Below are positions 1-64,000 of a stretch of 64,000 nt of DNA, piece by piece. This DNA is from an uncultured archaeon. Its GTDB lineage: Archaea; Asgardarchaeota; Lokiarchaeia; Sigyniarchaeales; SOKP01. The translations under genes were made by a program, and so were the position numbers. Where the stretch lies: positions 64,001 to 128,000 of the forward strand of contig CAZALK010000012.1 in assembly GCA_964486045.1 (NCBI GenBank), in the 5' to 3' direction. The notes below the pieces were generated by a model that was given only the letters and a program-made list of their open reading frames with translations, did no database searches and was not told where the DNA came from. Each line of letters opens with the position of its first letter. Within the stretch, counting starts at the first letter, position 1.

Positions 1-406
1 GCTTTATAATCAAGGTACTGCATTACTTATTATATCTATATTTTTCTATATTATTGACATTAAGAATAAATCTAATAATTTTTCAAATATGTTGATCTAT
101 TACGGAAAAGTTTCACTAAGTTTATTCTTACTACACTTTGTTTTTATCCCGATATTTAATGCTCAATTTGGTATTATAATTTTCTTAATTTTCGGTCTTT
201 CCTATATTGGTTATATGGGGCTGTTCATGTATCTCTGGATGGAGTTTGCCAAGGGAGTAGGTTCACCCGAATGGTTAATGGTGCAACTAGGACGAATAGG
301 ACAAAAATCTGGGGAAACTGTTAAGAAGACAACTCAAAAAGTTTATAATAGGATTAAGAAGAAGGAGAAAGTTAAAAAGATGGAAGATTTTATGAGAAAA
401 TTATAA
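1..406 (+). CDS. DUF1624/HGSNAT-like membrane acyltransferase, 3' part (5' end outside the window)
   Basis: The frame is open from position 2 (LYNQGTALLIISIFFYIIDIK...YGKVSLSLF...GVGSPEW) and aligns with the C-terminus of the 1850-3112 paralog. Confidence 0.65.
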   Translation, partial: LYNQGTALLIISIFFYIIDIKNKSNNFSNMLIYYGKVSLSLFLLHFVFIPIFNAQFGIIIFLIFGLSYIGYMGLFMYLWMEFAKGVGSPEWLMVQLGRIGQKSGETVKKTTQKVYNRIKKKEKVKKMEDFMRKL

Positions 407-487
407 TGAGACACATCTTTTTTAATTTTTAACATAAATTAAACAAATGGTCCAAACAATTTCTCGATAGAGAACTTTTGATTATCA

Positions 488-1771
488 ATGAACAAAACTA
501 AAATATTTTTTCTTGGAGCTATCGCCATAAATGGAGTTTATCTGCTAATAACCTTTATTTTTTTCTATTTTTTGGATAGTTTCCTGATGAATATTGATAA
601 TAACGACTTTCTATCGTTTTTTAATGCAGGTAAATTTGTTATTGAAGATTTACCTAATTTGTATAATTCGGATCTCTATCTTTTTCCGTTTAGATATCTA
701 CCCCTTTCAGCCTATTTTTTTACACCCTTTTACCTACTCGGGTTAGAATTAGGTTATTTTGTATTTCAAATATTTAATTTTATCCTAAACATCCTCATTG
801 TTTATCTGATCTATAAAATAATTCAACTGTATAAGAATTTAAATAGACCCTCGACTCCTTTCTATGATTTGGAGAATATTAAAAACGTTTTCTCTAAACC
901 GGAAAATAAATCTATATTGCACCAGAGTGTTATTTTTTTAGTTATGGTACCTCAATTTATGAACTATTTCTTAGGACAGATTAATGTAATAGTAACAGTA
1001 TTCATCATTTCTTCGCTTTATTGTTTTTTGAAAGGTGGTAACAAAAATGATTTATTAGGTGGATTTCTAATAGGAGTGGGGATTCTCTTAAAACCAACAT
1101 TAATTCTTATTCTACCGTTTCTCCTTTATTTAAACTATAGTAAAGAAACTAAGAAATTTTCTTTCAAATTTAAAAAAACAGTGATTAGATTGATAGGATC
1201 TATAATTTTAGTAGGAATTTCAGTATTATACTTCTTAATTTTTCCACAAATGTTAGAAGATTTTATTGACGTCAATCTCGCAGGAGAATATACCTATACC
1301 ATTGAGGGTAGTTTGGAAATTAATCCGTCATTTAGTTTAACCAGAATAATTTTAATTCTTTTGAGCATTATTAACATTGATGTTAACGGATTTCTGATTT
1401 TTATAATAATTACCTTACTAATTTTGATCCCCATGTATTTTATCTCCTATAAAAACTCGATACAACCTATTACATTAATTGATGGGTATTTAGTAGGAAT
1501 ATTGGTAATGTTAATTGTCTACTTTGATACATGGCCTCATCATCTTGTAGTATTGGCGCCATTCCTAATTTTCTTCATTCTAATTCATAGAGACTTTGAG
1601 TTTAATAAGTTGTTAAAATATTGCCATTATTTCCTTGCGACGCTAACAGTGTTATTTTGGGGAATCTTTTATTTAACTTATGAAATATTTCCATTTAATG
1701 TTGGTGGATTAATATTGTTAATGCTTACATACTTTCTAATAGCAATTTTTTATAATAAAAACCTAAGGTAA
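488..1771 (+). CDS. GT87/DUF2029-type polytopic membrane glycosyltransferase (GT-C)
   Basis: Multi-TM protein with NDF..F, FRYLP, GQIN and LLKP motifs. Confidence 0.7.
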   Translation: MNKTKIFFLGAIAINGVYLLITFIFFYFLDSFLMNIDNNDFLSFFNAGKFVIEDLPNLYNSDLYLFPFRYLPLSAYFFTPFYLLGLELGYFVFQIFNFILNILIVYLIYKIIQLYKNLNRPSTPFYDLENIKNVFSKPENKSILHQSVIFLVMVPQFMNYFLGQINVIVTVFIISSLYCFLKGGNKNDLLGGFLIGVGILLKPTLILILPFLLYLNYSKETKKFSFKFKKTVIRLIGSIILVGISVLYFLIFPQMLEDFIDVNLAGEYTYTIEGSLEINPSFSLTRIILILLSIINIDVNGFLIFIIITLLILIPMYFISYKNSIQPITLIDGYLVGILVMLIVYFDTWPHHLVVLAPFLIFFILIHRDFEFNKLLKYCHYFLATLTVLFWGIFYLTYEIFPFNVGGLILLMLTYFLIAIFYNKNLR

Positions 1772-1849
1772 ATCTAAAATATTACAATGGGAAGATTTTT
1801 TATATTTTAAAGCTTCAAATAAATAATATGTGCCAGAGTCAGATCAAAT

Positions 1850-3112
1850 ATGTCAACTATGAACGAGAGATATACAAATAATGAAGAGGAAGTAACTTCT
1901 ACCCGAAGAATTGCTTCAATAGATTTCGTAAAAGGACTTGCTTTAGGTTTTATAATTTTTGCTCATGCAGCCTTAAGTTGGTTTGATAGTGATTGGGTAT
2001 TTATATATGGATTTGCTTTTGCTTTATTAGATATACTAGGCCCTTCATTATTCGTTTTTCTTTCTGCTCTTAGTGTAATTTTTAGTATTAAAAGAAAAAA
2101 AATTGCATCATCAAATAAAGCGATACGTAACCGAATTTTTACTAGAGGTTTTGTTATTATTGTAATCGGTGTACTTTTTAATCCAATGTCATTGTTGACA
2201 GCTGGTGAATCTGTACCGTTCCCTGCAAATTTATGGGGTTGGAATATCCTCATGTTTATTGGATTTTCTCAAATTTTTTCATATTATGCATTAAAATTTA
2301 GTAAAATTACGCGTGCAATCGCTGGTTTCATTATAATTTTTATTTCACCTTGGATCAGACAAATTCTCTTTCAATTCAAAAATTCAAATTTCGGAGTGAA
2401 TATCCTACACTTTATTATTACATCACCCCTCCCACAAGTACCATTTCTCCCTTGGATAGCAGTGTGCTTTATATCTACAATATTTGGGGAATACCTTTTT
2501 GAAACAATGCAGAAAGGAACAAAAGAGGCTTATTACAGATTACTTCGGATGTTTGTAACTTATGGTGTTGCTTTAGTGCTAATTGGGCTTTTTATGTGGA
2601 TTCCAAGAATGGGATTAGCTTTAGATCAATGGGAACCTGGATGGGCAATATTAAATCCTACACCAGGGGGAACAATTGAGTATTCCGAGTATTTACATAT
2701 CGATCTTCTACGACTTGCTAATAATAACGTACTAAATTTACCATGGCCAGGAATGCCACTATTCATGATAAGGAGCTCCGCACATAATATGTTTTATAAT
2801 CTCGGTGCCGCTCTTTTAATAATTGCAATAAGTTTTTATTATATTGATATTAAAGAGAGAAAAAATATGTTTATAAAAATGCTAATTTTCTACGGGAAAG
2901 TCTCCTTAAGTCTATTCCTTATTCAATTTTTATTTCTTCCCCTTTTCGGCAGTCAGTTTCCAATTACTTTCGGACCTTTCGTTTTTGCCGCTTATTCTGG
3001 ATTTCTAGGACTATTACTATATATATGGTTGAAATTCTTTAAGGGTGTTGGAACGCCGGAATGGATTATGGGTAAACTCGGAAGTGGAGGGAAAAAGAAG
3101 AATGACATTTGA
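1850..3112 (+). CDS. DUF1624/heparan-alpha-glucosaminide N-acetyltransferase-like membrane protein
   Basis: N-terminal RIASIDFVKGLA...IFAH motif, about 10 TM segments, PFLPW and GKVSLSLF motifs. Confidence 0.7.
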   Translation: MSTMNERYTNNEEEVTSTRRIASIDFVKGLALGFIIFAHAALSWFDSDWVFIYGFAFALLDILGPSLFVFLSALSVIFSIKRKKIASSNKAIRNRIFTRGFVIIVIGVLFNPMSLLTAGESVPFPANLWGWNILMFIGFSQIFSYYALKFSKITRAIAGFIIIFISPWIRQILFQFKNSNFGVNILHFIITSPLPQVPFLPWIAVCFISTIFGEYLFETMQKGTKEAYYRLLRMFVTYGVALVLIGLFMWIPRMGLALDQWEPGWAILNPTPGGTIEYSEYLHIDLLRLANNNVLNLPWPGMPLFMIRSSAHNMFYNLGAALLIIAISFYYIDIKERKNMFIKMLIFYGKVSLSLFLIQFLFLPLFGSQFPITFGPFVFAAYSGFLGLLLYIWLKFFKGVGTPEWIMGKLGSGGKKKNDI

Positions 3113-3310
3113 AAAAGATTTCACTAATTGGAATAAAAAAAATAGAAAAGCTTTATTATAAAGATATAAATATCTTAAAAAGATAATTAAGATTATAATT
3201 AAAGAATTAAATGATATTTAAATTCATTTTACCTTAATGAAATGAAGTATAAATAAAACTAAACTATTAAAAAATTACACCAATTATTTAAAATATCAAG
3301 GAGAATAAAG

Positions 3311-3835
3311 ATGTCAGGGATTGGACAATACAAATTCAAGATAACACTTTTTGGGCCTGGGGGTGTAGGGAAAACAAGTCTATTATTGCGTTATATTAAA
3401 GATTATTTTCGAGAAAGTTTAAAAAAAACAATTGGTAGTACATTTTTAATTAAAGATGTTGATATTGATGGAAAAGGCGTACGCCTTCTACTTTGGGATA
3501 TAGGAGGGCAACCACAGTTTCATAAACTCCGCACTATCTATTTTAAAGGTAGTAATGGCGCGCTTGGGGTGTTTGATGTATCCTCTAGCCAAACTCTATT
3601 AAAAATTCCTGGTTGGATAAGCTCAATTAAGAAAACTGTAAAAAGAACTATACCTATGCTACTTTTAGGTAATAAAGTTGATTTAGAAAGAGAAGTTGAT
3701 AAAATAGAGGCAGAAGATTTAGCTAAGAGATTAGGTTGTGAATACCTTGAGACTTCTGCTAAAACAGGGGTAAATGTAGAAAAGGCATTTGAAATTGTTG
3801 CTAGAGCTTGCCTTCAAGATTCAGGGGAATTATAA
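3311..3835 (+). CDS. Rab-like small GTPase (Ras superfamily)
   Basis: G1 GPGGVGKT, G2 TIG, G3 WDIGGQ, G4 NKVD, G5 ETSAK; GGAG Shine-Dalgarno upstream. Confidence 0.93.
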   Translation: MSGIGQYKFKITLFGPGGVGKTSLLLRYIKDYFRESLKKTIGSTFLIKDVDIDGKGVRLLLWDIGGQPQFHKLRTIYFKGSNGALGVFDVSSSQTLLKIPGWISSIKKTVKRTIPMLLLGNKVDLEREVDKIEAEDLAKRLGCEYLETSAKTGVNVEKAFEIVARACLQDSGEL

Positions 3836-3838
3836 ATA

Positions 3839-4477
3839 TCAAAAAAAATTATCAACATCGAAAATGTGTAATTTTTTAAGTTCCTCAATCAGTTCTTCCT
3901 TATTTATGAATTTTATACCTATTATGCCCAATTCTATAGCTGAACGGATATTTTTTAAGCTATCATCAATAAATACAATCTCTTCAGGAAGGCACCCCAC
4001 CTTTTGGATAACGTATTGAAATATCTTTTTCGTGGGTTTAGTCATATGGATTTCATGAGATAGGATAATTTCATCGAAGTAATCAAAAAAGTCCCACTTT
4101 TTATTTAAAAGATATTTCCAATGACTAGAGTTTATATTTGACAAACAAACAAGTTTTAAATTGTTATTATCTTTTATCTCCTTTATTAATTCAATGATTT
4201 CAGGATTATATCCTGAAATTATGCTATTAAAAGCAGAAAAGAAGTTTTTTTGATTGAGCTCGCAAACTTGAAGTGTAGTAAATGCCAATTGATAAAATTC
4301 CTTATCGCTCATTAGCCCTTGGTGATAAATATCTGATTGGCGAAAAAATTCAAGAATAATTGGAGTTTGAGGTTTGTTTAACGGAGATTGAGTAATAATA
4401 CTACCAAAAAAATTAGAAAAATCAAGATTTACGATAACTCCACCTAAATCAAAAATAATACATTTAATTTTAATCAT
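3839..4477 (-). CDS. HAD-superfamily phosphatase
   Basis: FDLGGV, LSN, KP and FIDD motifs. Confidence 0.9.
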   Translation of the reverse strand: MIKIKCIIFDLGGVIVNLDFSNFFGSIITQSPLNKPQTPIILEFFRQSDIYHQGLMSDKEFYQLAFTTLQVCELNQKNFFSAFNSIISGYNPEIIELIKEIKDNNNLKLVCLSNINSSHWKYLLNKKWDFFDYFDEIILSHEIHMTKPTKKIFQYVIQKVGCLPEEIVFIDDSLKNIRSAIELGIIGIKFINKEELIEELKKLHIFDVDNFF

Positions 4478-6534
4478 TTTCTGAAATAAACCTTTGTAGA
4501 GAATTTCCTAAACGGTTTAGGGAGTTTATATTTAGGAAAATTTCGTGTATCATCTTCAAGCATTTCTAATAATTTATCTAGGTTGACATCATTTGTTTGT
4601 TTGGATGTTTGCTTTTTTGGGCCAATAGGCTCATCAATCAACCTTTTTCTTATTGATATTGTTTGGCTATCTTGTTCTTTCTTACCAAGTATAACTGTAT
4701 AAGGTATCCATTCAATTTCAGATTGTCTTATTTTTTTACCAACGGTTTCTTCTCGGTCATCCCAGTCACATCTATACGATTGCCCATTTATTATATTAAG
4801 AATTCTTGTGGCATAATCACTTTGTTCGTTCGAAACTGTAATAATCCTTACTTGAATAGGAGATAGCCATGTTTTAAACCCAGGTACTAAAGTTTCTTTA
4901 TTTCGGATGGCTGATTCGATTAAGCCCCATAAAACCCTTTCCAACCCTCCTGTAGGAGAATTGTGGAGAATAATTGGATTTTTTATCTGACCGTCGGAAT
5001 CAGTGAAGGATATGTTATACTTTTGTCTTTTTTCTCCATCTGTATCAATCATAAATTCTAATGAACTTTCAACATCAATTTGATTTGTAGCTAATGTAGC
5101 ACTTTTATTCTCAGCAGATAGCACACTCCTTTCAAATTTTAAAATATAATAAGCATATCTTTCTTCCCATAATTCTAATAAGGCTGGCTCTTTCTCAGTT
5201 TTAATTAAATCTATAATCCAGTCTTTATTTTCTTTATAAAAATCTTTGGTAACTCTAAAAATAACATAACTCTTTATTCCCAAATCATTTTCTAAATTTT
5301 TAATCAAGCTATATTGCTTTTTAAACTCTTCAATCGAAGATCCGATATCTTTGCAGAGTGTGTGCATATCGGGCATTATAAATCCCCGCAATCTTCTTAT
5401 GCCTGAGAGCTCTCCCTCTTGTTCACGCCTGAAATCATATTGTTCAAACTCATATACTCTTAGAGGGAAATATTGGGGTTTTAAATTCATTTGAGAGAAT
5501 AGGTCAAATAAAAGGAAATCACTGGCATACCTTAAAATAAACCTATCCTTTCCAGATTCAAGCCAATAACTTCTTGCTGGAAATCGAGCTGTTTGAGCAG
5601 TTAATTTTTTATTTTTAACACTATACATTATTGGGGTATCAATGAGGATTGCCCCATACTCTATTATTCTATCCTCCACAAAATTTTTAATTAGATTTTT
5701 CATGATTACTCCTTTTGTATACCAGCGAAGATTGCCTTTATCACTGTTTTCGTCAAAATCGAGAAGCTCAAACTCTTTCATTACCTTTATGTGAGCAGGC
5801 TCAACTGCTTTATCTACCACCCTAGAACCTAATTCGGATTTTAGAAATAGATTAAAATCTTCATCCTTAATTTCTTTGATGGGTAAAAATTTCTTTAGTT
5901 CATCAAAAATTAAATCAATCTCTTGCCCTGATTGAGTAATCACCTTAAATTTTGAGCTTTTAACTTGTTCTTCAGGTTTAATAGCCAGTTTGATGTCTCT
6001 ATACATCTCAGCTAATTCATGACCTAAACAATTTATTTTGAATGATTTATACCAACCAAAGGGTGAAAATTTTGCTTCAATTCCTTTATCTTGTAAAAAA
6101 CTTGCTATTTTAGGACAGACATCCATTGCATTAACATCCTTACTTAAAAACTTACTTAAGTGAGCCCATGGATAAACTAAGACCTTATCTACTCGGTACA
6201 TACTTTGATCCATGATTAGTTCTATTATTTTTCTTGGCTTTCCCTTTATTACACCGTTCTCAACCTTTTTGTTATAATCTCTAATAAACTCATTCTTCTC
6301 CCTAATAGTATCTGGAAATCCCGAGATTTGTAATATTGCTGTCTCAATTTCCTCAGCCCCCTGTTTTGCAATTAAATTTACATCATAAGTATCTTGATCT
6401 TCAACGGATACATAACAAACCAAGATTAAACCCTGCATTTTTATAAATTTTTCAGAAAACTCTTGAGGATTGGAAGTAGCTTCTTTATTTTTGATAACTT
6501 CGGCATCTTGGGAGTGTATTAACAAGATTTTCAT
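4474..6534 (-). CDS. thrS: Threonine--tRNA ligase (archaeal type)
   Basis: Archaeal editing domain (MKILLIHS, YPWAHLS, PFGWYKSF..C.GH), FRREQ.GEL, MPDMH, GGLER and an anticodon-binding domain. Confidence 0.95.
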   Translation of the reverse strand: MKILLIHSQDAEVIKNKEATSNPQEFSEKFIKMQGLILVCYVSVEDQDTYDVNLIAKQGAEEIETAILQISGFPDTIREKNEFIRDYNKKVENGVIKGKPRKIIELIMDQSMYRVDKVLVYPWAHLSKFLSKDVNAMDVCPKIASFLQDKGIEAKFSPFGWYKSFKINCLGHELAEMYRDIKLAIKPEEQVKSSKFKVITQSGQEIDLIFDELKKFLPIKEIKDEDFNLFLKSELGSRVVDKAVEPAHIKVMKEFELLDFDENSDKGNLRWYTKGVIMKNLIKNFVEDRIIEYGAILIDTPIMYSVKNKKLTAQTARFPARSYWLESGKDRFILRYASDFLLFDLFSQMNLKPQYFPLRVYEFEQYDFRREQEGELSGIRRLRGFIMPDMHTLCKDIGSSIEEFKKQYSLIKNLENDLGIKSYVIFRVTKDFYKENKDWIIDLIKTEKEPALLELWEERYAYYILKFERSVLSAENKSATLATNQIDVESSLEFMIDTDGEKRQKYNISFTDSDGQIKNPIILHNSPTGGLERVLWGLIESAIRNKETLVPGFKTWLSPIQVRIITVSNEQSDYATRILNIINGQSYRCDWDDREETVGKKIRQSEIEWIPYTVILGKKEQDSQTISIRKRLIDEPIGPKKQTSKQTNDVNLDKLLEMLEDDTRNFPKYKLPKPFRKFSTKVYFRK

Positions 6535-6631
6535 ATGAAATCACTTTTTTTGTTTGTTTAATAGTAGTTTTTAATAAATTCTAAATATTTTCCTTCCTTC
6601 TGATATATATTATATACAAAGTTCAAATTAA

Positions 6632-7279
6632 TTGTTACTAAAATTATTCCCGATTATCATGAACCTCAAAAAAGCTTTTGCAGAAATATCTAATTTATTT
6701 GACTCTCTTTATAATAATAGAGAAAAAATTTTACGATTATCTCGTAATATCGTTCGAAATTGTAGTATAGGTATTAAACATATTCATCGGAAAGAATTCA
6801 GTATGTTTCAAGAGAAAAGAAATAGTATTAAACTAGATCTTGAGACTTTAGGAAACCTTGTCAATGTGAATCCTGGTGTGTTTTCAAAATACCTAAAAAC
6901 ACCAGAACAAGAATATACAGAATTAACTGTGTTTTACGCAATTATTAACAGTAAGGAAATCCCCCTACCATCAGATTTGAAAATTAGCCCTATTAATTTT
7001 GCTTTGGGATTAGCAGATGTCATAGGAGAATTAAGAAGATATGCATTAGATAATATTAGAAACTCTCAAACAAATGATTTGAACAAAATTTTAGAAAGTA
7101 TGGACGAAATTTATACTTATTTATTTTCTGTTGATTATCCTGTGGGAGTGACTCAAGATTTAAGACGAAAGGTTGATGTGGCAAGAAATATTATTGAAAA
7201 AACTAGGGGAGATGTCTCTCTTGCCATTCAAATGAATGAGTTAAAGCAATGTTTTGAAAATGAGGAGAAACAGAAGTGA
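6632..7279 (+). CDS. Translin/TRAX-family protein (probable start ATG 6659)
   Basis: QEYTE, GLADVIGELRRYALD and LRRKVD motifs. Confidence 0.88.
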   Translation: MLLKLFPIIMNLKKAFAEISNLFDSLYNNREKILRLSRNIVRNCSIGIKHIHRKEFSMFQEKRNSIKLDLETLGNLVNVNPGVFSKYLKTPEQEYTELTVFYAIINSKEIPLPSDLKISPINFALGLADVIGELRRYALDNIRNSQTNDLNKILESMDEIYTYLFSVDYPVGVTQDLRRKVDVARNIIEKTRGDVSLAIQMNELKQCFENEEKQK

Positions 7280-7722
7280 AAAAACGCGTTCTGATTGCAG
7301 GTTGCTTTGATCTTCTTCATCCAGGGCATGTTTTTTTAATCAGTGAGGCTGCAAAATTAGGGGAAGTTTATGTTATTGTGGCTACTGACAAGAATAGGAA
7401 ATTATATTCTGGAACTTCTCCTATTATACCCCAAGAACAAAGATTGGAGATGATAAAAAGTCTAAAAAATGTAAAGGATGGTAGACTAGGAAGAAGTGAT
7501 AATGATACTCTTAAAACTGTGGAAGAAATATCTCCTGACATTATTCTTTTAGGACCTGACCAAGAATATAGTGTTGAGTTATTACAAAAAGGACTTCAAA
7601 AGAAAGAATTAGATCATATCGAAGTAAGAAGACTTGAAACCTATTATAAAAAATATAAGTTGCATAGCTCAAGTTTAATAAAAAGCAAAATTATTGAAAA
7701 GGGTAAAAATAAATTCAGGTAA
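7276..7722 (+). CDS. ribL: Archaeal FAD synthase (cytidylyltransferase family)
   Basis: GCFDLLHPGH, PDIILLGPDQ and SSSLIK motifs; lies next to ribK. Confidence 0.85.
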   Translation: MKKRVLIAGCFDLLHPGHVFLISEAAKLGEVYVIVATDKNRKLYSGTSPIIPQEQRLEMIKSLKNVKDGRLGRSDNDTLKTVEEISPDIILLGPDQEYSVELLQKGLQKKELDHIEVRRLETYYKKYKLHSSSLIKSKIIEKGKNKFR

Positions 7723-7731
7723 TTTGAAATC

Positions 7732-8442
7732 ATGAAATTTAATACAGAAGTTTCTCAGGAAAATTATGCTAATTGGTTTGCACTTTATCATCTTTGTCAG
7801 AATATAGGAAGCCAGAAAGCTATACATATCAGCAGCACAGAGTTTGGCAAGATTCTAGATTTATCCCAACAAACTGCATCTAGAAGAATAAATAGTTTAG
7901 AAGAAGTCGGCTGGATTCAGAGGAAAATAATCGGAAAAGAGCAAGTAATAAGAATTAAAAAAAAAGGAGCTGACGTAATCCTTGCAATGTATAAAAATTT
8001 AAAGCAAATCTTAGAAGAAATTCTAATCGTTGGGGAAGTTACTGAAGGAATGGGAGAAGGTGGATATTATGTTAGAATCCCAGGTTATTTGGCACAATTC
8101 CAGAAAAATCTTGGGTTTAAACCATATTATGGCACATTAAATATTCAGTTAACTGATCTCAATAAAGAATTATTAGAAGAAAACCAAAAAAATCGAATAC
8201 CCGTTAGAATTGAAGGATTTGAGGATGAGGAAGCAGGACGTACTTATGGAGCTGTAGATTGCTTTAATTGTCTGGTCTCTCGATTAGATAATCAAGATAT
8301 TAAGGTCAATTCTGCAATATTAAAAATTAAAAGAACTCATCATAAAAAGAATATTGTTGAGATCTTAGCAAAAGAATACTTAAGAGATGAGTTACAATTA
8401 AAAGATGGGGATCGATTGAGGATAGAATTTTCTAAGATTTAA
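7732..8442 (+). CDS. ribK: CTP-dependent riboflavin kinase with N-terminal wHTH
   Basis: SQQTASRR HTH; GMGEGGYY, PYYGTLN, RTHH and LRD.L.LKDGD motifs. Confidence 0.92.
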   Translation: MKFNTEVSQENYANWFALYHLCQNIGSQKAIHISSTEFGKILDLSQQTASRRINSLEEVGWIQRKIIGKEQVIRIKKKGADVILAMYKNLKQILEEILIVGEVTEGMGEGGYYVRIPGYLAQFQKNLGFKPYYGTLNIQLTDLNKELLEENQKNRIPVRIEGFEDEEAGRTYGAVDCFNCLVSRLDNQDIKVNSAILKIKRTHHKKNIVEILAKEYLRDELQLKDGDRLRIEFSKI

Positions 8443-8465
8443 TCAATATCGTCTCTTTAAGTTGT

Positions 8466-9089
8466 CTAATGGCCAATCCCTATTTTCTGAATTAAATGAT
8501 AAATTTTTATCACTCTAAAAATAAATGTACCTACTACAAGCCACATAAATAGGAATAGTAATTCATTTACAAAATTCCAATAAAAAGAAATAATCATTGT
8601 AATAACTAGATAAAATAATCTCTCCGACCGTGCCATCAGCCCAATATCAAAATCTCCTTTAAAAAAATTTTCTGCTCGTGCTCTTGTATAACTGATCATC
8701 ATTGAAGCTAAGAGTATGATGAATATTATCAATTTCATATCAATGATATTCCAGAGGAATTTGTTTTGGATATAAATGTACAAACCTATATATATAAATA
8801 ACTCTGAAATTCTGTCCATGACAGAATCAAAAAAACCTCCGAATTTTGTAGATTTCTTAGTCAATCGAGCAATTGCCCCATCACATCCATCCATTATTCC
8901 TGTAATAAACACTAAAATAGAAAATAATAAAAGATTTCCATAAACTCCAATTGAAATACAACTTAAAATCGAAAAACAGAGCATAATAACAGTGGCTAGA
9001 TTTGGTGAAACTCTAAGTTTAACCAAACCCTTTGCAACCATCTTTACAACTGGCTTAAAAATATATCTTACTCGATATTTTGATGACAT
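8466..9089 (-). CDS. CDP-alcohol phosphatidyltransferase (archaetidylinositol-phosphate synthase-like)
   Basis: DGCDGAIAR...FGGFFDSVMDR signature; SYTRARAE. Confidence 0.9.
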   Translation of the reverse strand: MSSKYRVRYIFKPVVKMVAKGLVKLRVSPNLATVIMLCFSILSCISIGVYGNLLLFSILVFITGIMDGCDGAIARLTKKSTKFGGFFDSVMDRISELFIYIGLYIYIQNKFLWNIIDMKLIIFIILLASMMISYTRARAENFFKGDFDIGLMARSERLFYLVITMIISFYWNFVNELLFLFMWLVVGTFIFRVIKIYHLIQKIGIGH

Positions 9090-9242
9090 TTTCTGTAATT
9101 AAAATGGTTATTTCTTACTCTTGAATGAGTTAAATTAAAATATCTTTCACTTTATAAAATAACATAGTTTTTTTATTTTAATTATTTTAAATATATAAAC
9201 AATTCACTTAAACAAGATATATAACAAAGAGATTGAAAATCG

Positions 9243-9548
9243 TTGAAGTTAAGATTAATTTTAAAAACAAAAACTAAGAAAAATAAAGACGTGTGCATTA
9301 AATTCCCAATTAGCCCAAGTAAGCATATTGGCTTTATTAACTTTATAAACTTAGCCTTGAAACAAGAATTATCAGTCGATCTATCTTTTGAAAAAATCTC
9401 AAAAGCAGGTGAACGTGAAGAAAGTAAAATTTTTGGACGATTTAAACTAGAAGGTAAAGAGAATTCCCAATTAAGTGGATTAGAAGAGGAAATTCAAGAA
9501 TCAGGGCGTAAAAGAAAAAAAATCCAGCAAAAACGGAAGCAAAAATAA
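9243..9548 (+). CDS. Hypothetical basic protein
   Basis: 101-codon ORF filling the gap between flanking genes; no recognised motif. Confidence 0.6.
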   Translation: MKLRLILKTKTKKNKDVCIKFPISPSKHIGFINFINLALKQELSVDLSFEKISKAGEREESKIFGRFKLEGKENSQLSGLEEEIQESGRKRKKIQQKRKQK

Positions 9549-9621
9549 AAAGGCTTTTTTCTAATACATCCTGGATTGTTAAACTTATAATTCTCATGTT
9601 TTTTATCGAGGTTCATTTAGA

Positions 9622-10566
9622 GTGAAACGGAAAGTTACAGTAAAGGTTCCAGGTCGGATCTGTCTCATGGGGGACAAGGTTGACTTATTGGGCAAGCCTG
9701 TTATTGGAATGGCTATTAACCTAATGATGACCGTTAGATATGAAGAAAGAGGTGATAACATGATTGAATTCTATAGTCATAACACAAATGAGAGAACTCA
9801 ATTTAAATTAAGTGAAAATCCTCCTCGAAATATTGATCTCTCCTACTGGAGTGTTCTTTATGAGAGATTAAAGGAGTATATTAAAAAAGGATTTTGTATG
9901 GAAGTAGATTCTGATATTCCAATTGGTGCAGGATTATCTACATCAGCAGCACTATCTATTGGCTTTATTAAGGCTATAAATCAAGCGTATAATTTGAGGT
10001 TTAATAACAAAGAAATCGCAGAATTGGCGTATTTAGGAGAGAATTATGATCTAAATATCCAATGTGGTCGTCTTGATCAGTATACCGAAGTATATGGTGG
10101 CATAGTATTCATCCAAACCGACGAAAATCCTAGTGTTGAATATTTGGATGTAGAAGAATTACCTGTAGTAGTTGGAGATTCCATGGAGGAAAGGAAAGCT
10201 TTCTCGATATTAAATAGAGTTAAAAAACAAATTAAAGAGAAAGACGTCATTACTTTAAATGCATTTGAAGTTATAGAAAATTGCGTTTATAAAGCTAGGG
10301 ATGCATTATTAAAAGGAGATTTTAAGCAATTAGGAAAATTAATGAATATTCAACAAGAACAAGAAAGAATTATCAAAACTGACACACAAAAAATTGTAGA
10401 ATTATGCAATGCTTCAATCAATGCTGGAGCTTTAGGAGCAAAACAAATGGGTGCCGGAGGAGGAGGTTGCATAGTTGCCATAGCACCTGGGAAGCAAAAA
10501 GAAGTTGCCTCTGCAATCAGTAAAGCAGGAGGAAAGGCTTGGATCTTTGACATTTATAGGTATTAA
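9622..10566 (+). CDS. GHMP kinase (mevalonate/galactokinase-like)
   Basis: PGRICLMG, IPIGAGLSTSAA, GRLDQ and GAGGGGC motifs. Confidence 0.9.
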   Translation: MKRKVTVKVPGRICLMGDKVDLLGKPVIGMAINLMMTVRYEERGDNMIEFYSHNTNERTQFKLSENPPRNIDLSYWSVLYERLKEYIKKGFCMEVDSDIPIGAGLSTSAALSIGFIKAINQAYNLRFNNKEIAELAYLGENYDLNIQCGRLDQYTEVYGGIVFIQTDENPSVEYLDVEELPVVVGDSMEERKAFSILNRVKKQIKEKDVITLNAFEVIENCVYKARDALLKGDFKQLGKLMNIQQEQERIIKTDTQKIVELCNASINAGALGAKQMGAGGGGCIVAIAPGKQKEVASAISKAGGKAWIFDIYRY

Positions 10567-10615
10567 CATTTATAACATTATTATTAATTCTTTGAGGAAA
10601 TATTCTAAGAAACCA

Positions 10616-12700
10616 TTAGATGATTTTACGATACTCAAATTCCCATGACTTCTTAACAAATAGAGAATCATTAATTGTATCATAAATTATTTCTCTTTCA
10701 CTCAAACCTCCCAGATCTTCAGCTTCTATCTTAATTTCTAATAGTTGTAATTCATTTTTTACCGTATCAATATTTTCTTGATAAGTCATGTCATAATCTA
10801 AAAATAACTTAGCTCCACCGATGATTAATGCCTTTATATCATCTCTATTCGCACCATTGTACAGTAAGTTATTAAATAAATCTTTGACAGACGTATCAAC
10901 AAAGGTGTGAGGAAAAATTAAGTGATATCCTTGCTTTGAAGCTGATGAACTCGGTAATGATATGTGAGAGATAGCAAAAACATTATTTTTGGGATCTCTT
11001 AAAATTAAACCAATACCAGAACCTAAACCTTTTATTCTAAATTTTGTTGCTGTATTGCTTTTATCGAAGGAATGTATTAAGCTATAATAACCCCTCTGGA
11101 TAGTTAATTCTTTTTTGTCTGAAGACTTTTCTACTCTATCGATTCTTTTTTCTTCATATAGGGAAAAATCTTCTTCCTCCTGGTTAGAACTCTCTAATTT
11201 CTTCGAGCTATTTTTTATACGAAGCTCTTGTTGAAGCTTTTTCTTAGAATACTGCTCCATTTTCGATAAACGTTTTTCTAATTGTTCTTCCCTCTGATTT
11301 AGATTTCTCTCTCTTTGCTCAATTTGCCTTGTGATGCGTTCTAATACTAACAAACGATTCGTGACTTCTTGTTCTTTCTCTTTTGTCTGAAAAATGAGAT
11401 TCTTTACGGCTATTTTTTCACTTTCCAAAATTTTACATTGTTCTTCTAAATATTTTAACTTCTCATCGATCCCATTTTCTCTTTGATTTAAAAGTATTTC
11501 TCGTTGAATTAATTTGTTCTTTTGTTTTTTAACTGGATCTCCTTCAACTTCTAAATGATGAATAAGATTGACTTTAGGTGTTTTATCCTTAATTCCGTTA
11601 TTAACTACTATTCCGGTGATCCTAACTTCTGCAGGTTCAATATGTGGTTTTATTTCTAAGTCTTCTAATTTCTTCCTATTTTTTAGTTCTTCATTATCTA
11701 ATATGATTTCGGTCGGTTTAATGGATTTAAATGTACTTTTAGGCTTCTTCCTTACTTTCCGTACAGTGCGATTTTTGGAAATTGTATCTTTTTTAGTTGT
11801 TCCCTTTATTTTCTGTTTTTTAAATAATGAAATTATTAAATTTTTATAAGATTCTGTCGTATCAGATAAGTTTTTAATATAAAAATGATCTCTAATACTG
11901 ACAGATTTAAAACTAAAATTTTTCTTTGGTATATTCTCAGAACCTCCTAAAACTAATAAGCCCCCATCATGCATTCGCTTATTTATATTTCTAAGTAAGT
12001 TTTCACGAGCAAAGCTATTAATATAAATAAAGAAATTCCTACAAAAAATTGAGTCATATACGTTATTTTTTTTATGCCCTTTAATAATATCTTCTTGAAT
12101 TAGTTCAACTTTGCTCATAACATCTTTGCTAAGCGTGTATTTTGGACCAAATTCAGTAATCTCCTTTGAAAAATAAGTGTTTAAATAATGCTCTGGCATT
12201 TCATGTACTGCATATTCCCCATAAAATCCATCTTCCGCAATTTTAAGAGCATTTACATCAATATCAGATGCGTATATTTTAAAATCAGGAAAATTCTTAC
12301 TATTTTTTACCAAATTGTCTAATATCATCGCGAGGGTATAGGGTTCATCGCCTGTAGCGCACGGACAAGACCAAATCTTAAGAAATTTCGTTTTATTTTC
12401 TTTTACATAAAATTTAATAAACTTCTCAAAATTCTGAAACACATTTAGATTTCTGAAAAAATAAGTATAATTAATTGTAAATTTATCTAAGAATAAATCA
12501 CCCTCTATTGGGTTTTTATAAATGTAATCAATGTAATCTTGATAGCATTCAAGGTGAAGATAATTCATACGAAAACTAATTCGCTTCTCGATGAATTGCC
12601 TCTGATATTGATCAAATTTCAGCCCCGTGGCTTCTTTTAGTTTCTCAATCAGAGCGTCAATAGAAGTCGACTTGAATGCTGATGGGTTAGTTAGAGAAAT
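10616..12700 (-). CDS. CheR methyltransferase - coiled coil - CheD-like fusion (ORF track start 12568; probable true start ATT at 12700)
   Basis: CheR motifs TINYTYFFR, IWSCPCATGDEPY, IFCRN; CheD motifs GLGSG, SHISLP, GGAK, AEDLGG. CheR N-terminal homology continues in frame upstream of 12568. Confidence 0.85.
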   Translation of the reverse strand: MSLTNPSAFKSTSIDALIEKLKEATGLKFDQYQRQFIEKRISFRMNYLHLECYQDYIDYIYKNPIEGDLFLDKFTINYTYFFRNLNVFQNFEKFIKFYVKENKTKFLKIWSCPCATGDEPYTLAMILDNLVKNSKNFPDFKIYASDIDVNALKIAEDGFYGEYAVHEMPEHYLNTYFSKEITEFGPKYTLSKDVMSKVELIQEDIIKGHKKNNVYDSIFCRNFFIYINSFARENLLRNINKRMHDGGLLVLGGSENIPKKNFSFKSVSIRDHFYIKNLSDTTESYKNLIISLFKKQKIKGTTKKDTISKNRTVRKVRKKPKSTFKSIKPTEIILDNEELKNRKKLEDLEIKPHIEPAEVRITGIVVNNGIKDKTPKVNLIHHLEVEGDPVKKQKNKLIQREILLNQRENGIDEKLKYLEEQCKILESEKIAVKNLIFQTKEKEQEVTNRLLVLERITRQIEQRERNLNQREEQLEKRLSKMEQYSKKKLQQELRIKNSSKKLESSNQEEEDFSLYEEKRIDRVEKSSDKKELTIQRGYYSLIHSFDKSNTATKFRIKGLGSGIGLILRDPKNNVFAISHISLPSSSASKQGYHLIFPHTFVDTSVKDLFNNLLYNGANRDDIKALIIGGAKLFLDYDMTYQENIDTVKNELQLLEIKIEAEDLGGLSEREIIYDTINDSLFVKKSWEFEYRKII

Positions 12701-12843
12701 TTTTTTACACCAAAACTCTTATGATTGTAATTTTTTACTCTAGGATAATAAGATTTTAATTATTTTTAATTTTTTGTAATAAAAAAATGTGTTATCAGAT
12801 GTTACGTAATAAAAAAACTAAGATTTGTGGTAAAAATTAGAAG

Positions 12844-13587
12844 TTAATTAAAAGAGATAAATCCCATTTTTACAAGATTTTTGCATATATTATAGACTTT
12901 CCTTTGCTCTATATTTAATTTTTTTGTAAGAATATCGATGGTCCTCTTTCCATCAATATTTTCAAATATCCTAATTGAAGTATCTCCTGTTAAGTAATTT
13001 TTTGCATTAATAGAACTAGATCCTACGAAGCTTGGTATAATATTATAATATTCTGGATTTGGTTTATTTTCTTCTGTGCTTTCTCTTATTTTTACTCTAT
13101 TGTCTGTTTCAAAACTCGTTAGCCAATCAAATGCTTTTTCGTCATCATGATTCTGGTTTTTTATCTCTTCTTCATTGATTTGTTGTTCGATTATACTTTC
13201 AAATGATTTAAAGTTATCTAATTTCCCATTCCAAGTTGCAATTTGATTTAAATTAAAAGTTCCTAAAAAGAGTGCTGAAATTTGTTTTAAAAATCTCTGG
13301 ACACTCTTCAGATCTGAATCTTTATCAAATGTGGCAAGGAAAATTAAATCAGAAATGTTTGAATCTTTTAAAAAAGACAATTTTAAATTATTATTTGAAA
13401 GTTTTAACTCACTAATCGTTCCTAAATCTTCAAATGAATCCGAAAACGAATTTAAAGCTGAAAAAAAACCAGAAATCATTATTAAGTTATCTAATTCTGA
13501 GAACATACTTTTGACTTTAGAAGAATTAGAAAAGCTCTTAGATAATAAAGGTAATCCGTCTTTTATAATCAAAACATCGCAAATCAT
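12844..13587 (-). CDS. Longin-like domain protein with C-terminal wHTH
   Basis: N-terminal IIKDGLPLLSK...MISGFFSALNSFS pattern typical of Asgard longin-like domains; C-terminal IDGKRTI...LVKMGFI wHTH. Confidence 0.65.
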   Translation of the reverse strand: MICDVLIIKDGLPLLSKSFSNSSKVKSMFSELDNLIMISGFFSALNSFSDSFEDLGTISELKLSNNNLKLSFLKDSNISDLIFLATFDKDSDLKSVQRFLKQISALFLGTFNLNQIATWNGKLDNFKSFESIIEQQINEEEIKNQNHDDEKAFDWLTSFETDNRVKIRESTEENKPNPEYYNIIPSFVGSSSINAKNYLTGDTSIRIFENIDGKRTIDILTKKLNIEQRKVYNICKNLVKMGFISFN

Positions 13588-13795
13588 TAATCTCAGCCAA
13601 ATCGGTTGGGTCTAATCAGTCCAGTTGAAACTGCTCTACAATATTAATATAATCTAATTAAATTGAAAAAAAAAGAATTATAATACTTCAGTGATACTCA
13701 AATAATATAATTGTTACCACGGATAGAAAAAGTTCTCAAAAAATCGATTAAAGTTCCTAGTGAAGAAGCTTTGGTAAGAATAACAAATAAAGGAG

Positions 13796-14542
13796 TTGTA
13801 TGTTGTGAAAGCAATTATTCTATGCGCGGGTTTTGGAAAACGTTTAAAGCCTTATACTGATGAATACCAAAAAACAATGATTCCTGTTCATGGTAAGCCA
13901 CTAATGGAATACATTGTAAATGGTTTAATCATAGCAGGTTTTAAAAAATTAATTATTGTCGTGGGTTACTTAAAGGAGCAAATTATTGATTACTTTCAAA
14001 GTGGAAATAAATGGGGAATTAATATTGAATATGTTGAGCAAATAGAAACGAATGGTACCGGAGGAGCTTTACTATTATGTAAGGATTTGATAAAGGACAG
14101 TCATTTTTTTTTAACTTGGGGAGATATTCTAGTTCCATATAATGTTTATAAAGAAGTTATTGAGATATTCAAAAAAGAAAATCAAGATTACGTATTGGTA
14201 ACAAATTATACAGATGATCCTTATAAAGGTGGAGCAGTTGATTGTAAAGGAAAATATTGTATCGAGGTAAAAGAAAAACCAACTAAAGGTAAATCAAGTT
14301 CTAATCTTAATAATTGTGGAATTTTCATTTTTTCAAAAAAAGTATTTGATGTGTTAATACAGTTAAAACCATCAGTAAGAGGGGAAATTGAAATAACAGA
14401 AGCAATTAATTATGGTATCCTTAAGCAAAACTGGAAGGTCCGTGTTATTAAAATGGATAGAGATCAATTTCGGGGAGATTTCGGGGATAAAAACGTATAT
14501 GAGCTATTGAATAAAGATTCCAATTGGTTAAAAAAGCTATAA
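13796..14542 (+). CDS. Sugar-phosphate nucleotidyltransferase
   Basis: ILCAGFGKRLKP, GTGGAL, EKP and RGEIEITEA motifs. Confidence 0.9.
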   Translation: MYVVKAIILCAGFGKRLKPYTDEYQKTMIPVHGKPLMEYIVNGLIIAGFKKLIIVVGYLKEQIIDYFQSGNKWGINIEYVEQIETNGTGGALLLCKDLIKDSHFFLTWGDILVPYNVYKEVIEIFKKENQDYVLVTNYTDDPYKGGAVDCKGKYCIEVKEKPTKGKSSSNLNNCGIFIFSKKVFDVLIQLKPSVRGEIEITEAINYGILKQNWKVRVIKMDRDQFRGDFGDKNVYELLNKDSNWLKKL

Positions 14543-14761
14543 CGTTCTATTTCATAGTTGTTAATAATTAAACTTTAATTTATTATATCAATAAGATTTT
14601 TTTTTTCTAACTTATTTTTATTTCTTTTAAAAATTTTTTTTACATATCCATTACTTAGTTATTTTAAGCTAAAGGTTGATAATTTTAGGTGATAAACCAT
14701 TACAACACACGAGAACCGGAATAAAGATTTTATTTCAGAATCTGAAATTAAGGAAAAAAAT

Positions 14762-16201
14762 GTGCCTTTTGAAAGAAAAAACATCCCTTTTGATTATTTA
14801 TTTGAGCCTCGAGCTATAATAGTAGTTGGTGTAAGTACAAAAAGGGGTTGGGGAGGAAGTCATTATTTGGAACTTCTTAAAGAATATGAATATTCTGGGG
14901 CAGTTTATCCAGTAAATCCAAAGTATGAGGGCGAAGAAATTCAGGGGTACAAAGTTTCCGGGTCTATTTCTTCTTTACCAGTTGATCCACCGATTGATCT
15001 TGGAATTATAGCAGTTCCTGCAAGAGCAACTCCCCAAATAGTCGAGGATTTAGGACAAAAAGGAGTTTTATTTGCTCATATTTTTTCGAGTGGTTTTTCA
15101 GAACTTGGTGATGAAGGAAAAAAGCTTGAACAAGAACTTATAGAAAGAGCAAAAAAGGGCCACATTAGGATTCTCGGACCAAACTGTATGGGTATTTATA
15201 GTCCAAAAGGGAGGATCGCCTTTACACATAGGCTTCCACTGACGGCAGGACCCGTGGCATTTATAAGTCAATCAGGGGGACTAGCAAGTAGACATTCCCA
15301 TATTGGAATGATTAATGGATATAGATTTTCAAAAATAGTCTCCGTTGGTAATCAAATTGACATTGATTTATACGATTTATTAAATTACTTTAGAACTGAT
15401 CCAGAAACTAAAATTATCTCAATGTATATAGAAAATTTAAAAAGAAGTGGAAATGCTTTCGTTCAACTTTTAAAAAAAACCACTAAAGAAAAACCAGTTA
15501 TTATATGGAAAGGTGGCAAATTAAAAGCAGGTCATGGTGCAGTAATGAGCCATACTGGTGGCTTAGCAGGTAGTATAAAACTATGGAGGGCAATGGCAAA
15601 ACAAACTGGGGCTATTCTTGTAAATACTTTCGAGGAATTAACTGAGATGATTCAAGCTTGCTTACACTTTAAGATCCCTAAAACTCTTGGTACTGCTATT
15701 CTAACCGGAGGTGGTGGTCCCGCGGTGGAAATGACCGATGAATGTGAAGCTTATGGACTTGAAGTACCGAAAATAACCATAAAAGCCCAAAGGTTGATAA
15801 GTGAGTTTATTCCAGAAGTAAATTCAAATTTATCTAACCCATTAGAATTTGGGGCAAATGGTGGACATCAAAATTCAATTAAAGTTATAAAAATTCTTGA
15901 TAATGAACCTCAAATCTCTTCAATAATGACCACAAACAATCCTGAAAGGTATACCGCTCGAGGATTAAGTATAGATGAGGTTGTAAATAGTCTTGCTGAT
16001 GCATTATCACCAAATTCAGATAAAAACCTCATTAGTATACATACGTCATTTGGGCAACGAAAAGAAACTATTGATGCAGTAAATGAGTTTTATTCAAAAG
16101 CTAAAAAAAAAGGAATAATGATCTATAAATCTGTTGGTGCCGCAGCGAAATGCATCTATCGTTTATGGACTTATGGAAAATTTTTAAATAACAAAAATTA
16201 A
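14762..16201 (+). CDS. NDP-forming acyl-CoA synthetase alpha subunit
   Basis: CoA-binding N-terminus, GPNCMG, SQSGG, SHTGGLAG phospho-His motif and NPLE. Confidence 0.9.
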   Translation: MPFERKNIPFDYLFEPRAIIVVGVSTKRGWGGSHYLELLKEYEYSGAVYPVNPKYEGEEIQGYKVSGSISSLPVDPPIDLGIIAVPARATPQIVEDLGQKGVLFAHIFSSGFSELGDEGKKLEQELIERAKKGHIRILGPNCMGIYSPKGRIAFTHRLPLTAGPVAFISQSGGLASRHSHIGMINGYRFSKIVSVGNQIDIDLYDLLNYFRTDPETKIISMYIENLKRSGNAFVQLLKKTTKEKPVIIWKGGKLKAGHGAVMSHTGGLAGSIKLWRAMAKQTGAILVNTFEELTEMIQACLHFKIPKTLGTAILTGGGGPAVEMTDECEAYGLEVPKITIKAQRLISEFIPEVNSNLSNPLEFGANGGHQNSIKVIKILDNEPQISSIMTTNNPERYTARGLSIDEVVNSLADALSPNSDKNLISIHTSFGQRKETIDAVNEFYSKAKKKGIMIYKSVGAAAKCIYRLWTYGKFLNNKN

Positions 16202-16985
16202 CTTTAAGCTAAAAGTTGCGTATCCTTTTATTTGTCGAATTTTTACAGATTTTAACTCATCTTTTTGTTAGTGCAATATTCTATTTCTAATGGTATTTTT
16301 CCATAACCTTTTTATATTATTGAAAAATTCCACATCGCTACCTAGGAATTAATATATTCTCAAAATTGTATAAATCAAACGTATTATTTTTTAATATGTT
16401 CTCCCCAGTATTATACAAATGTTCCTCATTCCCACTAAATTACGAGAGGCTCTTTTTATAAATACTTACTTAATTTCAATTAGATCAAATTTAAATTTCT
16501 CCGAGATGAGGCATAATTTCAAAGGGATTTATTGATAAAGAACTCACTGAAATAGGGATAGAGAAGTATACCCCGAAATCAAGACTCCTCAACGATGACG
16601 CTCAGGCCAAAAATATAAATATAAAATTAGAAACAGTCTCTAATAAAATTAAACAGTTAGATTCGAATGATTTCCCTATCGAAAGTGATAATTTTCCATT
16701 CATATCTTTTAAACTAAATCCTAATGAAGCAGAAGAAGAATATCTTTCAATATCAAATGATATCCATTCAATTTTATCAAATTTTCCTGATCTTACTAAT
16801 AATCAGAAGTTAGATTATTGTAATAACCAAAGATATTTCATGAAGTTGTATCTGAAGGAAATCCTAATAAAAATCAATAAAAACTAATGGTGTAGAAGGA
16901 ATTTCTTTTGAAGTTTCTTTTAAAACGCAATTCAATTGAGATTTTTAAAAATAAGAGAAGAAAAAATAAATAAATTAATTATTAT

Positions 16986-17699
16986 TTATGTTTTAAGACC
17001 TAACCACATCCATAAACTGAATGTTGCCATCAATACTCTCACAAAACCAATAGCTAAAGGTATAGTAAGTATTGAATCTAGTGCACCGCAGACTACAAAA
17101 AGTATAAACCCTATCGATAAATATGTAAACTTTCTCCTCAATTGTCCTGTGGATTGTTTCGCTTTTATTGCAAATCCAATCCCTAAGAAAAATAATGCGG
17201 CAATTAAGAATATTCCAACCATTATAAATGTCGGATGAAGACGAACAAAACTTGCATCAATTAAATCTTCACCGGGCAAAAATCCAGGGTCTGTATCCAC
17301 GTTCCAAGTAAATGAATCGGTTGTTTGAAACCATAAAAAGTATTCAAATATTACACCCAATACTACAAAAATCCCCACTAAAATCCATTTTCTTTTTGGA
17401 AAAATAAGTTCACCACCAAGATAAATCGCAAAGATTAAAGCGGGAGCAACCCACAGATAGCTTAATAAGGAATATACTGGGTGAGGAGTAATATTTGCAC
17501 CCGTCAATAAAACCGTAAACAAATCAACTGTTGGACCAAGCCATAAAAAGCCAACGAAAATCATTGCGATGCCTGCAACAGAAAGAAGCTTTGCTTTCAA
17601 TTTTATTGATTTATATAATGATATTAACCCAAAACTTACTGAAGAAAGAATAATAAGAGTTGCGGTTAACCCATCTATCCAGCCAGTAATAGAGACCAT
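16986..17699 (-). CDS. Multi-pass (about 7 TM) membrane protein
   Basis: Alternating hydrophobic segments; GGTG Shine-Dalgarno upstream. Confidence 0.75.
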   Translation of the reverse strand: MVSITGWIDGLTATLIILSSVSFGLISLYKSIKLKAKLLSVAGIAMIFVGFLWLGPTVDLFTVLLTGANITPHPVYSLLSYLWVAPALIFAIYLGGELIFPKRKWILVGIFVVLGVIFEYFLWFQTTDSFTWNVDTDPGFLPGEDLIDASFVRLHPTFIMVGIFLIAALFFLGIGFAIKAKQSTGQLRRKFTYLSIGFILFVVCGALDSILTIPLAIGFVRVLMATFSLWMWLGLKT

Positions 17700-17975
17700 T
17701 CTTTTTTACACCTAATTTAAAGTTTAAATTTCTAATTTTTAAAATTATATAATTATTTATTTTATTTTTATTTATAAATATAGTTTTTGAAGTAAAAGAG
17801 TTTAAAATATTTAGGTATTGCAATAAATTTCTATGATTGGGTGCGATTTTTGCTCTAGTTATTTTTGTATAGATAAATGATGCCCATCCTTGATTTTTGT
17901 CTTCATTTTCTATCCATAGCATGTATACTAACAAAATGCTAATATATTTGAGGGATATATGTGAAAGGATTTAGT

Positions 17976-19793
17976 CTATTGAGTGCGTTTTGATTGGATT
18001 TCTTGCAGAAACTCATAAGAATGATGTCTAAAATATGTATTATATAACCTGGCATAATAACCATTTTTTTGCAAAAGGTTTTCATGATTACCTTCCTCCA
18101 CGATCCTTCCATGATCCAGAACAATAATCCTATCAACATTCCTTACTGTTGTAAGTCTATGAGCAATAACTATTGTTGTTCTCCCCTCCATTACTTTTTC
18201 CATTGCTTCTTGAATCTGAACCTCAGTAAAAGGATCTACCATAGCTGTAGCTTCATCTAATATTAGGATTGACGGATTTTGCATTAAAACTCTAGCAAAT
18301 ACAACTAATTGCCGTTGTCCCATAGATAATACTTTTCCTCTCTCCAAAATAAAGGTATCTATACCATCATCAAGATTTTTAACCCATTCAATACCTCCTG
18401 ATTGTTTTAATGCCCAAATTACGTCTTCTTTCTTAGCATTTGGAGATCCGTATGTAATATTATTGGTAATAGTGTCTGCCCATAGAAAAGGAGTTTGAGG
18501 TATGAATCCTATACTTTGACGAAACTCTCTAAGGGAAATATCTCGAATACTATGGTCATCAATTCGAACATCGCCATCTTGAAACTCATATAAGCGTAGT
18601 AAAATCTTTGTTAAACTAGATTTACCTGCTCCCGTATGACCTACGATAGCAACTTTTTCACCAGGTTGTATTACCAAATTAAAATTTTTAAATATAGGTT
18701 TATCCGCTACATATTCAAATCCTAAATTATCAAATTCAATTTTACCTTTAATCTCATTTAAAACGAAATTTCCTTGTTTTATATAAGATTCAGAATCTTG
18801 AAGAGCGAAAATTCTTTCCGCTGCAGACAATCCTTCTTGAAACTGGGGCCAGAAGCCGGCAATTTGAAGCAACGGTTGGAATAAAACTAAAGAGCTTTGA
18901 AGAAATAAGTATATATCTGAACCACTTAGAACTCCTTGAATTATAAAATTACCCCCAAAAAAGACGAGTAAAGCATATAGAATAGCGATGAGAATGTCTA
19001 GGCTAGGGAAGAGTATTGATAAAAATAGAGCTCTACTCATATTTACTCGAAAGGATTGCTTATTTATAGCTTGAAAATTCTCAAATTGAGCATTTTCTTT
19101 TCGAAAACTCTTAATTATTTGAATACCTGCCATAGATTCTTGTACAAAAGCATTAACTTGTGCTAGGGAACGTTGGCCTAACAGAGACTTTCTTCTAGCA
19201 ACTTTACGAAAAGCTAGTGTAAATGTAAACACTAAGGGTACCATTAACATGAATATTCCAGTTAACAAAGGGTTTATAATAAGCATGGGGATGATAACAA
19301 TTATTAACACGAAAAATGAAGATATTAATTCAGTAAACATAGTAACTGAACCGCCAAATTTCTGTCCATCTGAATTTATCCTACTGACAATTCTTCCCGT
19401 CGGATATTTATCAAAAAAAGATAAATCTTGTTCCAGCACTCGCAAGTTTGTTTGCCTACGTAAATTGTAACATACTCTATAAACCATACGATTCCCTTGG
19501 CGTCTGTTAACATAGTTAAACACATATCCTAAAGAATTTAAGATAAAAATATTTATTAAGAAGATTAGAAGGAGGAAGGGATTCGATTCTAATTCTAATT
19601 GCTTAATAATTAAACTCATTAGGAAGGGAGTTAATCCATATGTCACTGATGAAAGACAAATAAAGGTAATTACAATTATCATAGAACGTCGATGAGGTTT
19701 AAACAATTTAATAACTCTTGTAAACAATTCTCTATCTGAGTAGACTCTATCATAGCCTTCTTCACCTAGTCCAAAAAACCCCATTTTAGACAT
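17976..19793 (-). CDS. ABC exporter, fused TMD-NBD subunit
   Basis: GHTGAGKS, LSMGQRQ, LILDEAT and IAHRL motifs. Confidence 0.93.
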   Translation of the reverse strand: MSKMGFFGLGEEGYDRVYSDRELFTRVIKLFKPHRRSMIIVITFICLSSVTYGLTPFLMSLIIKQLELESNPFLLLIFLINIFILNSLGYVFNYVNRRQGNRMVYRVCYNLRRQTNLRVLEQDLSFFDKYPTGRIVSRINSDGQKFGGSVTMFTELISSFFVLIIVIIPMLIINPLLTGIFMLMVPLVFTFTLAFRKVARRKSLLGQRSLAQVNAFVQESMAGIQIIKSFRKENAQFENFQAINKQSFRVNMSRALFLSILFPSLDILIAILYALLVFFGGNFIIQGVLSGSDIYLFLQSSLVLFQPLLQIAGFWPQFQEGLSAAERIFALQDSESYIKQGNFVLNEIKGKIEFDNLGFEYVADKPIFKNFNLVIQPGEKVAIVGHTGAGKSSLTKILLRLYEFQDGDVRIDDHSIRDISLREFRQSIGFIPQTPFLWADTITNNITYGSPNAKKEDVIWALKQSGGIEWVKNLDDGIDTFILERGKVLSMGQRQLVVFARVLMQNPSILILDEATAMVDPFTEVQIQEAMEKVMEGRTTIVIAHRLTTVRNVDRIIVLDHGRIVEEGNHENLLQKNGYYARLYNTYFRHHSYEFLQEIQSKRTQ

Positions 19794-19798
19794 TCTAA

Positions 19799-21640
19799 TT
19801 AATCTCCTCCTAAAAGTTCAGTTAACGTTTTATCAAAACGCTTAATAAAGATCTTTTGATATTCTCTTGAGTTTTTTAGTAAGTACTCATGCGATCCTTG
19901 ATTGACAATCTCACCTTGACTTAGTACGATAATTAAATCTGCCCATCTAATCTGAGAAAGCCTATGAGTTATGATAAATGTAGTTCTTCCACTTAAAATC
20001 TTGAAAATAGCCTCCTGAATTCTTTCTTCAGTTTCAGAATCTATTGAGGAGCTAGAATCATCCAATATTAATATTTTTGGATCTGTAAGGAAAGCACGGG
20101 CAATTGCAATTCGTTGACGTTCTCCTCCACTTAACTGTACTCCTCTTTCCCCAACCTCTGTATTATATTGGTCTGGCAGATTTTGTATAAATTCATGGGC
20201 TTGTGCTTCTTGAGCAACAGAAATTACTTGTTTCTCAGAGGAATCCCTCCCAAAAGCAATATTGTCGAAAATTGAATTTGAAAAAATAAAAATATCTTGC
20301 TCAATATATGCAATTTGGTCACGAAGAGATTTTAGAGAAAAATTTTTGACATCAGTCCCATCAATTAAAATTCGACCGTTATTAACATCATATAACCTTG
20401 ATATCAATTTAGTAAGTGTTGTTTTTCCAGAACCTGTTGTTCCTACTATTGCTACAGTCTGTCCCGCTGATACTTCAAAATTTATATTTTTTAGAACTTT
20501 ATTTTGAGTACCGGGATAAGAAAAGGAAAGATTCTCAAATTTTATATTCCCTTTTATTTTCTTAGATATTGCCCCATCAATATCATAAATCTCTGATTTC
20601 TTATTCATTAGTTCTAACAGTCTTCCTGCTCCTACAATTGCTTCTTGTACCATTAAAAATGACCTAATTGAAGCATTAACAGGGAAGCGTAAACGCAGTA
20701 ATAACCCTATAAAGCCTAATACATCACCAATAGACATAACACCAGATCTGTTATAAAAAATGCTGATAGTTAAACCCAATGTTATTGTGATTGAAAGAAA
20801 TAATATAGGAAGATATTTTGCTTGTATATCTCCCTGTTCTATACCCGCATCTCTATAATTAACAGCACTATCTTTATATTTTTCTACACTTTGCTCTTCC
20901 TGAGCCATAGATTTTACGACTTCTATTCCAGATAATGATTCATTTAATACAGTATTCATACTTCCAAAAGCAAGCCGTCTTTTAATTGTGGGTGGAGTTA
21001 ACTTCTTCAAAAACTTTCTTAGATATAATATGAATATGATGCTAAAAATAACAGGGATAAATACTAGTTCTATAGGATAATTAAAACCAATTAAATAAAC
21101 AGGAACAATTAAATTAATACTAGCATCTAAAATCATACCTAATGCAGGAGAAATTAAAAAGTTTAAAAATCTTACATCATTAGTTGCCCGAGCCATTAAA
21201 TCTCCAATACGTTGGGAATCATGGAACGATTGACTTTTGCCTAGCAAATTGAGGTAAAATTCTTTACGTACATCTCTTTCTATTCTTTGAGCAATAATTT
21301 CTCGAAAAGTTCTTCCTAACAATCCTGAAATTGGGCTTCCTAACCCTATAAATAAAACCAAAAGTGTATAATTAACCACCAAATGTGAGTTCCCTGGAGT
21401 AGCAAATATGTCTATTGCTTTTCCGATTATAACATAAAGGATAGACCCAAAATATGATGTTAATACGATAAAAGTAAAAAATAGAATAATGAGATATTTA
21501 TTAGACTTATTCACCATATGTTTAAGTATCCAAATTCTAACTCCCTTATGCCGAGAATTAAAAAAGTCATCTTTATCTAAATGAAATTCCGATTTATTTT
21601 TCAAAATAGAGTTCTGATTTTTTGTTTTCTGACTTTTCAA
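19799..21640 (-). CDS. ABC exporter, fused TMD-NBD subunit (heterodimer partner)
   Basis: GTTGSGKT, LSGGERQ and a degenerate Walker B LILDD, as in heterodimeric exporters. Confidence 0.93.
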   Translation of the reverse strand: MKSQKTKNQNSILKNKSEFHLDKDDFFNSRHKGVRIWILKHMVNKSNKYLIILFFTFIVLTSYFGSILYVIIGKAIDIFATPGNSHLVVNYTLLVLFIGLGSPISGLLGRTFREIIAQRIERDVRKEFYLNLLGKSQSFHDSQRIGDLMARATNDVRFLNFLISPALGMILDASINLIVPVYLIGFNYPIELVFIPVIFSIIFILYLRKFLKKLTPPTIKRRLAFGSMNTVLNESLSGIEVVKSMAQEEQSVEKYKDSAVNYRDAGIEQGDIQAKYLPILFLSITITLGLTISIFYNRSGVMSIGDVLGFIGLLLRLRFPVNASIRSFLMVQEAIVGAGRLLELMNKKSEIYDIDGAISKKIKGNIKFENLSFSYPGTQNKVLKNINFEVSAGQTVAIVGTTGSGKTTLTKLISRLYDVNNGRILIDGTDVKNFSLKSLRDQIAYIEQDIFIFSNSIFDNIAFGRDSSEKQVISVAQEAQAHEFIQNLPDQYNTEVGERGVQLSGGERQRIAIARAFLTDPKILILDDSSSSIDSETEERIQEAIFKILSGRTTFIITHRLSQIRWADLIIVLSQGEIVNQGSHEYLLKNSREYQKIFIKRFDKTLTELLGGD

Positions 21641-22028
21641 AAAGTAATATCCTCGTTTTAGTTTCCTTTTTGCACTTTTTAATATAAGAAAAGAAAAGAA
21701 GAAATTAAGTTTTTCTATTATTTTACTTTATGACTATCTTGGATATTAAGAAAGCAGAGATATTCACAAGATTTAACATTAGATGCTATTTTATCTTAAT
21801 AAGTTCAATTCTATTATCCATGTATTTTTCTCATTGCAAATATATTGGTCATAGATGATACGGATTTTATAGGTATCTTATTAGTAAACGAGTATCAAAG
21901 GTTAGGATATAGTCTAAAATTAGTAATTAGAGAGAGTTGTTATATCATTCCATTTGAAGAAATAAAAAAGATCGAATTGCTATAGGATTAACTCACAATC
22001 TATGAGATTAAAAATAATTAATTAATTT

Positions 22029-22781
22029 CTAGACTAATTCAATTAACTCCGTTAAACTCTCAATTTTTTTAGCGTGCTTCCAATTTTCTTCTGATTTTTT
22101 TTGATTTGAAGAAAACTGTCTTAAATTGTAATCATCAATTAATTCCGTAGCCAAATGAGTTCTGCGTTGAATTAAAATGGGGTATATTCTAGCACTATAA
22201 GCTGCGTCCATATCTTCTTTTGAATCACCTATATAACAAACTTGTTCCGGGTGTAGCTTAGTTTTTTTTAATGCAAAGGAAAAAATCATGGGATCTGGTT
22301 TTTTAAAACCTACCTCACTTGATATTGTAATCGAATCAAAAAAATTCGTTAGTTTCTCTTCATTTAACAAAGAATAGACATAAGGAGGATGGTCAAAATT
22401 CGTTATTAAAGCCAATGTTTTACTTTTCTTTAGCACTTCTAACACTGGTAACGCATCAGGATCTAAAGGTACATATGTTCTCCAAGCATTTATCGTGTTA
22501 TTTACCATTTTTCTTACAGTTTCTATTTCTAATTGCAAATCTAATTCAAGTCCTAAAGAATAAATTCTTTTTTCATATATTGTTAGTCTATGATTATTAA
22601 TTGCAGGCTCCTTCTTTGCCAGAAATCCATCACACTTTAATTCAAATGATTTTTGTGTCATATCTAGTCCAAATTCCTCAAATTCCTCAAAAAGTGCTTG
22701 TAACCACCTTTCCCAAGCTTTCTGCATATCACTATATATCATTAGCGTTCCGAAAAGATCAAAAAAAACTCCTTTTATCAT
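22029..22781 (-). CDS. HAD-superfamily hydrolase
   Basis: FDLFGTL, ITN, KPDP and IGDS motifs. Confidence 0.9.
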   Translation of the reverse strand: MIKGVFFDLFGTLMIYSDMQKAWERWLQALFEEFEEFGLDMTQKSFELKCDGFLAKKEPAINNHRLTIYEKRIYSLGLELDLQLEIETVRKMVNNTINAWRTYVPLDPDALPVLEVLKKSKTLALITNFDHPPYVYSLLNEEKLTNFFDSITISSEVGFKKPDPMIFSFALKKTKLHPEQVCYIGDSKEDMDAAYSARIYPILIQRRTHLATELIDDYNLRQFSSNQKKSEENWKHAKKIESLTELIELV

Positions 22782-22916
22782 TTTCTCCCAGTTTTTTTTT
22801 TTAATTTTAATCAGATAGTGTTAAAAATTTAAATGTAATTTGTATATTCCAAAATAAGCAATTATTTATATTTTCTCTTATCACATTGTATTTTAATAAA
22901 ATCAAAAAAAACATAA

Positions 22917-24356
22917 TTGGTTAGAATGAATAAAGAAGATATTTGTTTTATGTCAGCAATCGACATGGGAGTTAAAATAAAATCTCAGGAATTGTCATCC
23001 TTGGAGATAACTGAAGCTATAATAGAAAGAATTGAGAAAGTTAACCCTCTCATTAATGCATTTTGTACTCCAACCTTTGAAATAGCAAGAGACATGGCTA
23101 AGAAAGCAGATGAGATGGTAAGAAAAGGAGAAGAAATCGGACCTTTACATGGTATTCCTACTTCAATTAAAGATTTAATGCAAACCAAAGGGATCAAAAC
23201 AACTTATGGGTCAAAATTATACGAAGACTTTATCCCTGATATAGATGACATTGCTGTACAAAGGCTAAAAAAGGCTGGTTGCGTTTTATTGGGAAAAACT
23301 AATACTCCCGACTTCGGGCATATAGCTCTAACAATAAATAAACTATTTGGAGAAACCAAAAATCCTTGGAATATCGAAAAAAATTCGGGAGGTTCCAGTG
23401 GTGGTGCTGCAGCGGCTGTTGCAAGTGGATTAGGACCATTAGCTTTAGGTTCTGATGGTGGTGGTTCAATCAGAGTCCCCAGTAGTTGCTGTGGTGTATA
23501 TGGTCTAAAAACTACATATGGTCGTATTCCAAGTTATCCCCGTATTGGCATAGGTTTTACTTCTATGGATCATTACGGACCAATTGTAAACTATGTAAAA
23601 GATGCTGCTTTAATGTTGAATGTTGTGAAAGGGCATCATCCTGCAGATAACAATTCTTTTCCTGATGATGGTATAGATTATATCAAAATCATTGAAGATA
23701 AACCGAAAAAACTAAAAATTGGTTACTCTTTAAGCTTAGGTTTTTTTAAAGCACTTGATGAAGAAATCGAGAATAATATACTTACTAATATTCAGAATTT
23801 TGAAAAACTTGATTGGGATGTAGAAGAAGCAAATTTAAAATTAAGAAATCCGGAATTATCATTCAAGACTTTAGTTGCTACTGGCTATGCATATGATTTT
23901 AAAAAAGAATTCACTAAAAGAATTGAAGATCTAGGTCCAGATTTAGCTAGTACTATTAGATTTGGCTTAGATTGTAGCATGATGAGTATTGGAAAAGCGA
24001 AAGACCAACGAAAAAAGCTTTATGAAGCACTATATAGATATTTTAAGGACTACGATCTCTTGATTACACCAACTACCCCTTGTCCCGCATTTAAAGTAGA
24101 GCAAAGGGAATCAGGGACAATATTTCCTATGGTAAATAAGAAATCATTAAATATAGTTAGTTGGATGGCTTATACTTATCCCTTTAATATGAGTGGGTTA
24201 CCCGCTGCATCGATTCCATCTGGTTGGACAAAATCGGGTCTACCTATTGGAATGCAGATTATTGGAAGACGGTATGATGAAAAAACAGTTCTTCAAGTTT
24301 CTCAAGCTCTTGAAGAAATTGCTCCTTGGCAAAAAGTCAGACCGAATTTTAATTGA
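22917..24356 (+). CDS. Amidase-signature family protein
   Basis: SIKD, GGSSGG and GSDGGGSIRVP motifs. Confidence 0.93.
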   Translation: MVRMNKEDICFMSAIDMGVKIKSQELSSLEITEAIIERIEKVNPLINAFCTPTFEIARDMAKKADEMVRKGEEIGPLHGIPTSIKDLMQTKGIKTTYGSKLYEDFIPDIDDIAVQRLKKAGCVLLGKTNTPDFGHIALTINKLFGETKNPWNIEKNSGGSSGGAAAAVASGLGPLALGSDGGGSIRVPSSCCGVYGLKTTYGRIPSYPRIGIGFTSMDHYGPIVNYVKDAALMLNVVKGHHPADNNSFPDDGIDYIKIIEDKPKKLKIGYSLSLGFFKALDEEIENNILTNIQNFEKLDWDVEEANLKLRNPELSFKTLVATGYAYDFKKEFTKRIEDLGPDLASTIRFGLDCSMMSIGKAKDQRKKLYEALYRYFKDYDLLITPTTPCPAFKVEQRESGTIFPMVNKKSLNIVSWMAYTYPFNMSGLPAASIPSGWTKSGLPIGMQIIGRRYDEKTVLQVSQALEEIAPWQKVRPNFN

Positions 24357-24397
24357 AATTTAAATCTAGATTATTTTCTTTTTTTTTACAATATTTA

Positions 24398-25483
24398 TTA
24401 AGATTTGATTTTAGATGTTGTAATGTATGAAGAATCTCCGACCGTAATGCTTTTTTTAATTAAGTCTTCTAAAATTGAATAATCACCAATAATACTCTCT
24501 GAGGATATTATTTTTTTTAACCTCCCGCCATCACCTATTACAGAATCCGATAGTATACATTTTTTGAGACTGACGTTATCACCAATAGATACATTAGGAC
24601 CAATAACAGAGTCAGAAATTTCAACATTACTCCCAATAAAAACAGGAGGTACTATTTTTGAATCAATTATATTACCAGATTTGATTAGTTTCTCATATGT
24701 TGGATCTTGTATTTTTATTTCCGAAAGCAATAAGCGATTACCAGCTAACAAGCTTTCTGGTCTTCCAAAATCTAAGATTTCTCTTTTCATTTCATTTATT
24801 TTAAACTTAAATCCTTCTTCGATGAGTTGTTGTATAATGGGAGATATTTCATGCTCTTGACCATTTTCTAGATGAAGTTTGTTTTGTTCTTCTAATAATT
24901 TAAATAATCTGGGGGTTGCATTCATCCCAAATAGATATGAACCAGAAACGGCAAAATTAGACTTTGGTTTTACTGGTTTTTCGACAATTTTTCTAATAAT
25001 CCCAGTTTCGTCTATTTCGACGACTCCATAAAACTCTGGATTAGTTACTTGTCTTACATTTATAATTCCATCACATATATCATCATGAAAATTCAATAAA
25101 ACCTGGGAATAGTCTTCCATGGGTAATCTATCACTGAAAAATACAAAAATGTCATCATTTTCAGCATAATCTTTAGCTAGTAATATTGCATCTCCAATAC
25201 CACTAAAAAAAGGGGTGTCCGCTTCATACCCTAATGGTTTTTGTTCTACAAAATGAAGCCTAAAATAATCTGAGTGAGTTTTCTTAAGATAGTCTGTTAT
25301 TTGTCTCTTCTTATAGCCAACAATGAAACATATATTAGTGTCTTTTGGAAAAGTATTCTTCAATTTTTTGAGAATATGATCAATTAACCGTTTCCCTGCA
25401 ATTTTTAAAAAAGCTTTTGGCTTAGAATATGTAAACGGTTGTAATCTTTTCCCAACACTAGCGATAGGACAAATTAGCCACAT
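24398..25483 (-). CDS. Sugar-1-phosphate nucleotidyltransferase, long form with left-handed beta-helix
   Basis: GKRLQPFTYSKPK, YGVV, EKP and C-terminal hexapeptide repeats. Confidence 0.88.
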   Translation of the reverse strand: MWLICPIASVGKRLQPFTYSKPKAFLKIAGKRLIDHILKKLKNTFPKDTNICFIVGYKKRQITDYLKKTHSDYFRLHFVEQKPLGYEADTPFFSGIGDAILLAKDYAENDDIFVFFSDRLPMEDYSQVLLNFHDDICDGIINVRQVTNPEFYGVVEIDETGIIRKIVEKPVKPKSNFAVSGSYLFGMNATPRLFKLLEEQNKLHLENGQEHEISPIIQQLIEEGFKFKINEMKREILDFGRPESLLAGNRLLLSEIKIQDPTYEKLIKSGNIIDSKIVPPVFIGSNVEISDSVIGPNVSIGDNVSLKKCILSDSVIGDGGRLKKIISSESIIGDYSILEDLIKKSITVGDSSYITTSKIKS

Positions 25484-25564
25484 TTACGTTTAAAGCGTGT
25501 AGTATTTCTTGTAACATTATAAAAATGGATAAAATATAAAGTATTTTGAATTTTTCTTGAATGA

Positions 25565-26098
25565 TTAAAATGTTCCCAATATTTTATCTAAGATCTCGTA
25601 ATATGTTGCTTCATTTAATTTTACTTGAATAATATTTTTTAATTTTCTGATATAATAATTATCTGAATTCGTTCTTTTTGTTCCATAAATTAATTTATTT
25701 AGAGCAATTCTAGTTTTCTCATCTAAAAGTTTAGGTGGAATTTTTTTGTAATCTTCCACCAATTCCTTTTTGTCAGAGATTTTTATTGATTTTTGTTTTT
25801 GCTTAGTTACATTTTTAATTCTTGAGTAAAGGTTATTTATCCATGTTTCAATTTTTTCAATATCTCCTTTTAGATATGTCCTCTGATTAAGCCAATTTTT
25901 GAATTCAATGATATCTTGTAAGAATGTATTAACTTCAGAAATCTCAACCTTCTGAGTGTGGTCTTTTTGTACCATCTTACGAATCTTTTTTTTTTTTAAA
26001 ATCTGAACTTCATTACTCGTAAGACGCCTAAAAGCATCTTCTCGTTTCTTTTCTTCATCTTTTGATTTCTTTTTTGTGACCCATTTTTCAATTGACAT
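25565..26098 (-). CDS. Hypothetical protein
   Basis: 177-codon ORF with a GGAGG Shine-Dalgarno upstream. Confidence 0.7.
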   Translation of the reverse strand: MSIEKWVTKKKSKDEEKKREDAFRRLTSNEVQILKKKKIRKMVQKDHTQKVEISEVNTFLQDIIEFKNWLNQRTYLKGDIEKIETWINNLYSRIKNVTKQKQKSIKISDKKELVEDYKKIPPKLLDEKTRIALNKLIYGTKRTNSDNYYIRKLKNIIQVKLNEATYYEILDKILGTF

Positions 26099-26233
26099 CT
26101 AATTCCTCCTAAGGAAAAAAAAATATCAACTAATTATTTCTTTGTTATTAACCATCTGACAAATACTCAAGATCATGTTAATTTTACTATACATAAATTA
26201 AAATTCCCAGTATTTTCTATTATTATTAGTACC

Positions 26234-26974
26234 ATGAAGATAAAAGCAATAATTTTTGATTTTGGTTTTACTTTGTTTTATTTTGATAATCCTTCAGTTG
26301 AAAGATATAACGAATGCTTTAAAAAAGGACTCTTAAAATCCATTGAATCTTTAAAAGAGAAGCAAGTTTGGGACGAGCATCTTTCAGATGAGTCATTCAT
26401 TAAGAAGTTTTTTGAAAAACGGGCAGAATGTTTCCGCGAAAGTTTTAAAACGAAAACAGAGTTTCCAACCTCTCAAATATACCAAGATGTGTTGGAAAAA
26501 AGTTTAGATAAGGAAACCTATGAAAGATTAGCAGAAATCTATCATTCATATGAGGGGAAAGAATGGAAACCGTTTCCTACAACAAAGGAAACATTAGATA
26601 AATTATCAAAATATGATGATCTTAAATTAGCTGTTCTTTCTAATCACCCTAATCATAAAATGGTTGAGAATTCATTAAAAGAATATAGTCTTTTTAGTTA
26701 CTTCGATGTGGTCGTTACTTCCGATGAATTCGGGAGAAGAAAGCCAGATCCTAACATTTTTGTTTACACTCTCAATAAGATGGGTTTAAAGGATGAGACT
26801 GATTCTGTTATTGTATGCGGGGATGATTATGCTGACATTATAGGTGCTCAACGTGCTAACTTACAATCAGTTCTTGTCGAAAGAAAATACAAATTTCCCT
26901 ATGAAAGAGAGCTTAATGTCCCTAATTTAAGGAGAATTGATAATATTAGTGAAATACTAAACTTTATTGAATAA
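26234..26974 (+). CDS. HAD-superfamily hydrolase
   Basis: FDFGFTL, LSN, KPDP and GDD motifs. Confidence 0.9.
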   Translation: MKIKAIIFDFGFTLFYFDNPSVERYNECFKKGLLKSIESLKEKQVWDEHLSDESFIKKFFEKRAECFRESFKTKTEFPTSQIYQDVLEKSLDKETYERLAEIYHSYEGKEWKPFPTTKETLDKLSKYDDLKLAVLSNHPNHKMVENSLKEYSLFSYFDVVVTSDEFGRRKPDPNIFVYTLNKMGLKDETDSVIVCGDDYADIIGAQRANLQSVLVERKYKFPYERELNVPNLRRIDNISEILNFIE

Positions 26975-27027
26975 AAACTGATTTAAAAGCGGTGGTATTA
27001 CTCAAAAAGTAATGGCCCGAGGGGGAT

Positions 27028-27057
27028 TTATTCTCGTGAAGAGATTTTCTGCACATA
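27028..27057 (-). other. 30-nt tRNA intron at about position 58/59 (T loop), BHB
   Basis: Central helix GTTC/GAAT, bulges AA|T and AA|A; excision gives TTCAAAT. Confidence 0.85.
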
Positions 27058-27093
27058 TTGAACCCTCGATTACCTGGTTCGCAACCAGGTGCC

Positions 27094-27115
27094 TTCAACC
27101 TTATTTTTTGTAAGT
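27094..27115 (-). other. 22-nt tRNA intron at about position 22/23 (D arm), relaxed BHB
   Basis: Intron stem CTTA/TAAG, bulges AG|A and AA|G, imperfect central helix GGAT/GTTG. Confidence 0.8.
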
Positions 27116-27424
27116 CTATCCAGGCTGGACTATCGGGCCACTTTTATACATGTTTTTCTATTTTTTATAGTTAATAATTCTCTAAAATACTTACGTAATC
27201 ATTTTTAATAGAAATGTGACTTTAATATTGGTGGATTATAAAATTTTTATGACTTAAGATCAACTTCAATATTGTTCTTCTTGAAGTAAAATTAATTGAT
27301 AACTATAAAAGTCTATTTAAAATTAAATGATTGAATGAAAATTTAAAATATTGGCTAAGAATAGCTTTTCGGTAGTAAGATTTATAATAGTAATGATTTT
27401 TTTAAATGTTAATTAATTTAAATT

Positions 27425-27889
27425 TTGATTATTAAAGATTTAATGCATTTTTTAAAAGATAGAATAACGACTCGTATAATTTTATATTTCCTTATTCCTT
27501 TAATATTTGTAGTTCTTATTGCTAAACCATTGTATTTTTTATTTACATTTTTAATGCATTTTTGGTTTGTGTCTTTCCCATTATTTTTCATAATTATTAT
27601 TGCTCTAAGAATATTTTCCCGAAAACGGGATTATAAGAAGATGTACCTTTCTCGTGATAATAAGTCAAATCAGAAAGATTTCGAAACTACTACAAGGAAA
27701 AGTGCTTTTAATAATGAAAAACTTTCAAAACCATATATTTCATGGCTGAAGAAAGGTATCCTAAAAAAATTCTACAAGACCAAAGATAATTCTTTTAATG
27801 ATGTTTTTGCAGTTATTATAGCCTTAATTCTATTAATTCTTGGTTTTTTTCTGGTTTTAGCATTCAATAACGGAGTACCTCTTTTCTGA
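27425..27889 (+). CDS. Hypothetical membrane protein
   Basis: Three hydrophobic segments. Confidence 0.6.
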   Translation: MIIKDLMHFLKDRITTRIILYFLIPLIFVVLIAKPLYFLFTFLMHFWFVSFPLFFIIIIALRIFSRKRDYKKMYLSRDNKSNQKDFETTTRKSAFNNEKLSKPYISWLKKGILKKFYKTKDNSFNDVFAVIIALILLILGFFLVLAFNNGVPLF

Positions 27890-28068
27890 TGAGCTCCTCG
27901 TATTATATAGAAGACTTTTAATTAGGATCAGATGAACTTTTTTACTACTTTCATGATACTAATATTTTATCAAACTACCCCACATATGTAGTAAAGAGAC
28001 TAAATAAAAAATAAGAGAACAAGAAAAAAGTAATAAATATCTCTACATAATTTAATACAAGAATTCTC

Positions 28069-29829
28069 ATGGATAAGGAAGAAATTAAAAAAATTCTCTG
28101 GAAAATTGGTTTGAAAAATGCTGTAGATTTTGGTGGAAAACCAAATAAAAAAGCAGTAATGGGTAAACTAATGGCTGAAAGAGGAGATCTAAAGTCTCAA
28201 GCCCGAGATATTATTCCTATATTAGATCAAATGATAGAAGAAATTAATAATCTAAGCTTAGAGGAACAAAATAATAAATTATTAATGTTAGATCCACAAG
28301 CTTTAGACAAAAAAGAAACTCAAGAAGAAACTAGAGAATTACCCCCTTTGCCTAACATTGATGATTACCAAGGGGTTGTCATGCGCTTAGCTCCTTATCC
28401 AAGTGGTGCATTACACATCGGAAATGCAAGGATGATTGTGCTAAACGATGAATATGCGAAAAAATATAATGGCGAGCTTATATTATTTTTTGATGATACA
28501 ATAGGAAGCCCTCAATCGTTAAGAGAAAATCCAAAAGCGAAATATGTTTTGCCAGAAGCATACGGTTTGATAAAAGACGGATTGAAATGGTTAGGTGTAA
28601 AATATTCTAAGACACTATATAAAAGTGATCGGTTAGATATTTTCTACAAATATTGTGAAAAATTGATAGATGATCATATGGCATATGTATGCTTTTGCAC
28701 TGCTAATGAATTTAGAGAAAAATATAAAAATCAGGGAGTCAACTGCCCACATAGAAAATTCTCAATAGAGGAGAATATAGGTGAGTGGAAAGCTATGCTT
28801 CAAGGACAATACCATGAGGGAGAAGCGGTAGTAAGATTAAAAACTGGTATGGATCAAAAAGATCCTGCTTTGAGAGACCAAATTATCTTGAGAATCTCTG
28901 ATGCAGAACATCCCAGAGTGGGTAAAAAATACACTGTTTGGCCAATGCTTGAATTTTCCTGGGCTATTGATGATCATTTGATCGGAGCTTCACATATTAT
29001 TAGAGGTATAGATTTAGTTAAAGAGGGAATTATTGAAGAATTTATTTGGGATCATTTTGGTTGGAAAAAAGCAAAATTGCTCTATTATGGCAGATTAAGA
29101 TTTCCTAACTTGAAATTAAGCAAAACTAAGACACGTAACTCCATTCAAAATGGTGTTTATAAAGGATGGGATGATCCCAGGACTTGGAGTTTGCAATCTC
29201 TTGAAAAAAGAGGTATAAAACCAGAAGCTCTTAGAAGAACACTATTAGATCTTGGAATGTCTCAATCTGGAATAGAATTTTCGGTGAATTGGTTATATTC
29301 AAAAAATCGAGATATTATTGATGAGATTTCAGACCGATATTTTTATATAGAAAATCCCATAACTGTAATTATTCAAGATGTACCTTCTGGTGAATATCTT
29401 GCTGAGCCTTTACTACTTCCTACTAACCCAGCTAAAGGGAGAAGGAAAATTTACTGTGATGTTGAGGATAACCAATTGAAATTAATTATTAATTTTTCAG
29501 ATGCAAAGAAAATTATTGACAACGAAATCCTAAGGCTGAAAGATTTGATAAATATCCAAATTAAATCTATAGATCTTGATAAAAAAGTTATTAATTCCTC
29601 CTTTCATAGTAAGGAACTAAATAGAGAATTTGCAATTATTCACTGGTTACCAAAAGATGATAACATAAAGGTTTTAATTGTTAAACTTGATGGTTCCATT
29701 TCAAGTGGTCTAGGAGAAACAAATCTTTTAAATATCCCCATGAATAAAACGATACAATTTGAGCGATTCGGATTTGTAAATCCCATTGAATTAAGTGAAA
29801 ACCGTCTTTTCTGTTATTTTTCTCATTAA
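28069..29829 (+). CDS. gltX: Glutamate--tRNA ligase (archaeal)
   Basis: RLAPYPSGALHIGN, KLSKT, GWDDPR and QFERFGF motifs. Confidence 0.95.
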   Translation: MDKEEIKKILWKIGLKNAVDFGGKPNKKAVMGKLMAERGDLKSQARDIIPILDQMIEEINNLSLEEQNNKLLMLDPQALDKKETQEETRELPPLPNIDDYQGVVMRLAPYPSGALHIGNARMIVLNDEYAKKYNGELILFFDDTIGSPQSLRENPKAKYVLPEAYGLIKDGLKWLGVKYSKTLYKSDRLDIFYKYCEKLIDDHMAYVCFCTANEFREKYKNQGVNCPHRKFSIEENIGEWKAMLQGQYHEGEAVVRLKTGMDQKDPALRDQIILRISDAEHPRVGKKYTVWPMLEFSWAIDDHLIGASHIIRGIDLVKEGIIEEFIWDHFGWKKAKLLYYGRLRFPNLKLSKTKTRNSIQNGVYKGWDDPRTWSLQSLEKRGIKPEALRRTLLDLGMSQSGIEFSVNWLYSKNRDIIDEISDRYFYIENPITVIIQDVPSGEYLAEPLLLPTNPAKGRRKIYCDVEDNQLKLIINFSDAKKIIDNEILRLKDLINIQIKSIDLDKKVINSSFHSKELNREFAIIHWLPKDDNIKVLIVKLDGSISSGLGETNLLNIPMNKTIQFERFGFVNPIELSENRLFCYFSH

Positions 29830-29980
29830 ATCTTACTAACGGTATCTTACAAATGACCCATCAAAATATTGTGAAGTTTATCCAGTTAACGAAAAATTTA
29901 TAAAAATCAAGAATAAGTTTATATCAATACAAGAATAATTTATTTTAGTTCGTATAAATTTAGAGGATGCTATACCAGCC

Positions 29981-31864
29981 ATGAATAATCACCTCCCGTG
30001 TAAGAAATGTGGTAGTAGTTTACCCGGAGTAAAAGGATCGGTAGTGCAGTGTCCTTATTGTGGAGCAAAAAATTTCTATATGGAATCTTTTTACACGTTT
30101 AAGTATTACGCATCAGATATATTAAATTTATCTTCTCTAAGAAAAGAAAAAAAAGTTAAAAATAGTGAAATCGAGAGGAGAAAATTATTAATACATTCTT
30201 ATTTCAACAATATCATTTCAAGTTTTAATGAGTACAGACATTTTGTAATAACAAAACTAGATACGATTGACGTTGACCCTGTAAAATTATTCTATCTTAT
30301 TCGCGCGTCAGGGAATTTCGAGATTATTATAGAAAGATTCTTACTGCCTTTTATAGAAGAAGAGACCTCTAAAATGAAGTATAGAGAATTTAGAGATCAA
30401 GCATTTATCATTAATAAATCGTTATTAGCGTTTTATTATAGCTATTTAGCAAAGGTTTCAACTCGTTCAGAAAATTGCATAAAATATTACCAAATTTCAG
30501 AAAAGAATTATCAAAATATAGTAGATTATTACAACATTACTGAGTTTGAAAATGGGGGGGCCTTTCTTTCGAGTAAAGGTGAGATCTACTCTATTCTCGT
30601 TGAATTTATAAGTATTTTAAGAAACATAGTAGATGAAAACCCAAGATACTATTCAGAAAAACTCGAAAGTCTACTTCAAAAATTGAATAAGATTAAAACA
30701 AGAAATATCAAGATATATAATTTATACATCCAGATTGAACTCATTTATCAACTAGAACGAAATACATGCATTTTGTTAGAAAATATCCGGATAGAAAACC
30801 CCTTCTTACTAACTGAACCTTTGAATGAAGTGAAATTACTTTCTTCAGAGGAAAATCTTGATAATTTAAATCGAGTAAGGAACTGGATTAACAATGTTAC
30901 CCAAAAGTATCAAAGATATCAAAATTGCTTGTTAAAATTGCATTCTGGGCGAATAATTAAATATTTAGGCTCAATTCGAACAGAATTTATTAATTATAAG
31001 AATAAAAACGCTGAAAAATTTGATGCTGTGCTTGGAAAAATGATTAACAAGGCTTTGGATTCTTATAATTCTGAAACTGTAGAAGCTCTTGAAACATTAA
31101 ATAATCTAATGCAAAAAAACATATACAGTGAAAACCTAATTGAAAGGTTTCAAATAAGTCATAACGACTTAATAAAGATGGATGATGTTTTAAAAAATTT
31201 TACTGATAATTTATTTAAAATTCCACTCCTAAGAAATTTGGAGTCCGAATATTATAAGCAGTTAATCTCTTTAATATCTGGTAAGCATTCTGTGTTCGAT
31301 AAATCTATTTTAAAGTATATTATTAAAATGTTAAAAGATTTTGAAGATTTAAGAAGCAAAAACGATTTATCACTTAAAGAACAACGAAAAAAGTTTATCT
31401 CAGAAATAAAACCAAATCTTCAGAAACTAATTGATTTAAGCTTTACATTAAATGAAGAAATACTACCTTATCCACTTTTTATTGATATAGAAATTCAAAA
31501 TCAAACGTTAAAAGTAGACAATCCTGAATCTATAACCCTTATTATTGAAAATCCTAATTCTAGCGACATAAAGAACATCAAGATATATTTTTTCATACCA
31601 GAATCATTTCAGAGTAAATTATGTTTTACAAGTATTAAAAAATTAAAAGCAAATGAAACGAGAAAGATCAAAACTAGAGTTATTCCTAAGCATAAGGGTA
31701 CATTTCTTTCAATGGTTATGATTGAATACCAACATTTTAACAAAACTTTTTGGATGCCTTCATTAAAATTCAAATTAGAAGTCAAAGAAACAAAAATCAT
31801 TATAAATTATCCAGTGATCAATAACCAAATTTATAGAAATGACTTCAGGCTAATTGTATTTTGA
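29981..31864 (+). CDS. Hypothetical protein: N-terminal Zn ribbon, helical core, C-terminal Ig-like domain
   Basis: CKKCG...CPYCG at the N-terminus; beta-rich C-terminus (ITLIIENPN...VIPKHKGTF). Confidence 0.7.
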   Translation: MNNHLPCKKCGSSLPGVKGSVVQCPYCGAKNFYMESFYTFKYYASDILNLSSLRKEKKVKNSEIERRKLLIHSYFNNIISSFNEYRHFVITKLDTIDVDPVKLFYLIRASGNFEIIIERFLLPFIEEETSKMKYREFRDQAFIINKSLLAFYYSYLAKVSTRSENCIKYYQISEKNYQNIVDYYNITEFENGGAFLSSKGEIYSILVEFISILRNIVDENPRYYSEKLESLLQKLNKIKTRNIKIYNLYIQIELIYQLERNTCILLENIRIENPFLLTEPLNEVKLLSSEENLDNLNRVRNWINNVTQKYQRYQNCLLKLHSGRIIKYLGSIRTEFINYKNKNAEKFDAVLGKMINKALDSYNSETVEALETLNNLMQKNIYSENLIERFQISHNDLIKMDDVLKNFTDNLFKIPLLRNLESEYYKQLISLISGKHSVFDKSILKYIIKMLKDFEDLRSKNDLSLKEQRKKFISEIKPNLQKLIDLSFTLNEEILPYPLFIDIEIQNQTLKVDNPESITLIIENPNSSDIKNIKIYFFIPESFQSKLCFTSIKKLKANETRKIKTRVIPKHKGTFLSMVMIEYQHFNKTFWMPSLKFKLEVKETKIIINYPVINNQIYRNDFRLIVF

Positions 31865-31938
31865 ATTGAAATCTCTATACTTTGTATTACTTTGAAATGT
31901 AAACTTTTTTTAATTTGTTTACTTCTTCTACTTAAAGT

Positions 31939-33045
31939 ATGAATGATGAAGAACTTCACAAGACAAATAATAGTCAAGAATCCATAAATTTTGATTGGAA
32001 ATTTTGTCCGATATGTGGAAACAAGCTCCCGACTATTCAAAACCTTAAATATTGCATAGTTTGTGGTACAGATATTAAATATATTAAAGAGAATAAAAAA
32101 TTAAGGCCTGCCTACACTTCTAATCCATACAAATCCCCAATGCTGTATTCCCAAGATAAACCCCGTTCTATCCCATCTATCTATTATGGTCCTGAAAAAA
32201 TTTCTGATGAAAATTTAATTGATAATAAAGAACATAAACTTTGGAGCACTACGGCTTCAATTGGATTACCATTTGCAGCTCTTTTATTAATGCAAGGTTT
32301 AATTGGGGGATTTCTTACTTTAGTTATGTTCTTATTTTTTAATGTAGATTTCTATTCAAATTTATTATCAAACTCTTATCTTACTTCCTTAATATCAATT
32401 TTTGAGCTTATATTTTTATTACTACCTATATTATATGTACGTAAATATCTTCAGAATCCAACATTAAAAAATAGGTTAATTTTATTCGGATTTACTACGA
32501 GAGGCTATGACAGGAGAAGAATTTCAAAGGAAATTTTAATAGGGTTGGGTTTTGCGGTAATAGGTGTATTCATTGTGACTCTTGTATCGGTTGGAACCGA
32601 ATTATTTTTAGAGCTTGTTTTTGGAATTACTATCATCCAAGATTCAACTAGTTTAACGGGTGAAATTATTCCCTCAGATTTAATTAGCTTGATTGTCTTT
32701 TCTGTAGTTATAATTTTAGTAATTGGTACTTCTGAAGAAGTTTTATTCAGAGGATTTATGCAAAAAGGGTTGGTTCGAAACTTAGGAGATAAATGGGGGA
32801 TAATAATAACAGCCCTTATATTTTCATTAATTCATCTGCTAGGGATCTTTCTGATTGCATTAGAATCACCTTTTTTGTTCGTAATCTCATTTCTCTTATC
32901 TTTTACTCCTTATTTTGCTATCTCCCTGATTTTAGGCTGGCTTTATCATTGGAGAAGTGAAAATTTATTAGCTGTAATGATAACTCATGGTGTATATGAT
33001 GTGTTGGTAGTAGTGATAACTTACTTGTTCTATGGGATATTTTAA
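31939..33045 (+). CDS. CPBP/CAAX-protease family intramembrane metalloprotease with N-terminal Zn ribbon
   Basis: EEVLFRG, FSLIH and HGVYD motifs; CPICG...CIVCG. Confidence 0.9.
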   Translation: MNDEELHKTNNSQESINFDWKFCPICGNKLPTIQNLKYCIVCGTDIKYIKENKKLRPAYTSNPYKSPMLYSQDKPRSIPSIYYGPEKISDENLIDNKEHKLWSTTASIGLPFAALLLMQGLIGGFLTLVMFLFFNVDFYSNLLSNSYLTSLISIFELIFLLLPILYVRKYLQNPTLKNRLILFGFTTRGYDRRRISKEILIGLGFAVIGVFIVTLVSVGTELFLELVFGITIIQDSTSLTGEIIPSDLISLIVFSVVIILVIGTSEEVLFRGFMQKGLVRNLGDKWGIIITALIFSLIHLLGIFLIALESPFLFVISFLLSFTPYFAISLILGWLYHWRSENLLAVMITHGVYDVLVVVITYLFYGIF

Positions 33046-33902
33046 TGAGTATACTACAAAAATTTGAATTATTGTCAAAGAAAAAAAGTACTAACATAGG
33101 AATAGGATTAGGCACATCAGAATTACACAACCAAAAGATCTTAAAAGCATGTCTTGATTTTTTAGAAGATCACACGTCGAATATTTATATTTTTGGTAAT
33201 AAACGCTCTATAGTCGGTCTTAATAAACAAGATTTTACTGAAAAACACAAGCATAATGTAAATTTAATTGAATGCGAAGAAACTGAAAAGAAGATTTTTG
33301 AATCTCTTAAGAATAACTCGATCAATGCAATTATTAGGGGTTCTTTAAGTTCAAGCAGTTTCTTAGCAAATCTTAAAAAATCCTTAAGTGTAGAAAAAAT
33401 AAACAGATTGACGCTATTAGAAACGGTAAGTGGACACCAATTCTTCTATGGTCCTGTTGGTATTGATGAATGTAGGAACGTTGAGGAAAAGATCGAATTT
33501 ATTGAAAAAGCTTTAGGTGCATTCGAATTCTTAAATATCAATCCTATTGTAACCGTATTAAGTGGGGGGAGGCGGGGTGATATAGGAAGAGATGAAAAAG
33601 TTGATAAATCTATTAGAGACGGAGATAAAGTTGTGGAAATTTTGAAGAGGAAATATTCAAGTCTAATGATTAATCATCACGAAATATTAATTGAGAGTGC
33701 TATAATGAATAAGTCTAATTTAATCATAGCTCCTGAAGGAATCTCAGGAAATCTAATTTATAGAACTCTTGTTCACCTAGGTGGTGGAAAAGCTTATGGT
33801 GCCATTTATATGGGAACAAAAAAAGTAATTGTTGATACTTCTAGAGTTGGTGAAATTTCAGAAATTCAAGGAGCATTGCTTATAGCATTAGCTTTATCTT
33901 AA
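33045..33902 (+). CDS. mtxX: MtxX/methanogenesis marker protein 4-like (phosphate acyltransferase fold)
   Basis: IRGSLSS, PVGIDE, LSGGR.GD.GR, GISGNLIYRTL and VDTSR motifs. Confidence 0.82.
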   Translation: MSILQKFELLSKKKSTNIGIGLGTSELHNQKILKACLDFLEDHTSNIYIFGNKRSIVGLNKQDFTEKHKHNVNLIECEETEKKIFESLKNNSINAIIRGSLSSSSFLANLKKSLSVEKINRLTLLETVSGHQFFYGPVGIDECRNVEEKIEFIEKALGAFEFLNINPIVTVLSGGRRGDIGRDEKVDKSIRDGDKVVEILKRKYSSLMINHHEILIESAIMNKSNLIIAPEGISGNLIYRTLVHLGGGKAYGAIYMGTKKVIVDTSRVGEISEIQGALLIALALS

Positions 33903-33907
33903 GATTC

Positions 33908-34732
33908 TTATTTTATTAAATGAGGATCATTAACTAAACGATAATTTTCATTCAATTCATCCAGTTGAGATATATCTTCTTTGTTTAGAGTAAAATCAAA
34001 TATATCTGCATTTTCACGAAGGTGTTGCTTATTTCCTGATTTAGGTATTTCTATTATTTCATGGTGCAAACCCCATCGAATTAAGATTTGAGCAGGAGTC
34101 TTTTTATATTTCTGAGCAAAAGACCTTACTACTTTATTTTTAAATTTGCTTCCTCGCGTTAGAGGAGAATAAGCTTCTACAACAATTTTATGTGATTTAC
34201 AGTAATCCATTAACTCTTTTTGATATAAAAATGGGGAAAACTCAATTTGATTAACTGTAGGTATTATTTCTGAAATTTCGAATAATTCGTTTAAATGACG
34301 TATAGTAAAATTACTTACACCAATGGAACGAGACTTTTCACTTTCATATAGTTCTTCCAACGCTTTCCATGTTTCATTTCTTAATCCACTAACGGGCCAA
34401 TGAATAAGGTAGAGATCAATATACTCTACTTTTAACCGTTTCAAGCTCTTTTCAAAAGCACTTTGAGCGTTATTATAGCCTTGTTCGCTATTCCAAACTT
34501 TAGTTGTTAAAAATATCTCGTCACGAGGTATATCTGAATCTTTCAAAGCTTTCCCAATTTCAATTTCGTTTCTATAAAGTGATGCAGTGTCAATTAACCG
34601 ATATCCTAAATCTAATGACCATAAGACTGCTTGATATGCTTCTCTACCTCTAAGACCCCATGTCCCTAAGCCTAAACACGGAATCGCCACCCCATTATTC
34701 AACTTTTGTGTTGAATCGATGTTTAATTCCAT
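33908..34732 (-). CDS. Aldo/keto reductase
   Basis: IDTASLY, TKVW, DLYLIHWP, IGVSNF and IPKS motifs. Confidence 0.95.
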   Translation of the reverse strand: MELNIDSTQKLNNGVAIPCLGLGTWGLRGREAYQAVLWSLDLGYRLIDTASLYRNEIEIGKALKDSDIPRDEIFLTTKVWNSEQGYNNAQSAFEKSLKRLKVEYIDLYLIHWPVSGLRNETWKALEELYESEKSRSIGVSNFTIRHLNELFEISEIIPTVNQIEFSPFLYQKELMDYCKSHKIVVEAYSPLTRGSKFKNKVVRSFAQKYKKTPAQILIRWGLHHEIIEIPKSGNKQHLRENADIFDFTLNKEDISQLDELNENYRLVNDPHLIK

Positions 34733-34806
34733 ATCTTTACCTCGCTCTAATTTCTTAAGTATTATGTTGAGTTTTATTTAAAAAAAAGAGAAAAATTTAA
34801 TATTAA

Positions 34807-35106
34807 CTAACTAAGTGCACCTATTAGTGCTGCGATTAGAACTATTATTCCTCCTATCAATATTGCAAATATTAATAATAGGATTCCTAAAATTCCTAAC
34901 AAAGCTGGTGTGTAGTAAATTGGTCTAAATCCTAAAAGAATTATTAATACTGCGAAGAGCAACCCAAGAAGTCCACTTAATATACCAAAACCATATGGTA
35001 TTAATCCAAATCCTATTAATTCTAAAAAGGACTCTATTATAGCTACACAACCTCCAATTATTGCTGCAATTCGCATTAATTTATCTGATTCTTGAATTTC
35101 ACTCAT
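34807..35106 (-). CDS. Small Gly-rich membrane protein
   Basis: 99 aa, almost entirely hydrophobic. Confidence 0.7.
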   Translation of the reverse strand: MSEIQESDKLMRIAAIIGGCVAIIESFLELIGFGLIPYGFGILSGLLGLLFAVLIILLGFRPIYYTPALLGILGILLLIFAILIGGIIVLIAALIGALS

Positions 35107-35279
35107 ATTTTATCACAACATCAATTTATTTAGTTTTTAATAAAAAAGAAGATCAACACTATTTAAAAACTTATAAGAATTAGGAGATGTTTATTTTACT
35201 CAAATAAATTAATGATAATCATCACTACTAATTTAATCATTTTAAAAATTTTCATTTATTATTAAATTATTATTTAACT

Positions 35280-36803
35280 ATGCTTTCATCACAATTTCAG
35301 GAGCTCATTAAGACTTTAAAATCGGAACCCATATCTAAATTCATAAGCCTAGTGGATCAATTTACGGGAAATGAACCTTACAACCTTACAAATTCGAGAT
35401 ATTATAAACAATTCAGAACAAATCTTGAAAAAGCTTACTATGAAGCGATATCTGAGCGCCTTATCTCAATGAAAAATAATTTTCTTAAGTCGAAAGAGGA
35501 TGTTGCTCAGCTTTTTGATTATTCTGATAAGCTAGGCATCTTTGTTGACGTCTCCAACATCGATGCTGAGGGGATCATTAGTGAATTACATATAGATGGT
35601 CTTAAAAAAGGACTCAGAAGTAGAATTATTGAACTTGTTAGCTTTTTTAATAAATACAACTTATTCGAGAGAAATTTTACTGCTGATGAATTAAAATTAA
35701 TACAAGAAATTAAAGCTAACAACAAACTACTTGCTGTTAACTTAAAAGAACTATTTGGAACTGTCTCGGATTCTTTAGTTTTTTATGTCTGTAAAACATT
35801 ATCTTATGATTATGTGAAATGGATAAGAGATATGTTGAAAAACCCAAGGGAATACAGATTTGTGATGAATCCAAACTCTTTAAGAAACTGGACTGACGGG
35901 TATGTAATCTATGATTTAGTTGTTAGGAATTTAGGGAGTGTAGAAGAATTTATTAGAAAAGTTGAAGATAAACAAAAAGCAGCCAATCCACAGGATGACT
36001 TGATATTTTTAGAATTTAGTCCTGCTGACCATTATAGGATATATAGAGGTGGATTTCATAGGTTGAGTGAAATCCATATTGTTTACCCCGATATTATCAA
36101 AAAGTATAAAGCAAGAGTTTTGAATAAAGAAAACTATAATTTTTATAGTTTATCAATGGTGCTGATTGGGGGAACAGGCCCAGAGGGTCTAGGGTTTACC
36201 TACTCTACTCCTAAAGGTGAAGTCATTGAAATTTGCTCGGATCAGAAAGAAACCGAAGCTATTGTAATAAAATTCAAGCAATACCTAAAAAGAAAATTTT
36301 TAAATAAACTTGAGAAAGAGATGACTAGTTTACGTATAAACGTTGACATTAGAAACAGAGTTATCAAGTATTTGTCAGAAATTATTAATCCTAAAGTTGT
36401 AGTTAGTTATTATGATAAAAGCTCGATGATAAGAAAAATTCAAAATTATTTACTTCAAATTGAAGAATTTCAACACTTGGACGAATTAAAACTAACTAAA
36501 ATCATGGAAAAGATTTCTTTGGCAATTTCAGTCATTCTAAGAAGGATTAAACTTAAAGATCAATTCATGGCACGGATGGATCTAGTTGCTAAAGGTAAAT
36601 TAAAATCTGAAGATATAGCAAAACTAACAAGCTTAAGAGGAAAATCCCATTATAATGTCTTACAAGAAAGAATGTTTCTCCAAAACAAACCTAAATGGTT
36701 TTTCAAAAACTATCCAAAAGAAATACTAGAACTAGAAAGAGAATATGAAGAACTAAGGGATAAGGTTGATGAAAGACAAAGGTTATTAAATTTTGATTAT
36801 TAA
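35280..36803 (+). CDS. Uncharacterised protein, paralog 1 of 3
   Basis: Shares SMVL.GG.GP.GLGFTYSTP.GE..EICSD and AKLTSLRGKSH with the next two ORFs. Confidence 0.85.
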   Translation: MLSSQFQELIKTLKSEPISKFISLVDQFTGNEPYNLTNSRYYKQFRTNLEKAYYEAISERLISMKNNFLKSKEDVAQLFDYSDKLGIFVDVSNIDAEGIISELHIDGLKKGLRSRIIELVSFFNKYNLFERNFTADELKLIQEIKANNKLLAVNLKELFGTVSDSLVFYVCKTLSYDYVKWIRDMLKNPREYRFVMNPNSLRNWTDGYVIYDLVVRNLGSVEEFIRKVEDKQKAANPQDDLIFLEFSPADHYRIYRGGFHRLSEIHIVYPDIIKKYKARVLNKENYNFYSLSMVLIGGTGPEGLGFTYSTPKGEVIEICSDQKETEAIVIKFKQYLKRKFLNKLEKEMTSLRINVDIRNRVIKYLSEIINPKVVVSYYDKSSMIRKIQNYLLQIEEFQHLDELKLTKIMEKISLAISVILRRIKLKDQFMARMDLVAKGKLKSEDIAKLTSLRGKSHYNVLQERMFLQNKPKWFFKNYPKEILELEREYEELRDKVDERQRLLNFDY

Positions 36804-36943
36804 TATCAATATTATACAACTATATTGATTTAGAATATTTCATCAAATAAAGTTTTGTCATACCTTAATCTCTCATGAGTCAAAACATGAAGACAAATCA
36901 AAGGAAATCTTTGAGAGGTATTGTTATCGTTCGCTTTTAAAAT

Positions 36944-37129
36944 TTAAAATGTTTCTAGCATCGTTTACTTTAACTCCCTTATAATTGAGACATGATCTTC
37001 AGAACATATTTTCTCTTTGATGAAAATAATTGGTGGATGAAGTTTTCCATATTTTTCTCTGGTTTCTTTTGGGGTTGTGTCAATATAGCTTAAATCAACC
37101 TTCTCTTTGAATTCTGGAAATTCTTGGAA
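36944..37129 (-). pseudogene. Truncated, frameshifted copy of the thioredoxin-like gene at 40528-40806
   Basis: Translates QEFPEFKEKVDLSYID...KYGKLHPPIIFIKEKICSEDHVSIIK versus parent QKFPEFKDKVDLIYND...KYGELDQPVIFIDKKIFSEGYVPIIK. The CxxC-coding 5' end is missing, and there is a +1 G and a CAA>TAA change near the 3' end. Confidence 0.85.
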
Positions 37130-37181
37130 ATAATTTGAAAATTATCAAACCTAATCGGATTAAATAAAAAGCACATACCTC

Positions 37182-37245
37182 TTAATTTTAATAATCAATT
37201 AGAAATAAATTTTAATATAAAAATTGATATTGTAATATTGTTTAC
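37182..37245 (+). repeat. 64-nt upstream region duplicated at 38790-38853
   Basis: 63/64 identical by direct comparison. Confidence 0.9.
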
Positions 37246-37247
37246 TA

Positions 37248-38726
37248 ATGCTTTCGATTCAATTTCAAGAACTTCTGAAAACAATTGAAACAGGGGAGAT
37301 CTCTCAATTTGAAGACTTTTTCTTATTCTATAAAGAAATGGAATTCTTAGATTTGTCGAGTTTAGATGATTTTGACAAAATTACTGATAATACCGAAAAA
37401 TGCTATTATTTAGCTCTCTCGAAATTCATTGCAACATTAAGGTTTCATGATTTTAGCCAGTTATTTAATTACTCTGATAAATTGGGATTTTTTATTGAAG
37501 TTAAAAAGATTCCCTTTAGATTTAAAATTATAGCAAGACTACATTTAGACGGAATGCAAAGAGGGATAATAGGGAGGATCTTCGAAATTATCCGATTTTT
37601 TAATAAATATAATTTATTTGAAAGAAATTTATCTTTGAAGGAATTAAGAGTAATTGAAGATATTAGAAAAAAAGATAAACCATTGATTGCTAATTTAAGG
37701 GATAATTTTGGAATAGTATCAAATTCTCTAATATATTATTCATGCAAAATTATGCCTTATGATCTTCTTTTATCAAATGAAGAAAGAGTAAGATATCTTC
37801 TAAATAATCCTGAATATCGGGCAAAGTTTAGAGGTAGATACAGTTTAAATTATTTAAAAACGTTTACTGATTATTATTCAATGTATGGATTAAGTGTGAG
37901 GAATTTAGGCTCTATTCAACATTTTATTGATAACTTCGAAAAGAATTATGACGGTCGTAATAAATTACTAGAATTTAATATCATATACCAAACCTTCTAT
38001 TTTGGTGATGATGAAGATCATGAATTTCATGAAATAAAAAAGCATTTTGTGTCTCCAGAGAACATTTTAAAAAACAAGGATAAAATTCTGGAGGGGAATA
38101 ATTATAATTTTTATAGTATCTCTATGGTACTTCTTGGTGGCTTAGGTCCACAAGGTTTAGGGTTCACTTACTCCACTCCAAGAGGAGAAATTGTTGAAAT
38201 TTGTTCAGATCAAAAAGAAAATGAAGCTATTATCATAAAATTCAAGCAGTATTTAAAAAGAAAGTTCTTAGCTAAATTAAAAAAAGAAATGGGGAAGTTA
38301 GGTATTGAGGCTGATGTCAGAAAGAAAGTATTAGATTATTTATCAACCATACTTAATCCCAAAAATTTAATAAGCTATTATGATAAAGATCTGATTTTAA
38401 ATAAAATAAGAAAATTCCTTTTTCAGATTGATGAATTTAAACAAAATTACAAATCAGAATTAAATGAAATTATATTTAAAATAACTAAAGCTGTTTCTAT
38501 TATCCTTAGAGATATCAAACTTAGAGATCAATTCATCACACGCATGGATTTGGTTCAAGAGGGTAAAATTAAATCTGAGGATATCGCTAAACTAACAAGC
38601 CTAAGAGGAAAATCTCACCATGATGTTTTAAAGGAACGATTTTTCTTTCAAAATGAAATTAATTGGTTTTTCAATGATTATTCTAATGAAATAAAAGTTC
38701 TGGAAGAAAAATTTTTAACTTTATAA
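37248..38726 (+). CDS. Uncharacterised protein, paralog 2 of 3
   Basis: Highly similar to 38856-40364. Confidence 0.85.
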   Translation: MLSIQFQELLKTIETGEISQFEDFFLFYKEMEFLDLSSLDDFDKITDNTEKCYYLALSKFIATLRFHDFSQLFNYSDKLGFFIEVKKIPFRFKIIARLHLDGMQRGIIGRIFEIIRFFNKYNLFERNLSLKELRVIEDIRKKDKPLIANLRDNFGIVSNSLIYYSCKIMPYDLLLSNEERVRYLLNNPEYRAKFRGRYSLNYLKTFTDYYSMYGLSVRNLGSIQHFIDNFEKNYDGRNKLLEFNIIYQTFYFGDDEDHEFHEIKKHFVSPENILKNKDKILEGNNYNFYSISMVLLGGLGPQGLGFTYSTPRGEIVEICSDQKENEAIIIKFKQYLKRKFLAKLKKEMGKLGIEADVRKKVLDYLSTILNPKNLISYYDKDLILNKIRKFLFQIDEFKQNYKSELNEIIFKITKAVSIILRDIKLRDQFITRMDLVQEGKIKSEDIAKLTSLRGKSHHDVLKERFFFQNEINWFFNDYSNEIKVLEEKFLTL

Positions 38727-38746
38727 AAAAACATTGAAATGATGAG

Positions 38747-38769
38747 TGGGAGAGGGCGACCGGGGATTT
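38747..38769 (-). repeat. Degenerate copy of the 3' end of tRNA-Pro
   Basis: tgggagaggg-cgacc-ggggattt versus tgggagaggggggattt at 40385-40401, at a similar distance after the paralog stop codon. Confidence 0.7.
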
Positions 38770-38789
38770 AGATAAAAAGTTTTAATATT

Positions 38790-38853
38790 TTAATTTTAAT
38801 AATCAATTAGAAATAAATTTTAATATAAAAATTGTTATTGTAATATTGTTTAC
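38790..38853 (+). repeat. Second copy of the 64-nt upstream region
   Basis: Matches 37182-37245. Confidence 0.9.
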
Positions 38854-38855
38854 CC

Positions 38856-40364
38856 ATGCTTTCGGTCCAATTTCTAGAACTTATTAAAACAATTGAAAAA
38901 GGAGAACTCTCTCAATTCGAAGACTTTTGCTTATACTATAAAGAAATGAAATTCTTAAGTTTGCCTGACTCAGAAGATTTCGACAAAATTTCTAATAATA
39001 GAGAGAAATGTTATTATCTAGCTCTCTCTAAATTGCTTTCACTATTATCTTTATACAGCGGTACTAATAAGGAATTGAGAAGATTTAATGAATTTAGCCA
39101 GTTGGTCAATGATTCTGATAAGTTAGGGATATTTATTGAAGTCAAAAAAATTCCTTTTAGATTTAAAATTCTCGCAGAATTGCATTTAGACGGTATTCAA
39201 AAAGGTCTGAGATGGAGGATTTTTGAGTTTATTCGATTTTTTAACAAATACAATTTATTTGAGAGAAATTTTTCTAAAGATGAGATTGAAATCGTTAAAG
39301 ATATAAGAAAAAATGATAAACCTCTTATTGCTAATTTAAAAGATTTATTTAGCAGTGTATCAGATTCATTAATTTTTTACTCATGTAAAATCATGCCCTA
39401 TGATCTTTATTTAATGTATGTAGGAAGATTTAATGGATTTTTACGTAATGGTGAAAACTCCGGAATAAGAGGGGGATATGATATAAACTTTCTAAAAAAC
39501 TGGACCGATTGGGCTTCATTTTATGGATTAAGTGTAAGAAATTTAGGTTCCATACAGGAATTTATAAATAACTTCGAAGAGAATTATGATGGCAAGAAGA
39601 AAGTGCTAGAATTTAATATCATATACAGAACCTTTTATTTTGGTGATGATGAGGATCATGAGTTCCATGAGTATAAAAAACATTTTGTGTCCCCACAGAA
39701 CATTTTAAAAAATAAAGAAAAAATATTGGAAAAAGATAATTATAAATTTTACAGTCTTTCTATGGTTCTTCGTGGTGGGTTAGGTCCGCAAGGATTAGGA
39801 TTCACATATTCTACCCCCAGAGGAGAAATTATTGAAATATGTTCAGATCGGAAAGAAAATGAAGCTATCATCATAAAATTCAAGCAGTACTTAAAAAGAA
39901 AATTTTTATCTAAATTAGAAAAAGAGATGGAGAAGTTAGGCATCAAAACTGATGTTAGAAAGAAAATATTAAACTATTTGTCAACAATACTTCATCCAAA
40001 AAATTTAATCAGCTATTATGATAAAGATCTGATTTTAAACAAAATAAGAAAGTTTGTTTATGAGATTGATGAATTTAAACAGAATTATGAATTGTCAATT
40101 CAAGATGTTATTGATAAAATATCAAAAGCTGTTTCTATAATCCTTAGAAACATCAAAGTTAGAGATCAATTCATAACACGGATGGATTTGGTTGAAAAAG
40201 GCAAAATAAAATCGGAAGATGTCGCAAAATTAACAAGTCTAAGAGGAAAGTCTCATTATGATGTTTTAAGGGAAAGATTTTTCTTTCAAAATGAAGTTAA
40301 TTGGTTTTTCGATGACTATTCTGAGGAAATAAAAGAACTTGAACAGAAATTTTTATTATTATAG
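38856..40364 (+). CDS. Uncharacterised protein, paralog 3 of 3
   Basis: Same conserved motifs as paralogs 1 and 2. Confidence 0.85.
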   Translation: MLSVQFLELIKTIEKGELSQFEDFCLYYKEMKFLSLPDSEDFDKISNNREKCYYLALSKLLSLLSLYSGTNKELRRFNEFSQLVNDSDKLGIFIEVKKIPFRFKILAELHLDGIQKGLRWRIFEFIRFFNKYNLFERNFSKDEIEIVKDIRKNDKPLIANLKDLFSSVSDSLIFYSCKIMPYDLYLMYVGRFNGFLRNGENSGIRGGYDINFLKNWTDWASFYGLSVRNLGSIQEFINNFEENYDGKKKVLEFNIIYRTFYFGDDEDHEFHEYKKHFVSPQNILKNKEKILEKDNYKFYSLSMVLRGGLGPQGLGFTYSTPRGEIIEICSDRKENEAIIIKFKQYLKRKFLSKLEKEMEKLGIKTDVRKKILNYLSTILHPKNLISYYDKDLILNKIRKFVYEIDEFKQNYELSIQDVIDKISKAVSIILRNIKVRDQFITRMDLVEKGKIKSEDVAKLTSLRGKSHYDVLRERFFFQNEVNWFFDDYSEEIKELEQKFLLL

Positions 40365-40384
40365 GAAAAAAATGAATTGATTAA

Positions 40385-40488
40385 TGGGAGAGGGGGGATT
40401 TGAACCCCCGACCATTACCTGATCGCTTAAACCTTAAGAAATCTCTCGGCCCCCAGCCGAGTATCATACCAAGCTAGACTACCCTCCC
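40385..40488 (-). tRNA. tRNA-Pro(GGG) with a 30-nt non-canonical intron (about 40415-40444)
   Basis: Acceptor stem GGGAGGG/CTCTCCC, anticodon arm CTCGG-CTGGGGG-CCGAG and T arm GGGGG-TTCAAAT-CCCCC; 35 nt lie where a 5-nt variable loop is expected. Confidence 0.93.
40415..40444 (-). other. 30-nt tRNA intron at about position 43/44, relaxed BHB
   Basis: Intron hairpin GATTTCTTAA/TTAAGCGATC, bulges AG|A and AA|T, imperfect central helix GCCG/AGGT. Confidence 0.78.
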
Positions 40489-40527
40489 ATATTTAAGATT
40501 GGCAAGTCTATTTCAAATAATAAGCTT

Positions 40528-40806
40528 TTAAAGTGATTCCAATATCGTTTGTTTTAACTCCTTTATAATAGGAACATAACCTTCAGAAAAGATTTTCTTA
40601 TCAATGAAAATAACTGGTTGATCAAGTTCTCCATACTTATCTTTAATTTCTATCGAGGTTACGTCATTATATATTAAATCAACTTTATCTTTGAATTCTG
40701 GGAATTTTTGGGACATTTTATCAATTAATTCCTTAGCTTTATAACATTTCGAGCACCAATTTTCTTTGTTACCCTTTAAAAACACTTTAACTGCGAGTTT
40801 ATTCAT
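40528..40806 (-). CDS. Thioredoxin/glutaredoxin-like protein
   Basis: WCSKC motif and cis-Pro region QPVIFID. Confidence 0.8.
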   Translation of the reverse strand: MNKLAVKVFLKGNKENWCSKCYKAKELIDKMSQKFPEFKDKVDLIYNDVTSIEIKDKYGELDQPVIFIDKKIFSEGYVPIIKELKQTILESL

Positions 40807-41101
40807 ATCTAAAAACCATTATAATTGCAAAATTTTCTATTATTTATTTAAACATTCAATAAATCTAAAAATTTATCTTTTATCAGAAATCACAATGACA
40901 AATAATAATCAAGTTGCCTTTAACGAAGATTTACCAAGAGCAGGATCAGCACTATATAACCTTAACTTAAACATAAAAGATTAGCGAAATTTCTATTTGG
41001 CTCGAAACCAGAAATAGATAATCCTAATACAATTAATTTCAAAAATATTCTAGATACTCTAGTAATCGTAAGATTATATCATGAAAATGAATAAATTGAT
41101 A

Positions 41102-42652
41102 TTAAGAATTGAAAATCTTACCAGATTTTTGTTCTTCCTCTTCTCTTAATGGTTGTTTCTGAATTTTTCCTGTTGATGTTGTCTGCAATGTATCTCTAAA
41201 TTCCACATCTTTTGGAATCTTGAAATCCGCTAAATTTTTTTTGCAGAATTCTATGATTTCTTCAGCAGACGCGGTTGTCCCTTCCTTCAATACAACAAAA
41301 GCTTTCGGAAGTTCGCCATATATCTTATCTCGCACTCCAATCACTGTTGCTAGCGATACAGATGGATGTGAATAAAGAACCTCTTCAATTTCTCTTGGAT
41401 ATATATTTTCACCACCCCTAATTATCATATCTTTTTTACGATCTGTTATGAAGAAGAATCCATCTTCGTCCATATGACCAATATCTCCTGTATATAGCCA
41501 TCCATCTTTAAGTGTTTTAGCGTTTGCTTCAGGGTTCTTGAAGTACTCCTTCATTACGTTATCGCCTTTAACAAGAATCTCCCCTTTAGTATTTGAAGGT
41601 AGATCATTACTTTTTTCATCTACAATTTTCATTTCATTACCCGGTATAGGTAATCCAATACTTCCTATTTTACGTCTATCTTCTGATTCCGTTGGTAAGG
41701 GATTTACAGAAGAAACACAGGTACCTTCTGTAAGACCAAAACCTTCAACAATTTTACAATTAAATGTTGCTTCGAATTCTTTAAATACTTCAATTGGGAG
41801 TGGTGCGGCTCCACAAATCACAAATTTTAAAGAAGACAAATCTAAATTTTCATGTGGCATTTTAAGTAAGATAGAAAGCACTGTCGGAACAGCACTGAAA
41901 GTTGAAGCTTTATACTTAGCTACCGTTTCCCAGTGAGTTTTGGCTGAAAAACCAGGAGTTAAAATACAGCTAGCTCCTGCTAAGAGAGGAGTCATAACAG
42001 TCACAATTTGAGCGTTCACATGGAATAATGGTAAAATTAGCATGAATCGAAAGTCTTTGCTAGCTTTTAAGAAATCTTGTAACATTTCAGCATTTCTACG
42101 TATATTGAAATGAGTTTGCAATACACCTTTTGGAAAGCCAGTTGTTCCAGAAGTATAGAGGATTGCAGCTATATCTTCTTTCTCGTTAATCTCTACTTTA
42201 GGTGGAGCTTGACTTGATGCGTTTTCCATCAAGTTCCAAAAGTTAAGGCTTTTCCCCTCATAATCCCCTATAACTATTATATTTTTCAGATCGGGGAGAT
42301 CATTCTTTATCTCATTAACTGCTTCCATGAATTGAGGAATAGTGACAATAGCTTTAGCTTCAGAATGACCCACAACAAATTTTACTTCTCGTGGTTTAAA
42401 TAATGCATTTACAGGACCAGTCACTGCACCAATTTTAGGAATTCCTAAGTAAAGGTACACAAATTCTGGCATATTTGGTAGATAAACACTTACTTTATCT
42501 CCTTTTCTTATACCTAAATCGTATAACAAGTTTGCTACTTTATTTGAAAGTTCATTCAGTTGCTTAAAAGATACTGTTTCATCTTCCCAATATAAAAATA
42601 CTTTATCTCCATGTGTTTCCGCTTGCTTTTCAACAAACTCTCTTAAGTTCAT
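41102..42652 (-). CDS. Long-chain fatty acid--CoA ligase (ANL family)
   Basis: YTSGTTGFPKG, GFGLTE, TGDIG and TGKIQK motifs. Confidence 0.93.
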   Translation of the reverse strand: MNLREFVEKQAETHGDKVFLYWEDETVSFKQLNELSNKVANLLYDLGIRKGDKVSVYLPNMPEFVYLYLGIPKIGAVTGPVNALFKPREVKFVVGHSEAKAIVTIPQFMEAVNEIKNDLPDLKNIIVIGDYEGKSLNFWNLMENASSQAPPKVEINEKEDIAAILYTSGTTGFPKGVLQTHFNIRRNAEMLQDFLKASKDFRFMLILPLFHVNAQIVTVMTPLLAGASCILTPGFSAKTHWETVAKYKASTFSAVPTVLSILLKMPHENLDLSSLKFVICGAAPLPIEVFKEFEATFNCKIVEGFGLTEGTCVSSVNPLPTESEDRRKIGSIGLPIPGNEMKIVDEKSNDLPSNTKGEILVKGDNVMKEYFKNPEANAKTLKDGWLYTGDIGHMDEDGFFFITDRKKDMIIRGGENIYPREIEEVLYSHPSVSLATVIGVRDKIYGELPKAFVVLKEGTTASAEEIIEFCKKNLADFKIPKDVEFRDTLQTTSTGKIQKQPLREEEEQKSGKIFNS

Positions 42653-42831
42653 ATTCCTTCCCTCTTTTCCAAATTTATAAAATTTCTGTTTAATTAAAAT
42701 TTAAATCATGAATACCTTTAATTCTAACTGAAAATTCAAGATGCTATAATTTTTACTAATAATTTTTATATTAGTTAAAGAGTTTTTTATCATATTGTTT
42801 TTTCTATAAAACTCACGTATTTAGTAATTTT

Positions 42832-43128
42832 ATGAGATCTCGAAAGCCTTTCTTAATTTTTTGGCCTCAATACTTTGACGGGAAGAGAAGTCGAAGTAAA
42901 GGGAGAAGATTACCAAAAAAATTTGCTATAGAAAAAGTCACTACCAGTGATATTGCCAAAGCAGCTAAGAATATAGGATATAATGCTGTTATTGAACAAG
43001 GATATAAATATTCTAGGACATGGTGGGATGACCCTGGTAGGGTCGTTATGGATGCAAAAGGAAAAAAAAAATCTAAAATTTTGCTTGAACTTGCCAAAGA
43101 ACTTAGAAAAATACAATCAAAAACATAA
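42832..43128 (+). CDS. srp19: Signal recognition particle protein SRP19
   Basis: IFWPQYFD..RSRSKGRRLPK...YSR.WW...GRV...KSKIL. Confidence 0.93.
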   Translation: MRSRKPFLIFWPQYFDGKRSRSKGRRLPKKFAIEKVTTSDIAKAAKNIGYNAVIEQGYKYSRTWWDDPGRVVMDAKGKKKSKILLELAKELRKIQSKT

Positions 43129-43138
43129 TTGATTTATC

Positions 43139-43507
43139 ATGCATGAATTTTCATTTGCCTATAACATCTTTCAAGTAGCTGAAGCCACAGCAATAAAGAA
43201 TAACGCCAAAAAAATAACTGAAGTTCTTTTAGAAATTGGAGAATTAACACTTATTGTACCAGAATTACTTCAACGTTCTTTTGAGATGGCTACTAAAGGT
43301 TCAATTGCCGAGGGAGCTAAATTAACAATTCAAATAACCCCAGGTAAAATTAAATGTAAGGAATGTGGTAAAGAATCTCCTGTCTCCTTAACAGAGGAAG
43401 CTCAATTAACAGGATTACAATTATTCCAGTGTTCTCATTGCGAAAGTAATAATACCGAGATAGTCGAAGGAAAAAAAGCTAATGTTAAAAATATTAAAAT
43501 ATTGTGA
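43139..43507 (+). CDS. hypA: Hydrogenase nickel metallochaperone HypA
   Basis: MHE N-terminus, IGELT and two CxxC motifs. Confidence 0.93.
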   Translation: MHEFSFAYNIFQVAEATAIKNNAKKITEVLLEIGELTLIVPELLQRSFEMATKGSIAEGAKLTIQITPGKIKCKECGKESPVSLTEEAQLTGLQLFQCSHCESNNTEIVEGKKANVKNIKIL

Positions 43508-43532
43508 AAAATGGTAAAATAAGTCGACTTAA

Positions 43533-44417
43533 TTATTTTTTAGCATAAACATTTCCAATCCCAAACCATTCTCCTTCAAAAGGTAATAGGTCCAATTCAT
43601 TTTTTTGACCAATGCTTTCATCTATCATCTTAAAAACGGCTTCATTAAATCCTGCATCTTTATGGAATTTTGTTACTTCATTTACTAACAAGAATTTGTC
43701 AAATCCTTCCAAATCTTGATCACCGAAAAACTCTCTCAATTTTTTAAAACCATTAGAATTTTCTTCAATAATAATCGTACTATTTAAAAAATTCTGATTA
43801 TGTTTTAAAACTCGATAAGTTTCTTTCAAAGCTTTAGGAATTAGTTCTCTCATATTAGAAATTCCCATGAATGATAATGCTAAATCATAGCTGTTTTCTA
43901 AAAATGGCAGATTAGTGGCATCACAAGATACAAAACTAACTTTAATTTTAGGTTTATGTTTTTGAATCTTTTTTCTATCAGCCTGTAGAACGACATAACT
44001 GAGGTCAGTACATACTAAATGAGACTCGTATTTTAACTCTTTTGCTAATTCGTTTAATAACATGCCCCTCCCTGTTGCTATATCAATAACGATTTCAGGC
44101 TTGTTTAAATTGAGATAATCTATAATATCTTCTATAGTTTTTAGAATAAGTTCTTGCTGATTTCCTGGAGTTTTACTTAAAATCATCTCATCAAATTCTT
44201 CAAATGACATCTCTTTAGTCAACTCACTCCACCTATTAACAGTTTCTTGTTCTTCTACTCTAAAATCTAAAACTCCATCTCTTATCTCCCAAAGTTCGTC
44301 ACATCTGCATTTCAATCTTCCATCTATTATTTCACCATTGTCTAGTACTGAATCTACAAGATGTAATGATTTATTACAATTAGGACACTTAAGCAATGCA
44401 ATTATTTCTCTATACAT
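43533..44417 (-). CDS. Class I SAM methyltransferase with N-terminal Trm112-like Zn domain
   Basis: LKCPNC...IRDGVLDF; DIATGRG and CDATNLPF motifs. Confidence 0.85.
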   Translation of the reverse strand: MYREIIALLKCPNCNKSLHLVDSVLDNGEIIDGRLKCRCDELWEIRDGVLDFRVEEQETVNRWSELTKEMSFEEFDEMILSKTPGNQQELILKTIEDIIDYLNLNKPEIVIDIATGRGMLLNELAKELKYESHLVCTDLSYVVLQADRKKIQKHKPKIKVSFVSCDATNLPFLENSYDLALSFMGISNMRELIPKALKETYRVLKHNQNFLNSTIIIEENSNGFKKLREFFGDQDLEGFDKFLLVNEVTKFHKDAGFNEAVFKMIDESIGQKNELDLLPFEGEWFGIGNVYAKK

Positions 44418-44548
44418 TTAATTTCCCTTTCAAATTTTATTGAATTTATCAATCAGGAATATACCAAACTTAACTTCAAAGCTAATTGACTGAAATACTT
44501 CCTTTCCTTATTACTACATAGATTATCTAAAAAAGAAGAAATTGATCT

Positions 44549-44932
44549 TTAAGTTGAAATTAACACACCGTTAATATCACCATGTTGACCAGGGCGGCTT
44601 GTTATTTTTGCATTACCTAATTCAGTCTCAACTATCGCTCCTTTTGTTAGGATATGCCTTCTATTCAAATCCTTTGAAGCAATGTTATTTTCAAAACCCA
44701 TAATCCTAACTTTAGATGTTTTATTTGTATTAGGGTCTGTTACATTTATAGAATTAGTGGAAAATAATCTAATTTTCATGTTACCACCCAATGTCCTCTG
44801 CTTCTTCTTCTTTTCCTCCCCGATAACCGTATCTATTGTAGGGCGATGAAGTTCTCTTTTCCTTTTCTTCCTAAAGTGTCTGTATTTTTTCCCTGTATAT
44901 TTTCTCTTACTTCTAGCTGAACTTCGTGCCAT
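44549..44932 (-). CDS. rps8e: 30S ribosomal protein eS8
   Basis: RKYTG...RKKRKRE, ILTKGAIVET and ITSRPGQHG motifs. Confidence 0.96.
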   Translation of the reverse strand: MARSSARSKRKYTGKKYRHFRKKRKRELHRPTIDTVIGEEKKKKQRTLGGNMKIRLFSTNSINVTDPNTNKTSKVRIMGFENNIASKDLNRRHILTKGAIVETELGNAKITSRPGQHGDINGVLIST

Positions 44933-45084
44933 GAAAAATTTACCAAATTCAATACAATTTAATAGGTTAGTTAAGAAAGGGTATCTTTAAAATTTTTTTA
45001 AAAAACGAACTAAATTATGTTTTATTAAGGAAAAATAAATATAGAAATAATTTTTATCTATTATAATAAATCAATCTTTAGTTA

Positions 45085-45756
45085 TTGATTATAGTAGAAA
45101 TTGCTATTACAAAAATGATAAATAATAATTTGAATCATCGAATTATCGATGAAAAAACGCTTGAAAAAGCTTTTCAAACCGGTACAACAACAGTAGGGAT
45201 AATTGTAAAAGAGGGGGTAGTTATTGGAACTGAAAGCCAGGCTTCGGCAGGTTTTCTAGTTGCCTCAAAGCAAGCACAGAAATTATTTGAAATAAATCAA
45301 TTTACTGCGGCTACAATTGCTGGCGGTGTAGCAGACTGTCAGTACGTAATTAATCAGCTCAAAGCTTTATCTCGCTTAAAAGAAGTAGAGGAGGAGGTGG
45401 TACCCGAGCCTAAATACATTGCGAGTGTTTGTCGTAATATACTTTTTAGCGGTCGAAGTTTTTTCATGAGCATGATGATAGTCGGTGGTTATTCACAAAA
45501 GGGACAATCAGGAATGTTGACAGGTATAGACATGTTAGGAACCTTGTATGAAGAGGACAGCTTTATATCTTTTGGAAGTGGTTCACCCTTTTCTCTAGGC
45601 GTGTTGGAGGCTGATTGGAAACCAAACATGTCTAAAACAGAAGGTGTTGAACTCATCAAAACAGCAATCTCAACTTCGAGAGAACGAGATGCTGGTTCTG
45701 GTTTTAAAATCCAACTTTGCACAATTAATAAAAATGGTTTCAAACAGGTTGAATAA
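45085..45756 (+). CDS. psmB: Proteasome beta subunit (probable start ATG 45115)
   Basis: Propeptide followed by TG|TTTVG; AGGVAD, GSGS and RDAGSG motifs. Confidence 0.93.
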   Translation: MIIVEIAITKMINNNLNHRIIDEKTLEKAFQTGTTTVGIIVKEGVVIGTESQASAGFLVASKQAQKLFEINQFTAATIAGGVADCQYVINQLKALSRLKEVEEEVVPEPKYIASVCRNILFSGRSFFMSMMIVGGYSQKGQSGMLTGIDMLGTLYEEDSFISFGSGSPFSLGVLEADWKPNMSKTEGVELIKTAISTSRERDAGSGFKIQLCTINKNGFKQVE

Positions 45757-45834
45757 TTGCATTTTTGAAATTCCTTAGGAATATTCAAAATTTTATTTAG
45801 ATAAATTTTTAGTAGAATCAACTACATCTTTGCT

Positions 45835-46350
45835 CTAGCTGACTTTTAGTTGAATTTGTTGAATCTCTTCTTCCAAATAAATAAATCCATTTATTTCAAA
45901 ATTACTTCCATCCATTATCGTCCAAATTTGATTTTTAAAGGGTACTTTCGTCATCAGGGATGAGTTTAACACAGTTTCGTAAAAATCATCTAAATATTCC
46001 ATATAATTGACATCAAATCCACTTGGATATGACCCAACGGGGTGGGAATGAAAAATACTTAAAACTCGTCTTTTATATTTTTCATTAGCATTTTTCATTA
46101 TCCTGTATAATTCTTCAATATTTTCCATTAAGAAATTAACTGGGGAGCTTTGATCTGATCTAATGCACTCAATGATCTCCCCAAAGTAGTGATATTGATA
46201 TTTTCCGGGATTATCTAAGATGATTTCTTTTGGTTGAGGTCCTAAAATCAACCCAAAAGCTTCATTAGGACTAGCATTTTGAACACAACCCTTCATATTT
46301 CCATAAATTTCTGGATCAATATAGAAAACTATATCTTTTTGATATTTCAT
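45835..46350 (-). CDS. JAMM/MPN+ metalloprotease
   Basis: PNEAFGLILG and FHSHP...PSGFD JAMM motif. Confidence 0.9.
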   Translation of the reverse strand: MKYQKDIVFYIDPEIYGNMKGCVQNASPNEAFGLILGPQPKEIILDNPGKYQYHYFGEIIECIRSDQSSPVNFLMENIEELYRIMKNANEKYKRRVLSIFHSHPVGSYPSGFDVNYMEYLDDFYETVLNSSLMTKVPFKNQIWTIMDGSNFEINGFIYLEEEIQQIQLKVS

Positions 46351-46375
46351 TTTTTTTCGATTCTTATATTAAATT

Positions 46376-47059
46376 TTATATTAGGGTTAGAGCCGCATTA
46401 AGAGTTGCAATTCTCGCTTTTTGAGGACTATCTCCAGAACCAATTGCAACTACATCATTGTTTTCTAATTTAACCTTTCTCTCAGTCAATTTAGATTCAA
46501 AGTATTTTTGGAGTTCTTTATTTACTATCGAGTCATTATTACTAATTCCAGAATAAGATTTTGATGGAAAAATTAGATTTTTTCCACTATAAACTAAACA
46601 TGTTGCTCCAAAACCATTTATTTTGATTGCTGCGTCTCTTTGATTGATACCATCAGTTATTTTATGACTTGCATTTTTCACTAAACAAAAATATACTGAT
46701 GTTTCTTCAGGTTCAACAATTATATCCTTAAGCACAGAAGATTCTCCTCTTTCGATTATAGGAATAATTGTTTTTATTTTTTCTAAATATTTTAATCCCA
46801 ATTCAGTTAAAACGTGCCCCTTTCTTTTTGTCTCAACAACTACAGCAACAAAATTTTTTTTCTCATTTAGTTTCTTAATTAATGACTTTGCAGTTCCTTC
46901 ACCAATCATTAATTCTTTTTGTAAGCGGTATCTTCCAATACCTTCCGGATTTTCACCAAATATAAATAAAGCTAATATAACATGAACTCTCTCAAATGAT
47001 GGTTTAATTGTAGAACTCTCGAATAGCGAATCTAATTCTTCAAACATCAATGCACTCAT
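46376..47059 (-). CDS. wHTH plus DUF4443-type protein
   Basis: IGRYRL..EL.IGEG HTH; GINQRDAAIK..G.GAT motif. Confidence 0.75.
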   Translation of the reverse strand: MSALMFEELDSLFESSTIKPSFERVHVILALFIFGENPEGIGRYRLQKELMIGEGTAKSLIKKLNEKKNFVAVVVETKRKGHVLTELGLKYLEKIKTIIPIIERGESSVLKDIIVEPEETSVYFCLVKNASHKITDGINQRDAAIKINGFGATCLVYSGKNLIFPSKSYSGISNNDSIVNKELQKYFESKLTERKVKLENNDVVAIGSGDSPQKARIATLNAALTLI

Positions 47060-47185
47060 GAATATGTAAGTAATTAAAGTAAAAAAATTAATATTAAAAA
47101 ATATAAATCAAGTTGTCATATTATTATTTATCGAAAATTTAGAAATTCAAGTTGTATTTAATAATTAACATCATCCTCATTTAAA

Positions 47186-48175
47186 ATGAAGGAAAAAAAG
47201 GATGGAACAAATCCCGATCAGACACAAGATCTAGTTATTTTCAAAAGGAAAGAAGAGCGGGAAAGTAAAGATCTCCCTAAATTTACTTTTGAGGCAATCG
47301 ATCAAGAGGACAAAATAAGACTATTAAATGAGTTTAAACCTTACGGTGGGCATTATGTGCTTTCAATTCAACTATTGAATGAAAGTTTAGCACCAATATC
47401 AGAAGTAAAAATTAAAATTAGGTATTCAAATTTCTTAAAACTAACAAGAAGTTACCCGCCTACCATATACATTTCAGAACCGATTGAGGAAGTGGAAACA
47501 TCTAAATTAGTTCTCGAATTTGACGAACTAAATGAAAGAAGCAAAAAGCAACTTAACTTACACTTTACCCCACTCTCATTAGGTAATGAAGGAGAGATAA
47601 GAACGATTGTTACCTATGTAAATAATAAAGATTTTGTTCGAGTCTTAAATTCAGACCCAGTTACTATTACATTAGATAAAATAACCATTAATCCTAAGAT
47701 AATTCCAAGCTCATATGTCAGAGAATTTTCACAAATTCCCCGTATGAAAAGAGCCGTTAAAAGCTTAGGGATTGGAACACGAGGAAAAAATGATCCCGAT
47801 TTATATTTCAAACTATTAGAACAGGTATTCCTTAGGAACAGTCTTCAATTAATAACTAAAGATCCTGAAAAAAAAATTCTATGGTATTTTGGATCTGATT
47901 TAGAATCGAGAGACGATGTATTAATAATTGGAAAAACCGGGGCAAATAAAGTAAAAATAATCGGTACCTCAAAAAATCATCATGTTCTTATTTCATTTTT
48001 AACATCATTTTCCAATGAATTTAAAGAGCATCTTTTGATAAGTGGAATCGTAAGCAGCCTTGATGACATATATGATTTAGAATGCAAGTATTGTGGGACG
48101 ATTCTCCCTTATTTCCCTAAAAAAGGTGAAGAAGTTCAATGCTCTAAATGCAAATATGAACAACTTTTATGGTAG
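47186..48175 (+). CDS. Hypothetical protein: Ig-like plus platform-like domain and C-terminal Zn ribbon
   Basis: Beta-rich N-terminal half; CKYCG...CSKC at the C-terminus. Confidence 0.7.
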   Translation: MKEKKDGTNPDQTQDLVIFKRKEERESKDLPKFTFEAIDQEDKIRLLNEFKPYGGHYVLSIQLLNESLAPISEVKIKIRYSNFLKLTRSYPPTIYISEPIEEVETSKLVLEFDELNERSKKQLNLHFTPLSLGNEGEIRTIVTYVNNKDFVRVLNSDPVTITLDKITINPKIIPSSYVREFSQIPRMKRAVKSLGIGTRGKNDPDLYFKLLEQVFLRNSLQLITKDPEKKILWYFGSDLESRDDVLIIGKTGANKVKIIGTSKNHHVLISFLTSFSNEFKEHLLISGIVSSLDDIYDLECKYCGTILPYFPKKGEEVQCSKCKYEQLLW

Positions 48176-48702
48176 CTATTTTATTACAGTTGGTTTTCTT
48201 ATTATTGGTAATGTTTATCCATGTCTTTTACTATAAAATTAAAAATAATAGTTAATTTAACTTAAATCAAGAATTAATTACAAAATTTCCTTTATTTTAC
48301 CCAATCCCCTATATTATTAAAATTAAGTTTAAAATTACTAACTATTCAAAATTGCAAAAACTCATAGTGTTACGTCTCAGATTTTGATCGAATTTTTTAA
48401 TTGTTCAAAGAGTTTCTCAATTTAATTCATTCTGAGGAAATTCTGAGACTTTTGATGATTTAAATCTTGGAATCCAACTAAAATTGCCTATCCATAAAAA
48501 GAACCTAACTTGCACGAGATTGATCAATTTCATAATTTCGAATTTTGTCGTTCAATTTTTTTTATTTTTATCCCAACAAAAGCATGAGAATATCAAAATC
48601 TTTAAATATCCAAAAGATCAATATCTATATAATAAATTCTTTAAAAATAACAAAAATTAACAAAAAGTATCACTACAAAATAAATAATTGGAGGAATAAA
48701 AA

Positions 48703-48978
48703 ATGGCTGGATCAGATTACATTTCTTGGTCACCAATAAGACGTCTCATGAAGCACAACGGGGCTGTAAGTCAATAAACCTCTTTTTGACTGGCTAAAAT
48801 CGTTGCGCGAGATGCCGTTAATGAGTTAGTTGATTGGATGGGTCAATCAGCAGAAACACTCACAAAAACCGCGTTAACTTTAACTAAACACTCTAAAATT
48901 CTTATAGGATTCCTATAAAAATAGGAAAGAAAGAAAGTAACGCGTAATGACATCTTATTGGCCATCAAGTATTTTTAA
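48703..48978 (+). CDS. Archaeal histone, 71 aa, spliced: join(48703..48767,48798..48897,48928..48978)
   Basis: GGAGG Shine-Dalgarno at 48690-48694. Spliced product MAGSDYISWSPIRRLMKHNGAVIVARDAVNELVDWMGQSAETLTKTALTLTKHSKRKKVTRNDILLAIKYF has the HMf-like histone-fold pattern (PI.RLMK..GA..V..DA; H.KRK.V...DI.LA). Confidence 0.92.
48768..48797 (+). other. 30-nt BHB-type mRNA intron 1 of the histone gene
   Basis: Intron stem AGTCAA/TTGACT, central helix GGCT/GGCT, bulges GT|A and AA|A(A), exon helix CAACGG/TCGTTG; contains in-frame TAA and TGA. Confidence 0.85.
48898..48927 (+). other. 30-nt BHB-type mRNA intron 2 of the histone gene
   Basis: Intron stem TTATAG/CTATAA, central helix TCTA/TAGG, bulges AA|A and AA|A; contains in-frame TAA and TAG. 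Confidence 0.85.
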
Positions 48979-48987
48979 AGGGATTTT

Positions 48988-49052
48988 TGAATTAGGTAAT
49001 TTACTTAATTCATTAAAATATCTAATACTCTTTTTTTTATCTTCTTTTTTTT
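48988..49052 (+). terminator. Hairpin plus oligo-T tracts after the histone gene
   Basis: TGAATTAGGTAA/TTACTTAATTCA inverted repeat at 48988-49012, followed by two long T runs. Confidence 0.5.
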
Positions 49053-49098
49053 CAAAATTTAATCCTAAATAGATCATTTTATCGTTCTGTTTGAATTT

Positions 49099-49251
49099 AT
49101 GCTTATAGTACTTAATCTCTGTATAGGGTGCGGGGTTTGCGCTTCTAATTGTCCGTCTGGAGCAATTATGCTAGAAAAGGTTCTAGATAATATCCCTGCT
49201 AGAAATCAAACAGAAATGAGAATAAAATATATGGAAGAGAGAGTTTATTAA
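49099..49251 (+). CDS. 50-aa ORF with a single 4Fe-4S motif (small protein or 3' gene remnant)
   Basis: MLIVLNLCIGCGVCASNCPSGAIMLEKV...: CxxCxxCxxxCP; below the ORF-track size cutoff. Confidence 0.65.
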   Translation: MLIVLNLCIGCGVCASNCPSGAIMLEKVLDNIPARNQTEMRIKYMEERVY

Positions 49252-49261
49252 AGCTCTTTTT

Positions 49262-50800
49262 TTATTGTGCAATGCTCAAGTAAGGAGGTTTCATAATTCC
49301 CTCCCACGCCACGCGCTCCTTTCCGTACGGATCATCAACCACTTTAATCTCCTTTCCTAAAAACATCGTACTCCTCTTTTCAGTCTCATATTTGGGCCAC
49401 TCAGGTATCCCACTGTGAGACGGATTTCCAGTTCGGGCAAACGCAATCCATGCATCCATAATTTTTTCACTGAGTTTTTCCGCATCTTCACCTTTACCTG
49501 AAAATAGATTCCAACCTGGTTCCTCCAACATTCCAAATACAAAGGGTATTTCTGTAATGTGACATGCTCCGAGATTCGCACCCATAAAGGGAGATGGCCA
49601 CGTAAACAAATACATGTAAGTATTGGAATTTTGTACTGATTGAACCTCTGCCGTTCGAATTGCAGAAATACGAAATTCAAGATCGGTGGAAAAAGCATCG
49701 AGGACCTCCTGAGCAGAAAGAGATCCTTCATCCTTCCTTGTTTCTCTATATGACGTTATGAGGCGTTCTGCTTTATCTCCGTTTTCACCGAGGGATGTCA
49801 CAATATTTTTTATCCTATTATGCATCATTTCTTCATCTGCTTCTTTGAAGTTGGGATTAAATGTTTTCCATATCGTGGATTCATTCAAATTTGTTCCAAC
49901 TAGCAGATCAACTCCTGCTGCGGTGCCCTTACGAATTAAATCCAGGGGGTGTTCGGGAATATGTTCACCATCAATGAAAGGAGCGATTGAAAAAGGCCAA
50001 GGTTTTATTGCTCCATTTTCTAACGAAATTTTTGATTGAGCATTTACGAGCTCGTAAGCAGAAATTTTCCGGAGCTCTTCGATATCACTCTTTTCAATCC
50101 CTACTTCTGAAATTACACGCTCAGTTATATCTTTACCCTCAGAAGCCCTATAACTTACAGGATTGCATGCACCGCTTTGAGCAATTACATGGTGAAATAA
50201 ACCCTTAGCTTCAGGCATAACTAACAGTGTTGAAACTGCCATACCACCTGCACTTTCACCAAAGATTGTAACATTGTCAGCATCCCCTCCGAAATTCTCG
50301 ATGTTATCGCGAATCCATTTTAAAGCCGTAATTTGATCAAGCATTCCTACGTTTGAAGTGACACCTGGTATAAAAGAGAAACCCAGAGAATTTAATCTGT
50401 AGTTTATTGTAACTACTACCACATTTCCCCTTTTAACTAAGGATGTACCATCGTATATTCGTCCGCTACCAGTATTAAACCCACCACCATGGATCCAAAC
50501 CATTACAGGTCGTTTATTCTGATCGGGGGAAGGTGTCCAAATATTCAAGTTAAGACAATCAGGTTCACTTTGCGGGTTTTGGGGAAATAACAATACAGGA
50601 GGGATCATTTGAGGACACACAGGTCCAAATTCTGTGGCATAAAATACTCCCGGAAATCGCGTTGCGGGAATTGGGGGTTTAAAACGCAAATCCCCCACCA
50701 GTCTTTTGGTATAAGGTATTCCTTTAAATATTTCTATACCCTCATCTTTAATACCTTGAATTTTTCCCGCTTTTGTTTCAATAATTTCGGTTCTTACCAT
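49262..50800 (-). CDS. Type-B carboxylesterase/lipase
   Basis: DCLNLNIW, WIHGGG, GESAG and GACH motifs. Confidence 0.95.
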   Translation of the reverse strand: MVRTEIIETKAGKIQGIKDEGIEIFKGIPYTKRLVGDLRFKPPIPATRFPGVFYATEFGPVCPQMIPPVLLFPQNPQSEPDCLNLNIWTPSPDQNKRPVMVWIHGGGFNTGSGRIYDGTSLVKRGNVVVVTINYRLNSLGFSFIPGVTSNVGMLDQITALKWIRDNIENFGGDADNVTIFGESAGGMAVSTLLVMPEAKGLFHHVIAQSGACNPVSYRASEGKDITERVISEVGIEKSDIEELRKISAYELVNAQSKISLENGAIKPWPFSIAPFIDGEHIPEHPLDLIRKGTAAGVDLLVGTNLNESTIWKTFNPNFKEADEEMMHNRIKNIVTSLGENGDKAERLITSYRETRKDEGSLSAQEVLDAFSTDLEFRISAIRTAEVQSVQNSNTYMYLFTWPSPFMGANLGACHITEIPFVFGMLEEPGWNLFSGKGEDAEKLSEKIMDAWIAFARTGNPSHSGIPEWPKYETEKRSTMFLGKEIKVVDDPYGKERVAWEGIMKPPYLSIAQ

Positions 50801-50917
50801 ATTTTTTTCATCTCACTTATTTGGTTATCTTAACTTTTTTTTACAATAGAGATATAATTTTTATTATTATTTCAATTTTATTTCTTCATTCGATTATGTA
50901 TTTAAACTCTGAGTATC

Positions 50918-51679
50918 TTAATGAAGAACAACTCCACCACATATACTTACAATTTGACCAGTCATGTAGTTTGACTCATCCGATACCAAGTAAGAAATCA
51001 GACCTATTACATCTTCAGCAGTTCCTACTCTTTGTAAAAGCGGTTTCATATTTATCATATTCCAAAAATTTTGAATTAAGTTTGGATCATTCTTGTATAT
51101 TGGTGTGATGTGATATCCTGGACAAATAGCATTTGCAGTTATCATGGGTGCAAGTTCTTTTGCCAACACTTTAGTTAAAGAGATCATTGCCGCTTTACTA
51201 CAGCTATATATTCCAATACCAGGCATTGGTTCTAATCCAGCAATTGAAGACACGTTAATAATTTTTCCCCTTAAGGGTTTTAAATCCGTCTGTTCTATCA
51301 TAAATTTTGCAGCATACTTTGATACTAACCATGCTCCTTTAAAGTTTATATCCATTATTTTCTGCATGTCTTCTTCCGTTTTATTAAGAATTGAGGTAGC
51401 CCCTCTACTAATTCCGGCGTTATTAATAACTCCATAAAGTCCATTTAGCTCGTTTACAATTTCTGAAATCATTGATTCAACAAATTTTGAACTTGATACG
51501 TCTCCTACTTTAATTAAAGTTTTGATGTTGAACTTTTTTAACAGTTGATCAGTTTCAACTAATTTACTCTCAGTTCTACCGTTTAAAATGATGTTATATC
51601 CATCTTCAGCTAATCTTATGGCCATTGCTTTACCTAGACCAGAACCGGAACCTGTTATTAAAACATTTTTACTATCCAC
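50918..51679 (-). CDS. SDR family oxidoreductase
   Basis: TGSGSGLG, NNAG and YSCSK motifs. Confidence 0.95.
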   Translation of the reverse strand: MDSKNVLITGSGSGLGKAMAIRLAEDGYNIILNGRTESKLVETDQLLKKFNIKTLIKVGDVSSSKFVESMISEIVNELNGLYGVINNAGISRGATSILNKTEEDMQKIMDINFKGAWLVSKYAAKFMIEQTDLKPLRGKIINVSSIAGLEPMPGIGIYSCSKAAMISLTKVLAKELAPMITANAICPGYHITPIYKNDPNLIQNFWNMINMKPLLQRVGTAEDVIGLISYLVSDESNYMTGQIVSICGGVVLH

Positions 51680-51862
51680 TTTTTTACGCCTCTTTACAAA
51701 ATAGAATTAATTAGAAATATTTGATTTTAATTAAAAATCTTATTTCCTTTTTTAATTATACAGTTCTTTATAAATCAATATGAAGATTAACAAAAAATAA
51801 AAGATTAAAATAGGTTAACGATTAATACCAACTAAATAATTAAATAATCAAAGTGGAAAAAG

Positions 51863-52786
51863 ATGCCTTATTTTGAAAAGGAAAACTTAAAATTATATTA
51901 TGAGGATGTCGGTGAGGGAGAAGCAATTATATCTAACCATGGGTTATCTGAGGATGGGAATTATTGGAGCGAAACTGGTGTTACAAAGGAATTATCAAAA
52001 AAATATAGATTTATTTCAATGGATATGAGGGGTCATGGTCGTACCATTGTAAGAGAACCTCCCTATGGATATGACCCAGATACTATGGCAAGCGATTTTG
52101 ATGCGCTTGCTGATTTTTTAGGTCTTGATAAATTTCACATTTTAACTCACGCTACTGGCGGGATGGTGGGTGCACGTTATGGTATGATCCGATCCGAACG
52201 TCTTATTAGCCTAATGCTAACTGACACTAGTTCAAACACACGCATAGAAATTCCCGATTATCGAGAGTTTACAGATGAAGAGAAAGCAATAAGAGATCAA
52301 AGAACTAAGGCTTGGGAAGAAGCCAAAGGGGAAGATAGACAAAAAATGATAGATTCATGGAAGGCAACTGTATCAAAGATTACAATTGAGCAAAGGATGG
52401 ATGGAATCAGACAAGAACCAGGACCCTATTTATTCAAAATGGCAGAGAATCCGGAAAGTGAAAGGATGCTGAAGATTTACGAAGGGTTCTTACGACGGCA
52501 AAATGTTGAAACAATTATTGACTTTCAAACAAGTTTTTATACAGATCCTGATCCTAGAATTGAACAGCTCCAACAGTTCAAATGCCCTACGCTGGTATTA
52601 TTAGGAGAGTTTGATGTTGTATTTTTAGAACCAAGTGAGATAATGGCAAGGGAGATACCTGACGTAAAGCATGTAATAATGCCAGGTCTTGGCCATATGA
52701 CTGCTATTGAAGATTCTGAAGGATTTATAAAAGAAATATTAGATTTCCTTGAAACAGTTGAACAAACTGGAAAAGCTAATAAATAA
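51863..52786 (+). CDS. Alpha/beta-hydrolase fold protein with Ala at the nucleophile position
   Basis: NHG, DMRGHG, THATGG, GEFD and GHM motifs. Confidence 0.88.
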   Translation: MPYFEKENLKLYYEDVGEGEAIISNHGLSEDGNYWSETGVTKELSKKYRFISMDMRGHGRTIVREPPYGYDPDTMASDFDALADFLGLDKFHILTHATGGMVGARYGMIRSERLISLMLTDTSSNTRIEIPDYREFTDEEKAIRDQRTKAWEEAKGEDRQKMIDSWKATVSKITIEQRMDGIRQEPGPYLFKMAENPESERMLKIYEGFLRRQNVETIIDFQTSFYTDPDPRIEQLQQFKCPTLVLLGEFDVVFLEPSEIMAREIPDVKHVIMPGLGHMTAIEDSEGFIKEILDFLETVEQTGKANK

Positions 52787-52958
52787 ATTAAATTATAATA
52801 TTTTACATTTCATCTTTTTTATTTTAGTCTTCTTTTTAATCTTTCCAAGTGTACAATTAGATTAAGATTTATAATTGTCTTATTTTCATAGACGAAATTG
52901 TAAGTTATATTTATCATTTTCGGAAAAATTATTTTTTATCCTATATTTTTAAAATTGA

Positions 52959-53963
52959 ATGAAAGAAGTATATCAAGGAATATTTTTAATTGAGGAAAAG
53001 GGGAGATTCAACCCTTCAGATAACATATATGTGATAGCCGGAAATGATGGTTTAATTTATGACGCGGGATATGGATCTAAAAAAGCATTAAAGTTATTTT
53101 TAAAAGAATTCGAAGAGATACAGAACTATTATAAGAAACAAAATAAAGACTTTAAAGTCACCCGAATAATCGTTAGCCATGGCCACTCAGACCATTTTAG
53201 CGGAGTCAGGTTTATAAGAGAAGACTTGGGCTTAAAAATTATTTTGACTGAGAAAATTGCTAAAACTATAAAAGATAAAGTAAGTTTTGAGGCTAATTTT
53301 CGAGGTGATGATTATGAAGATTATTTAAGAGTTAGAAAAAAGTCAGTACGAAAAATATGGAATTTACTTCGTCGTCTTGGTATGCGTTTGTTTTTTAGTA
53401 GAGTTCATGGTCTTTCTTATTTAGATCATCCTGATGAAATTATTGATGAAAATTCAGTTATAGTAATCAATGGTGAACGTTGGAAAATATTTCCGTCTCC
53501 AGGACACTCCCCTGAACACATTTCTCTCTATAGTGAGGAAAAGGGGATCCTTTTGGCTGGGGACAATGTCTTAAAGATGCGATCAACTTGGCTTGGACCC
53601 CCTGAGTCTAATATCACAGATTATATTGAAACTATTAAAAAATTACAGAATTTACCAAATTTAAAACTAATTCTTCCAGCCCACGGGGAAATTATTGAAA
53701 ACGCAAAGGAAACTCTTTCTGCAATCTTGGGGCGGATGGATGAACGAAAAAGACAAGTATTGGATGCTATTAGGAATTACTCAGATAAAGGGGTATCTCC
53801 AGATGACATCCTTAATCTTGTTTATCCTAAAAGTAAAAAATTTACACGAATTATTGGTCGTGATTGGGTAGTCTTAACATTGAAAATGTTAGAAAGTCAA
53901 AAACTAATTAAACGAGAGATAAAAAAAAATAAAATATTGTTTTTCCCTTTCAGAACTAATTAA
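52959..53963 (+). CDS. Metallo-beta-lactamase fold hydrolase with C-terminal wHTH
   Basis: SHGHSDH, PGHS, GD and PAHG motifs. Confidence 0.92.
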   Translation: MKEVYQGIFLIEEKGRFNPSDNIYVIAGNDGLIYDAGYGSKKALKLFLKEFEEIQNYYKKQNKDFKVTRIIVSHGHSDHFSGVRFIREDLGLKIILTEKIAKTIKDKVSFEANFRGDDYEDYLRVRKKSVRKIWNLLRRLGMRLFFSRVHGLSYLDHPDEIIDENSVIVINGERWKIFPSPGHSPEHISLYSEEKGILLAGDNVLKMRSTWLGPPESNITDYIETIKKLQNLPNLKLILPAHGEIIENAKETLSAILGRMDERKRQVLDAIRNYSDKGVSPDDILNLVYPKSKKFTRIIGRDWVVLTLKMLESQKLIKREIKKNKILFFPFRTN

Positions 53964-54843
53964 CCTTGGTTGTGAATTTATTTCTTTTTGTTATATAAAG
54001 TGCTATACTTAAAATTATTGCGATACTTGCCGGTATTGTAATTAACAAATGGTATCCAAATATAGATTCTTCTGCTCCATTACTCAAAATAAATGTTAGG
54101 AGGGACGCTTTATCATAGGTAATCTCACAGTTCTTTAGTACTCCATTGTCATTATAAGATATTGTTATTTCAATTTCTTTATGGATTTCATTAAAAGCGC
54201 CTTCGGGGTTATTATAAATAAATCCATTTTCAATTTCAGTTAGCGTAATATTTCCATTGATCATTCCAGAAATTTGGTCTACTAATTCTTGAAAATCTGA
54301 AATTAATTTAGTCCAATTCAAATTATTTGCGATGAAAATAAGTGAGAAATTATAAAATCCCTGTGGTATATTTATGATACCATATAACCCATAATTAAGC
54401 GTCGGAACAATCAATAAATCTGTCTCATTTGCTAAAACGATAATAGATAATTCGGAAGTTATTAAATCACCCAATCCTGGAATATTTATTGTAAATGATA
54501 CATTCACTTCTTTATAATAATAATCCTCATCACCATATATTGATCCAAGATACTCATCGCTTATCGAAAGAATCGTTGCTTTAAAATTAATTTTTGGATA
54601 CACTCCATAAGAAAACAGGTTTTCAATGATGGGAAAAGATATATTTATTAAATCCAATTTATCTTCCATATCAGTGTTAAATTCATTAAGAGTACTTTGG
54701 TCTATTGAAAGAACCCATGAATAATTTTCTCCAACGTTCACTCCAACATATTCATTAGGAATAGCAGTTGCAAAATGTATTGATGTCGATAATAACAGAC
54801 CCAATAAACAAATCATCAATTTATTAATTTTCGATAATTTCAT
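53956..54843 (-). CDS. Secreted, C-terminally membrane-anchored protein, tandem paralog A
   Basis: Signal peptide, YVGVNVGE.YSW, C-terminal TM with a basic tail. Confidence 0.8.
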   Translation of the reverse strand: MKLSKINKLMICLLGLLLSTSIHFATAIPNEYVGVNVGENYSWVLSIDQSTLNEFNTDMEDKLDLINISFPIIENLFSYGVYPKINFKATILSISDEYLGSIYGDEDYYYKEVNVSFTINIPGLGDLITSELSIIVLANETDLLIVPTLNYGLYGIINIPQGFYNFSLIFIANNLNWTKLISDFQELVDQISGMINGNITLTEIENGFIYNNPEGAFNEIHKEIEITISYNDNGVLKNCEITYDKASLLTFILSNGAEESIFGYHLLITIPASIAIILSIALYITKRNKFTTKVN

Positions 54844-54891
54844 CTATTTTTCAACCAAATATGGAATTTTGTTTTTTCCTCTCGGATTTAA

Positions 54892-55794
54892 TTAACATTG
54901 GTAAGGGGTTCCCTTTTTTTTCTTGATATAAAATACTATACTTAACATTAGTGCGGTGCTAGTAAATATTGTAATTAAGAGAATATATCCACTTATAGAT
55001 TCTTCTGCACTAATACTTAAAATAAATGTTAGGAGGGTTGTCTTATCATAAGTAATCTCACAGCTTTTAAGCACTCCTTTATCATTATAAGATGTTGTTA
55101 TTTCAATTTCTTTGTGTGTTTCATTAAAAGCTCCTTCGGGAGTTTTAAAAATAACTCCATTGTCAATTTCGACTGCCGTAATATTTTCACTGGTTAGTAC
55201 AGATATTTGGGATAATAATTCTTGAAAATCTGAAACTACCTTAGACCAATTCAAATTGTTAGCTATGAAAAAGTATGAGAAATTATTTAATCCTGGGGGT
55301 ATTGCTATGATGTCAAGTAATCCATAATTAATTATATGAATAATCCAATAATCTGTTCCATTAGCTAAAACTTTAACAGACAATTCAGTGGCTAACAAAT
55401 CTCCTAATCCCGGAATATTGATTCCAAATGATACATTCACATCTTTATAATAATAATCTACTTCTGCAGGCCCACCTCCATAATTGTAAGTTGAACCAAT
55501 ATGCTCATCGCTTATTGAAAGAATTTCTGCCTTGAAATTAATTTTCGGGTTCACTCCATAGGAGAAAAGGGTTTCTACGAGGGGGAAATATGGATATATT
55601 AAATTTAATTTCTCTTCCATATCAGTATTAAATTTATTAAGTGTAGTTTGGTCTATTGAAAGAACCCATGAATATTCTTCTCCTACATTTACTCCTACAT
55701 ATTCATCTGGAACAGCAGTAACAAAATGCATTGAGGTTGATAACAATATACCAAATAAACAAATAATTAGTTTATTAATTTTCGATAGTTTCAT
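54892..55794 (-). CDS. Secreted, C-terminally membrane-anchored protein, tandem paralog B
   Basis: Colinear with and highly similar to paralog A. Confidence 0.8.
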   Translation of the reverse strand: MKLSKINKLIICLFGILLSTSMHFVTAVPDEYVGVNVGEEYSWVLSIDQTTLNKFNTDMEEKLNLIYPYFPLVETLFSYGVNPKINFKAEILSISDEHIGSTYNYGGGPAEVDYYYKDVNVSFGINIPGLGDLLATELSVKVLANGTDYWIIHIINYGLLDIIAIPPGLNNFSYFFIANNLNWSKVVSDFQELLSQISVLTSENITAVEIDNGVIFKTPEGAFNETHKEIEITTSYNDKGVLKSCEITYDKTTLLTFILSISAEESISGYILLITIFTSTALMLSIVFYIKKKKGTPYQC

Positions 55795-55991
55795 TTATAA
55801 TTCAACTAAATGTGGAATTTTGTTTTTTGTTATAATTAATTGGGATACAACCTATTTAAAAGCTATTAAATTAGAGGATATTAAGCTACTGATAAGATAC
55901 CTATAAAAGTAATAGCTATTTATTTAACTTCTATATTACTAAGGATTTATTAACTTATTTCTAAATTGATAAGTGAATTAAATTAGTTTAA

Positions 55992-58202
55992 ATGAACTTA
56001 AAATCTTACACCGATATAATAATTAAAAGGAAAAAACCTCTTCCTCTCCATAACATGCAAGTGGAATCAAAAAAATATTACAATGGTCCGTATATAAAAA
56101 AAGATACTGTTTTTTATCGACATTATCAAGAAAATATTGTAAATAGTTGTACAAATAAAAATTCTTTAGTTGTATTACCCACTGGTTTAGGAAAAACTAT
56201 TATTGGAATTTTACTAATTTCACGTGCTCTCAAAAAGTATTCGAAGGGAAAAATAATTGTGCTTGCTCCTACAAGGCCATTAGTTAATCAACATAAAAGT
56301 TCTTGTGAAAAGTTCCTAGATATTGAGACTGAAAAAATCGTATCTTTCACAGGAAAGATATCCCCTGAGAAAAGAATCTATTTATTCAAAAATTCAAATG
56401 TAATCGTATCTACTCCGCAAGTAATTAATAACGATTTAACCAGAGGTCGTTATGACTTAACACGAGTCTCATTAATTATATTTGATGAGGCTCACAAGAC
56501 AAAAGGAAGATATTCTTACAATTTCATTTCAAAAGAGTATAGTAAGACGTGCAATGATCCTTTGATTTTAGGATTGACAGCTTCACCAGGAAAGGATTTT
56601 GAACATATACAAGAAATCTGTGATAATTTACTAATAGAAAATATTGTGTTTAGAGGTTATGAAGATGAAGATGTAGTCAAATATATTCATGAAATAGATA
56701 CTTTTATAAATTTGGTAGATCTACCAATAAAGGTTTTGGAATTAACCCAAATTTGGCAAAATCTCTTTCAAAACTTTTTAAGCTTCTTTATAGACAGAAA
56801 ATTAATTAATCCATTCAAGAAATACTACTCAAAATTAGATTTTTTGAGAATCTCTCATGATCTAACAGTATCAATAAGATATGAACAGGGTTACGAATTA
56901 GAAGATGAATATATGGATTGCTTATTTTATCAGGAGCCAAAGATTATAGACATTATCAAAGATAAAGATATTGATATACATTCAGTTTATTCATATTGTT
57001 CAAGTTGTGTCTCTCTTCTTCATGCAAAAGATTTAATTGAAACCCAAAATATTTCACTTTTTATTTCTTTTTTGGAAAGGATTAAATACAAAGCTGAAGA
57101 GGGGATCCTCTCTGCAAAAAGAATTGTAAATTCCAAGCATTTCAAATTAATAAATTCAATGATTGAAAAAGAAAATACACAAAATTTAACTCACCCTAAA
57201 ATAAACAAGATTATCTCAATCATTCGAGAAGAAAAGGAAGAATATAGTAATAAGAAAATAATAATTTTCACACAATTTAGAGAAATGGCCGAATTTTTAA
57301 AGATTAAATTGAAAAACGAATTTCAAGATCATTTAATAATTGAGAAGTTTATTGGTCAGTCTTCTAAAATAGATGATATTGGGTTTTCCCAAAACGTACA
57401 AGGAGAAATTCTTCAAAAATTCAGAAATGATAAAATTAATATTCTAATAGCAACAAGCGTTGCTGAAGAAGGGATTGATATCCCAAATGTAGACGCGGTT
57501 ATATTCTACGAACCTGTTCCCTCTGAGATAAGATTAATTCAAAGGCGAGGAAGAACAGGTAGAACTGCCCCTGGAAGGTGTTATATTTTAGTAACCGAAG
57601 ATACTGTTGATATTCCATTTTATCATGTTGCTAGGAGAAAAGAAAACTTAATGAAATCTATTCTAACCGATTATGACCAAATAAAGTTGAATGAAAACCT
57701 GGAACGCAAATCAATTACTTTTTCAGTGTCTGAGATAAATGAATGTGCAAATATAGATCTCGTTAAAAATTTTAAGGAAAGAAGAGAACGAGAAAAAGAA
57801 TTATTGGCAGACCGTTCGATTGAGGATATTCTTAGCCAATTAGATAATTTTTGCAAAAGTGAGGAATATGAAAAAATTAAGGAATCAGGAGTGACTTTTT
57901 ATTCGGATCTATTACAATTAGATCTGTCAAATTTGAGAAATAAGATATCAAAAATAAAAGGGAGGAAAAAAATGCATCAAGAAAAAAGAAAGATATACCT
58001 AAACAAAAATGTAAAAGCTATTATTAATTTAGTAAAGACTTATGGAGAAAATGGTAAACTAGATTTTAAAAAATTACAGCATCTTGCTAAAGAGGAAGAA
58101 ATAGTAGATCGGAAATTCTTTATTCATTTTAACCAAGCTTGCTTTCAAGGATACCTTAAAAAGCACATGGATAGTGTTCAATTTATTATGGATTATGATT
58201 AG
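55992..58202 (+). CDS. Hef/FANCM/Mph1-like SF2 helicase with no evident ERCC4 nuclease domain
   Basis: LPTGLGKT, PTRPLV.QH, DEAH, GLTASPG, TSVAEEGIDIP and QRRGRTGR motifs. Confidence 0.9.
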   Translation: MNLKSYTDIIIKRKKPLPLHNMQVESKKYYNGPYIKKDTVFYRHYQENIVNSCTNKNSLVVLPTGLGKTIIGILLISRALKKYSKGKIIVLAPTRPLVNQHKSSCEKFLDIETEKIVSFTGKISPEKRIYLFKNSNVIVSTPQVINNDLTRGRYDLTRVSLIIFDEAHKTKGRYSYNFISKEYSKTCNDPLILGLTASPGKDFEHIQEICDNLLIENIVFRGYEDEDVVKYIHEIDTFINLVDLPIKVLELTQIWQNLFQNFLSFFIDRKLINPFKKYYSKLDFLRISHDLTVSIRYEQGYELEDEYMDCLFYQEPKIIDIIKDKDIDIHSVYSYCSSCVSLLHAKDLIETQNISLFISFLERIKYKAEEGILSAKRIVNSKHFKLINSMIEKENTQNLTHPKINKIISIIREEKEEYSNKKIIIFTQFREMAEFLKIKLKNEFQDHLIIEKFIGQSSKIDDIGFSQNVQGEILQKFRNDKINILIATSVAEEGIDIPNVDAVIFYEPVPSEIRLIQRRGRTGRTAPGRCYILVTEDTVDIPFYHVARRKENLMKSILTDYDQIKLNENLERKSITFSVSEINECANIDLVKNFKERREREKELLADRSIEDILSQLDNFCKSEEYEKIKESGVTFYSDLLQLDLSNLRNKISKIKGRKKMHQEKRKIYLNKNVKAIINLVKTYGENGKLDFKKLQHLAKEEEIVDRKFFIHFNQACFQGYLKKHMDSVQFIMDYD

Positions 58203-58225
58203 TCTTTTACTTTTTTAACCAATAA

Positions 58226-61200
58226 TCAATTAATTTTTTCTTCTTTTTTTCTTATCAAATAATAACCCAAAATTATCATCGTTATTATTATCGGTAATGC
58301 AAGTGCAACAGGATTGTTTCCGCTAATAAGGAAGAAATAATATGAGATTGCGACAATTGAGGAAAAGAAAGCAATTATACTACCGTATTGAACTGCAAAA
58401 TTTCTCAAATTATGTCTAAGCATCTGCAATTTATAATTTGTACTCTTTATAACTTCTAATTCAGTCTCGTCCAATTCATCCAATATGTCAGGATTTTCAA
58501 AATAAATATAGAATCGAGGGTCATATTTCCCTTTTAGCTTTCCGGTACTAATTAGGAATAATAAATGGTCTTGAATATTTTGTTTCTTAATCTTTAATTC
58601 ATTATTTAAGAAGCTAATTGTTAAAAATTCATTAGCTACAGCTTTTATGGTCATAGTGATATACTCTTGTAAAATTAATCGTTCCAATGATTTTACTTTT
58701 TCACTCAAAATCTCTGTGAATTCAATTAAAAATTTCTCAAAATCCTCTAATACAAATTTTGAAATTTGACGAAAGTTTTTTGATTGTCTTTTGTATTCCC
58801 TTACCATCGTATTTGCTGCTTTGTTAATCTCTTTAATCTCAGATTCAATATTTTTTGCTCTCTTTTGAATTAAAATATTTATCTTTTTAAATTCCTTGAT
58901 TTCAATATTATCCTCTACCTTTCTCTCAAGATTTCCTAGTAGTAGGCTTAGTTTAATTTTATTACTGTTTATAAAATCTATTAACTTTCCACGAAAAGAT
59001 TCATTTTTCATAGTTTCTATTTGATCATTAATTTTTTCAGCCTTCTTGTTGAATTCCTCCTGAAAATCATTTTTTTTCCTCACAAATATCTCTCTTATCT
59101 CTGGAATCAATTTCCTGGAATCCCCAGATTTATTAGATATTTTCTTTATTTCATTTTCTACTTTTTCTTGTATTTGTCGTGATCTTTCCTTGAATTCCTG
59201 CCTTTTGTTTTCAAACAACTCTTGATTCTCTAAATAGGAGTCATTTTCTTCAGAATCTTTAACAAATCTATTGTAATATTCTTTTACTTCAATTTTCAGT
59301 GTATTGTATTGTTGATCTACAAAATTCTGCATCGAATTAAAAAGATCTAAAGAATGTTCTATAATATTTATGGCATTTTTGTCATTTTCTAAGATTGAAT
59401 CAAAATAAATTTTTGTACTGAGGAATTCTTTCCGTTCCTGATTTATTTGAAGTTCATTGATTTTATCATAGAATTTCTTTGGGATAATTTCATTAAAACC
59501 TTTTAAATCCTTAATTCTATTTTGAAGTTCTAACATATTTGTCTTTAAAGTCAAATTTCTAATACTTGAGTCATAGAGCGCAAGTATGTTCCCAACTCTT
59601 TCTCGGTTTGATTTTAATAAATGATTATCAACGTAGTTTCTTAAATCTTTATTTAAATAATAAAATTCGGTATGAATTAGAACTGATTTATCATTTTCAT
59701 TCAATTCAGCAGATACTTTAGAGATTCCTATCATATTTTTCAATCTTTTAATTAAAATCTTGCAAGAGAGTTTTAAATCATCTCTTAAATCGACAAGTTT
59801 AATATTATTAGTTTTTTTCTCGATTGCCATTATATTTATTCTATTTGAAATAACAATATCAATAAACTCGTATTTTAACTCAGAAATTTCATTGATGAAA
59901 AAATCAGCGAATTTTTCCCATTGCAGGATAGTCATATTTGATTTTTCCTTAAAGTTTTCAATGCTTTTAGTGCAACTATTAAATTTCTTTAAAAATAATT
60001 TATTTGTTTTGTTAAAATTAGATTTAATTATATCAAATTCCTTACTTATCTGCTCAATTTGTAAATTTTTTGACTGATCAAATCTAGTTTTAATTTTTGA
60101 TAATTCATTTTTTAATTTAAGCGCCTCCTGGGTCACGAAATTATCAAAGTCTTGTACTTTAGTTTTATTTCTCTCCTCTGTAACCTTATCCTTTAAAGAT
60201 TGCGCTTGTTTGGCTATTGATTCAATAATCCTTGATTCTGAATTATCTAGATTGTCCTGCAGATGTTTAAATAATAAATAAAGTCCCTGTTTTTCATTGA
60301 TCTCATCTTTAACAACCGATTGGAGATTTTTAATCTCCTTTAGTTCAGCATTCAGTAAGATATCGGATTCTTTTCTAATGATTTCAAAAGCCTTTTGAAA
60401 TTGATTTGTTGAGATCTTACTCTTAGTATTTTCCCCAATCTTAGAAATCTCGTTATTTGATTTAACATTAAATACCTCTATTTTGTTTAAAATCTCTTTA
60501 AAAAACTGGAATCCCTCATTATAAAATTTATACTCGTTTTCAAATTTCTCTTTAATCCTTACCCAATTTTCTATTATTTTCCTATGCTTATCAACAATTT
60601 CTACTTCTCTTGTTGTAATTTGTTGGGAGATATTATAGATAATTTTATCGTATTTGCTTATATCTTCGATAATTTGATTCAAATGTTGGATAATAAAAGA
60701 AAATTTATTACTATCATATTCTCTCTCAAGATTCTCACTGAAAATTTTCTTAAAAGAGTTTACCTTTTTGTCCAAGTCTTCTTCAATTAAGCCAAGTCTT
60801 TCCATTAAATTTTCTAATAGTCTATTTAAATTTCTTATTTTCTCTTTCTCTTGTATTTTACCTTTAAGATTTGAATCAACCTCGACTAAATTATGATGTA
60901 AAACTGAATATCCTTTATTCCATTTAGCGATTTCAGTACTTAAAGTAGTTTTAATATTAATATAGTATAAATCTTCATTAAATGAATTTTCAATATTTTC
61001 ATTCAAGAAATCAGCTTCCATTACAGCACTTCTTATTATAAATTTTAATCTTTCCTTTGCGTAATCAACTTCATTAATTAAGAGATAACTGTTAATTTCT
61101 TCTTTTATTTGTTTTCCTATATTCTTTAATTTTAAGTTAACATTATAGATATCATTCCTGATATCTTCTAATTTCTCTTTTTCCTCAAGAATCCTCTCCA

Positions 61201-62632
61201 TGTTTATTTCCGTGTCAGATAAAATAATTTTTTCTAAAATATATTTCAAATAAAAGTTATATTTTGTTTTCGCTAAGAATGGTTTTTTGGTTCTTATGTT
61301 CCCCTTAAAGAAATTCCTCGAAATTAAATCATTGATTGTCGGAATAATATCCTCTTTCAACTTTAAAGGCTCCATATTCTGAGTTTTAAATTTCTTAAAC
61401 ATCTCTGACAACGAAATTATACTTTTTTTCCTAATTTGATCATAAAATCTCTGAATAAATTCCTGTTTCCCACCTGCTAAATTCCGAATATAATTTCTAA
61501 ATTCGATTTTGTTATCTAATATTCTTAAATTAAAATTATAATTAAGATTAATATAGGAGATGAGATCTTCAATATCGTTAAATAATCCAAAAGTAGTTTT
61601 CAATTGATTTAAATCAATATATTTCTCTTTTTCCAGTTCCTTAAACACTAATCTTTCAATTTCGCCGATGAATTTCTTCCATATTAAAGATAAAAGAATA
61701 ATTAATTTAGAAACAGCAGCTAGGTGTAAAACATCCCACTTCTCAATATTGCTTAAAATCTCATTTAATTGAACATTAATAAACAAATATACCCCTGAAG
61801 GGTTGTAATCTAAAAGCCATGAATAAAGATCTAATACGTAAACTATCCAAAAAGTATCATTAAGATTTTCTGTTTGATTAAAACCATAACCGCCTGTTTC
61901 CATTTGATATTGGTGAAGGTTTTGAAATTCTTTTTCTTTTACTTCTAATTCTAAATCTATAGATTTTAAACAAAGAAACTTATAGACTAATGGGATGGTT
62001 TTTTTTTTGGTATCCCCAATTAATAAACGAAATTGATCCCGGTTATTACGAACATCTACACCCAGAAGCGTAAGGATCTCCATGACATAAAATAAAGTCC
62101 TTGCAGGGGAAATGCTTTTACAAACATCACACTCATTATCATGACAGTGTAAGAATACATTTCCTTTCTTATGTGAAAGAATAAAATTTTTAACATCTTC
62201 TTTAATGTGACTCTGACCTTCTGAGGCAAAGAATTCTTTTAGAACTCCAAGATTTTTTAAACTGGCTAATGCTAGATAAGTGGAGTAAATATCGGCGTGT
62301 TTTTGAGGATCAAGTGACAGTTTAAATCCTAGCTTTTTATCTACCCTAATTTCGCATTTTTTAATGAAACTAAATAATCCATCTCGTTCTTTCTTCTTTT
62401 CTTCTTTCAAATATTTTCTAAGCAGTGAAAACCAGAATACATCTTCTAATGTTAAGCTATGCTCATCTAATAAATTCTTGTTAAAGTAATTGTAAAAAGT
62501 AATTAATTTATTATAATCTCTTACGTAAAAACGCCCAATATCTTTTCGTTTAATAATGACAAATGATTTAAATGGCTCCTTTTTAAACTTGGTGATATAT
62601 GGGTAAGCTGACTTCTTCTCAATGTTAATCAA
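58226..62632 (-). CDS. 1468-aa protein: prenyltransferase-like repeats, long coiled coil, PCI-like wHTH, two C-terminal TMs
   Basis: ADIYSTYLALASL and ETGGYG...DTFWIV repeats; heptad-rich middle; LISTGKLKGKYD; hydrophobic C-terminus. Confidence 0.7.
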   Translation of the reverse strand: MINIEKKSAYPYITKFKKEPFKSFVIIKRKDIGRFYVRDYNKLITFYNYFNKNLLDEHSLTLEDVFWFSLLRKYLKEEKKKERDGLFSFIKKCEIRVDKKLGFKLSLDPQKHADIYSTYLALASLKNLGVLKEFFASEGQSHIKEDVKNFILSHKKGNVFLHCHDNECDVCKSISPARTLFYVMEILTLLGVDVRNNRDQFRLLIGDTKKKTIPLVYKFLCLKSIDLELEVKEKEFQNLHQYQMETGGYGFNQTENLNDTFWIVYVLDLYSWLLDYNPSGVYLFINVQLNEILSNIEKWDVLHLAAVSKLIILLSLIWKKFIGEIERLVFKELEKEKYIDLNQLKTTFGLFNDIEDLISYINLNYNFNLRILDNKIEFRNYIRNLAGGKQEFIQRFYDQIRKKSIISLSEMFKKFKTQNMEPLKLKEDIIPTINDLISRNFFKGNIRTKKPFLAKTKYNFYLKYILEKIILSDTEINMERILEEKEKLEDIRNDIYNVNLKLKNIGKQIKEEINSYLLINEVDYAKERLKFIIRSAVMEADFLNENIENSFNEDLYYINIKTTLSTEIAKWNKGYSVLHHNLVEVDSNLKGKIQEKEKIRNLNRLLENLMERLGLIEEDLDKKVNSFKKIFSENLEREYDSNKFSFIIQHLNQIIEDISKYDKIIYNISQQITTREVEIVDKHRKIIENWVRIKEKFENEYKFYNEGFQFFKEILNKIEVFNVKSNNEISKIGENTKSKISTNQFQKAFEIIRKESDILLNAELKEIKNLQSVVKDEINEKQGLYLLFKHLQDNLDNSESRIIESIAKQAQSLKDKVTEERNKTKVQDFDNFVTQEALKLKNELSKIKTRFDQSKNLQIEQISKEFDIIKSNFNKTNKLFLKKFNSCTKSIENFKEKSNMTILQWEKFADFFINEISELKYEFIDIVISNRINIMAIEKKTNNIKLVDLRDDLKLSCKILIKRLKNMIGISKVSAELNENDKSVLIHTEFYYLNKDLRNYVDNHLLKSNRERVGNILALYDSSIRNLTLKTNMLELQNRIKDLKGFNEIIPKKFYDKINELQINQERKEFLSTKIYFDSILENDKNAINIIEHSLDLFNSMQNFVDQQYNTLKIEVKEYYNRFVKDSEENDSYLENQELFENKRQEFKERSRQIQEKVENEIKKISNKSGDSRKLIPEIREIFVRKKNDFQEEFNKKAEKINDQIETMKNESFRGKLIDFINSNKIKLSLLLGNLERKVEDNIEIKEFKKINILIQKRAKNIESEIKEINKAANTMVREYKRQSKNFRQISKFVLEDFEKFLIEFTEILSEKVKSLERLILQEYITMTIKAVANEFLTISFLNNELKIKKQNIQDHLLFLISTGKLKGKYDPRFYIYFENPDILDELDETELEVIKSTNYKLQMLRHNLRNFAVQYGSIIAFFSSIVAISYYFFLISGNNPVALALPIIITMIILGYYLIRKKEEKIN

Positions 62633-62859
62633 ATTAAAAGAACCCCGAAAATGGTAAATTTTCTTATTTTGTAATTAATGAAAATCTTGACATTTATTTT
62701 TATTGAAATTGGAATAACACCTTTAAAATTACATTAAATCATAAAAATTATAGATGCATACTTAAACATGCTTGAGAAAATTCACAGTTGATAAGTCTAA
62801 TTATGCTCTTTTTAAGAAAGGAATGTTACAACTATAATGCTGATAAATGTAATTTACAT

Positions 62860-63483
62860 CTAGTTTTGCTCTTTAAGTGGTTTTAAATAAGTTCGCTTTT
62901 TATTCATATAAACCATAATTAGAGCAAAAAACAAACAAACCACAACAATATAAAAAATTATATTTATTATTGAGGGTGAATTTGCGTTATAATAGTCTAA
63001 AATGATATTAAAATAACTTGAAAAACCATAATTCTCATTTGATGAAGAATCTTTAGCTGTAATTCTAACTGTGTATGTTTCATTATTTGGATAAGATGTA
63101 AAATTATCCCAAAAGAAAAACCATAAGTCTTCTTCAGCGAAAATCATTGAAGCACTAAAAAGAGAAGTTGAGTTGCTTGAAATTTCTATTGAAACGTTTC
63201 CTGGCAAAGGAGGGTTGGCATCAGTAATATTTACCATAAAATCAAAATAAGTTGACCTGATTGTTGTGTTATTTAATTCAGGATTAACAAAAGTAATAAT
63301 TGGAGCAGTTGTATCACCATTTGCAGATTTAATTACATACGAGAATTTCTCCTCTTCAAGTACTTCATTTAAACTACCAATTTTCAAGATATTTAACGAT
63401 AAAATAAAAAATGATGAAATTACCGAAGAAGCAAGTACTACAAGTAAGATAAGGCTTTTTCTCTGTTTAGTAATATCTTCCAC
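62860..63483 (-). CDS. Membrane-anchored Ig-like domain protein
   Basis: N- and C-terminal TMs; DTTAPIITF...YTVRITAKD. Confidence 0.7.
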   Translation of the reverse strand: MEDITKQRKSLILLVVLASSVISSFFILSLNILKIGSLNEVLEEEKFSYVIKSANGDTTAPIITFVNPELNNTTIRSTYFDFMVNITDANPPLPGNVSIEISSNSTSLFSASMIFAEEDLWFFFWDNFTSYPNNETYTVRITAKDSSSNENYGFSSYFNIILDYYNANSPSIINIIFYIVVVCLFFALIMVYMNKKRTYLKPLKEQN

Positions 63484-63624
63484 GACAATAACATGCTAAT
63501 ATTTTATTAAGTTAGAATAAATCTGAAGTGTAATTTAAATTTTAAGTCAAAAAAATACCAGAATTAGAATTTAAAGAATTTTTCCATAGATAAAATTATG
63601 GTTATAGATTTTTTTTTGTTTTAT

Positions 63625-64000
63625 TTAAATTAGGGACCATGTATCTTTTATACCTATATTATCTTGGATTAAAGGAGTTTGGATGTCATTTATGGATTTC
63701 ACCATCCCTGAAGGGACAAAATTTTTCGCAAAATTGAAAGCGTCTCCTACTGTCTGACTTTGATTAATTTGCTCCCAGAATTGATGGAAGAACCATGATC
63801 CGGCAAAATTATCGGCATTATTGTTATCTCGCCAATACCATGAAAGAATATCCGTGGTTGATGTGATCAAAATAGAATTTGGTATATTATACCAACTCAA
63901 TCCAAAATTTGCATTTTCGTTTAAAAAATTACCGCTGAAACACATGTCAATGTTTATTAGTATACGAGCACAAATAATTTGCTTAACTAAATTAAAAAAC
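63625..64000 (-). CDS. Clan CD (caspase/C13-like) peptidase domain, 3' part
   Basis: The frame is open to the window edge; IDMCFSGNF matches the D.C.SG catalytic-Cys motif; TVGDAFNFAK...QTP. Confidence 0.6.
   Translation of the reverse strand, partial: FFNLVKQIICARILINIDMCFSGNFLNENANFGLSWYNIPNSILITSTTDILSWYWRDNNNADNFAGSWFFHQFWEQINQSQTVGDAFNFAKNFVPSGMVKSINDIQTPLIQDNIGIKDTWSLI

Follow-up and report, generated by a model that had tools for sequence, protein, structure and literature searches.

The 64,000-nt window analysed here samples what we take, with a probability of about 0.8, to be a genome-wide class of BHB mini-introns of about 30 nt, built on one plan and shared by tRNAs and mRNAs. Their excision at the RNA level would be the work of the archaeal tRNA-splicing endonuclease (EndA), and the exons would be rejoined by RtcB; we infer splicing in vivo and the exact cut sites from the sequence. 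The window holds five introns, and their positions and lengths agreed with the initial annotation: 30 nt for the tRNA-Arg T-loop intron, the tRNA-Pro intron and both histone introns, and 22 nt for the tRNA-Arg D-arm intron. The features are as follows.

27013..27139, minus strand: tRNA-Arg(GCG) gene with two non-canonical introns, from cloverleaf threading
27028..27057, minus strand: tRNA-Arg T-loop intron at 58/59, exactly 30 nt, from threading
27094..27115, minus strand: tRNA-Arg D-stem intron at 22/23, 22 nt, from threading, motif relaxed, central helix paired at 3/4
40385..40488, minus strand: tRNA-Pro(GGG) gene, from Rfam RF00005 (49.2 bits, insert of about 30 nt) and threading
40414..40444, minus strand: tRNA-Pro intron of 30 nt at 43/44 to 45/46, the start sliding by 1 nt
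48703..48978, plus strand: histone gene in three exons (48703-48767, 48798-48897, 48928-48978), 71 aa when spliced
48768..48797, plus strand: histone intron 1, 30 nt, with an in-frame TAA, an exact 30-column gap in 11 congeners
48898..48927, plus strand: histone intron 2, 30 nt, with an in-frame TAA and TAG, an exact 30-column gap in 10-11 congeners

Threading of the tRNA-Arg(GCG) gene into a cloverleaf gave 7/7 acceptor pairs, 5/5 anticodon pairs and 4/5 T-stem pairs with an A-C mismatch. The length of the T-loop intron is exact because the 7-nt loop and the 5-bp stem fix its ends; its central helix GUUC/GAAU is fully paired (4/4), its bulges are AA|U and AA|A and its interior is a centred hairpin. 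The boundaries of the D-stem intron are uncertain by 1-2 nt because a 24-nt parse scores about equally. Orthologues of tRNA-Arg(GCG) were sought in congeners by a DNA search and with a 21-nt pattern, and neither turned up any; the congener G023 gave no anchor either. The tRNA-Pro gene is 104 nt long as compared to 74 nt for the mature tRNA, and its insert measures 30 nt with a 5-nt variable loop or 31 nt with a 4-nt loop, the site being ambiguous between 43/44 and 45/46. The 3' end of this intron reads AGGU AA and its 23-nt interior is again a centred hairpin. ARAGORN and Rfam did not call the tRNA-Arg(GCG) gene in the 64-kb window. Gene finding on the window returned zero tRNAs from ARAGORN and showed the histone gene as fragments.

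The histone gene was aligned by MAFFT to 11 orthologous genes of congeners, all of them intron-free, and removal of the two inserts restored the readings GAV|IVARDAV and HSK|RKKVTRND. In the minimum-energy fold of intron 1 the outer helix is CAACGG/UCGUUG, the central helix GGCU/GGCU, paired at 4/4, and the inner helix AGUCAA/UUGACU, forming a full BHB motif with the 5' bulge GUA but a 4-nt 3' bulge, AAAA. Intron 2 has a central helix UCUA/UAGG paired at 4/4 with both bulges AA|A, and a hairpin of 10 pairs and one mismatch is possible in its interior, a partly manual reading.

Four introns of equal length among five could reflect coincidence or the choice of boundaries, and chance had been named as a caveat from the start: n is 5, and the tRNA-Pro length hangs on the assumed 5-nt variable loop. 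Intron lengths were read from genome-wide histograms. tRNA introns were counted using our own seed, chain and threading scripts, which replaced ARAGORN (intron mode on or off) and Rfam tRNA searches, as these missed or mis-parsed most split tRNAs. GC-rich islands were dropped as seeds for RNA genes, 5189 islands being far too unspecific. In G000, the genome of the window, 13 of 36 tRNA introns were exactly 30 nt and 26 of 36 were 28-32 nt, a histogram that leaves out about 8 tRNA loci with about three inserts each that threading did not parse and in which D-loop and variable-loop lengths are ambiguous by 1-4 nt. T-arm introns were 29-32 nt without exception. Introns at the canonical 37/38 position measured 17, 19, 22, 30 and 49 nt, and this group is under no size constraint. 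In G023, the second genome, the mode is again 30 nt (11/34 exactly 30 nt, 26/34 at 28-32 nt). Cloverleaf scores after intron removal equalled those of intron-free tRNAs.

Among confidently parsed introns outside the window, 45% were exactly 30 nt in G000, and four of five in the window is therefore as predicted (P = 0.13 for at least 4/5). Measured against a flat 22-38 nt distribution, the 30-nt peak has a binomial P of 6e-8 for tRNA and 7e-13 for mRNA introns, and the histograms, together with multi-genome alignments, are independent of boundary choice. The equal lengths in the window reflect a genome-wide rule, and coincidence or a boundary artefact can be given practically no credence. The initial annotation had set two observations as counter-evidence, a broad spread of lengths that lacks a peak at 30 nt and an absence of further mRNA introns; neither was found, and its caveat of chance at n = 5 is ruled out by the histograms.

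Inserts in mRNAs were sought by whole-genome tblastn with the ORFs of the congener G023, a search that made no use of the splicing motif. In all, at least 19 inserts in 17 genes with unrelated hosts were measured in G000, a metagenome assembly with 7.8% estimated contamination. Stop-containing in-frame inserts were 30 nt at 11 sites, with others of 27 and 33 nt, and frame-shifting inserts were 28, 31, 31 and 46 nt; the exact-30 share may be overstated in this histogram because in-frame tblastn gaps come in multiples of three and split hits were possibly under-found. Spliced alignment against paralogues within the genome was abandoned, as it yielded only 10 sites. Stop-free in-frame inserts in G000 showed no 30-nt peak (7 at 30 nt vs 9 at 27 nt and 6 at 33 nt), their numbers falling smoothly with length in the same tblastn comparison, suggesting that at most a few stop-free 30-nt introns are hidden.

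The hosts include RNA polymerase A' (rpoA'), uS10, uL11 and the histone, and the proposal that the introns had spread specifically into abundant RNAs did not hold, as Ras-type GTPases, a radical SAM enzyme, a GH57 enzyme, an SCP2 protein and proteins without known function carry them too. The rpoA' insert is 30 nt; 23 of the 24 congeners searched gave a match, the insert was absent from 21 by match span, with a clean gap in the four of these that were aligned, and within the genus it was also present in G017. The uS10 insert is 31 nt as compared to five congeners, none of which has it. Stops or frameshifts caused by inserts fall in rpoA' (within Rpb1 domains), uS10 and uL11, and judging by the frames they break these inserts must presumably be removed. 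Removal restored the frames of the histone, rpoA' and uS10 with a base-for-base match to intron-free orthologues.

Introns away from the classical site in the anticodon loop follow one design of about 30 nt. The first nucleotide is the third base of the 5' bulge. A centred hairpin of 23 nt, typically 9 bp with a 5-nt loop, follows as helix h', the next four nucleotides pair with exon bases -6 to -3 as the central 4-bp helix, and the last two, mostly AA, open the 3' bulge as its first and second bases. The centred hairpin was found in 21 of 28 thirty-nt introns as compared to 9% of shuffled interiors. The plan accommodates each of the 13 thirty-nt mRNA introns, whose central helices have 3-4 pairs (4/4 in 11, 3/4 in two), the Ras-type GTPase intron C1:29546 having been fitted by hand. 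The exon-pairing tetramers are all different, each matches its own host, and their spacing to the upstream exon is that needed for two 3-nt bulges. As almost all of the recognition structure lies within the intron, a host need supply only four complementary bases, and possible sites therefore include the T-loop, the D-arm and codons for the histone L1 loop or the polymerase GHFGH motif. The sharp 30-nt peak and the single architecture in two genomes bear out the suggestion of a size-constrained class common to tRNA and mRNA.

Many junctions met only relaxed rules, with 0-2 contiguous pairs in the outer or inner helices by simple scoring, and the motifs were classed as relaxed forms because the flanking helices are often short. 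Enzymes of broad specificity also accept relaxed BHB forms (HBh', hBH). A strict BHB scan of the genome (4-bp helix, at least 2 bp per flank, joining two ORFs) with shifted-cut decoys as controls gave about 1 million matches with no length peak, and the count at 30 nt was 40 as compared to 26-36 for the decoys. The background was dominated by adjacent-gene junctions, and real introns often failed the strict flank rule. With the scan barely above decoys, the BHB motif alone cannot identify these introns. Additive BHB scoring with free length favoured long spurious solutions and was replaced by fixed-length and then architecture-based scoring.

The interiors come close to perfect 9-bp palindromes and have A/T-rich loops, as hairpin-forming DNA insertions would look, and one could read the inserts as palindromic insertions at the DNA level (miniature elements or repair scars) that inactivate the host or are translated through. 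We consider this very improbable. In-frame stops or lengths of 28 or 31 nt sit inside rpoA', uS10 and uL11 while the flanking exons are conserved and open, and the tRNA T-loop, D-stem and anticodon stem would be broken in isoacceptors that have no second gene in the census. Each insert also has a tetramer complementary to the upstream exon at the spacing of two 3-nt bulges, and one such pairing covaries with the exon. Group I and group II introns were rejected, the inserts being 22-49 nt as compared to a ribozyme core of hundreds of nucleotides, and an Rfam scan found no intron ribozyme in the window. A CRISPR-spacer origin of the 30-nt size was also rejected, as the lone CRISPR-repeat-like match in the window (13433-13457) has no array around it.

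Enzymes for excision as BHB introns are encoded in the genome. EndA (PF01974) is present as two paralogues with open frames of about 200 aa each, and RtcB (PF01139) as one gene. The alpha copy of EndA, with Aeropyrum pernix EndA (3P1Z_B, E = 1e-33) as its best match, contains the catalytic Tyr, His and Lys and a loop corresponding in the alignment to the specific loop of the A. pernix enzyme; the second paralogue lacks the catalytic His. EndA typing, a check raised in the initial annotation, gives an (alpha-beta)2 enzyme of broad specificity with a Crenarchaea-type specific loop. As lengths of 17-49 nt are tolerated at 37/38 in the same genome, the enzyme is not obviously the source of the size limit.

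Intron lengths were also compared between genomes. At non-canonical tRNA positions shared by G000 and G023, intron length was equal in 9 of 11 cases, and three equal-length pairs had chance-level identity (10/30, 11/30 and 12/31), indicating that length is actively maintained and not merely inherited. Between the rpoA' genes of G000 and G017, the exon codon changes from GGA to GGG and the pairing tetramer of the intron from GUCU to GCCU, giving a central pairing of exon GGAC with intron GUCU in G000 and of exon GGGC with intron GCCU in G017, and a G.U pair in the intron hairpin is replaced by U-A. In this single genome pair the BHB base pairs are kept by compensatory change. Introns of about 30 nt unique to G023 occur at tRNA sites empty in G000, and vice versa. 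Gains and losses occur inside one genus.

Gains this recent and patchy could also arise if one mobile 30-nt element had been copied recently, its length being inherited and not selected, a scenario that parallels the intron transposition proposed for Thermoproteales tRNAs. The absence of the histone introns from 11 congeners and of the uS10 intron from five, the restriction of the rpoA' intron to G000 and G017, the differences in tRNA introns in both directions and the single architecture of all new gains would suit such copying. However, in local alignments of 48 introns with shuffled controls the best non-paralogous pair scored 13 as compared to a null maximum of 12, and the only clear pair in the all-against-all comparison was from two tRNA-Gly paralogues. 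No second copy was found when each intron was searched against the genome by blastn-short, the host-matched tetramers all differ, and inheritance alone is insufficient for orthologous introns that keep their length at chance-level identity. Copying from a master element is not visible because the introns share no sequence beyond chance, and the several similar copies required of a mobile repeated element (MITE-like or a transposed intron family) were not found. We therefore regard copying as unlikely. The earlier remark that the introns are not obviously related in sequence was confirmed, their likeness being no greater than chance, while the shared insertion mechanism proposed with it is not visible in sequences alike only at that level. 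A tentative and rather doubtful idea is that the introns are 30-nt cassettes from a dedicated generator, still active in this Asgard lineage, that would give each new site a unique 23-nt hairpin and a 4-nt guide complementary to the host exon, with a separate ruler that would hold the length at 30 nt. Such a generator might act by EndA/RtcB-mediated insertion at the RNA level, the product then being copied back into DNA, or by fold-back insertion at the DNA level.

Archaeal tRNA introns are usually described as length-variable. In eukaryotes, XBP1/HAC1 mRNA undergoes unconventional splicing by IRE1 and RtcB or tRNA ligase. Both that system and the one proposed here have a small mRNA intron with paired stem-loop sites, a protein endonuclease, a tRNA-type ligase and no spliceosome, but XBP1/HAC1 differs in its endonuclease and motif, is a single regulated substrate and has no genome-wide family of uniform introns. 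Rickettsia palindromic elements are in-frame insertions of more than 100 bp in bacterial genes, present in many similar copies and translated. The inserts in G000 resemble them as short hairpin-forming inserts in protein genes that vary in presence among relatives, but are 30 nt, unique in sequence, mostly stop-containing and fitted with a host-matched splice helix. The nearest precedent is the BHB intron in the pre-mRNA of cbf5 (pseudouridine synthase) of Crenarchaeota (Yokobori et al. 2009, PMC2738675, and earlier work cited there), also a short intron in a protein-coding mRNA that depends on tRNA-splicing endonuclease and ligase and is gained and lost among relatives. It is confined to one gene family in one phylum, unlike the 19 or more inserts in 17 genes of one genome, which share a sharp common length and hairpin plan with that genome's own tRNA introns. 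In the portion of the literature searched, cbf5 is essentially the only documented case of endonuclease-spliced introns in archaeal mRNA. Non-canonical and multiple tRNA introns are described for Thermoproteales and Asgard archaea (Marck and Grosjean 2003; Sugahara 2008; PMC11291895; bioRxiv 10.64898/2026.10.13.758758), and G000 is similar in its D-arm, T-loop, variable-loop and anticodon-stem introns, often 2-3 per gene and missed by standard finders, and in its (alpha-beta)2 EndA with an L1 specific loop (PMC5829648). The searched text of bioRxiv 10.64898/2026.10.13.758758 gives median tRNA intron lengths of 22-23 nt for other Asgard families and mentions no size class, hairpin plan or mRNA hosts; in contrast, the mode in G000 is 30 nt and the same class also occurs in mRNAs.

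New here are the rule on size, the common architecture and the evidence of length conservation, which describe a standardised 30-nt module in tRNAs and at least 17 protein genes, some indispensable, in one archaeon and at least one congener. Length conserved without sequence suggests that introns in the lineage closest to eukaryotes are shaped by a constraint or a generator, and the spread of protein-spliced introns into mRNAs becomes a directly testable question. If a dedicated generator exists, the introns would make up the first system in prokaryote mRNAs that proliferates at a standardised size, and it would be found in a group that ranks with the nearest known relatives of eukaryotes. Such genomes are mis-annotated by gene finders and tRNA finders alike, and the rule of 30 nt, a centred hairpin, a 4-nt match to the exon and an AA end makes systematic correction of their annotation possible.

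The tRNAs of the window were parsed with a custom cloverleaf threader in which inserts were permitted at any position. ARAGORN found no tRNA in the window, and the sole Rfam tRNA match was to tRNA-Pro, with an insert of ~30 nt. A CRISPR-DR25-like Rfam match at 13433-13457 (-) was sub-threshold with no repeat array within 4 kb, and was set aside as probably due to chance. The interrupted genes and their inserts were as follows:

27013-27139, minus strand: tRNA-Arg(GCG), two inserts
27028-27057, minus strand: T-loop intron of tRNA-Arg(GCG) at 58/59, 30 nt
27094-27115, minus strand: D-stem intron of tRNA-Arg(GCG) at 22/23, 22 nt (24 nt in an alternative parse)
40385-40488, minus strand: tRNA-Pro(GGG), gene 104 nt, mature tRNA 74 nt, one insert
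48703-48978, plus strand: histone gene, interrupted at 48768-48797 and 48898-48927

The T-loop intron of tRNA-Arg was exactly 30 nt because the 7-nt loop and 5-bp stem are fixed. The tRNA-Pro insert, at 43/44 to 45/46, was 30 nt and would reach 31 nt only with a 4-nt variable loop. The histone inserts were confirmed by orthologue alignment, which is independent of the splicing motif and of the choice of boundary. Both inserts were absent in all 11 aligned orthologues from the same genus, with gaps of exactly 30 columns each, and the predicted spliced sequence had the junctions GAV|IVARDAV and HSK|RKKVTRND, matching the orthologues. The minimum free energy fold of histone intron 1 gave a near-textbook bulge-helix-bulge (BHB) motif with an outer helix of CAACGG/UCGUUG, a central helix of GGCU/GGCU, a 5' bulge of GUA, an inner helix of 6 bp and a 3' bulge of AAAA. 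The threading and the 11-orthologue alignment thus upheld the initial annotation that four of the five window introns are exactly 30 nt. A paralogous histone gene on another contig (C6:146506-146758) had 71% identity to the window histone across the intron-1 region and, judging from that alignment, probably has its own insert.

The genome (G000) is a metagenome assembly of 5.18 Mb in 45 contigs with a G+C content of ~30%. Compared to this value, two short contigs (C40 and C45) were G+C-rich nearly throughout and may be rRNA operons or contamination (estimated at 7.8% for the assembly). The genome-wide tRNA census used a cloverleaf score equal to that of intron-free genes as the criterion and contained 36 confident introns. 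Their lengths were 17 nt (1), 19 (1), 22 (1), 25 (1), 26 (1), 28 (3), 29 (4), 30 (13), 31 (3), 32 (3), 35 (1), 38 (1), 45 (1) and 49 (2). T-arm introns, for which length is unambiguous, were all 29-32 nt and six were exactly 30 nt. Introns at the classical 37/38 site measured 17, 19, 22, 30 and 49 nt and the size constraint is therefore a property of the non-canonical class. About eight more tRNA loci, including C1:604354-604517, C10:28561-28721, C23:36420-36590 and C11:110181-110338, combined well-formed acceptor and T arms with an excess of 84-98 nt, or about three 30-nt units, and had no unique parse; these were left out of the census and the tRNA set is thus incomplete.

For mRNA introns, the genome-wide BHB motif scan proposed initially, run with a strict motif and ORF joining, gave no usable signal and was dropped, as junctions between neighbouring genes swamped it and real introns often had short flanking helices. 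We used a motif-free tblastn comparison, run both ways, of G000 with a congener (G023) whose complete genome is 2.27 Mb, calling inserts in G000 with intact G023 reading frames as probes. Best hits had a median protein identity of 66% over the first 400 kb of G023. Of the in-frame inserts that contained a stop, 11 measured 30 nt, one at a well-matched site 33 nt and one 27 nt; frame-shifting inserts were 28, 31, 31 and 46 nt. A second 33-nt stop-containing match (59% identity) was probably antisense and was excluded. With the two histone introns included, 13 of 19 mRNA inserts were exactly 30 nt. Length histograms peaked at 30 nt in both tRNA and mRNA, and more mRNA introns were found. A binomial test against a flat distribution over 22-38 nt gave P = 6e-8 for tRNA and 7e-13 for mRNA (n=18 inserts, the 28-nt uL11 insert lying outside the set), and the initial caution that five introns might agree by chance was not borne out. 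Outside the window 45% of introns were exactly 30 nt, and the four of five within it are therefore simply representative.

Stop-free in-frame inserts had no 30-nt peak and fell smoothly in count with size (15 at 24 nt, 9 at 27, 7 at 30, 6 at 33 and 9 at 36). Stop-free frames made up 54% of the frames in tRNA 30-mers, yet no peak of stop-free 30-nt inserts was seen; if all 7 are counted as introns the deficit is not significant (P = 0.15). A stop-free 30-nt in-frame insert in the congener relative to G000 (G023:356538, +) ended in AA and had an interior hairpin; it is a candidate for a hidden intron, which in translation would look like 10 inserted amino acids.

Host genes were identified by Pfam scans of the G023 orthologues. 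They encode RNA polymerase subunit A' (Rpb1 domains 1-2), ribosomal proteins uS10 and uL11, three Ras-family GTPases, two AIR-synthase-family proteins, a GH57 branching enzyme, a glycosyl-transferase-family-3 phosphorylase, a radical SAM/SPASM protein, a BadF/BcrA ATPase, an SCP2 protein, a LURP-one-related protein and two proteins without a Pfam match. One of the latter (259 aa) had two 30-nt introns 162 nt apart (C1:510845 and C1:511007). Some of these hosts are genes that cannot be dispensable. The proposed spread into abundant RNAs did not hold, as the hosts include GTPases, GH57, SCP2 and proteins without a Pfam match. The uS10 insert was exactly 31 nt relative to five congeners and therefore shifts the reading frame unless removed. 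The rpoA' insert was exactly 30 nt, was also present in another congener (G017), and was absent by match length in 21 of the 23 congeners with a match, four of which were aligned and gave a clean gap. At the exact site of this intron a further congener (G022, C59:2780-3090) had an 85-nt insert with several short hairpins (alignment columns 114-198), which may have arisen by nesting or expansion of an intron or by a separate gain at a favoured site.

When the 28-32-nt introns from tRNA and mRNA hosts were laid out together nearly all followed one plan: one nucleotide, usually A or U; a 23-nt interior hairpin centred on intron positions 11-15; four nucleotides complementary to the exon at -6 to -3; and two final nucleotides, which were AA in 12 of 28. 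The topology is that of the tRNA type, with a central helix between exon and intron and an inner helix entirely within the intron. Of the thirty-nt introns, 21 of 28 formed a centred hairpin with 5 bp or more, as compared to 9% of shuffled interiors, and younger mRNA introns often had a perfect 9-bp stem closed by a 5-nt loop rich in A and U (AAUUA, AUUUA or AGUUA, for example). Under architecture scoring, exactly 30 nt was the best length for 11 of the 13 thirty-nt mRNA inserts, which had 3-4 central helix pairs and pairing at 7-9 of 10 stem positions. A length of 30 nt also suited the remaining two, rpoA' with its length fixed by alignment and a Ras-type GTPase intron by hand with a central helix of GAUC/GAUC. 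All-against-all alignment confirmed the initial impression that the intron sequences are not obviously related, scoring at the level of shuffled controls except for one paralogous tRNA-Gly pair, and no second copy of any intron was found in the genome. New introns each had a right-sized hairpin and a host-matched tetramer despite having no common sequence. The common insertion mechanism proposed initially is hypothetical.

Length conservation was assessed by spliced alignment of the mature G000 tRNAs to G023. The congener had the same mode, with 11 of 34 tRNA introns at 30 nt and 26 of 34 at 28-32 nt, and the motif-free evidence from two genomes supported the proposal of a size-constrained class across tRNA and mRNA. 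At 11 shared non-canonical positions, nine pairs were the same length and two differed by 1-2 nt. Three same-length pairs had 10/30, 11/30 and 12/31 bases identical in register, about the chance expectation from base composition, between exons that were 93-99% identical. Lengths diverged more among loop introns at 37/38 or close to it, with 49 vs 32, 19 vs 22 and 45 vs 46 nt. As judged from these alignments, intron length is maintained beyond inheritance. Sequence turnover without net length change suggests that size is under selection, or that cassettes of equal size have repeatedly replaced one another. In rpoA', a synonymous exon change between G000 and G017 (GGA to GGG) was matched in the intron tetramer (GUCU to GCCU), keeping four of four pairs, and a G.U pair in the hairpin became U-A with both strands changed; covariation of this kind, here from a single comparison, would not be expected unless the motif is in use. 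Intron content also differed: tRNA-Phe had four inserts in G023 (30, 28, 30 and 30 nt, around 371983) and two in G000 (~35 and 30 nt, C5:9034-9171), and some G000 T-loop introns were absent in G023. Several further tRNAs had a ~30-nt intron in only one of the two genomes.

A BHB intron in cbf5 (PMC2738675) and very intron-rich Asgard tRNAs (PMC11291895) have been described. An October 2026 preprint (10.64898/2026.10.13.758758) gives median intron lengths of 22-23 nt for other Asgard families and, in the text searched, makes no mention of mRNA hosts, a size class or the hairpin plan. The literature searched, outside subscription journals, contained no description of a 30-nt class in Asgard archaea or of BHB introns being widespread in their mRNAs.

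The splicing endonuclease of G000 fell in a protein cluster that was mostly Promethearchaeota (Asgard archaea) among members with known taxonomy. PF01974 matched two separate open frames of ~200 aa, at C7:36262-36867 and C10:136871-137473. One copy had the conserved Tyr, His and Lys, matched the Aeropyrum pernix catalytic subunit (3P1Z_B, E = 1e-33) and contained a loop, FFGSPLGINKPRLEYFSKP, that aligned with its Crenarchaea-specific loop region; the second was without the catalytic His. Typing EndA, as suggested initially, assigned it by homology to the (alpha-beta)2 type with an L1 loop, a form found in Asgard and TACK archaea and linked to a broad substrate range (Kaneta et al., PMC5829648). 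The endonuclease is no obvious size-setter because G000 handles 17-49 nt at 37/38. G000 had one RtcB gene (C1:512216-513523), and the gene for the 259-aa protein with two introns lay ~1.2 kb upstream of it.

What the first reader, a model, noticed from the sequence alone, without database searches (positions are those of the whole stretch)
48703..48978. Histone gene split by two 30-nt bulge-helix-bulge introns: candidate mRNA splicing by the archaeal tRNA splicing endonuclease
Seen: after a GGAGG Shine-Dalgarno, three same-frame blocks encode MAGSDYISWSPIRRLMKHNGAV, IVARDAVNELVDWMGQSAETLTKTALTLTKHSK and RKKVTRNDILLAIKYF*. They are separated by two 30-nt inserts that contain in-frame stops. Each insert is a hairpin closed by a 4-bp central helix (GGCU/GGCU; UCUA/UAGG) flanked by A-rich bulges. 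Cutting after the second bulge nucleotide, the rule for archaeal EndA, removes exactly 48768-48797 and 48898-48927 and gives an ungapped 71-aa histone fold. Established: BHB introns are typical of archaeal tRNA and rRNA, and the well-known mRNA case is crenarchaeal cbf5. Inference: this is a multi-intron protein-coding gene in an Asgard archaeon, spliced by EndA plus RtcB and invisible to standard gene callers. I am not aware of this being described for histones but cannot check the literature.
Basis: partly seen in the sequence, partly recalled or inferred. Interest (0 to 1): 0.97.

Follow-up and report, generated by a model that had tools for sequence, protein, structure and literature searches.

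The report
Histone gene split by tRNA-type mini-introns
A histone gene of an uncultured Asgard (Lokiarchaeia-type) archaeon is cut into three pieces by two 30-base hairpins shaped like tRNA introns, and relatives show the gene is still in use, so its messenger RNA is very probably cut and rejoined by the tRNA-splicing enzymes, which published work reports for only one other archaeal protein gene.

Summary
Window 48703-48978 holds three same-frame blocks separated by two 30-nt inserts that carry stop codons. Removing 48768-48797 and 48898-48927 gives a 71-aa histone (Pfam PF00808, E 1.7e-8).

About 58 orthologues in 54 genomes of the same genus are uninterrupted and collinear with the spliced product. 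Seven copies are interrupted, always by exactly 30 nt, at five different sites. At every site the bulge-helix-bulge rule (cut after the second bulge nucleotide) restores the frame and the conserved residues.

A MAG named Loki_b32 shares the first intron. Between the two copies synonymous sites are saturated, dN/dS is 0.055, and the intron differs at only 8 of 30 positions with its pairing kept. Three of the genome's six histone genes and its single RNA polymerase A' gene carry such inserts. The polymerase intron covaries across five species.

The genome encodes EndA alpha and beta subunits and RtcB. No RNA run was available. This scan reached the same reading earlier in other Asgard genomes. 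The papers I could search report coding-sequence BHB introns only for crenarchaeal cbf5.

The parts
48640..48649 (+). TATA-like box (TTTAAAAATA) of the histone gene. It lies about 55 nt upstream of the ATG and is inferred only.
   Evidence: The motif ..TTTAAAAATAAC.. is conserved upstream of both interrupted and intact orthologues in the alignment. It was not tested functionally.
48690..48694 (+). GGAGG Shine-Dalgarno-like site
   Evidence: Seen. It is conserved as (T/G)GGAGGAA in all aligned orthologues.
48703..48767 (+). Exon 1. It covers codons 1-21 plus the first two bases of codon 22 (helix alpha1 and the start of loop L1).
48768..48797 (+). Intron 1 (site B), 30 nt, near-canonical BHB. 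The central helix pairs 48762-65 with 48792-95. The 5' bulge is 48766-68. The intron hairpin pairs 48769-74 with 48786-91. The 3' bulge is 48796-99. The outer exon helix pairs 48756-61 with 48800-05.
   Evidence: The MFE fold gives this motif. The register test gives P about 0.0015. The orthologous intron in G041/Loki_b32 has 94% of cells paired, with one double and five one-sided compatible changes.
48798..48897 (+). Exon 2. It covers the third base of codon 22 through codon 55 (loop L1 and helix alpha2).
48898..48927 (+). Intron 2 (site C), 30 nt, relaxed BHB. The central helix pairs 48892-95 with 48922-25. The bulges are AAA 48896-98 and AAA 48926-28. The intron hairpin pairs 48899-48908 with 48912-48921, with one C-A mismatch. 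A distal exon2/exon3 helix pairs 48870-81 with 48934-44.
   Evidence: No orthologous copy of this intron was found in 53 other genomes of the genus.
48928..48978 (+). Exon 3. It covers codons 56-71 plus the TAA stop (loop L2 and helix alpha3).

Best explanation
The locus is a functional archaeal histone gene (HMf family) of a Promethearchaeia (Lokiarchaeia-type Asgard) archaeon, and its coding sequence carries two 30-nt bulge-helix-bulge introns.

The likely sequence of events is as follows. The gene is transcribed as one pre-mRNA. Each insert folds so that four exon nucleotides pair with four nucleotides near the intron's 3' end, flanked by two roughly 3-nt bulges and an intron hairpin. The heterotetrameric (alpha-beta)2 splicing endonuclease EndA cuts after the second nucleotide of each bulge. 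RtcB then joins the exons and probably circularises the 30-nt intron. The product is an mRNA for a 71-aa histone.

Shown here: the anatomy, the exact register, intron-less orthologues, conservation and covariation of the orthologous intron, purifying selection on the exons, and the presence of the enzymes' genes.

Inferred: the cleavage and ligation themselves, and which enzymes perform them.
For: 1. The spliced product is a histone. Pfam PF00808 scores 35.1 bits against a cut-off of 21.4. An intron-less orthologue aligns without gaps to the solved histones HMfA and HMfB.

2. In 54 genomes of the genus, about 58 copies at 82-94% identity are uninterrupted and collinear with the spliced product. 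Seven copies are interrupted, always by exactly 30 nt, at five different sites.

3. Splicing all of them by the BHB rule gives ungapped ORFs. It restores the conserved residues V/L at site B and Arg (AGA/AGG) at site D.

4. All nine introns examined have 4/4 central-helix pairs in the predicted register. Per-site P ranges from 5e-5 to 0.067 against random genomic positions scored at the best of five offsets.

5. Own C12 and G041 share intron B. Exon dS is about 2.1 (saturated), dN is 0.115 and dN/dS is 0.055. The intron differs at 8 of 30 positions, against 70% of synonymous sites. In the structure, 94% of cells are paired, against 9-53% in slid controls.

6. At site D the central helix covaries, C-G to U-A.

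7. The single-copy RNA polymerase A' gene carries the same kind of insert between GHFGH and IELARP. It is present in five species. Six of 13 pairs changed on both sides, 89% of cells are paired, and 0 of 500 shuffles reach this.

8. The genome has no intact copy of this histone subfamily. Both copies (C12 and C6) are interrupted.

9. The genome encodes EndA alpha with the catalytic Y/H/K residues and the crenarchaeal-type loop lysine, a His-less EndA beta, and RtcB. Kaneta 2018 (PMC5829648) reports that Asgard archaea have the (alpha-beta)2 EndA with the L1 loop that confers broad specificity.

10. Contigs from two DNA runs carry both inserts with no differences, at depths of 244 and 73.
Against: - There is no RNA-level evidence of any kind, and no cleavage or ligation was shown.
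- Intron 2 has a relaxed motif. Its BHB conformer is 0.6 kcal/mol above the MFE, its central-helix pairs have only 0.11-0.15 ensemble probability, and it has no adjacent outer helix. No orthologous copy exists to test for covariation.
- The 3' bulge of intron 1 is 4 nt in the MFE fold.
- The uniform 30-nt length, a multiple of three, is not required by EndA and is unexplained.
- With only two sequences, the covariation statistics at site B are weak on their own (257 of 500 shuffles reach the observed value).
- The two DNA runs may be the source of this MAG, so they are not fully independent.
Confidence: 0.85

Rival explanations
1. Translational bypassing (ribosome hopping, as in phage T4 gene 60 or the 'byp' elements of Magnusiomyces mitochondria). 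In this reading the mRNA is not spliced. The ribosome takes off at a codon before the hairpin and lands on a matching codon 30 nt downstream.
For: - Every insert is a multiple of three (30 nt) and forms a hairpin.
- At site B a GCU codon lies exactly 30 nt before another in-frame GCU, in both the own gene and G041.
Against: - A GCU-to-GCU hop at site B would put Lys where all orthologues have Val, Ile or Leu. The BHB junction gives Val (own) and Leu (G041).
- At site C the only matching landing codon (AAA) is followed directly by TAG.
- At the RNA polymerase site there is no matching codon 30 nt downstream.
- Bypassing does not predict the 4-bp exon-intron helix in a fixed register at all nine sites, nor its covariation.
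Confidence: 0.05
2. The inserts are small mobile or palindromic DNA insertions that have inactivated the gene. The locus would then be a pseudogene and nothing removes the inserts.
For: - The inserts carry stop codons.
- Their presence or absence varies between species.
- Four other histone-fold genes exist in the genome, three of them intact.
Against: - dN/dS is 0.055 between two copies that share intron B, with saturated synonymous sites.
- There are no frameshifts or other lesions in any of the seven interrupted copies.
- The intron evolves far more slowly than synonymous sites and keeps its pairing.
- The same kind of insert sits in the single-copy, essential RNA polymerase A' gene of five species.
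- The inserts share no sequence with one another, unlike copies of a mobile element (listing).
Confidence: 0.04
3. The inserts are removed from the RNA, but by machinery other than EndA/RtcB, such as an unknown structure-specific nuclease and ligase.
For: - The uniform 30-nt length and the strong preference for AA as the last two intron bases (8 of 9) are not known requirements of EndA.
- No enzymology was done.
Against: - The geometry matches the defining EndA substrate: a 4-bp helix between two 3-nt bulges, with cuts after bulge nucleotide 2.
- The genome encodes the broad-specificity (alpha-beta)2 type, which is linked to cbf5 pre-mRNA splicing in Crenarchaeota.
- Interrupted tRNA genes in the same genome need that enzyme anyway.
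Confidence: 0.05
4. The inserts are an assembly or binning artefact and do not exist in the organism's DNA.
For: The source is a MAG with 7.8% estimated contamination.
Against: - Contigs from two runs cover the whole gene with both inserts and no differences.
- Orthologous inserts occur in MAGs from other studies: G041/Loki_b32, G019, G049 and G007.
Confidence: 0.01

Closest known systems
BHB intron in the cbf5 (pseudouridine synthase) pre-mRNA of Crenarchaeota (Watanabe 2002; Yoshinari 2006; Yokobori 2009, PMC2738675)
   Same: Both are non-spliceosomal introns inside a protein-coding sequence with a bulge-helix-bulge motif. Both are found in lineages with the heterotetrameric (alpha-beta)2 EndA. 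In both, presence and absence vary between related species.
   Different: - The gene is a histone, not cbf5.
- The lineage is Asgard (Promethearchaeia), not Crenarchaeota.
- There are two introns in a 216-nt coding sequence.
- The length is a uniform 30 nt.
- There are at least five insertion sites within one small gene family, plus further genes in the same genome (RNA polymerase A' and others).
- Splicing is not yet shown experimentally here.
BHB introns of archaeal tRNA and rRNA, including the many non-canonical tRNA introns of Asgard archaea (bioRxiv 10.64898/2026.10.13.758758; Marck and Grosjean 2003)
   Same: The motif and the predicted enzymes are the same. The window itself holds a tRNA gene with a 31-nt insert at a non-canonical position. 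The pattern of repeated lineage-specific gains is the same.
   Different: The host is an mRNA, so the splice must be exact to the base for the reading frame to hold. That preprint reports a median tRNA intron length of 22-23 nt, against a fixed 30 nt here. The preprint does not treat protein genes.
Unconventional cytoplasmic splicing of HAC1/XBP1 mRNA by Ire1 plus tRNA ligase/RtcB (own knowledge, not checked here)
   Same: In both, a hairpin-defined intron is cut from an mRNA by an endonuclease and the exons are joined by the tRNA ligase, without a spliceosome.
   Different: The nuclease is different (Ire1) and the motif is different (twin stem-loops). That system is regulatory and stress-induced. 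Here there is no sign of regulation, and the nuclease would be EndA.
Translational bypass elements (T4 gene 60; Magnusiomyces 'byps'; own knowledge)
   Same: Both are short hairpin-forming inserts with stop codons inside otherwise intact coding sequences that are invisible to gene callers.
   Different: Bypass elements need matching take-off and landing codons. That requirement is met only at site B, and there it would give a non-conserved residue.
HMf-family archaeal histones (PF00808; PDB 1HTA, 1A7W)
   Same: The spliced protein and its intact orthologues match the family over the whole histone fold.
   Different: The gene is interrupted. By alignment to HMfB (own knowledge of its secondary structure), the introns fall in or next to loops L1 and L2.

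Membership tests
Archaeal BHB intron (EndA substrate) | A central 4-bp helix formed by four exon nucleotides and four nucleotides near the intron's 3' end | tested here: met
   4/4 pairs at both window introns and at all seven other introns examined, in the exact register. At site B the helix changes from GGCU/GGCU to AGCU/AGCU in G041.
Archaeal BHB intron (EndA substrate) | Two 3-nt bulges on opposite strands flanking the central helix | tested here: met
   Intron 1 has a 5' bulge GUA and a 3' bulge AAA(A), which is 4 nt in the MFE fold. Intron 2 has AAA and AAA in the BHB conformer, which lies 0.6 kcal/mol above the MFE. So intron 1 is near-canonical and intron 2 is relaxed.
Archaeal BHB intron (EndA substrate) | Flanking helices h (exon-exon) and h' (within the intron) | tested here: met
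   For intron 1, h' is 6 bp and h is 6 bp, and both are kept in G041. For intron 2, h' is 9 of 10 bp and there is no adjacent h, only a distal 11-bp helix. Intron 2 therefore fits the relaxed HBh' class.
Archaeal BHB intron (EndA substrate) | Cutting after the second nucleotide of each bulge gives a functional product | tested here: met
   The frame and the conserved residues are restored in all seven interrupted copies, and the products are collinear with about 58 intact orthologues.
Archaeal BHB intron (EndA substrate) | The structure is maintained by selection (covariation or compatible changes) | tested here: met
   Site B shows one double and five one-sided compatible changes, and the intron diverges less than synonymous sites. 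Site D shows a C-G to U-A change in the central helix. In the RNA polymerase intron, 6 of 13 pairs changed on both sides. This was not testable for intron 2 because no orthologue was found.
Archaeal BHB intron (EndA substrate) | The cognate endonuclease and ligase are encoded in the genome | tested here: met
   EndA alpha is at G000:C7 and EndA beta (lacking the catalytic His) is at G000:C10. RtcB is at G000:C1:512216-513523.
Archaeal BHB intron (EndA substrate) | The intron is excised from RNA and the exons are ligated (junction reads, circular intron) | not testable with these tools
   No RNA run was listed. Junction k-mers were not found in metagenome contigs.
Archaeal histone, HMf family (PF00808) | A match to the histone-fold profile above the curated cut-off over the whole fold, in a protein of about 65-75 aa | tested here: met
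   The spliced 71-aa product scores 35.1 bits (cut-off 21.4), with residues 10-68 matching profile positions 6-65 of 65. The orthologue aligns without gaps to HMfA, HMfB and histone H4 chains.
Translational bypass element | Matching take-off and landing codons flank the skipped gap, and decoding resumes in frame | tested here: not met
   The feature is met formally at site B (GCU/GCU), but it would give Lys where orthologues have V/I/L. It is not met at site C (landing AAA is followed by TAG) or at the RNA polymerase site.
Group I / group II self-splicing intron | A ribozyme core of hundreds of nucleotides | tested here: not met
   The inserts are 30 nt. Rfam finds nothing in the window except one tRNA.

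The most novel reading that the evidence does not exclude
This genus of Lokiarchaeia-type Asgard archaea may host a population of uniform 30-nt BHB mini-introns that is still gaining and losing copies in protein-coding genes. Highly expressed information-processing genes appear to be favoured targets: three of six histone genes, with five introns between them, and RNA polymerase A'. If so, routine multi-intron pre-mRNA splicing by the tRNA-splicing machinery is part of normal gene expression in close prokaryotic relatives of eukaryotes. The cell would then need some way to keep ribosomes off unspliced messages. The fixed 30-nt length and the AA 3' end hint at a specific, still unknown insertion mechanism.
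Probability: 0.6. Interest if true: 0.9.

Novelty: new variant of a known kind. Interest (0 to 1): 0.8.

Why it matters
In the papers I could search, protein-coding BHB introns are documented for a single gene (cbf5) in Crenarchaeota. Here a 216-nt histone gene carries two, its paralogues and orthologues carry more at other sites, and the only RNA polymerase A' gene carries one.

This has several consequences:

- It raises the question of how translation of unspliced messages is avoided in a cell without a nucleus.
- It gives a tractable system of recent intron gains and losses in which to study how such introns arrive.
- It has a practical side. Standard gene callers miss or truncate these genes, so histone and other gene inventories of Asgard MAGs are biased.

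Tried and rejected
- **RNA evidence.** No RNA holder was listed for the window stretch or the gene.
- **Junction searches.** Exact searches for the two spliced junctions in JGI metagenome contigs found nothing. This says nothing either way.
- **Strict genome-wide scan.** Requiring a perfect 4-bp helix plus at least 5-6 adjacent hairpin pairs gave about 700-2,100 hits at every length from 20 to 60, with no excess over reversed-sequence controls or at 30 nt. Coding-score filters with short flanks were also swamped by background.
- **Relaxed genome-wide scan.** Only the relaxed motif combined with at least 40 open, coding-like codons on both sides and a stop in the insert showed an excess. L=30 gave 31 hits, against 8, 19, 6 and 9 for L=27, 33, 36 and 39. 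This gives a rough lower bound of about 20 further introns, not a census.
- **tRNA introns.** I tried to show that tRNA introns in this genome share the rigid 30-nt architecture. Eleven of 25 detected tRNA matches are 99-115 nt long, but a simple register scan did not recover one uniform intron class in them. I make no such claim.
- **Other split genes in the window.** Four same-frame ORF pairs (gaps at 1772-1822, 7700-7740, 16888-16923 and 54844-54891) look like ordinary intergenic spacers.
- **Rejected readings.** Stop-codon readthrough or an altered genetic code is ruled out because all three stop codons occur in the inserts. A self-splicing ribozyme is ruled out because the inserts are only 30 nt.
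- **Second RNA polymerase insert.** I could not fit the second, roughly 35-nt insert in G063 and G043 to a canonical BHB register by hand, and I left it open.

Full report
**1. The observation**

A GGAGG lies at 48690-94 and the ATG at 48703. Three blocks of 65, 100 and 51 nt lie in one frame, separated by two inserts of exactly 30 nt (48768-48797 and 48898-48927). Read through, the frame meets TAA and TGA in the first insert and TAA and TAG in the second. With both removed it is an open 71-codon frame.

The product matches Pfam PF00808 (archaeal histone / CBF-NFY). It scores 35.1 bits against a cut-off of 21.4, with residues 10-68 on profile positions 6-65 of 65. Standard ORF listing sees only fragments of 24, 23 and 26 aa.

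**2. The RNA anatomy**

For insert 1, the unconstrained minimum-free-energy fold of 48745-48815 is itself an h-B-H-B-h' motif:
- an outer exon helix, 48756-61 with 48800-05;
- a central helix, GGCU 48762-65 with GGCU 48792-95;
- a 5' bulge GUA;
- an intron hairpin, 48769-74 with 48786-91;
- a 3' bulge AAAA.

The central-helix pairs have about 0.58 probability in the ensemble.

For insert 2, the BHB conformer has three parts:
- UCUA 48892-95 paired with UAGG 48922-25;
- two AAA bulges;
- a 10-bp hairpin with one mismatch.

This conformer costs -15.3 kcal/mol against an MFE of -15.9. Its 3' bulge opens into an internal loop closed only by a distal 11-bp exon2/exon3 helix. It is therefore a relaxed motif.

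In both inserts, cutting after the second nucleotide of each bulge removes exactly the 30 nt that restore the frame. I scored 200,000 random genomic positions for the same register, giving each its best of five offsets. Only 0.15% reach the score of either insert.

**3. The organism and its enzymes**

The window is G000:C12:64001-128000 of a 5.18-Mb, 45-contig genome. Near-identical histone genes lie in MAGs titled Promethearchaeota or Promethearchaeia, including Loki_b31 and Loki_b32.

The genome encodes the following:
- One RtcB.
- Two 200-aa EndA homologues.
- The first EndA is closest to the catalytic alpha subunit of the Aeropyrum pernix heterotetramer (3P1Z_B, E 1.4e-33). It keeps the Tyr/His/Lys motifs and the lysine of the crenarchaeal-type loop.
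- The second EndA has no His at the catalytic position in the alignment to M. jannaschii EndA, as expected of a structural beta subunit.

Kaneta et al. 2018 (PMC5829648) report that Asgard archaea have the (alpha-beta)2 type with the L1 loop that confers broad substrate specificity.

**4. Comparison within the genus: the key evidence**

In 54 genomes of the genus, 48 hold close relatives of the spliced protein. About 58 copies at 82-94% identity are uninterrupted ORFs of 204-213 nt, collinear with the spliced product.

Seven copies are interrupted:
- own C12, with two inserts;
- own C6:146563-146835, an 86%-identical paralogue, with two inserts;
- G019:C201 and G049:C36, with two inserts each;
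- G007:C128, G041:C27 and G020:C1, with one insert each.

In DNA alignments every insert is exactly 30 nt, and the inserts occupy five different sites in a 216-nt gene.

All have the same layout. Four exon nucleotides come first, then two bulge nucleotides and the cut. One nucleotide follows, then a 23-nt hairpin. After that come four nucleotides complementary to the exon four, then two nucleotides (AA in 8 of 9) and the second cut.

Applying the rule blindly gives intact, ungapped histone ORFs in all seven copies. At site D the plain alignment would give Lys, whereas the BHB rule gives AGA/AGG, which is the Arg found in nearly all orthologues.

**5. Selection**

G041 (Loki_b32) carries an intron at the same site B as the window gene. 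Between these two copies:
- 30.5 of 43.3 synonymous sites differ (dS about 2.1, saturated);
- dN is 0.115, so dN/dS is about 0.055;
- the intron differs at only 8 of 30 positions and keeps its length.

In the 17-pair structure, 94% of cells are paired, against 9-53% when partners are slid. There is one pair changed on both sides (A-U to G-C) and five one-sided compatible changes. These include both wobble pairs of the central helix becoming A-U, and two synonymous exon changes inside the outer helix.

With two sequences the shuffle control has no power, so this result is consistent rather than decisive on its own. At site D (four sequences) the central helix covaries C-G to U-A and 84% of cells are paired.

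None of the seven interrupted copies has a frameshift or other lesion. The genome has no intact copy of this histone subfamily.

**6. The wider picture in this genome**

Earlier notes of this scan gave two leads that I checked.

A third histone gene (G000:C7, which has a Lys-rich N-terminal tail) has a 30-nt insert between ..YIAK and APIRRLMK. Three of the six histone-fold genes therefore carry five inserts between them.

The only RNA polymerase A' gene (PF04997, one match in a 99%-complete genome, one TAA inside) is split between GHFGH and IELARP. The insert is 30 nt with a textbook BHB. This intron is present in five species of the genus and absent from about 45. Across those five, 6 of 13 pairs changed on both sides and 89% of cells are paired. 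None of 500 shuffles reaches the observed values for paired cells, cells changed on both sides or the covariation score; 3 reach the count of pairs changed on both sides. An essential single-copy gene cannot be a pseudogene, so these inserts must be removed or skipped.

I also ran a genome-wide scan with a relaxed motif. It required at least 40 open, coding-like codons on both sides and a stop in the insert. It gives 31 hits at 30 nt, against 6-19 at other multiples of three. Many hits lie inside recognisable enzyme motifs. This is a rough lower bound of about 20 more. Stricter or looser scans were swamped by background.

**7. Rivals**

- *Assembly artefact.* Contigs from two DNA runs carry both inserts with no differences at depths of 244 and 73. 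A contig of a relative in a third run lacks the site-B insert. Orthologous inserts also occur in MAGs of other studies.
- *Pseudogene or inert mobile hairpin.* This is contradicted by sections 5 and 6, and the inserts share no sequence with one another.
- *Translational bypass.* Site B does have in-frame GCU codons 30 nt apart, but a hop would put Lys where all orthologues have V/I/L. Site C and the polymerase site lack usable landing codons.
- *Readthrough or recoding.* All three stop codons occur in the inserts.
- *Another nuclease.* This cannot be excluded without enzymology, but the geometry is the defining EndA substrate.

**8. What is known**

Full-text searches found BHB introns inside coding sequences only for cbf5 of Crenarchaeota (PMC2738675 and references in PMC5829648). 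A 2026 preprint on Asgard tRNA introns treats tRNA genes only. I found nothing on Asgard protein genes or on histone genes.

Follow-ups in this scan reached the same reading for other genes in Jordarchaeia, Odinarchaeia and a Lokiarchaeon. Those are unchecked AI notes, used here as leads only. My searches cover open-access papers and bioRxiv only.

**9. Verdict**

The RNA event itself is not shown. I rate it a new variant of a known kind: the mechanism class is that of cbf5. The novelties are:
- two introns in one tiny gene;
- a histone host;
- the Asgard lineage;
- the uniform 30-nt form;
- the many sites and genes involved.

Still unexplained are why the length is fixed at 30 nt, why the introns end in AA, and why histone genes are hit so often.

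Noticed in passing
window 40385-40488 (-): A tRNA gene (Rfam RF00005, 49.2 bits) carries a 31-nt insert in the variable-loop region, not at the canonical 37/38 position. ARAGORN misses the gene entirely.
   Followed up: partly
G000:C6:146563-146835 (L010): A paralogue of the window histone (86% identity) carries two 30-nt inserts at sites different from those in the window gene, after ATGAAAC and after ..ATCACGAG. The same two introns occur in G019:C201 and G049:C36. At site A the substitutions are concentrated in the hairpin loop.
   Followed up: yes
G000:C7:137200-137500 (L014): A third histone gene has a Lys-rich N-terminal tail (MAKKKAPAKKKSEGYIAK..), which is unusual for archaeal histones. 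It is also split by a 30-nt insert just before APIRRLMK. The intron hairpin is weaker here (5 of 8 pairs).
   Followed up: partly
G000:C13:44101-44130 (L057/L160): The single RNA polymerase A' gene is split by a 30-nt canonical BHB insert between GHFGH and IELARP. The intron is shared with G017, G045, G063 and G043 and shows strong covariation.
   Followed up: yes
L172 (G063:C62) and L173 (G043:C27): In these two species the RNA polymerase A' gene has a second insert of about 35 nt, only 4 nt downstream of the first. I could not fit it to a canonical BHB register by hand.
   Followed up: partly
G041:C27:37038-38144 (Loki_b32, NJBH01000021): Two histone genes of this subfamily lie about 700 nt apart on the same strand. 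One is intact and the other carries the site-B intron. This arrangement could allow intron loss by gene conversion.
   Followed up: no
all nine introns listed: The length is exactly 30 nt in every case, and the last two intron bases are AA in 8 of 9. Neither feature is a known requirement of EndA, and both are unexplained.
   Followed up: partly
window 49099-49251 (+): A 50-aa ORF with a 4Fe-4S ferredoxin-type motif (CIGCGVCASNCP) stands alone just downstream of the histone gene. It may be a small ferredoxin-like protein or a gene remnant.
   Followed up: no
G000 genome-wide (one search list), e.g. C3:186175, C7:186752(-), C22:58742(-), C22:24777(-), C17:6250, C1:759271, C5:195271: These are further 30-nt BHB-register inserts with stop codons inside long, coding-like frames. 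Several lie in recognisable enzyme motifs. I did not check them individually against orthologues.
   Followed up: partly

Follow-up and report, generated by a model that had tools for sequence, protein, structure and literature searches.

The histone gene at positions 48703-48978 of the window (the whole 64,000-nucleotide stretch of Promethearchaeota (Loki) DNA analysed here) yields a normal 71-aa histone only after two 30-nt inserts are removed, and the first of these is a real mini-intron that is very probably spliced. Comparison with homologues confirmed that the insert is genuine and that the gene is an archaeal HMf-type histone once both inserts are taken out.

A histone gene interrupted by two short inserts

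Read without splicing, the frame gives a 24-aa peptide that ends in AVSQ and a stop, as originally predicted. Intron 1 carries two in-frame stops (TAA at 48775-77 and TGA at 48787-89), the frame still terminates within insert 2 when insert 1 alone is removed, and retention of intron 2 gives a 61-aa protein that lacks the last helix. The spliced product reads as histone-fold sequence over its full length and matches solved archaeal histones over residues 10-68 (E 3e-5 to 5e-5), and PF00808 is present in its orthologues. The single exons are too short and gave no match in Pfam; searches of Rfam and of viral contigs also returned no match. As for the neighbourhood (Table 1 lists the features of the gene itself), a short ORF at 49099-49251 with a CxxCxxCxxxCP ferredoxin-like motif is an apparent gene fragment (74% identical in L054, a close relative), and proteasome beta-like, JAB-domain and DUF4443 genes lie upstream, at 45085-47059, in synteny with the histone in several relatives.

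Table 1 The histone gene, its two introns and the predicted RNA elements (window positions; a slash within a bulge marks the predicted cut)
Feature	Position	Strand	Remarks
Shine-Dalgarno-like GGAGG	48690-48694	+	8 nt upstream of ATG 48703; putative function, from sequence
Histone exon 1	48703-48767	+	codons 1-21 and first two bases of V22; matches intron-less orthologues
Exon-exon helix, 5' strand	48753-48761	+	wobble bases of K17, H18 and N19; in 5/7 homologues the equivalent of 48753-59 pairs with 48799-806
Exon helix, this copy	48756-61 CAACGG / 48800-05 TCGTTG	+	sequence and RNAfold
Central helix, exon strand	48762-48765 GGCT	+	G20 wobble and A21 codon
5' bulge GU/A	48766-48768	+	predicted cut after 48767, by the BHB rule (PMC2738675)
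Intron 1	48768-48797	+	30 nt; stop-bearing
Intron 1 stem	48769-77/48783-91	+	9 bp, one U-U mismatch; 5-nt loop 48778-82
Central helix, intron strand	48792-95 GGCT	+	pairs with 48762-65
3' bulge AA/AA	48796-48799	+	predicted cut after 48797; 4 nt in this copy (family consensus fold: 3 nt)
Histone exon 2	48798-48897	+	from the last base of V22 through K55; exon helix 3' strand at 48799-48808
Intron 2	48898-48927	+	30 nt; stop-bearing
Intron 2 central helix	UCUA 48892-95 / UAGG 48922-25	+	AAA bulges, 8/9-bp stem, in-frame stops
Histone exon 3	48928-48978	+	R56 to stop
T-rich tract	49031-49052	+	candidate archaeal terminator, from sequence

A predicted relaxed BHB motif at intron 1

The original prediction had described a BHB fold made of an exon helix, a central helix, an intron stem and two bulges. 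All of these elements are present, and RNAfold, applied to the junction region, gave the same fold as its minimum-energy prediction (z -2.1 to -2.5); the 6-bp stem that had been noted (AGTCAA 48769-74 / TTGACT 48786-91) is part of the 9-bp stem. When the 30 nt of intron 1 were shuffled at the fixed junction, 4/4 central pairs together with at least 8/9 stem pairs arose with P = 3e-5, and only one register of nine (shift 0 among -4 to +4) forms the motif. The pairing probability of the central helix of this copy in a 105-nt context was ~0.57 at 37 °C and 0.17 at 15 °C. Among the seven genes that carry an insert at this position, the 5' bulge is 3 nt long (GUA, UUA, UUU or AUA) and is closed by the 9-bp intron helix (HBh'). 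The strict hBHBh' form has a 3-nt 3' bulge directly closed by the exon helix; the bulge is 4 nt here, and in five others an unpaired GG lies opposite. The motif is thus of the relaxed class, HBh' with a variable exon-side helix, and not strict hBHBh'. In all seven copies the 5-nt loop (48778-48782 here) ends in UC and is followed by UU in the stem, an invariance that exceeds the needs of pairing; compared by eye, the tRNA introns of this genome showed no evident similarity to intron 1.

The exon helix is where the copies diverge. The predicted register with its relaxed 4-nt AAAA bulge is favoured (p about 0.99) only in this copy and in L054, while in five of the seven copies the helix is shifted and a 3-nt AAA bulge faces the unpaired GG, a register in which the wobble G of K17 and the C of H18 sit in G-C pairs. 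This copy and L054 share AAC19 and ATC23, and the other five have AAT19 and ATT23. Together with the folds, this split points to a change of register in this lineage through two coordinated synonymous changes, which appears to have been a single event.

The fold and the exons are conserved among homologues

Genome and metagenome searches recovered 59 distinct genes of this histone subfamily, the named relatives being Promethearchaeota (Loki) genomes: 41 are without an insert, seven have a 30-nt insert at exactly the position of intron 1, and 11 have a different insert 13 nt upstream. By a strict pattern, intron 1 occurs in 3 of 161 genomes of the class, all from one genus; related inserts of 29 and 31 nt were also found. 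The seven copies differ from each other at 0-12 of the 30 nt, and every one has in-frame stops. The central helix is paired in 28/28 cells of the seven homologues, with one both-sided change, and the 9-bp intron stem is 93.7% paired. Over all cells, pairing reaches 96%, against 16-55% in slid controls, and five pairs show both-sided changes (the covariation shuffles ignore relatedness). Among the intron-bearing genes, pN/pS in the exons is 0.035-0.17, which means that they are not decaying but under purifying selection.

Homologues also fix the reading of the junction. With a BHB cut, codon 22 encodes V, L or I, the three residues seen there most often (108 of 120 database homologues), whereas a cut one base earlier would leave E, K or a stop, none of which was seen in homologues. 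The prediction of a BHB-type mRNA intron with half of its motif in coding sequence and a junction at 48767/48798 therefore agrees with the only register that forms the motif. Removal of 48769-48798 would give the same mRNA as removal of 48768-48797, so that in this copy the +1 register is indistinguishable at the mRNA level.

Several rival readings were considered. Programmed translational bypassing is known from T4 gene 60 and from yeast mitochondrial byps, and a ribosome might likewise hop from GCT 48763-65 to the in-frame GCT 48793-95: matched GCT codons lie 30 nt apart in 5/7 copies, and a hairpin and a stop follow the take-off codon. We hold this to be highly improbable, since the codon match is lost in the other two copies (GTT, GTC) with the pairing kept, the hop would place Lys at codon 22 (0/120 homologues), and in every copy the two bases that follow the central helix preserve a hydrophobic codon, which argues that they are translated. 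Stop-codon readthrough was rejected, because the position and type of the stop vary and the 29- and 31-nt relatives shift the frame. That small hairpin insertions have turned the gene into a pseudogene, or that the insert is an assembly artefact, with histone supplied by intact paralogues, would fit the in-frame stops and the four intact histone genes of the genome; yet seven diverged copies come from independent assemblies, their exons have the low pN/pS given above, further lesions are absent and the fold is kept by covariation, all of which make it extremely improbable. Patchy presence and close relatives without the insert might instead suggest removal by another route, either by excision from the DNA, precise and confined to some members of the population, or through RNA splicing by an enzyme different from EndA/RtcB. 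This too is very unlikely: terminal repeats and target duplications are absent, only one register has a geometry that obeys the EndA rule, and what the intron-less relatives have are distinct coding alleles, not clean excisions. Splicing of intron 1 out of the mRNA, with cleavage, ligation and the identity of the enzyme deduced from sequence, is the reading we consider very likely.

Synonymous codons beside the junction follow the intron

All seven genes with intron 1 use AAG at K17, CAC at H18, GGR at G20 and GCT at A21, against 6, 25, 9 and 18, respectively, of the 41 intron-less genes, and the stretch with all four biased codons (AAG-CAC-AAY-GGR-GCT) is found in 7/7 of the former and 1/41 of the latter. 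Four of the five most biased codons of the gene fall within this five-codon stretch (K17-A21). On the other side of the junction, I23, V24 and A25 are unbiased and vary as in intron-less genes, with the exception of AAC19 together with ATC23 in one lineage. The original prediction named HNG/IVA as the codons constrained by pairing; the bias is in fact seen at the wobbles of K17, H18, G20 and A21 and not at I23, V24 and A25, and since the HNG/IVA amino acids are invariant with or without the intron, the RNA could drive synonymous choice only. The exon-exon duplex has -5.1 to -10.2 kcal/mol (mean -7.5) in genes with intron 1, compared with a mean of -3.3 in those without (2/41 overlap), and the full central helix would form in only 4-9 of the 41 intron-less flanks. 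Genes with the intron 13 nt upstream are the mirror image: their exon duplex has -8.5 to -14.2 kcal/mol at the upstream site but just -1.4 to -3.0 at that of intron 1, and they use CGY14 in 11/11 (2/41 in intron-less genes) and CAT18 and GGC20 in 11/11 (10/41).

On a coding tree built with the junction codons left out, the genes with intron 1 do not form one clade (four changes, AU p = 0.006), and intron status changes five times on the tree of the upstream neighbour gene. The intron-type flank is present in all six syntenic carriers and in 0/16 non-carriers, and in L057 three of the nine codons that differ from its intron-less sister are K17, H18 and G20. Comparing synonymous sites between intron-bearing and intron-less orthologues, the check proposed at the outset, yields a bias, although there are only three independent phylogenetic pairs and a sign test cannot reach significance with them; the predicted codon constraint is partly supported, and the association is a strong description rather than a significant phylogenetic test.

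Loki_b32 (L011/L039) and L045 each have a tandem histone pair in which the upstream copy has intron 1 and the downstream copy has none. The intron-less tandem copy of Loki_b32, L011, has the full intron-type flank, suggesting gene conversion or recent loss. L014 and L013, close relatives of this genome by the neighbour gene (76-77% identity), have histone alleles that lack the intron and group elsewhere on the coding tree, which suggests that the whole allele has been replaced at this locus.

The intron may be real and the codon bias historical, either because the intron moves by recombination with ~15 nt of upstream flank among histone alleles and paralogues, or because gain is possible only in a flank that already pairs, with little continuing selection on wobbles. 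We consider this account possible, though on balance doubtful, in both forms. The scattered intron status on both trees speaks for it, as do the introns of distant lineages, which differ at just 5-6 of 30 nt, the one-sided (5') bias and the homogenised tandem copies of Loki_b32. Against it, the biased sites are the paired ones, and the adjacent unpaired bulge base (first base of codon 22) varies between G, T and A and in L057 is that of the intron-less sister; the four sites are moreover fixed among L009, L010, L052 and L054, genes that differ at up to 28-32 of ~44 synonymous sites. Most of the codon pattern is expected alike from selection for pairing and from co-transfer of the flank; the present data do not separate the two, and the historical account and the favoured explanation are not mutually exclusive. 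The variable unpaired base beside the junction and the long persistence of the four biased sites favour selection as the cause of the bias.

Candidate splicing machinery and further introns of the family

The genome encodes two EndA-family genes, on C7 and C10, and RtcB. One EndA subunit has catalytic-type Tyr/His/Lys motifs, and one of its loops can be aligned with the specificity loop (CSL) of Aeropyrum pernix, including its Lys, while the second subunit is without the His. Together they are predicted to form a broad-specificity (alpha-beta) EndA able to cut relaxed motifs, as this enzyme type does elsewhere (PMC6379350); the same type has been tied to the splicing of cbf5 (PMC2738675). In our proposal, a histone mRNA carries insert 1 as a mini-intron of the tRNA type. 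Folding of the pre-mRNA would bring one exon strand and one intron strand together in a 4-bp central helix, with the 9-bp intron hairpin closing it on one side and the exon-exon helix on the other; alpha-beta EndA would cut after the second base of each bulge, and RtcB would join the exons. It is the EndA and RtcB of this genome that would presumably act on this RNA, and intron 2 would be removed by the same route.

The intron 2 motif was obtained with P = 5e-5 when inserts were shuffled at the fixed junction. Intron 2 has only a minimal helix on the exon side, and homologous inserts occur in L010 (31 nt) and L054. Overall, the introns of the family occupy four coding positions (52, 65, 163-165 and 183). 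The closest paralogue (L005, C6:146563-146835 of this genome) has two other inserts, at positions 52 and 183; others occur among L042-L069, with 29-nt variants in L048/L049, and on the LAZR (Loki's Castle metagenome) contigs L056 and L059. Two histone genes, at L084:1357-1575 and L088:601-840, are interrupted just once, by 30 nt at position 183, and have been deposited at NCBI as truncated histones of 61 and 60 aa (MFX0023957.1, MFX1457269.1). The 'C-terminally truncated' Loki histone HLkE (KKK41979.1, PMC6136690) may be a further such case. A motif-only scan of the genome, run without a null, gave 90 candidates that are mostly noise and are not counted as evidence. Its top three matches are 30-nt inserts that join long frames (C7 ~186752, minus strand; C3 ~186174, plus; C13 ~44100, plus), which by eye and by motifs read like AMP/thymidine phosphorylase, thiolase and RNA polymerase large subunit, respectively.

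Position in the protein and histone supply

In alignments with solved histones, the junction falls at the GAxxVS loop, which links helices 1 and 2. An AlphaFold model of an intron-less orthologue merged these two helices and did not resolve L1, and the tentative assignment to L1 comes from the alignment together with the known HMf fold. A meaningful placement in L1 was considered and rejected, because introns of the family are found at four positions and no full protein ever results from retention.

Both cuts are required in this gene, and the closest paralogue is interrupted too, which leaves the subfamily wholly interrupted in this genome; to this extent the claim that histone expression depends fully on splicing is borne out. 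It does not extend to the cell: four intron-free canonical histone genes are intact in the genome, and these, along with the intron-less tandem copy in Loki_b32, indicate that histone supply is not fully splicing-dependent. Two further genes of this genome (L007 and L008, on C6) are histone-like, intact and divergent; they are ~65 codons long and score weakly against PF00808.

Discussion

The closest known system is the cbf5 pre-mRNA intron of Crenarchaeota (Watanabe 2002; Yokobori 2009, PMC2738675), with which the histone introns share a short coding-region intron, a BHB-like motif that is partly exon, cuts after the second bulge base, a hetero-oligomeric EndA and patchy gain and loss. Here, in contrast, the lineage is Asgard and the gene a histone, a 71-codon mRNA has two introns, at least four intron positions of near-constant length (29-31 nt) occur in one histone subfamily, scattered among the species of one genus, and splicing is predicted from sequence. 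Non-canonical archaeal tRNA introns (hBH, HBh' and BHL motifs; PMC6379350) and Asgard tRNA introns (bioRxiv 10.64898/2026.10.13.758758) have in common with them the 4-bp central helix, the 3-nt bulge and the intron-side helix, as well as the need for a motif-permitting exon for removal and repeated gains; they differ in that the host RNA here is an mRNA, so that the exon constraint falls on synonymous codons. The BHB intron in the 5' UTR of Haloferax volcanii HVO_1309 (PMC7714728) shares the action of EndA on an mRNA, which is predicted here, but lies in a UTR, with the reading frame intact and codons unconstrained.

Our literature searches, which covered mainly freely accessible papers, found no Asgard mRNA or histone introns; in the searchable papers, archaeal coding-region BHB splicing was reported for cbf5 only, plus the one UTR intron in Haloferax, and neither the 2026 preprint on Asgard tRNA introns nor another from 2026 on Asgard histones mentions mRNA or histone introns. 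In eukaryotes, the non-spliceosomal splicing of HAC1/XBP1 is stress-regulated, with IRE1 cutting at two stem-loops. It likewise uses an endonuclease and a tRNA ligase to remove a short frame-breaking intron, and differs in the cutting by IRE1 and in the stress regulation; for the histone introns, we found no evidence of regulated splicing.

A broader hypothesis, which we offer as rather improbable, is that the 30-nt elements are mobile EndA-spliced mRNA introns. They would have spread among Loki histone alleles with short flanks, rewriting synonymous codons locally and putting the whole subfamily (both copies, four introns) under tRNA-splicing control, with splicing efficiency setting the mix of histone variants. 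More immediately, this archaeal gene makes the control of synonymous codons by RNA structure measurable: the same codons are spelled differently with each of two introns that lie 13 nt apart, so that short RNAs and recombinant EndA can put the constraint to a direct test. Annotation is affected too, since genes of this kind are overlooked or, like the two noted above, deposited as truncated histones, so that Asgard histone inventories and their 'truncated variants' may need to be re-checked.
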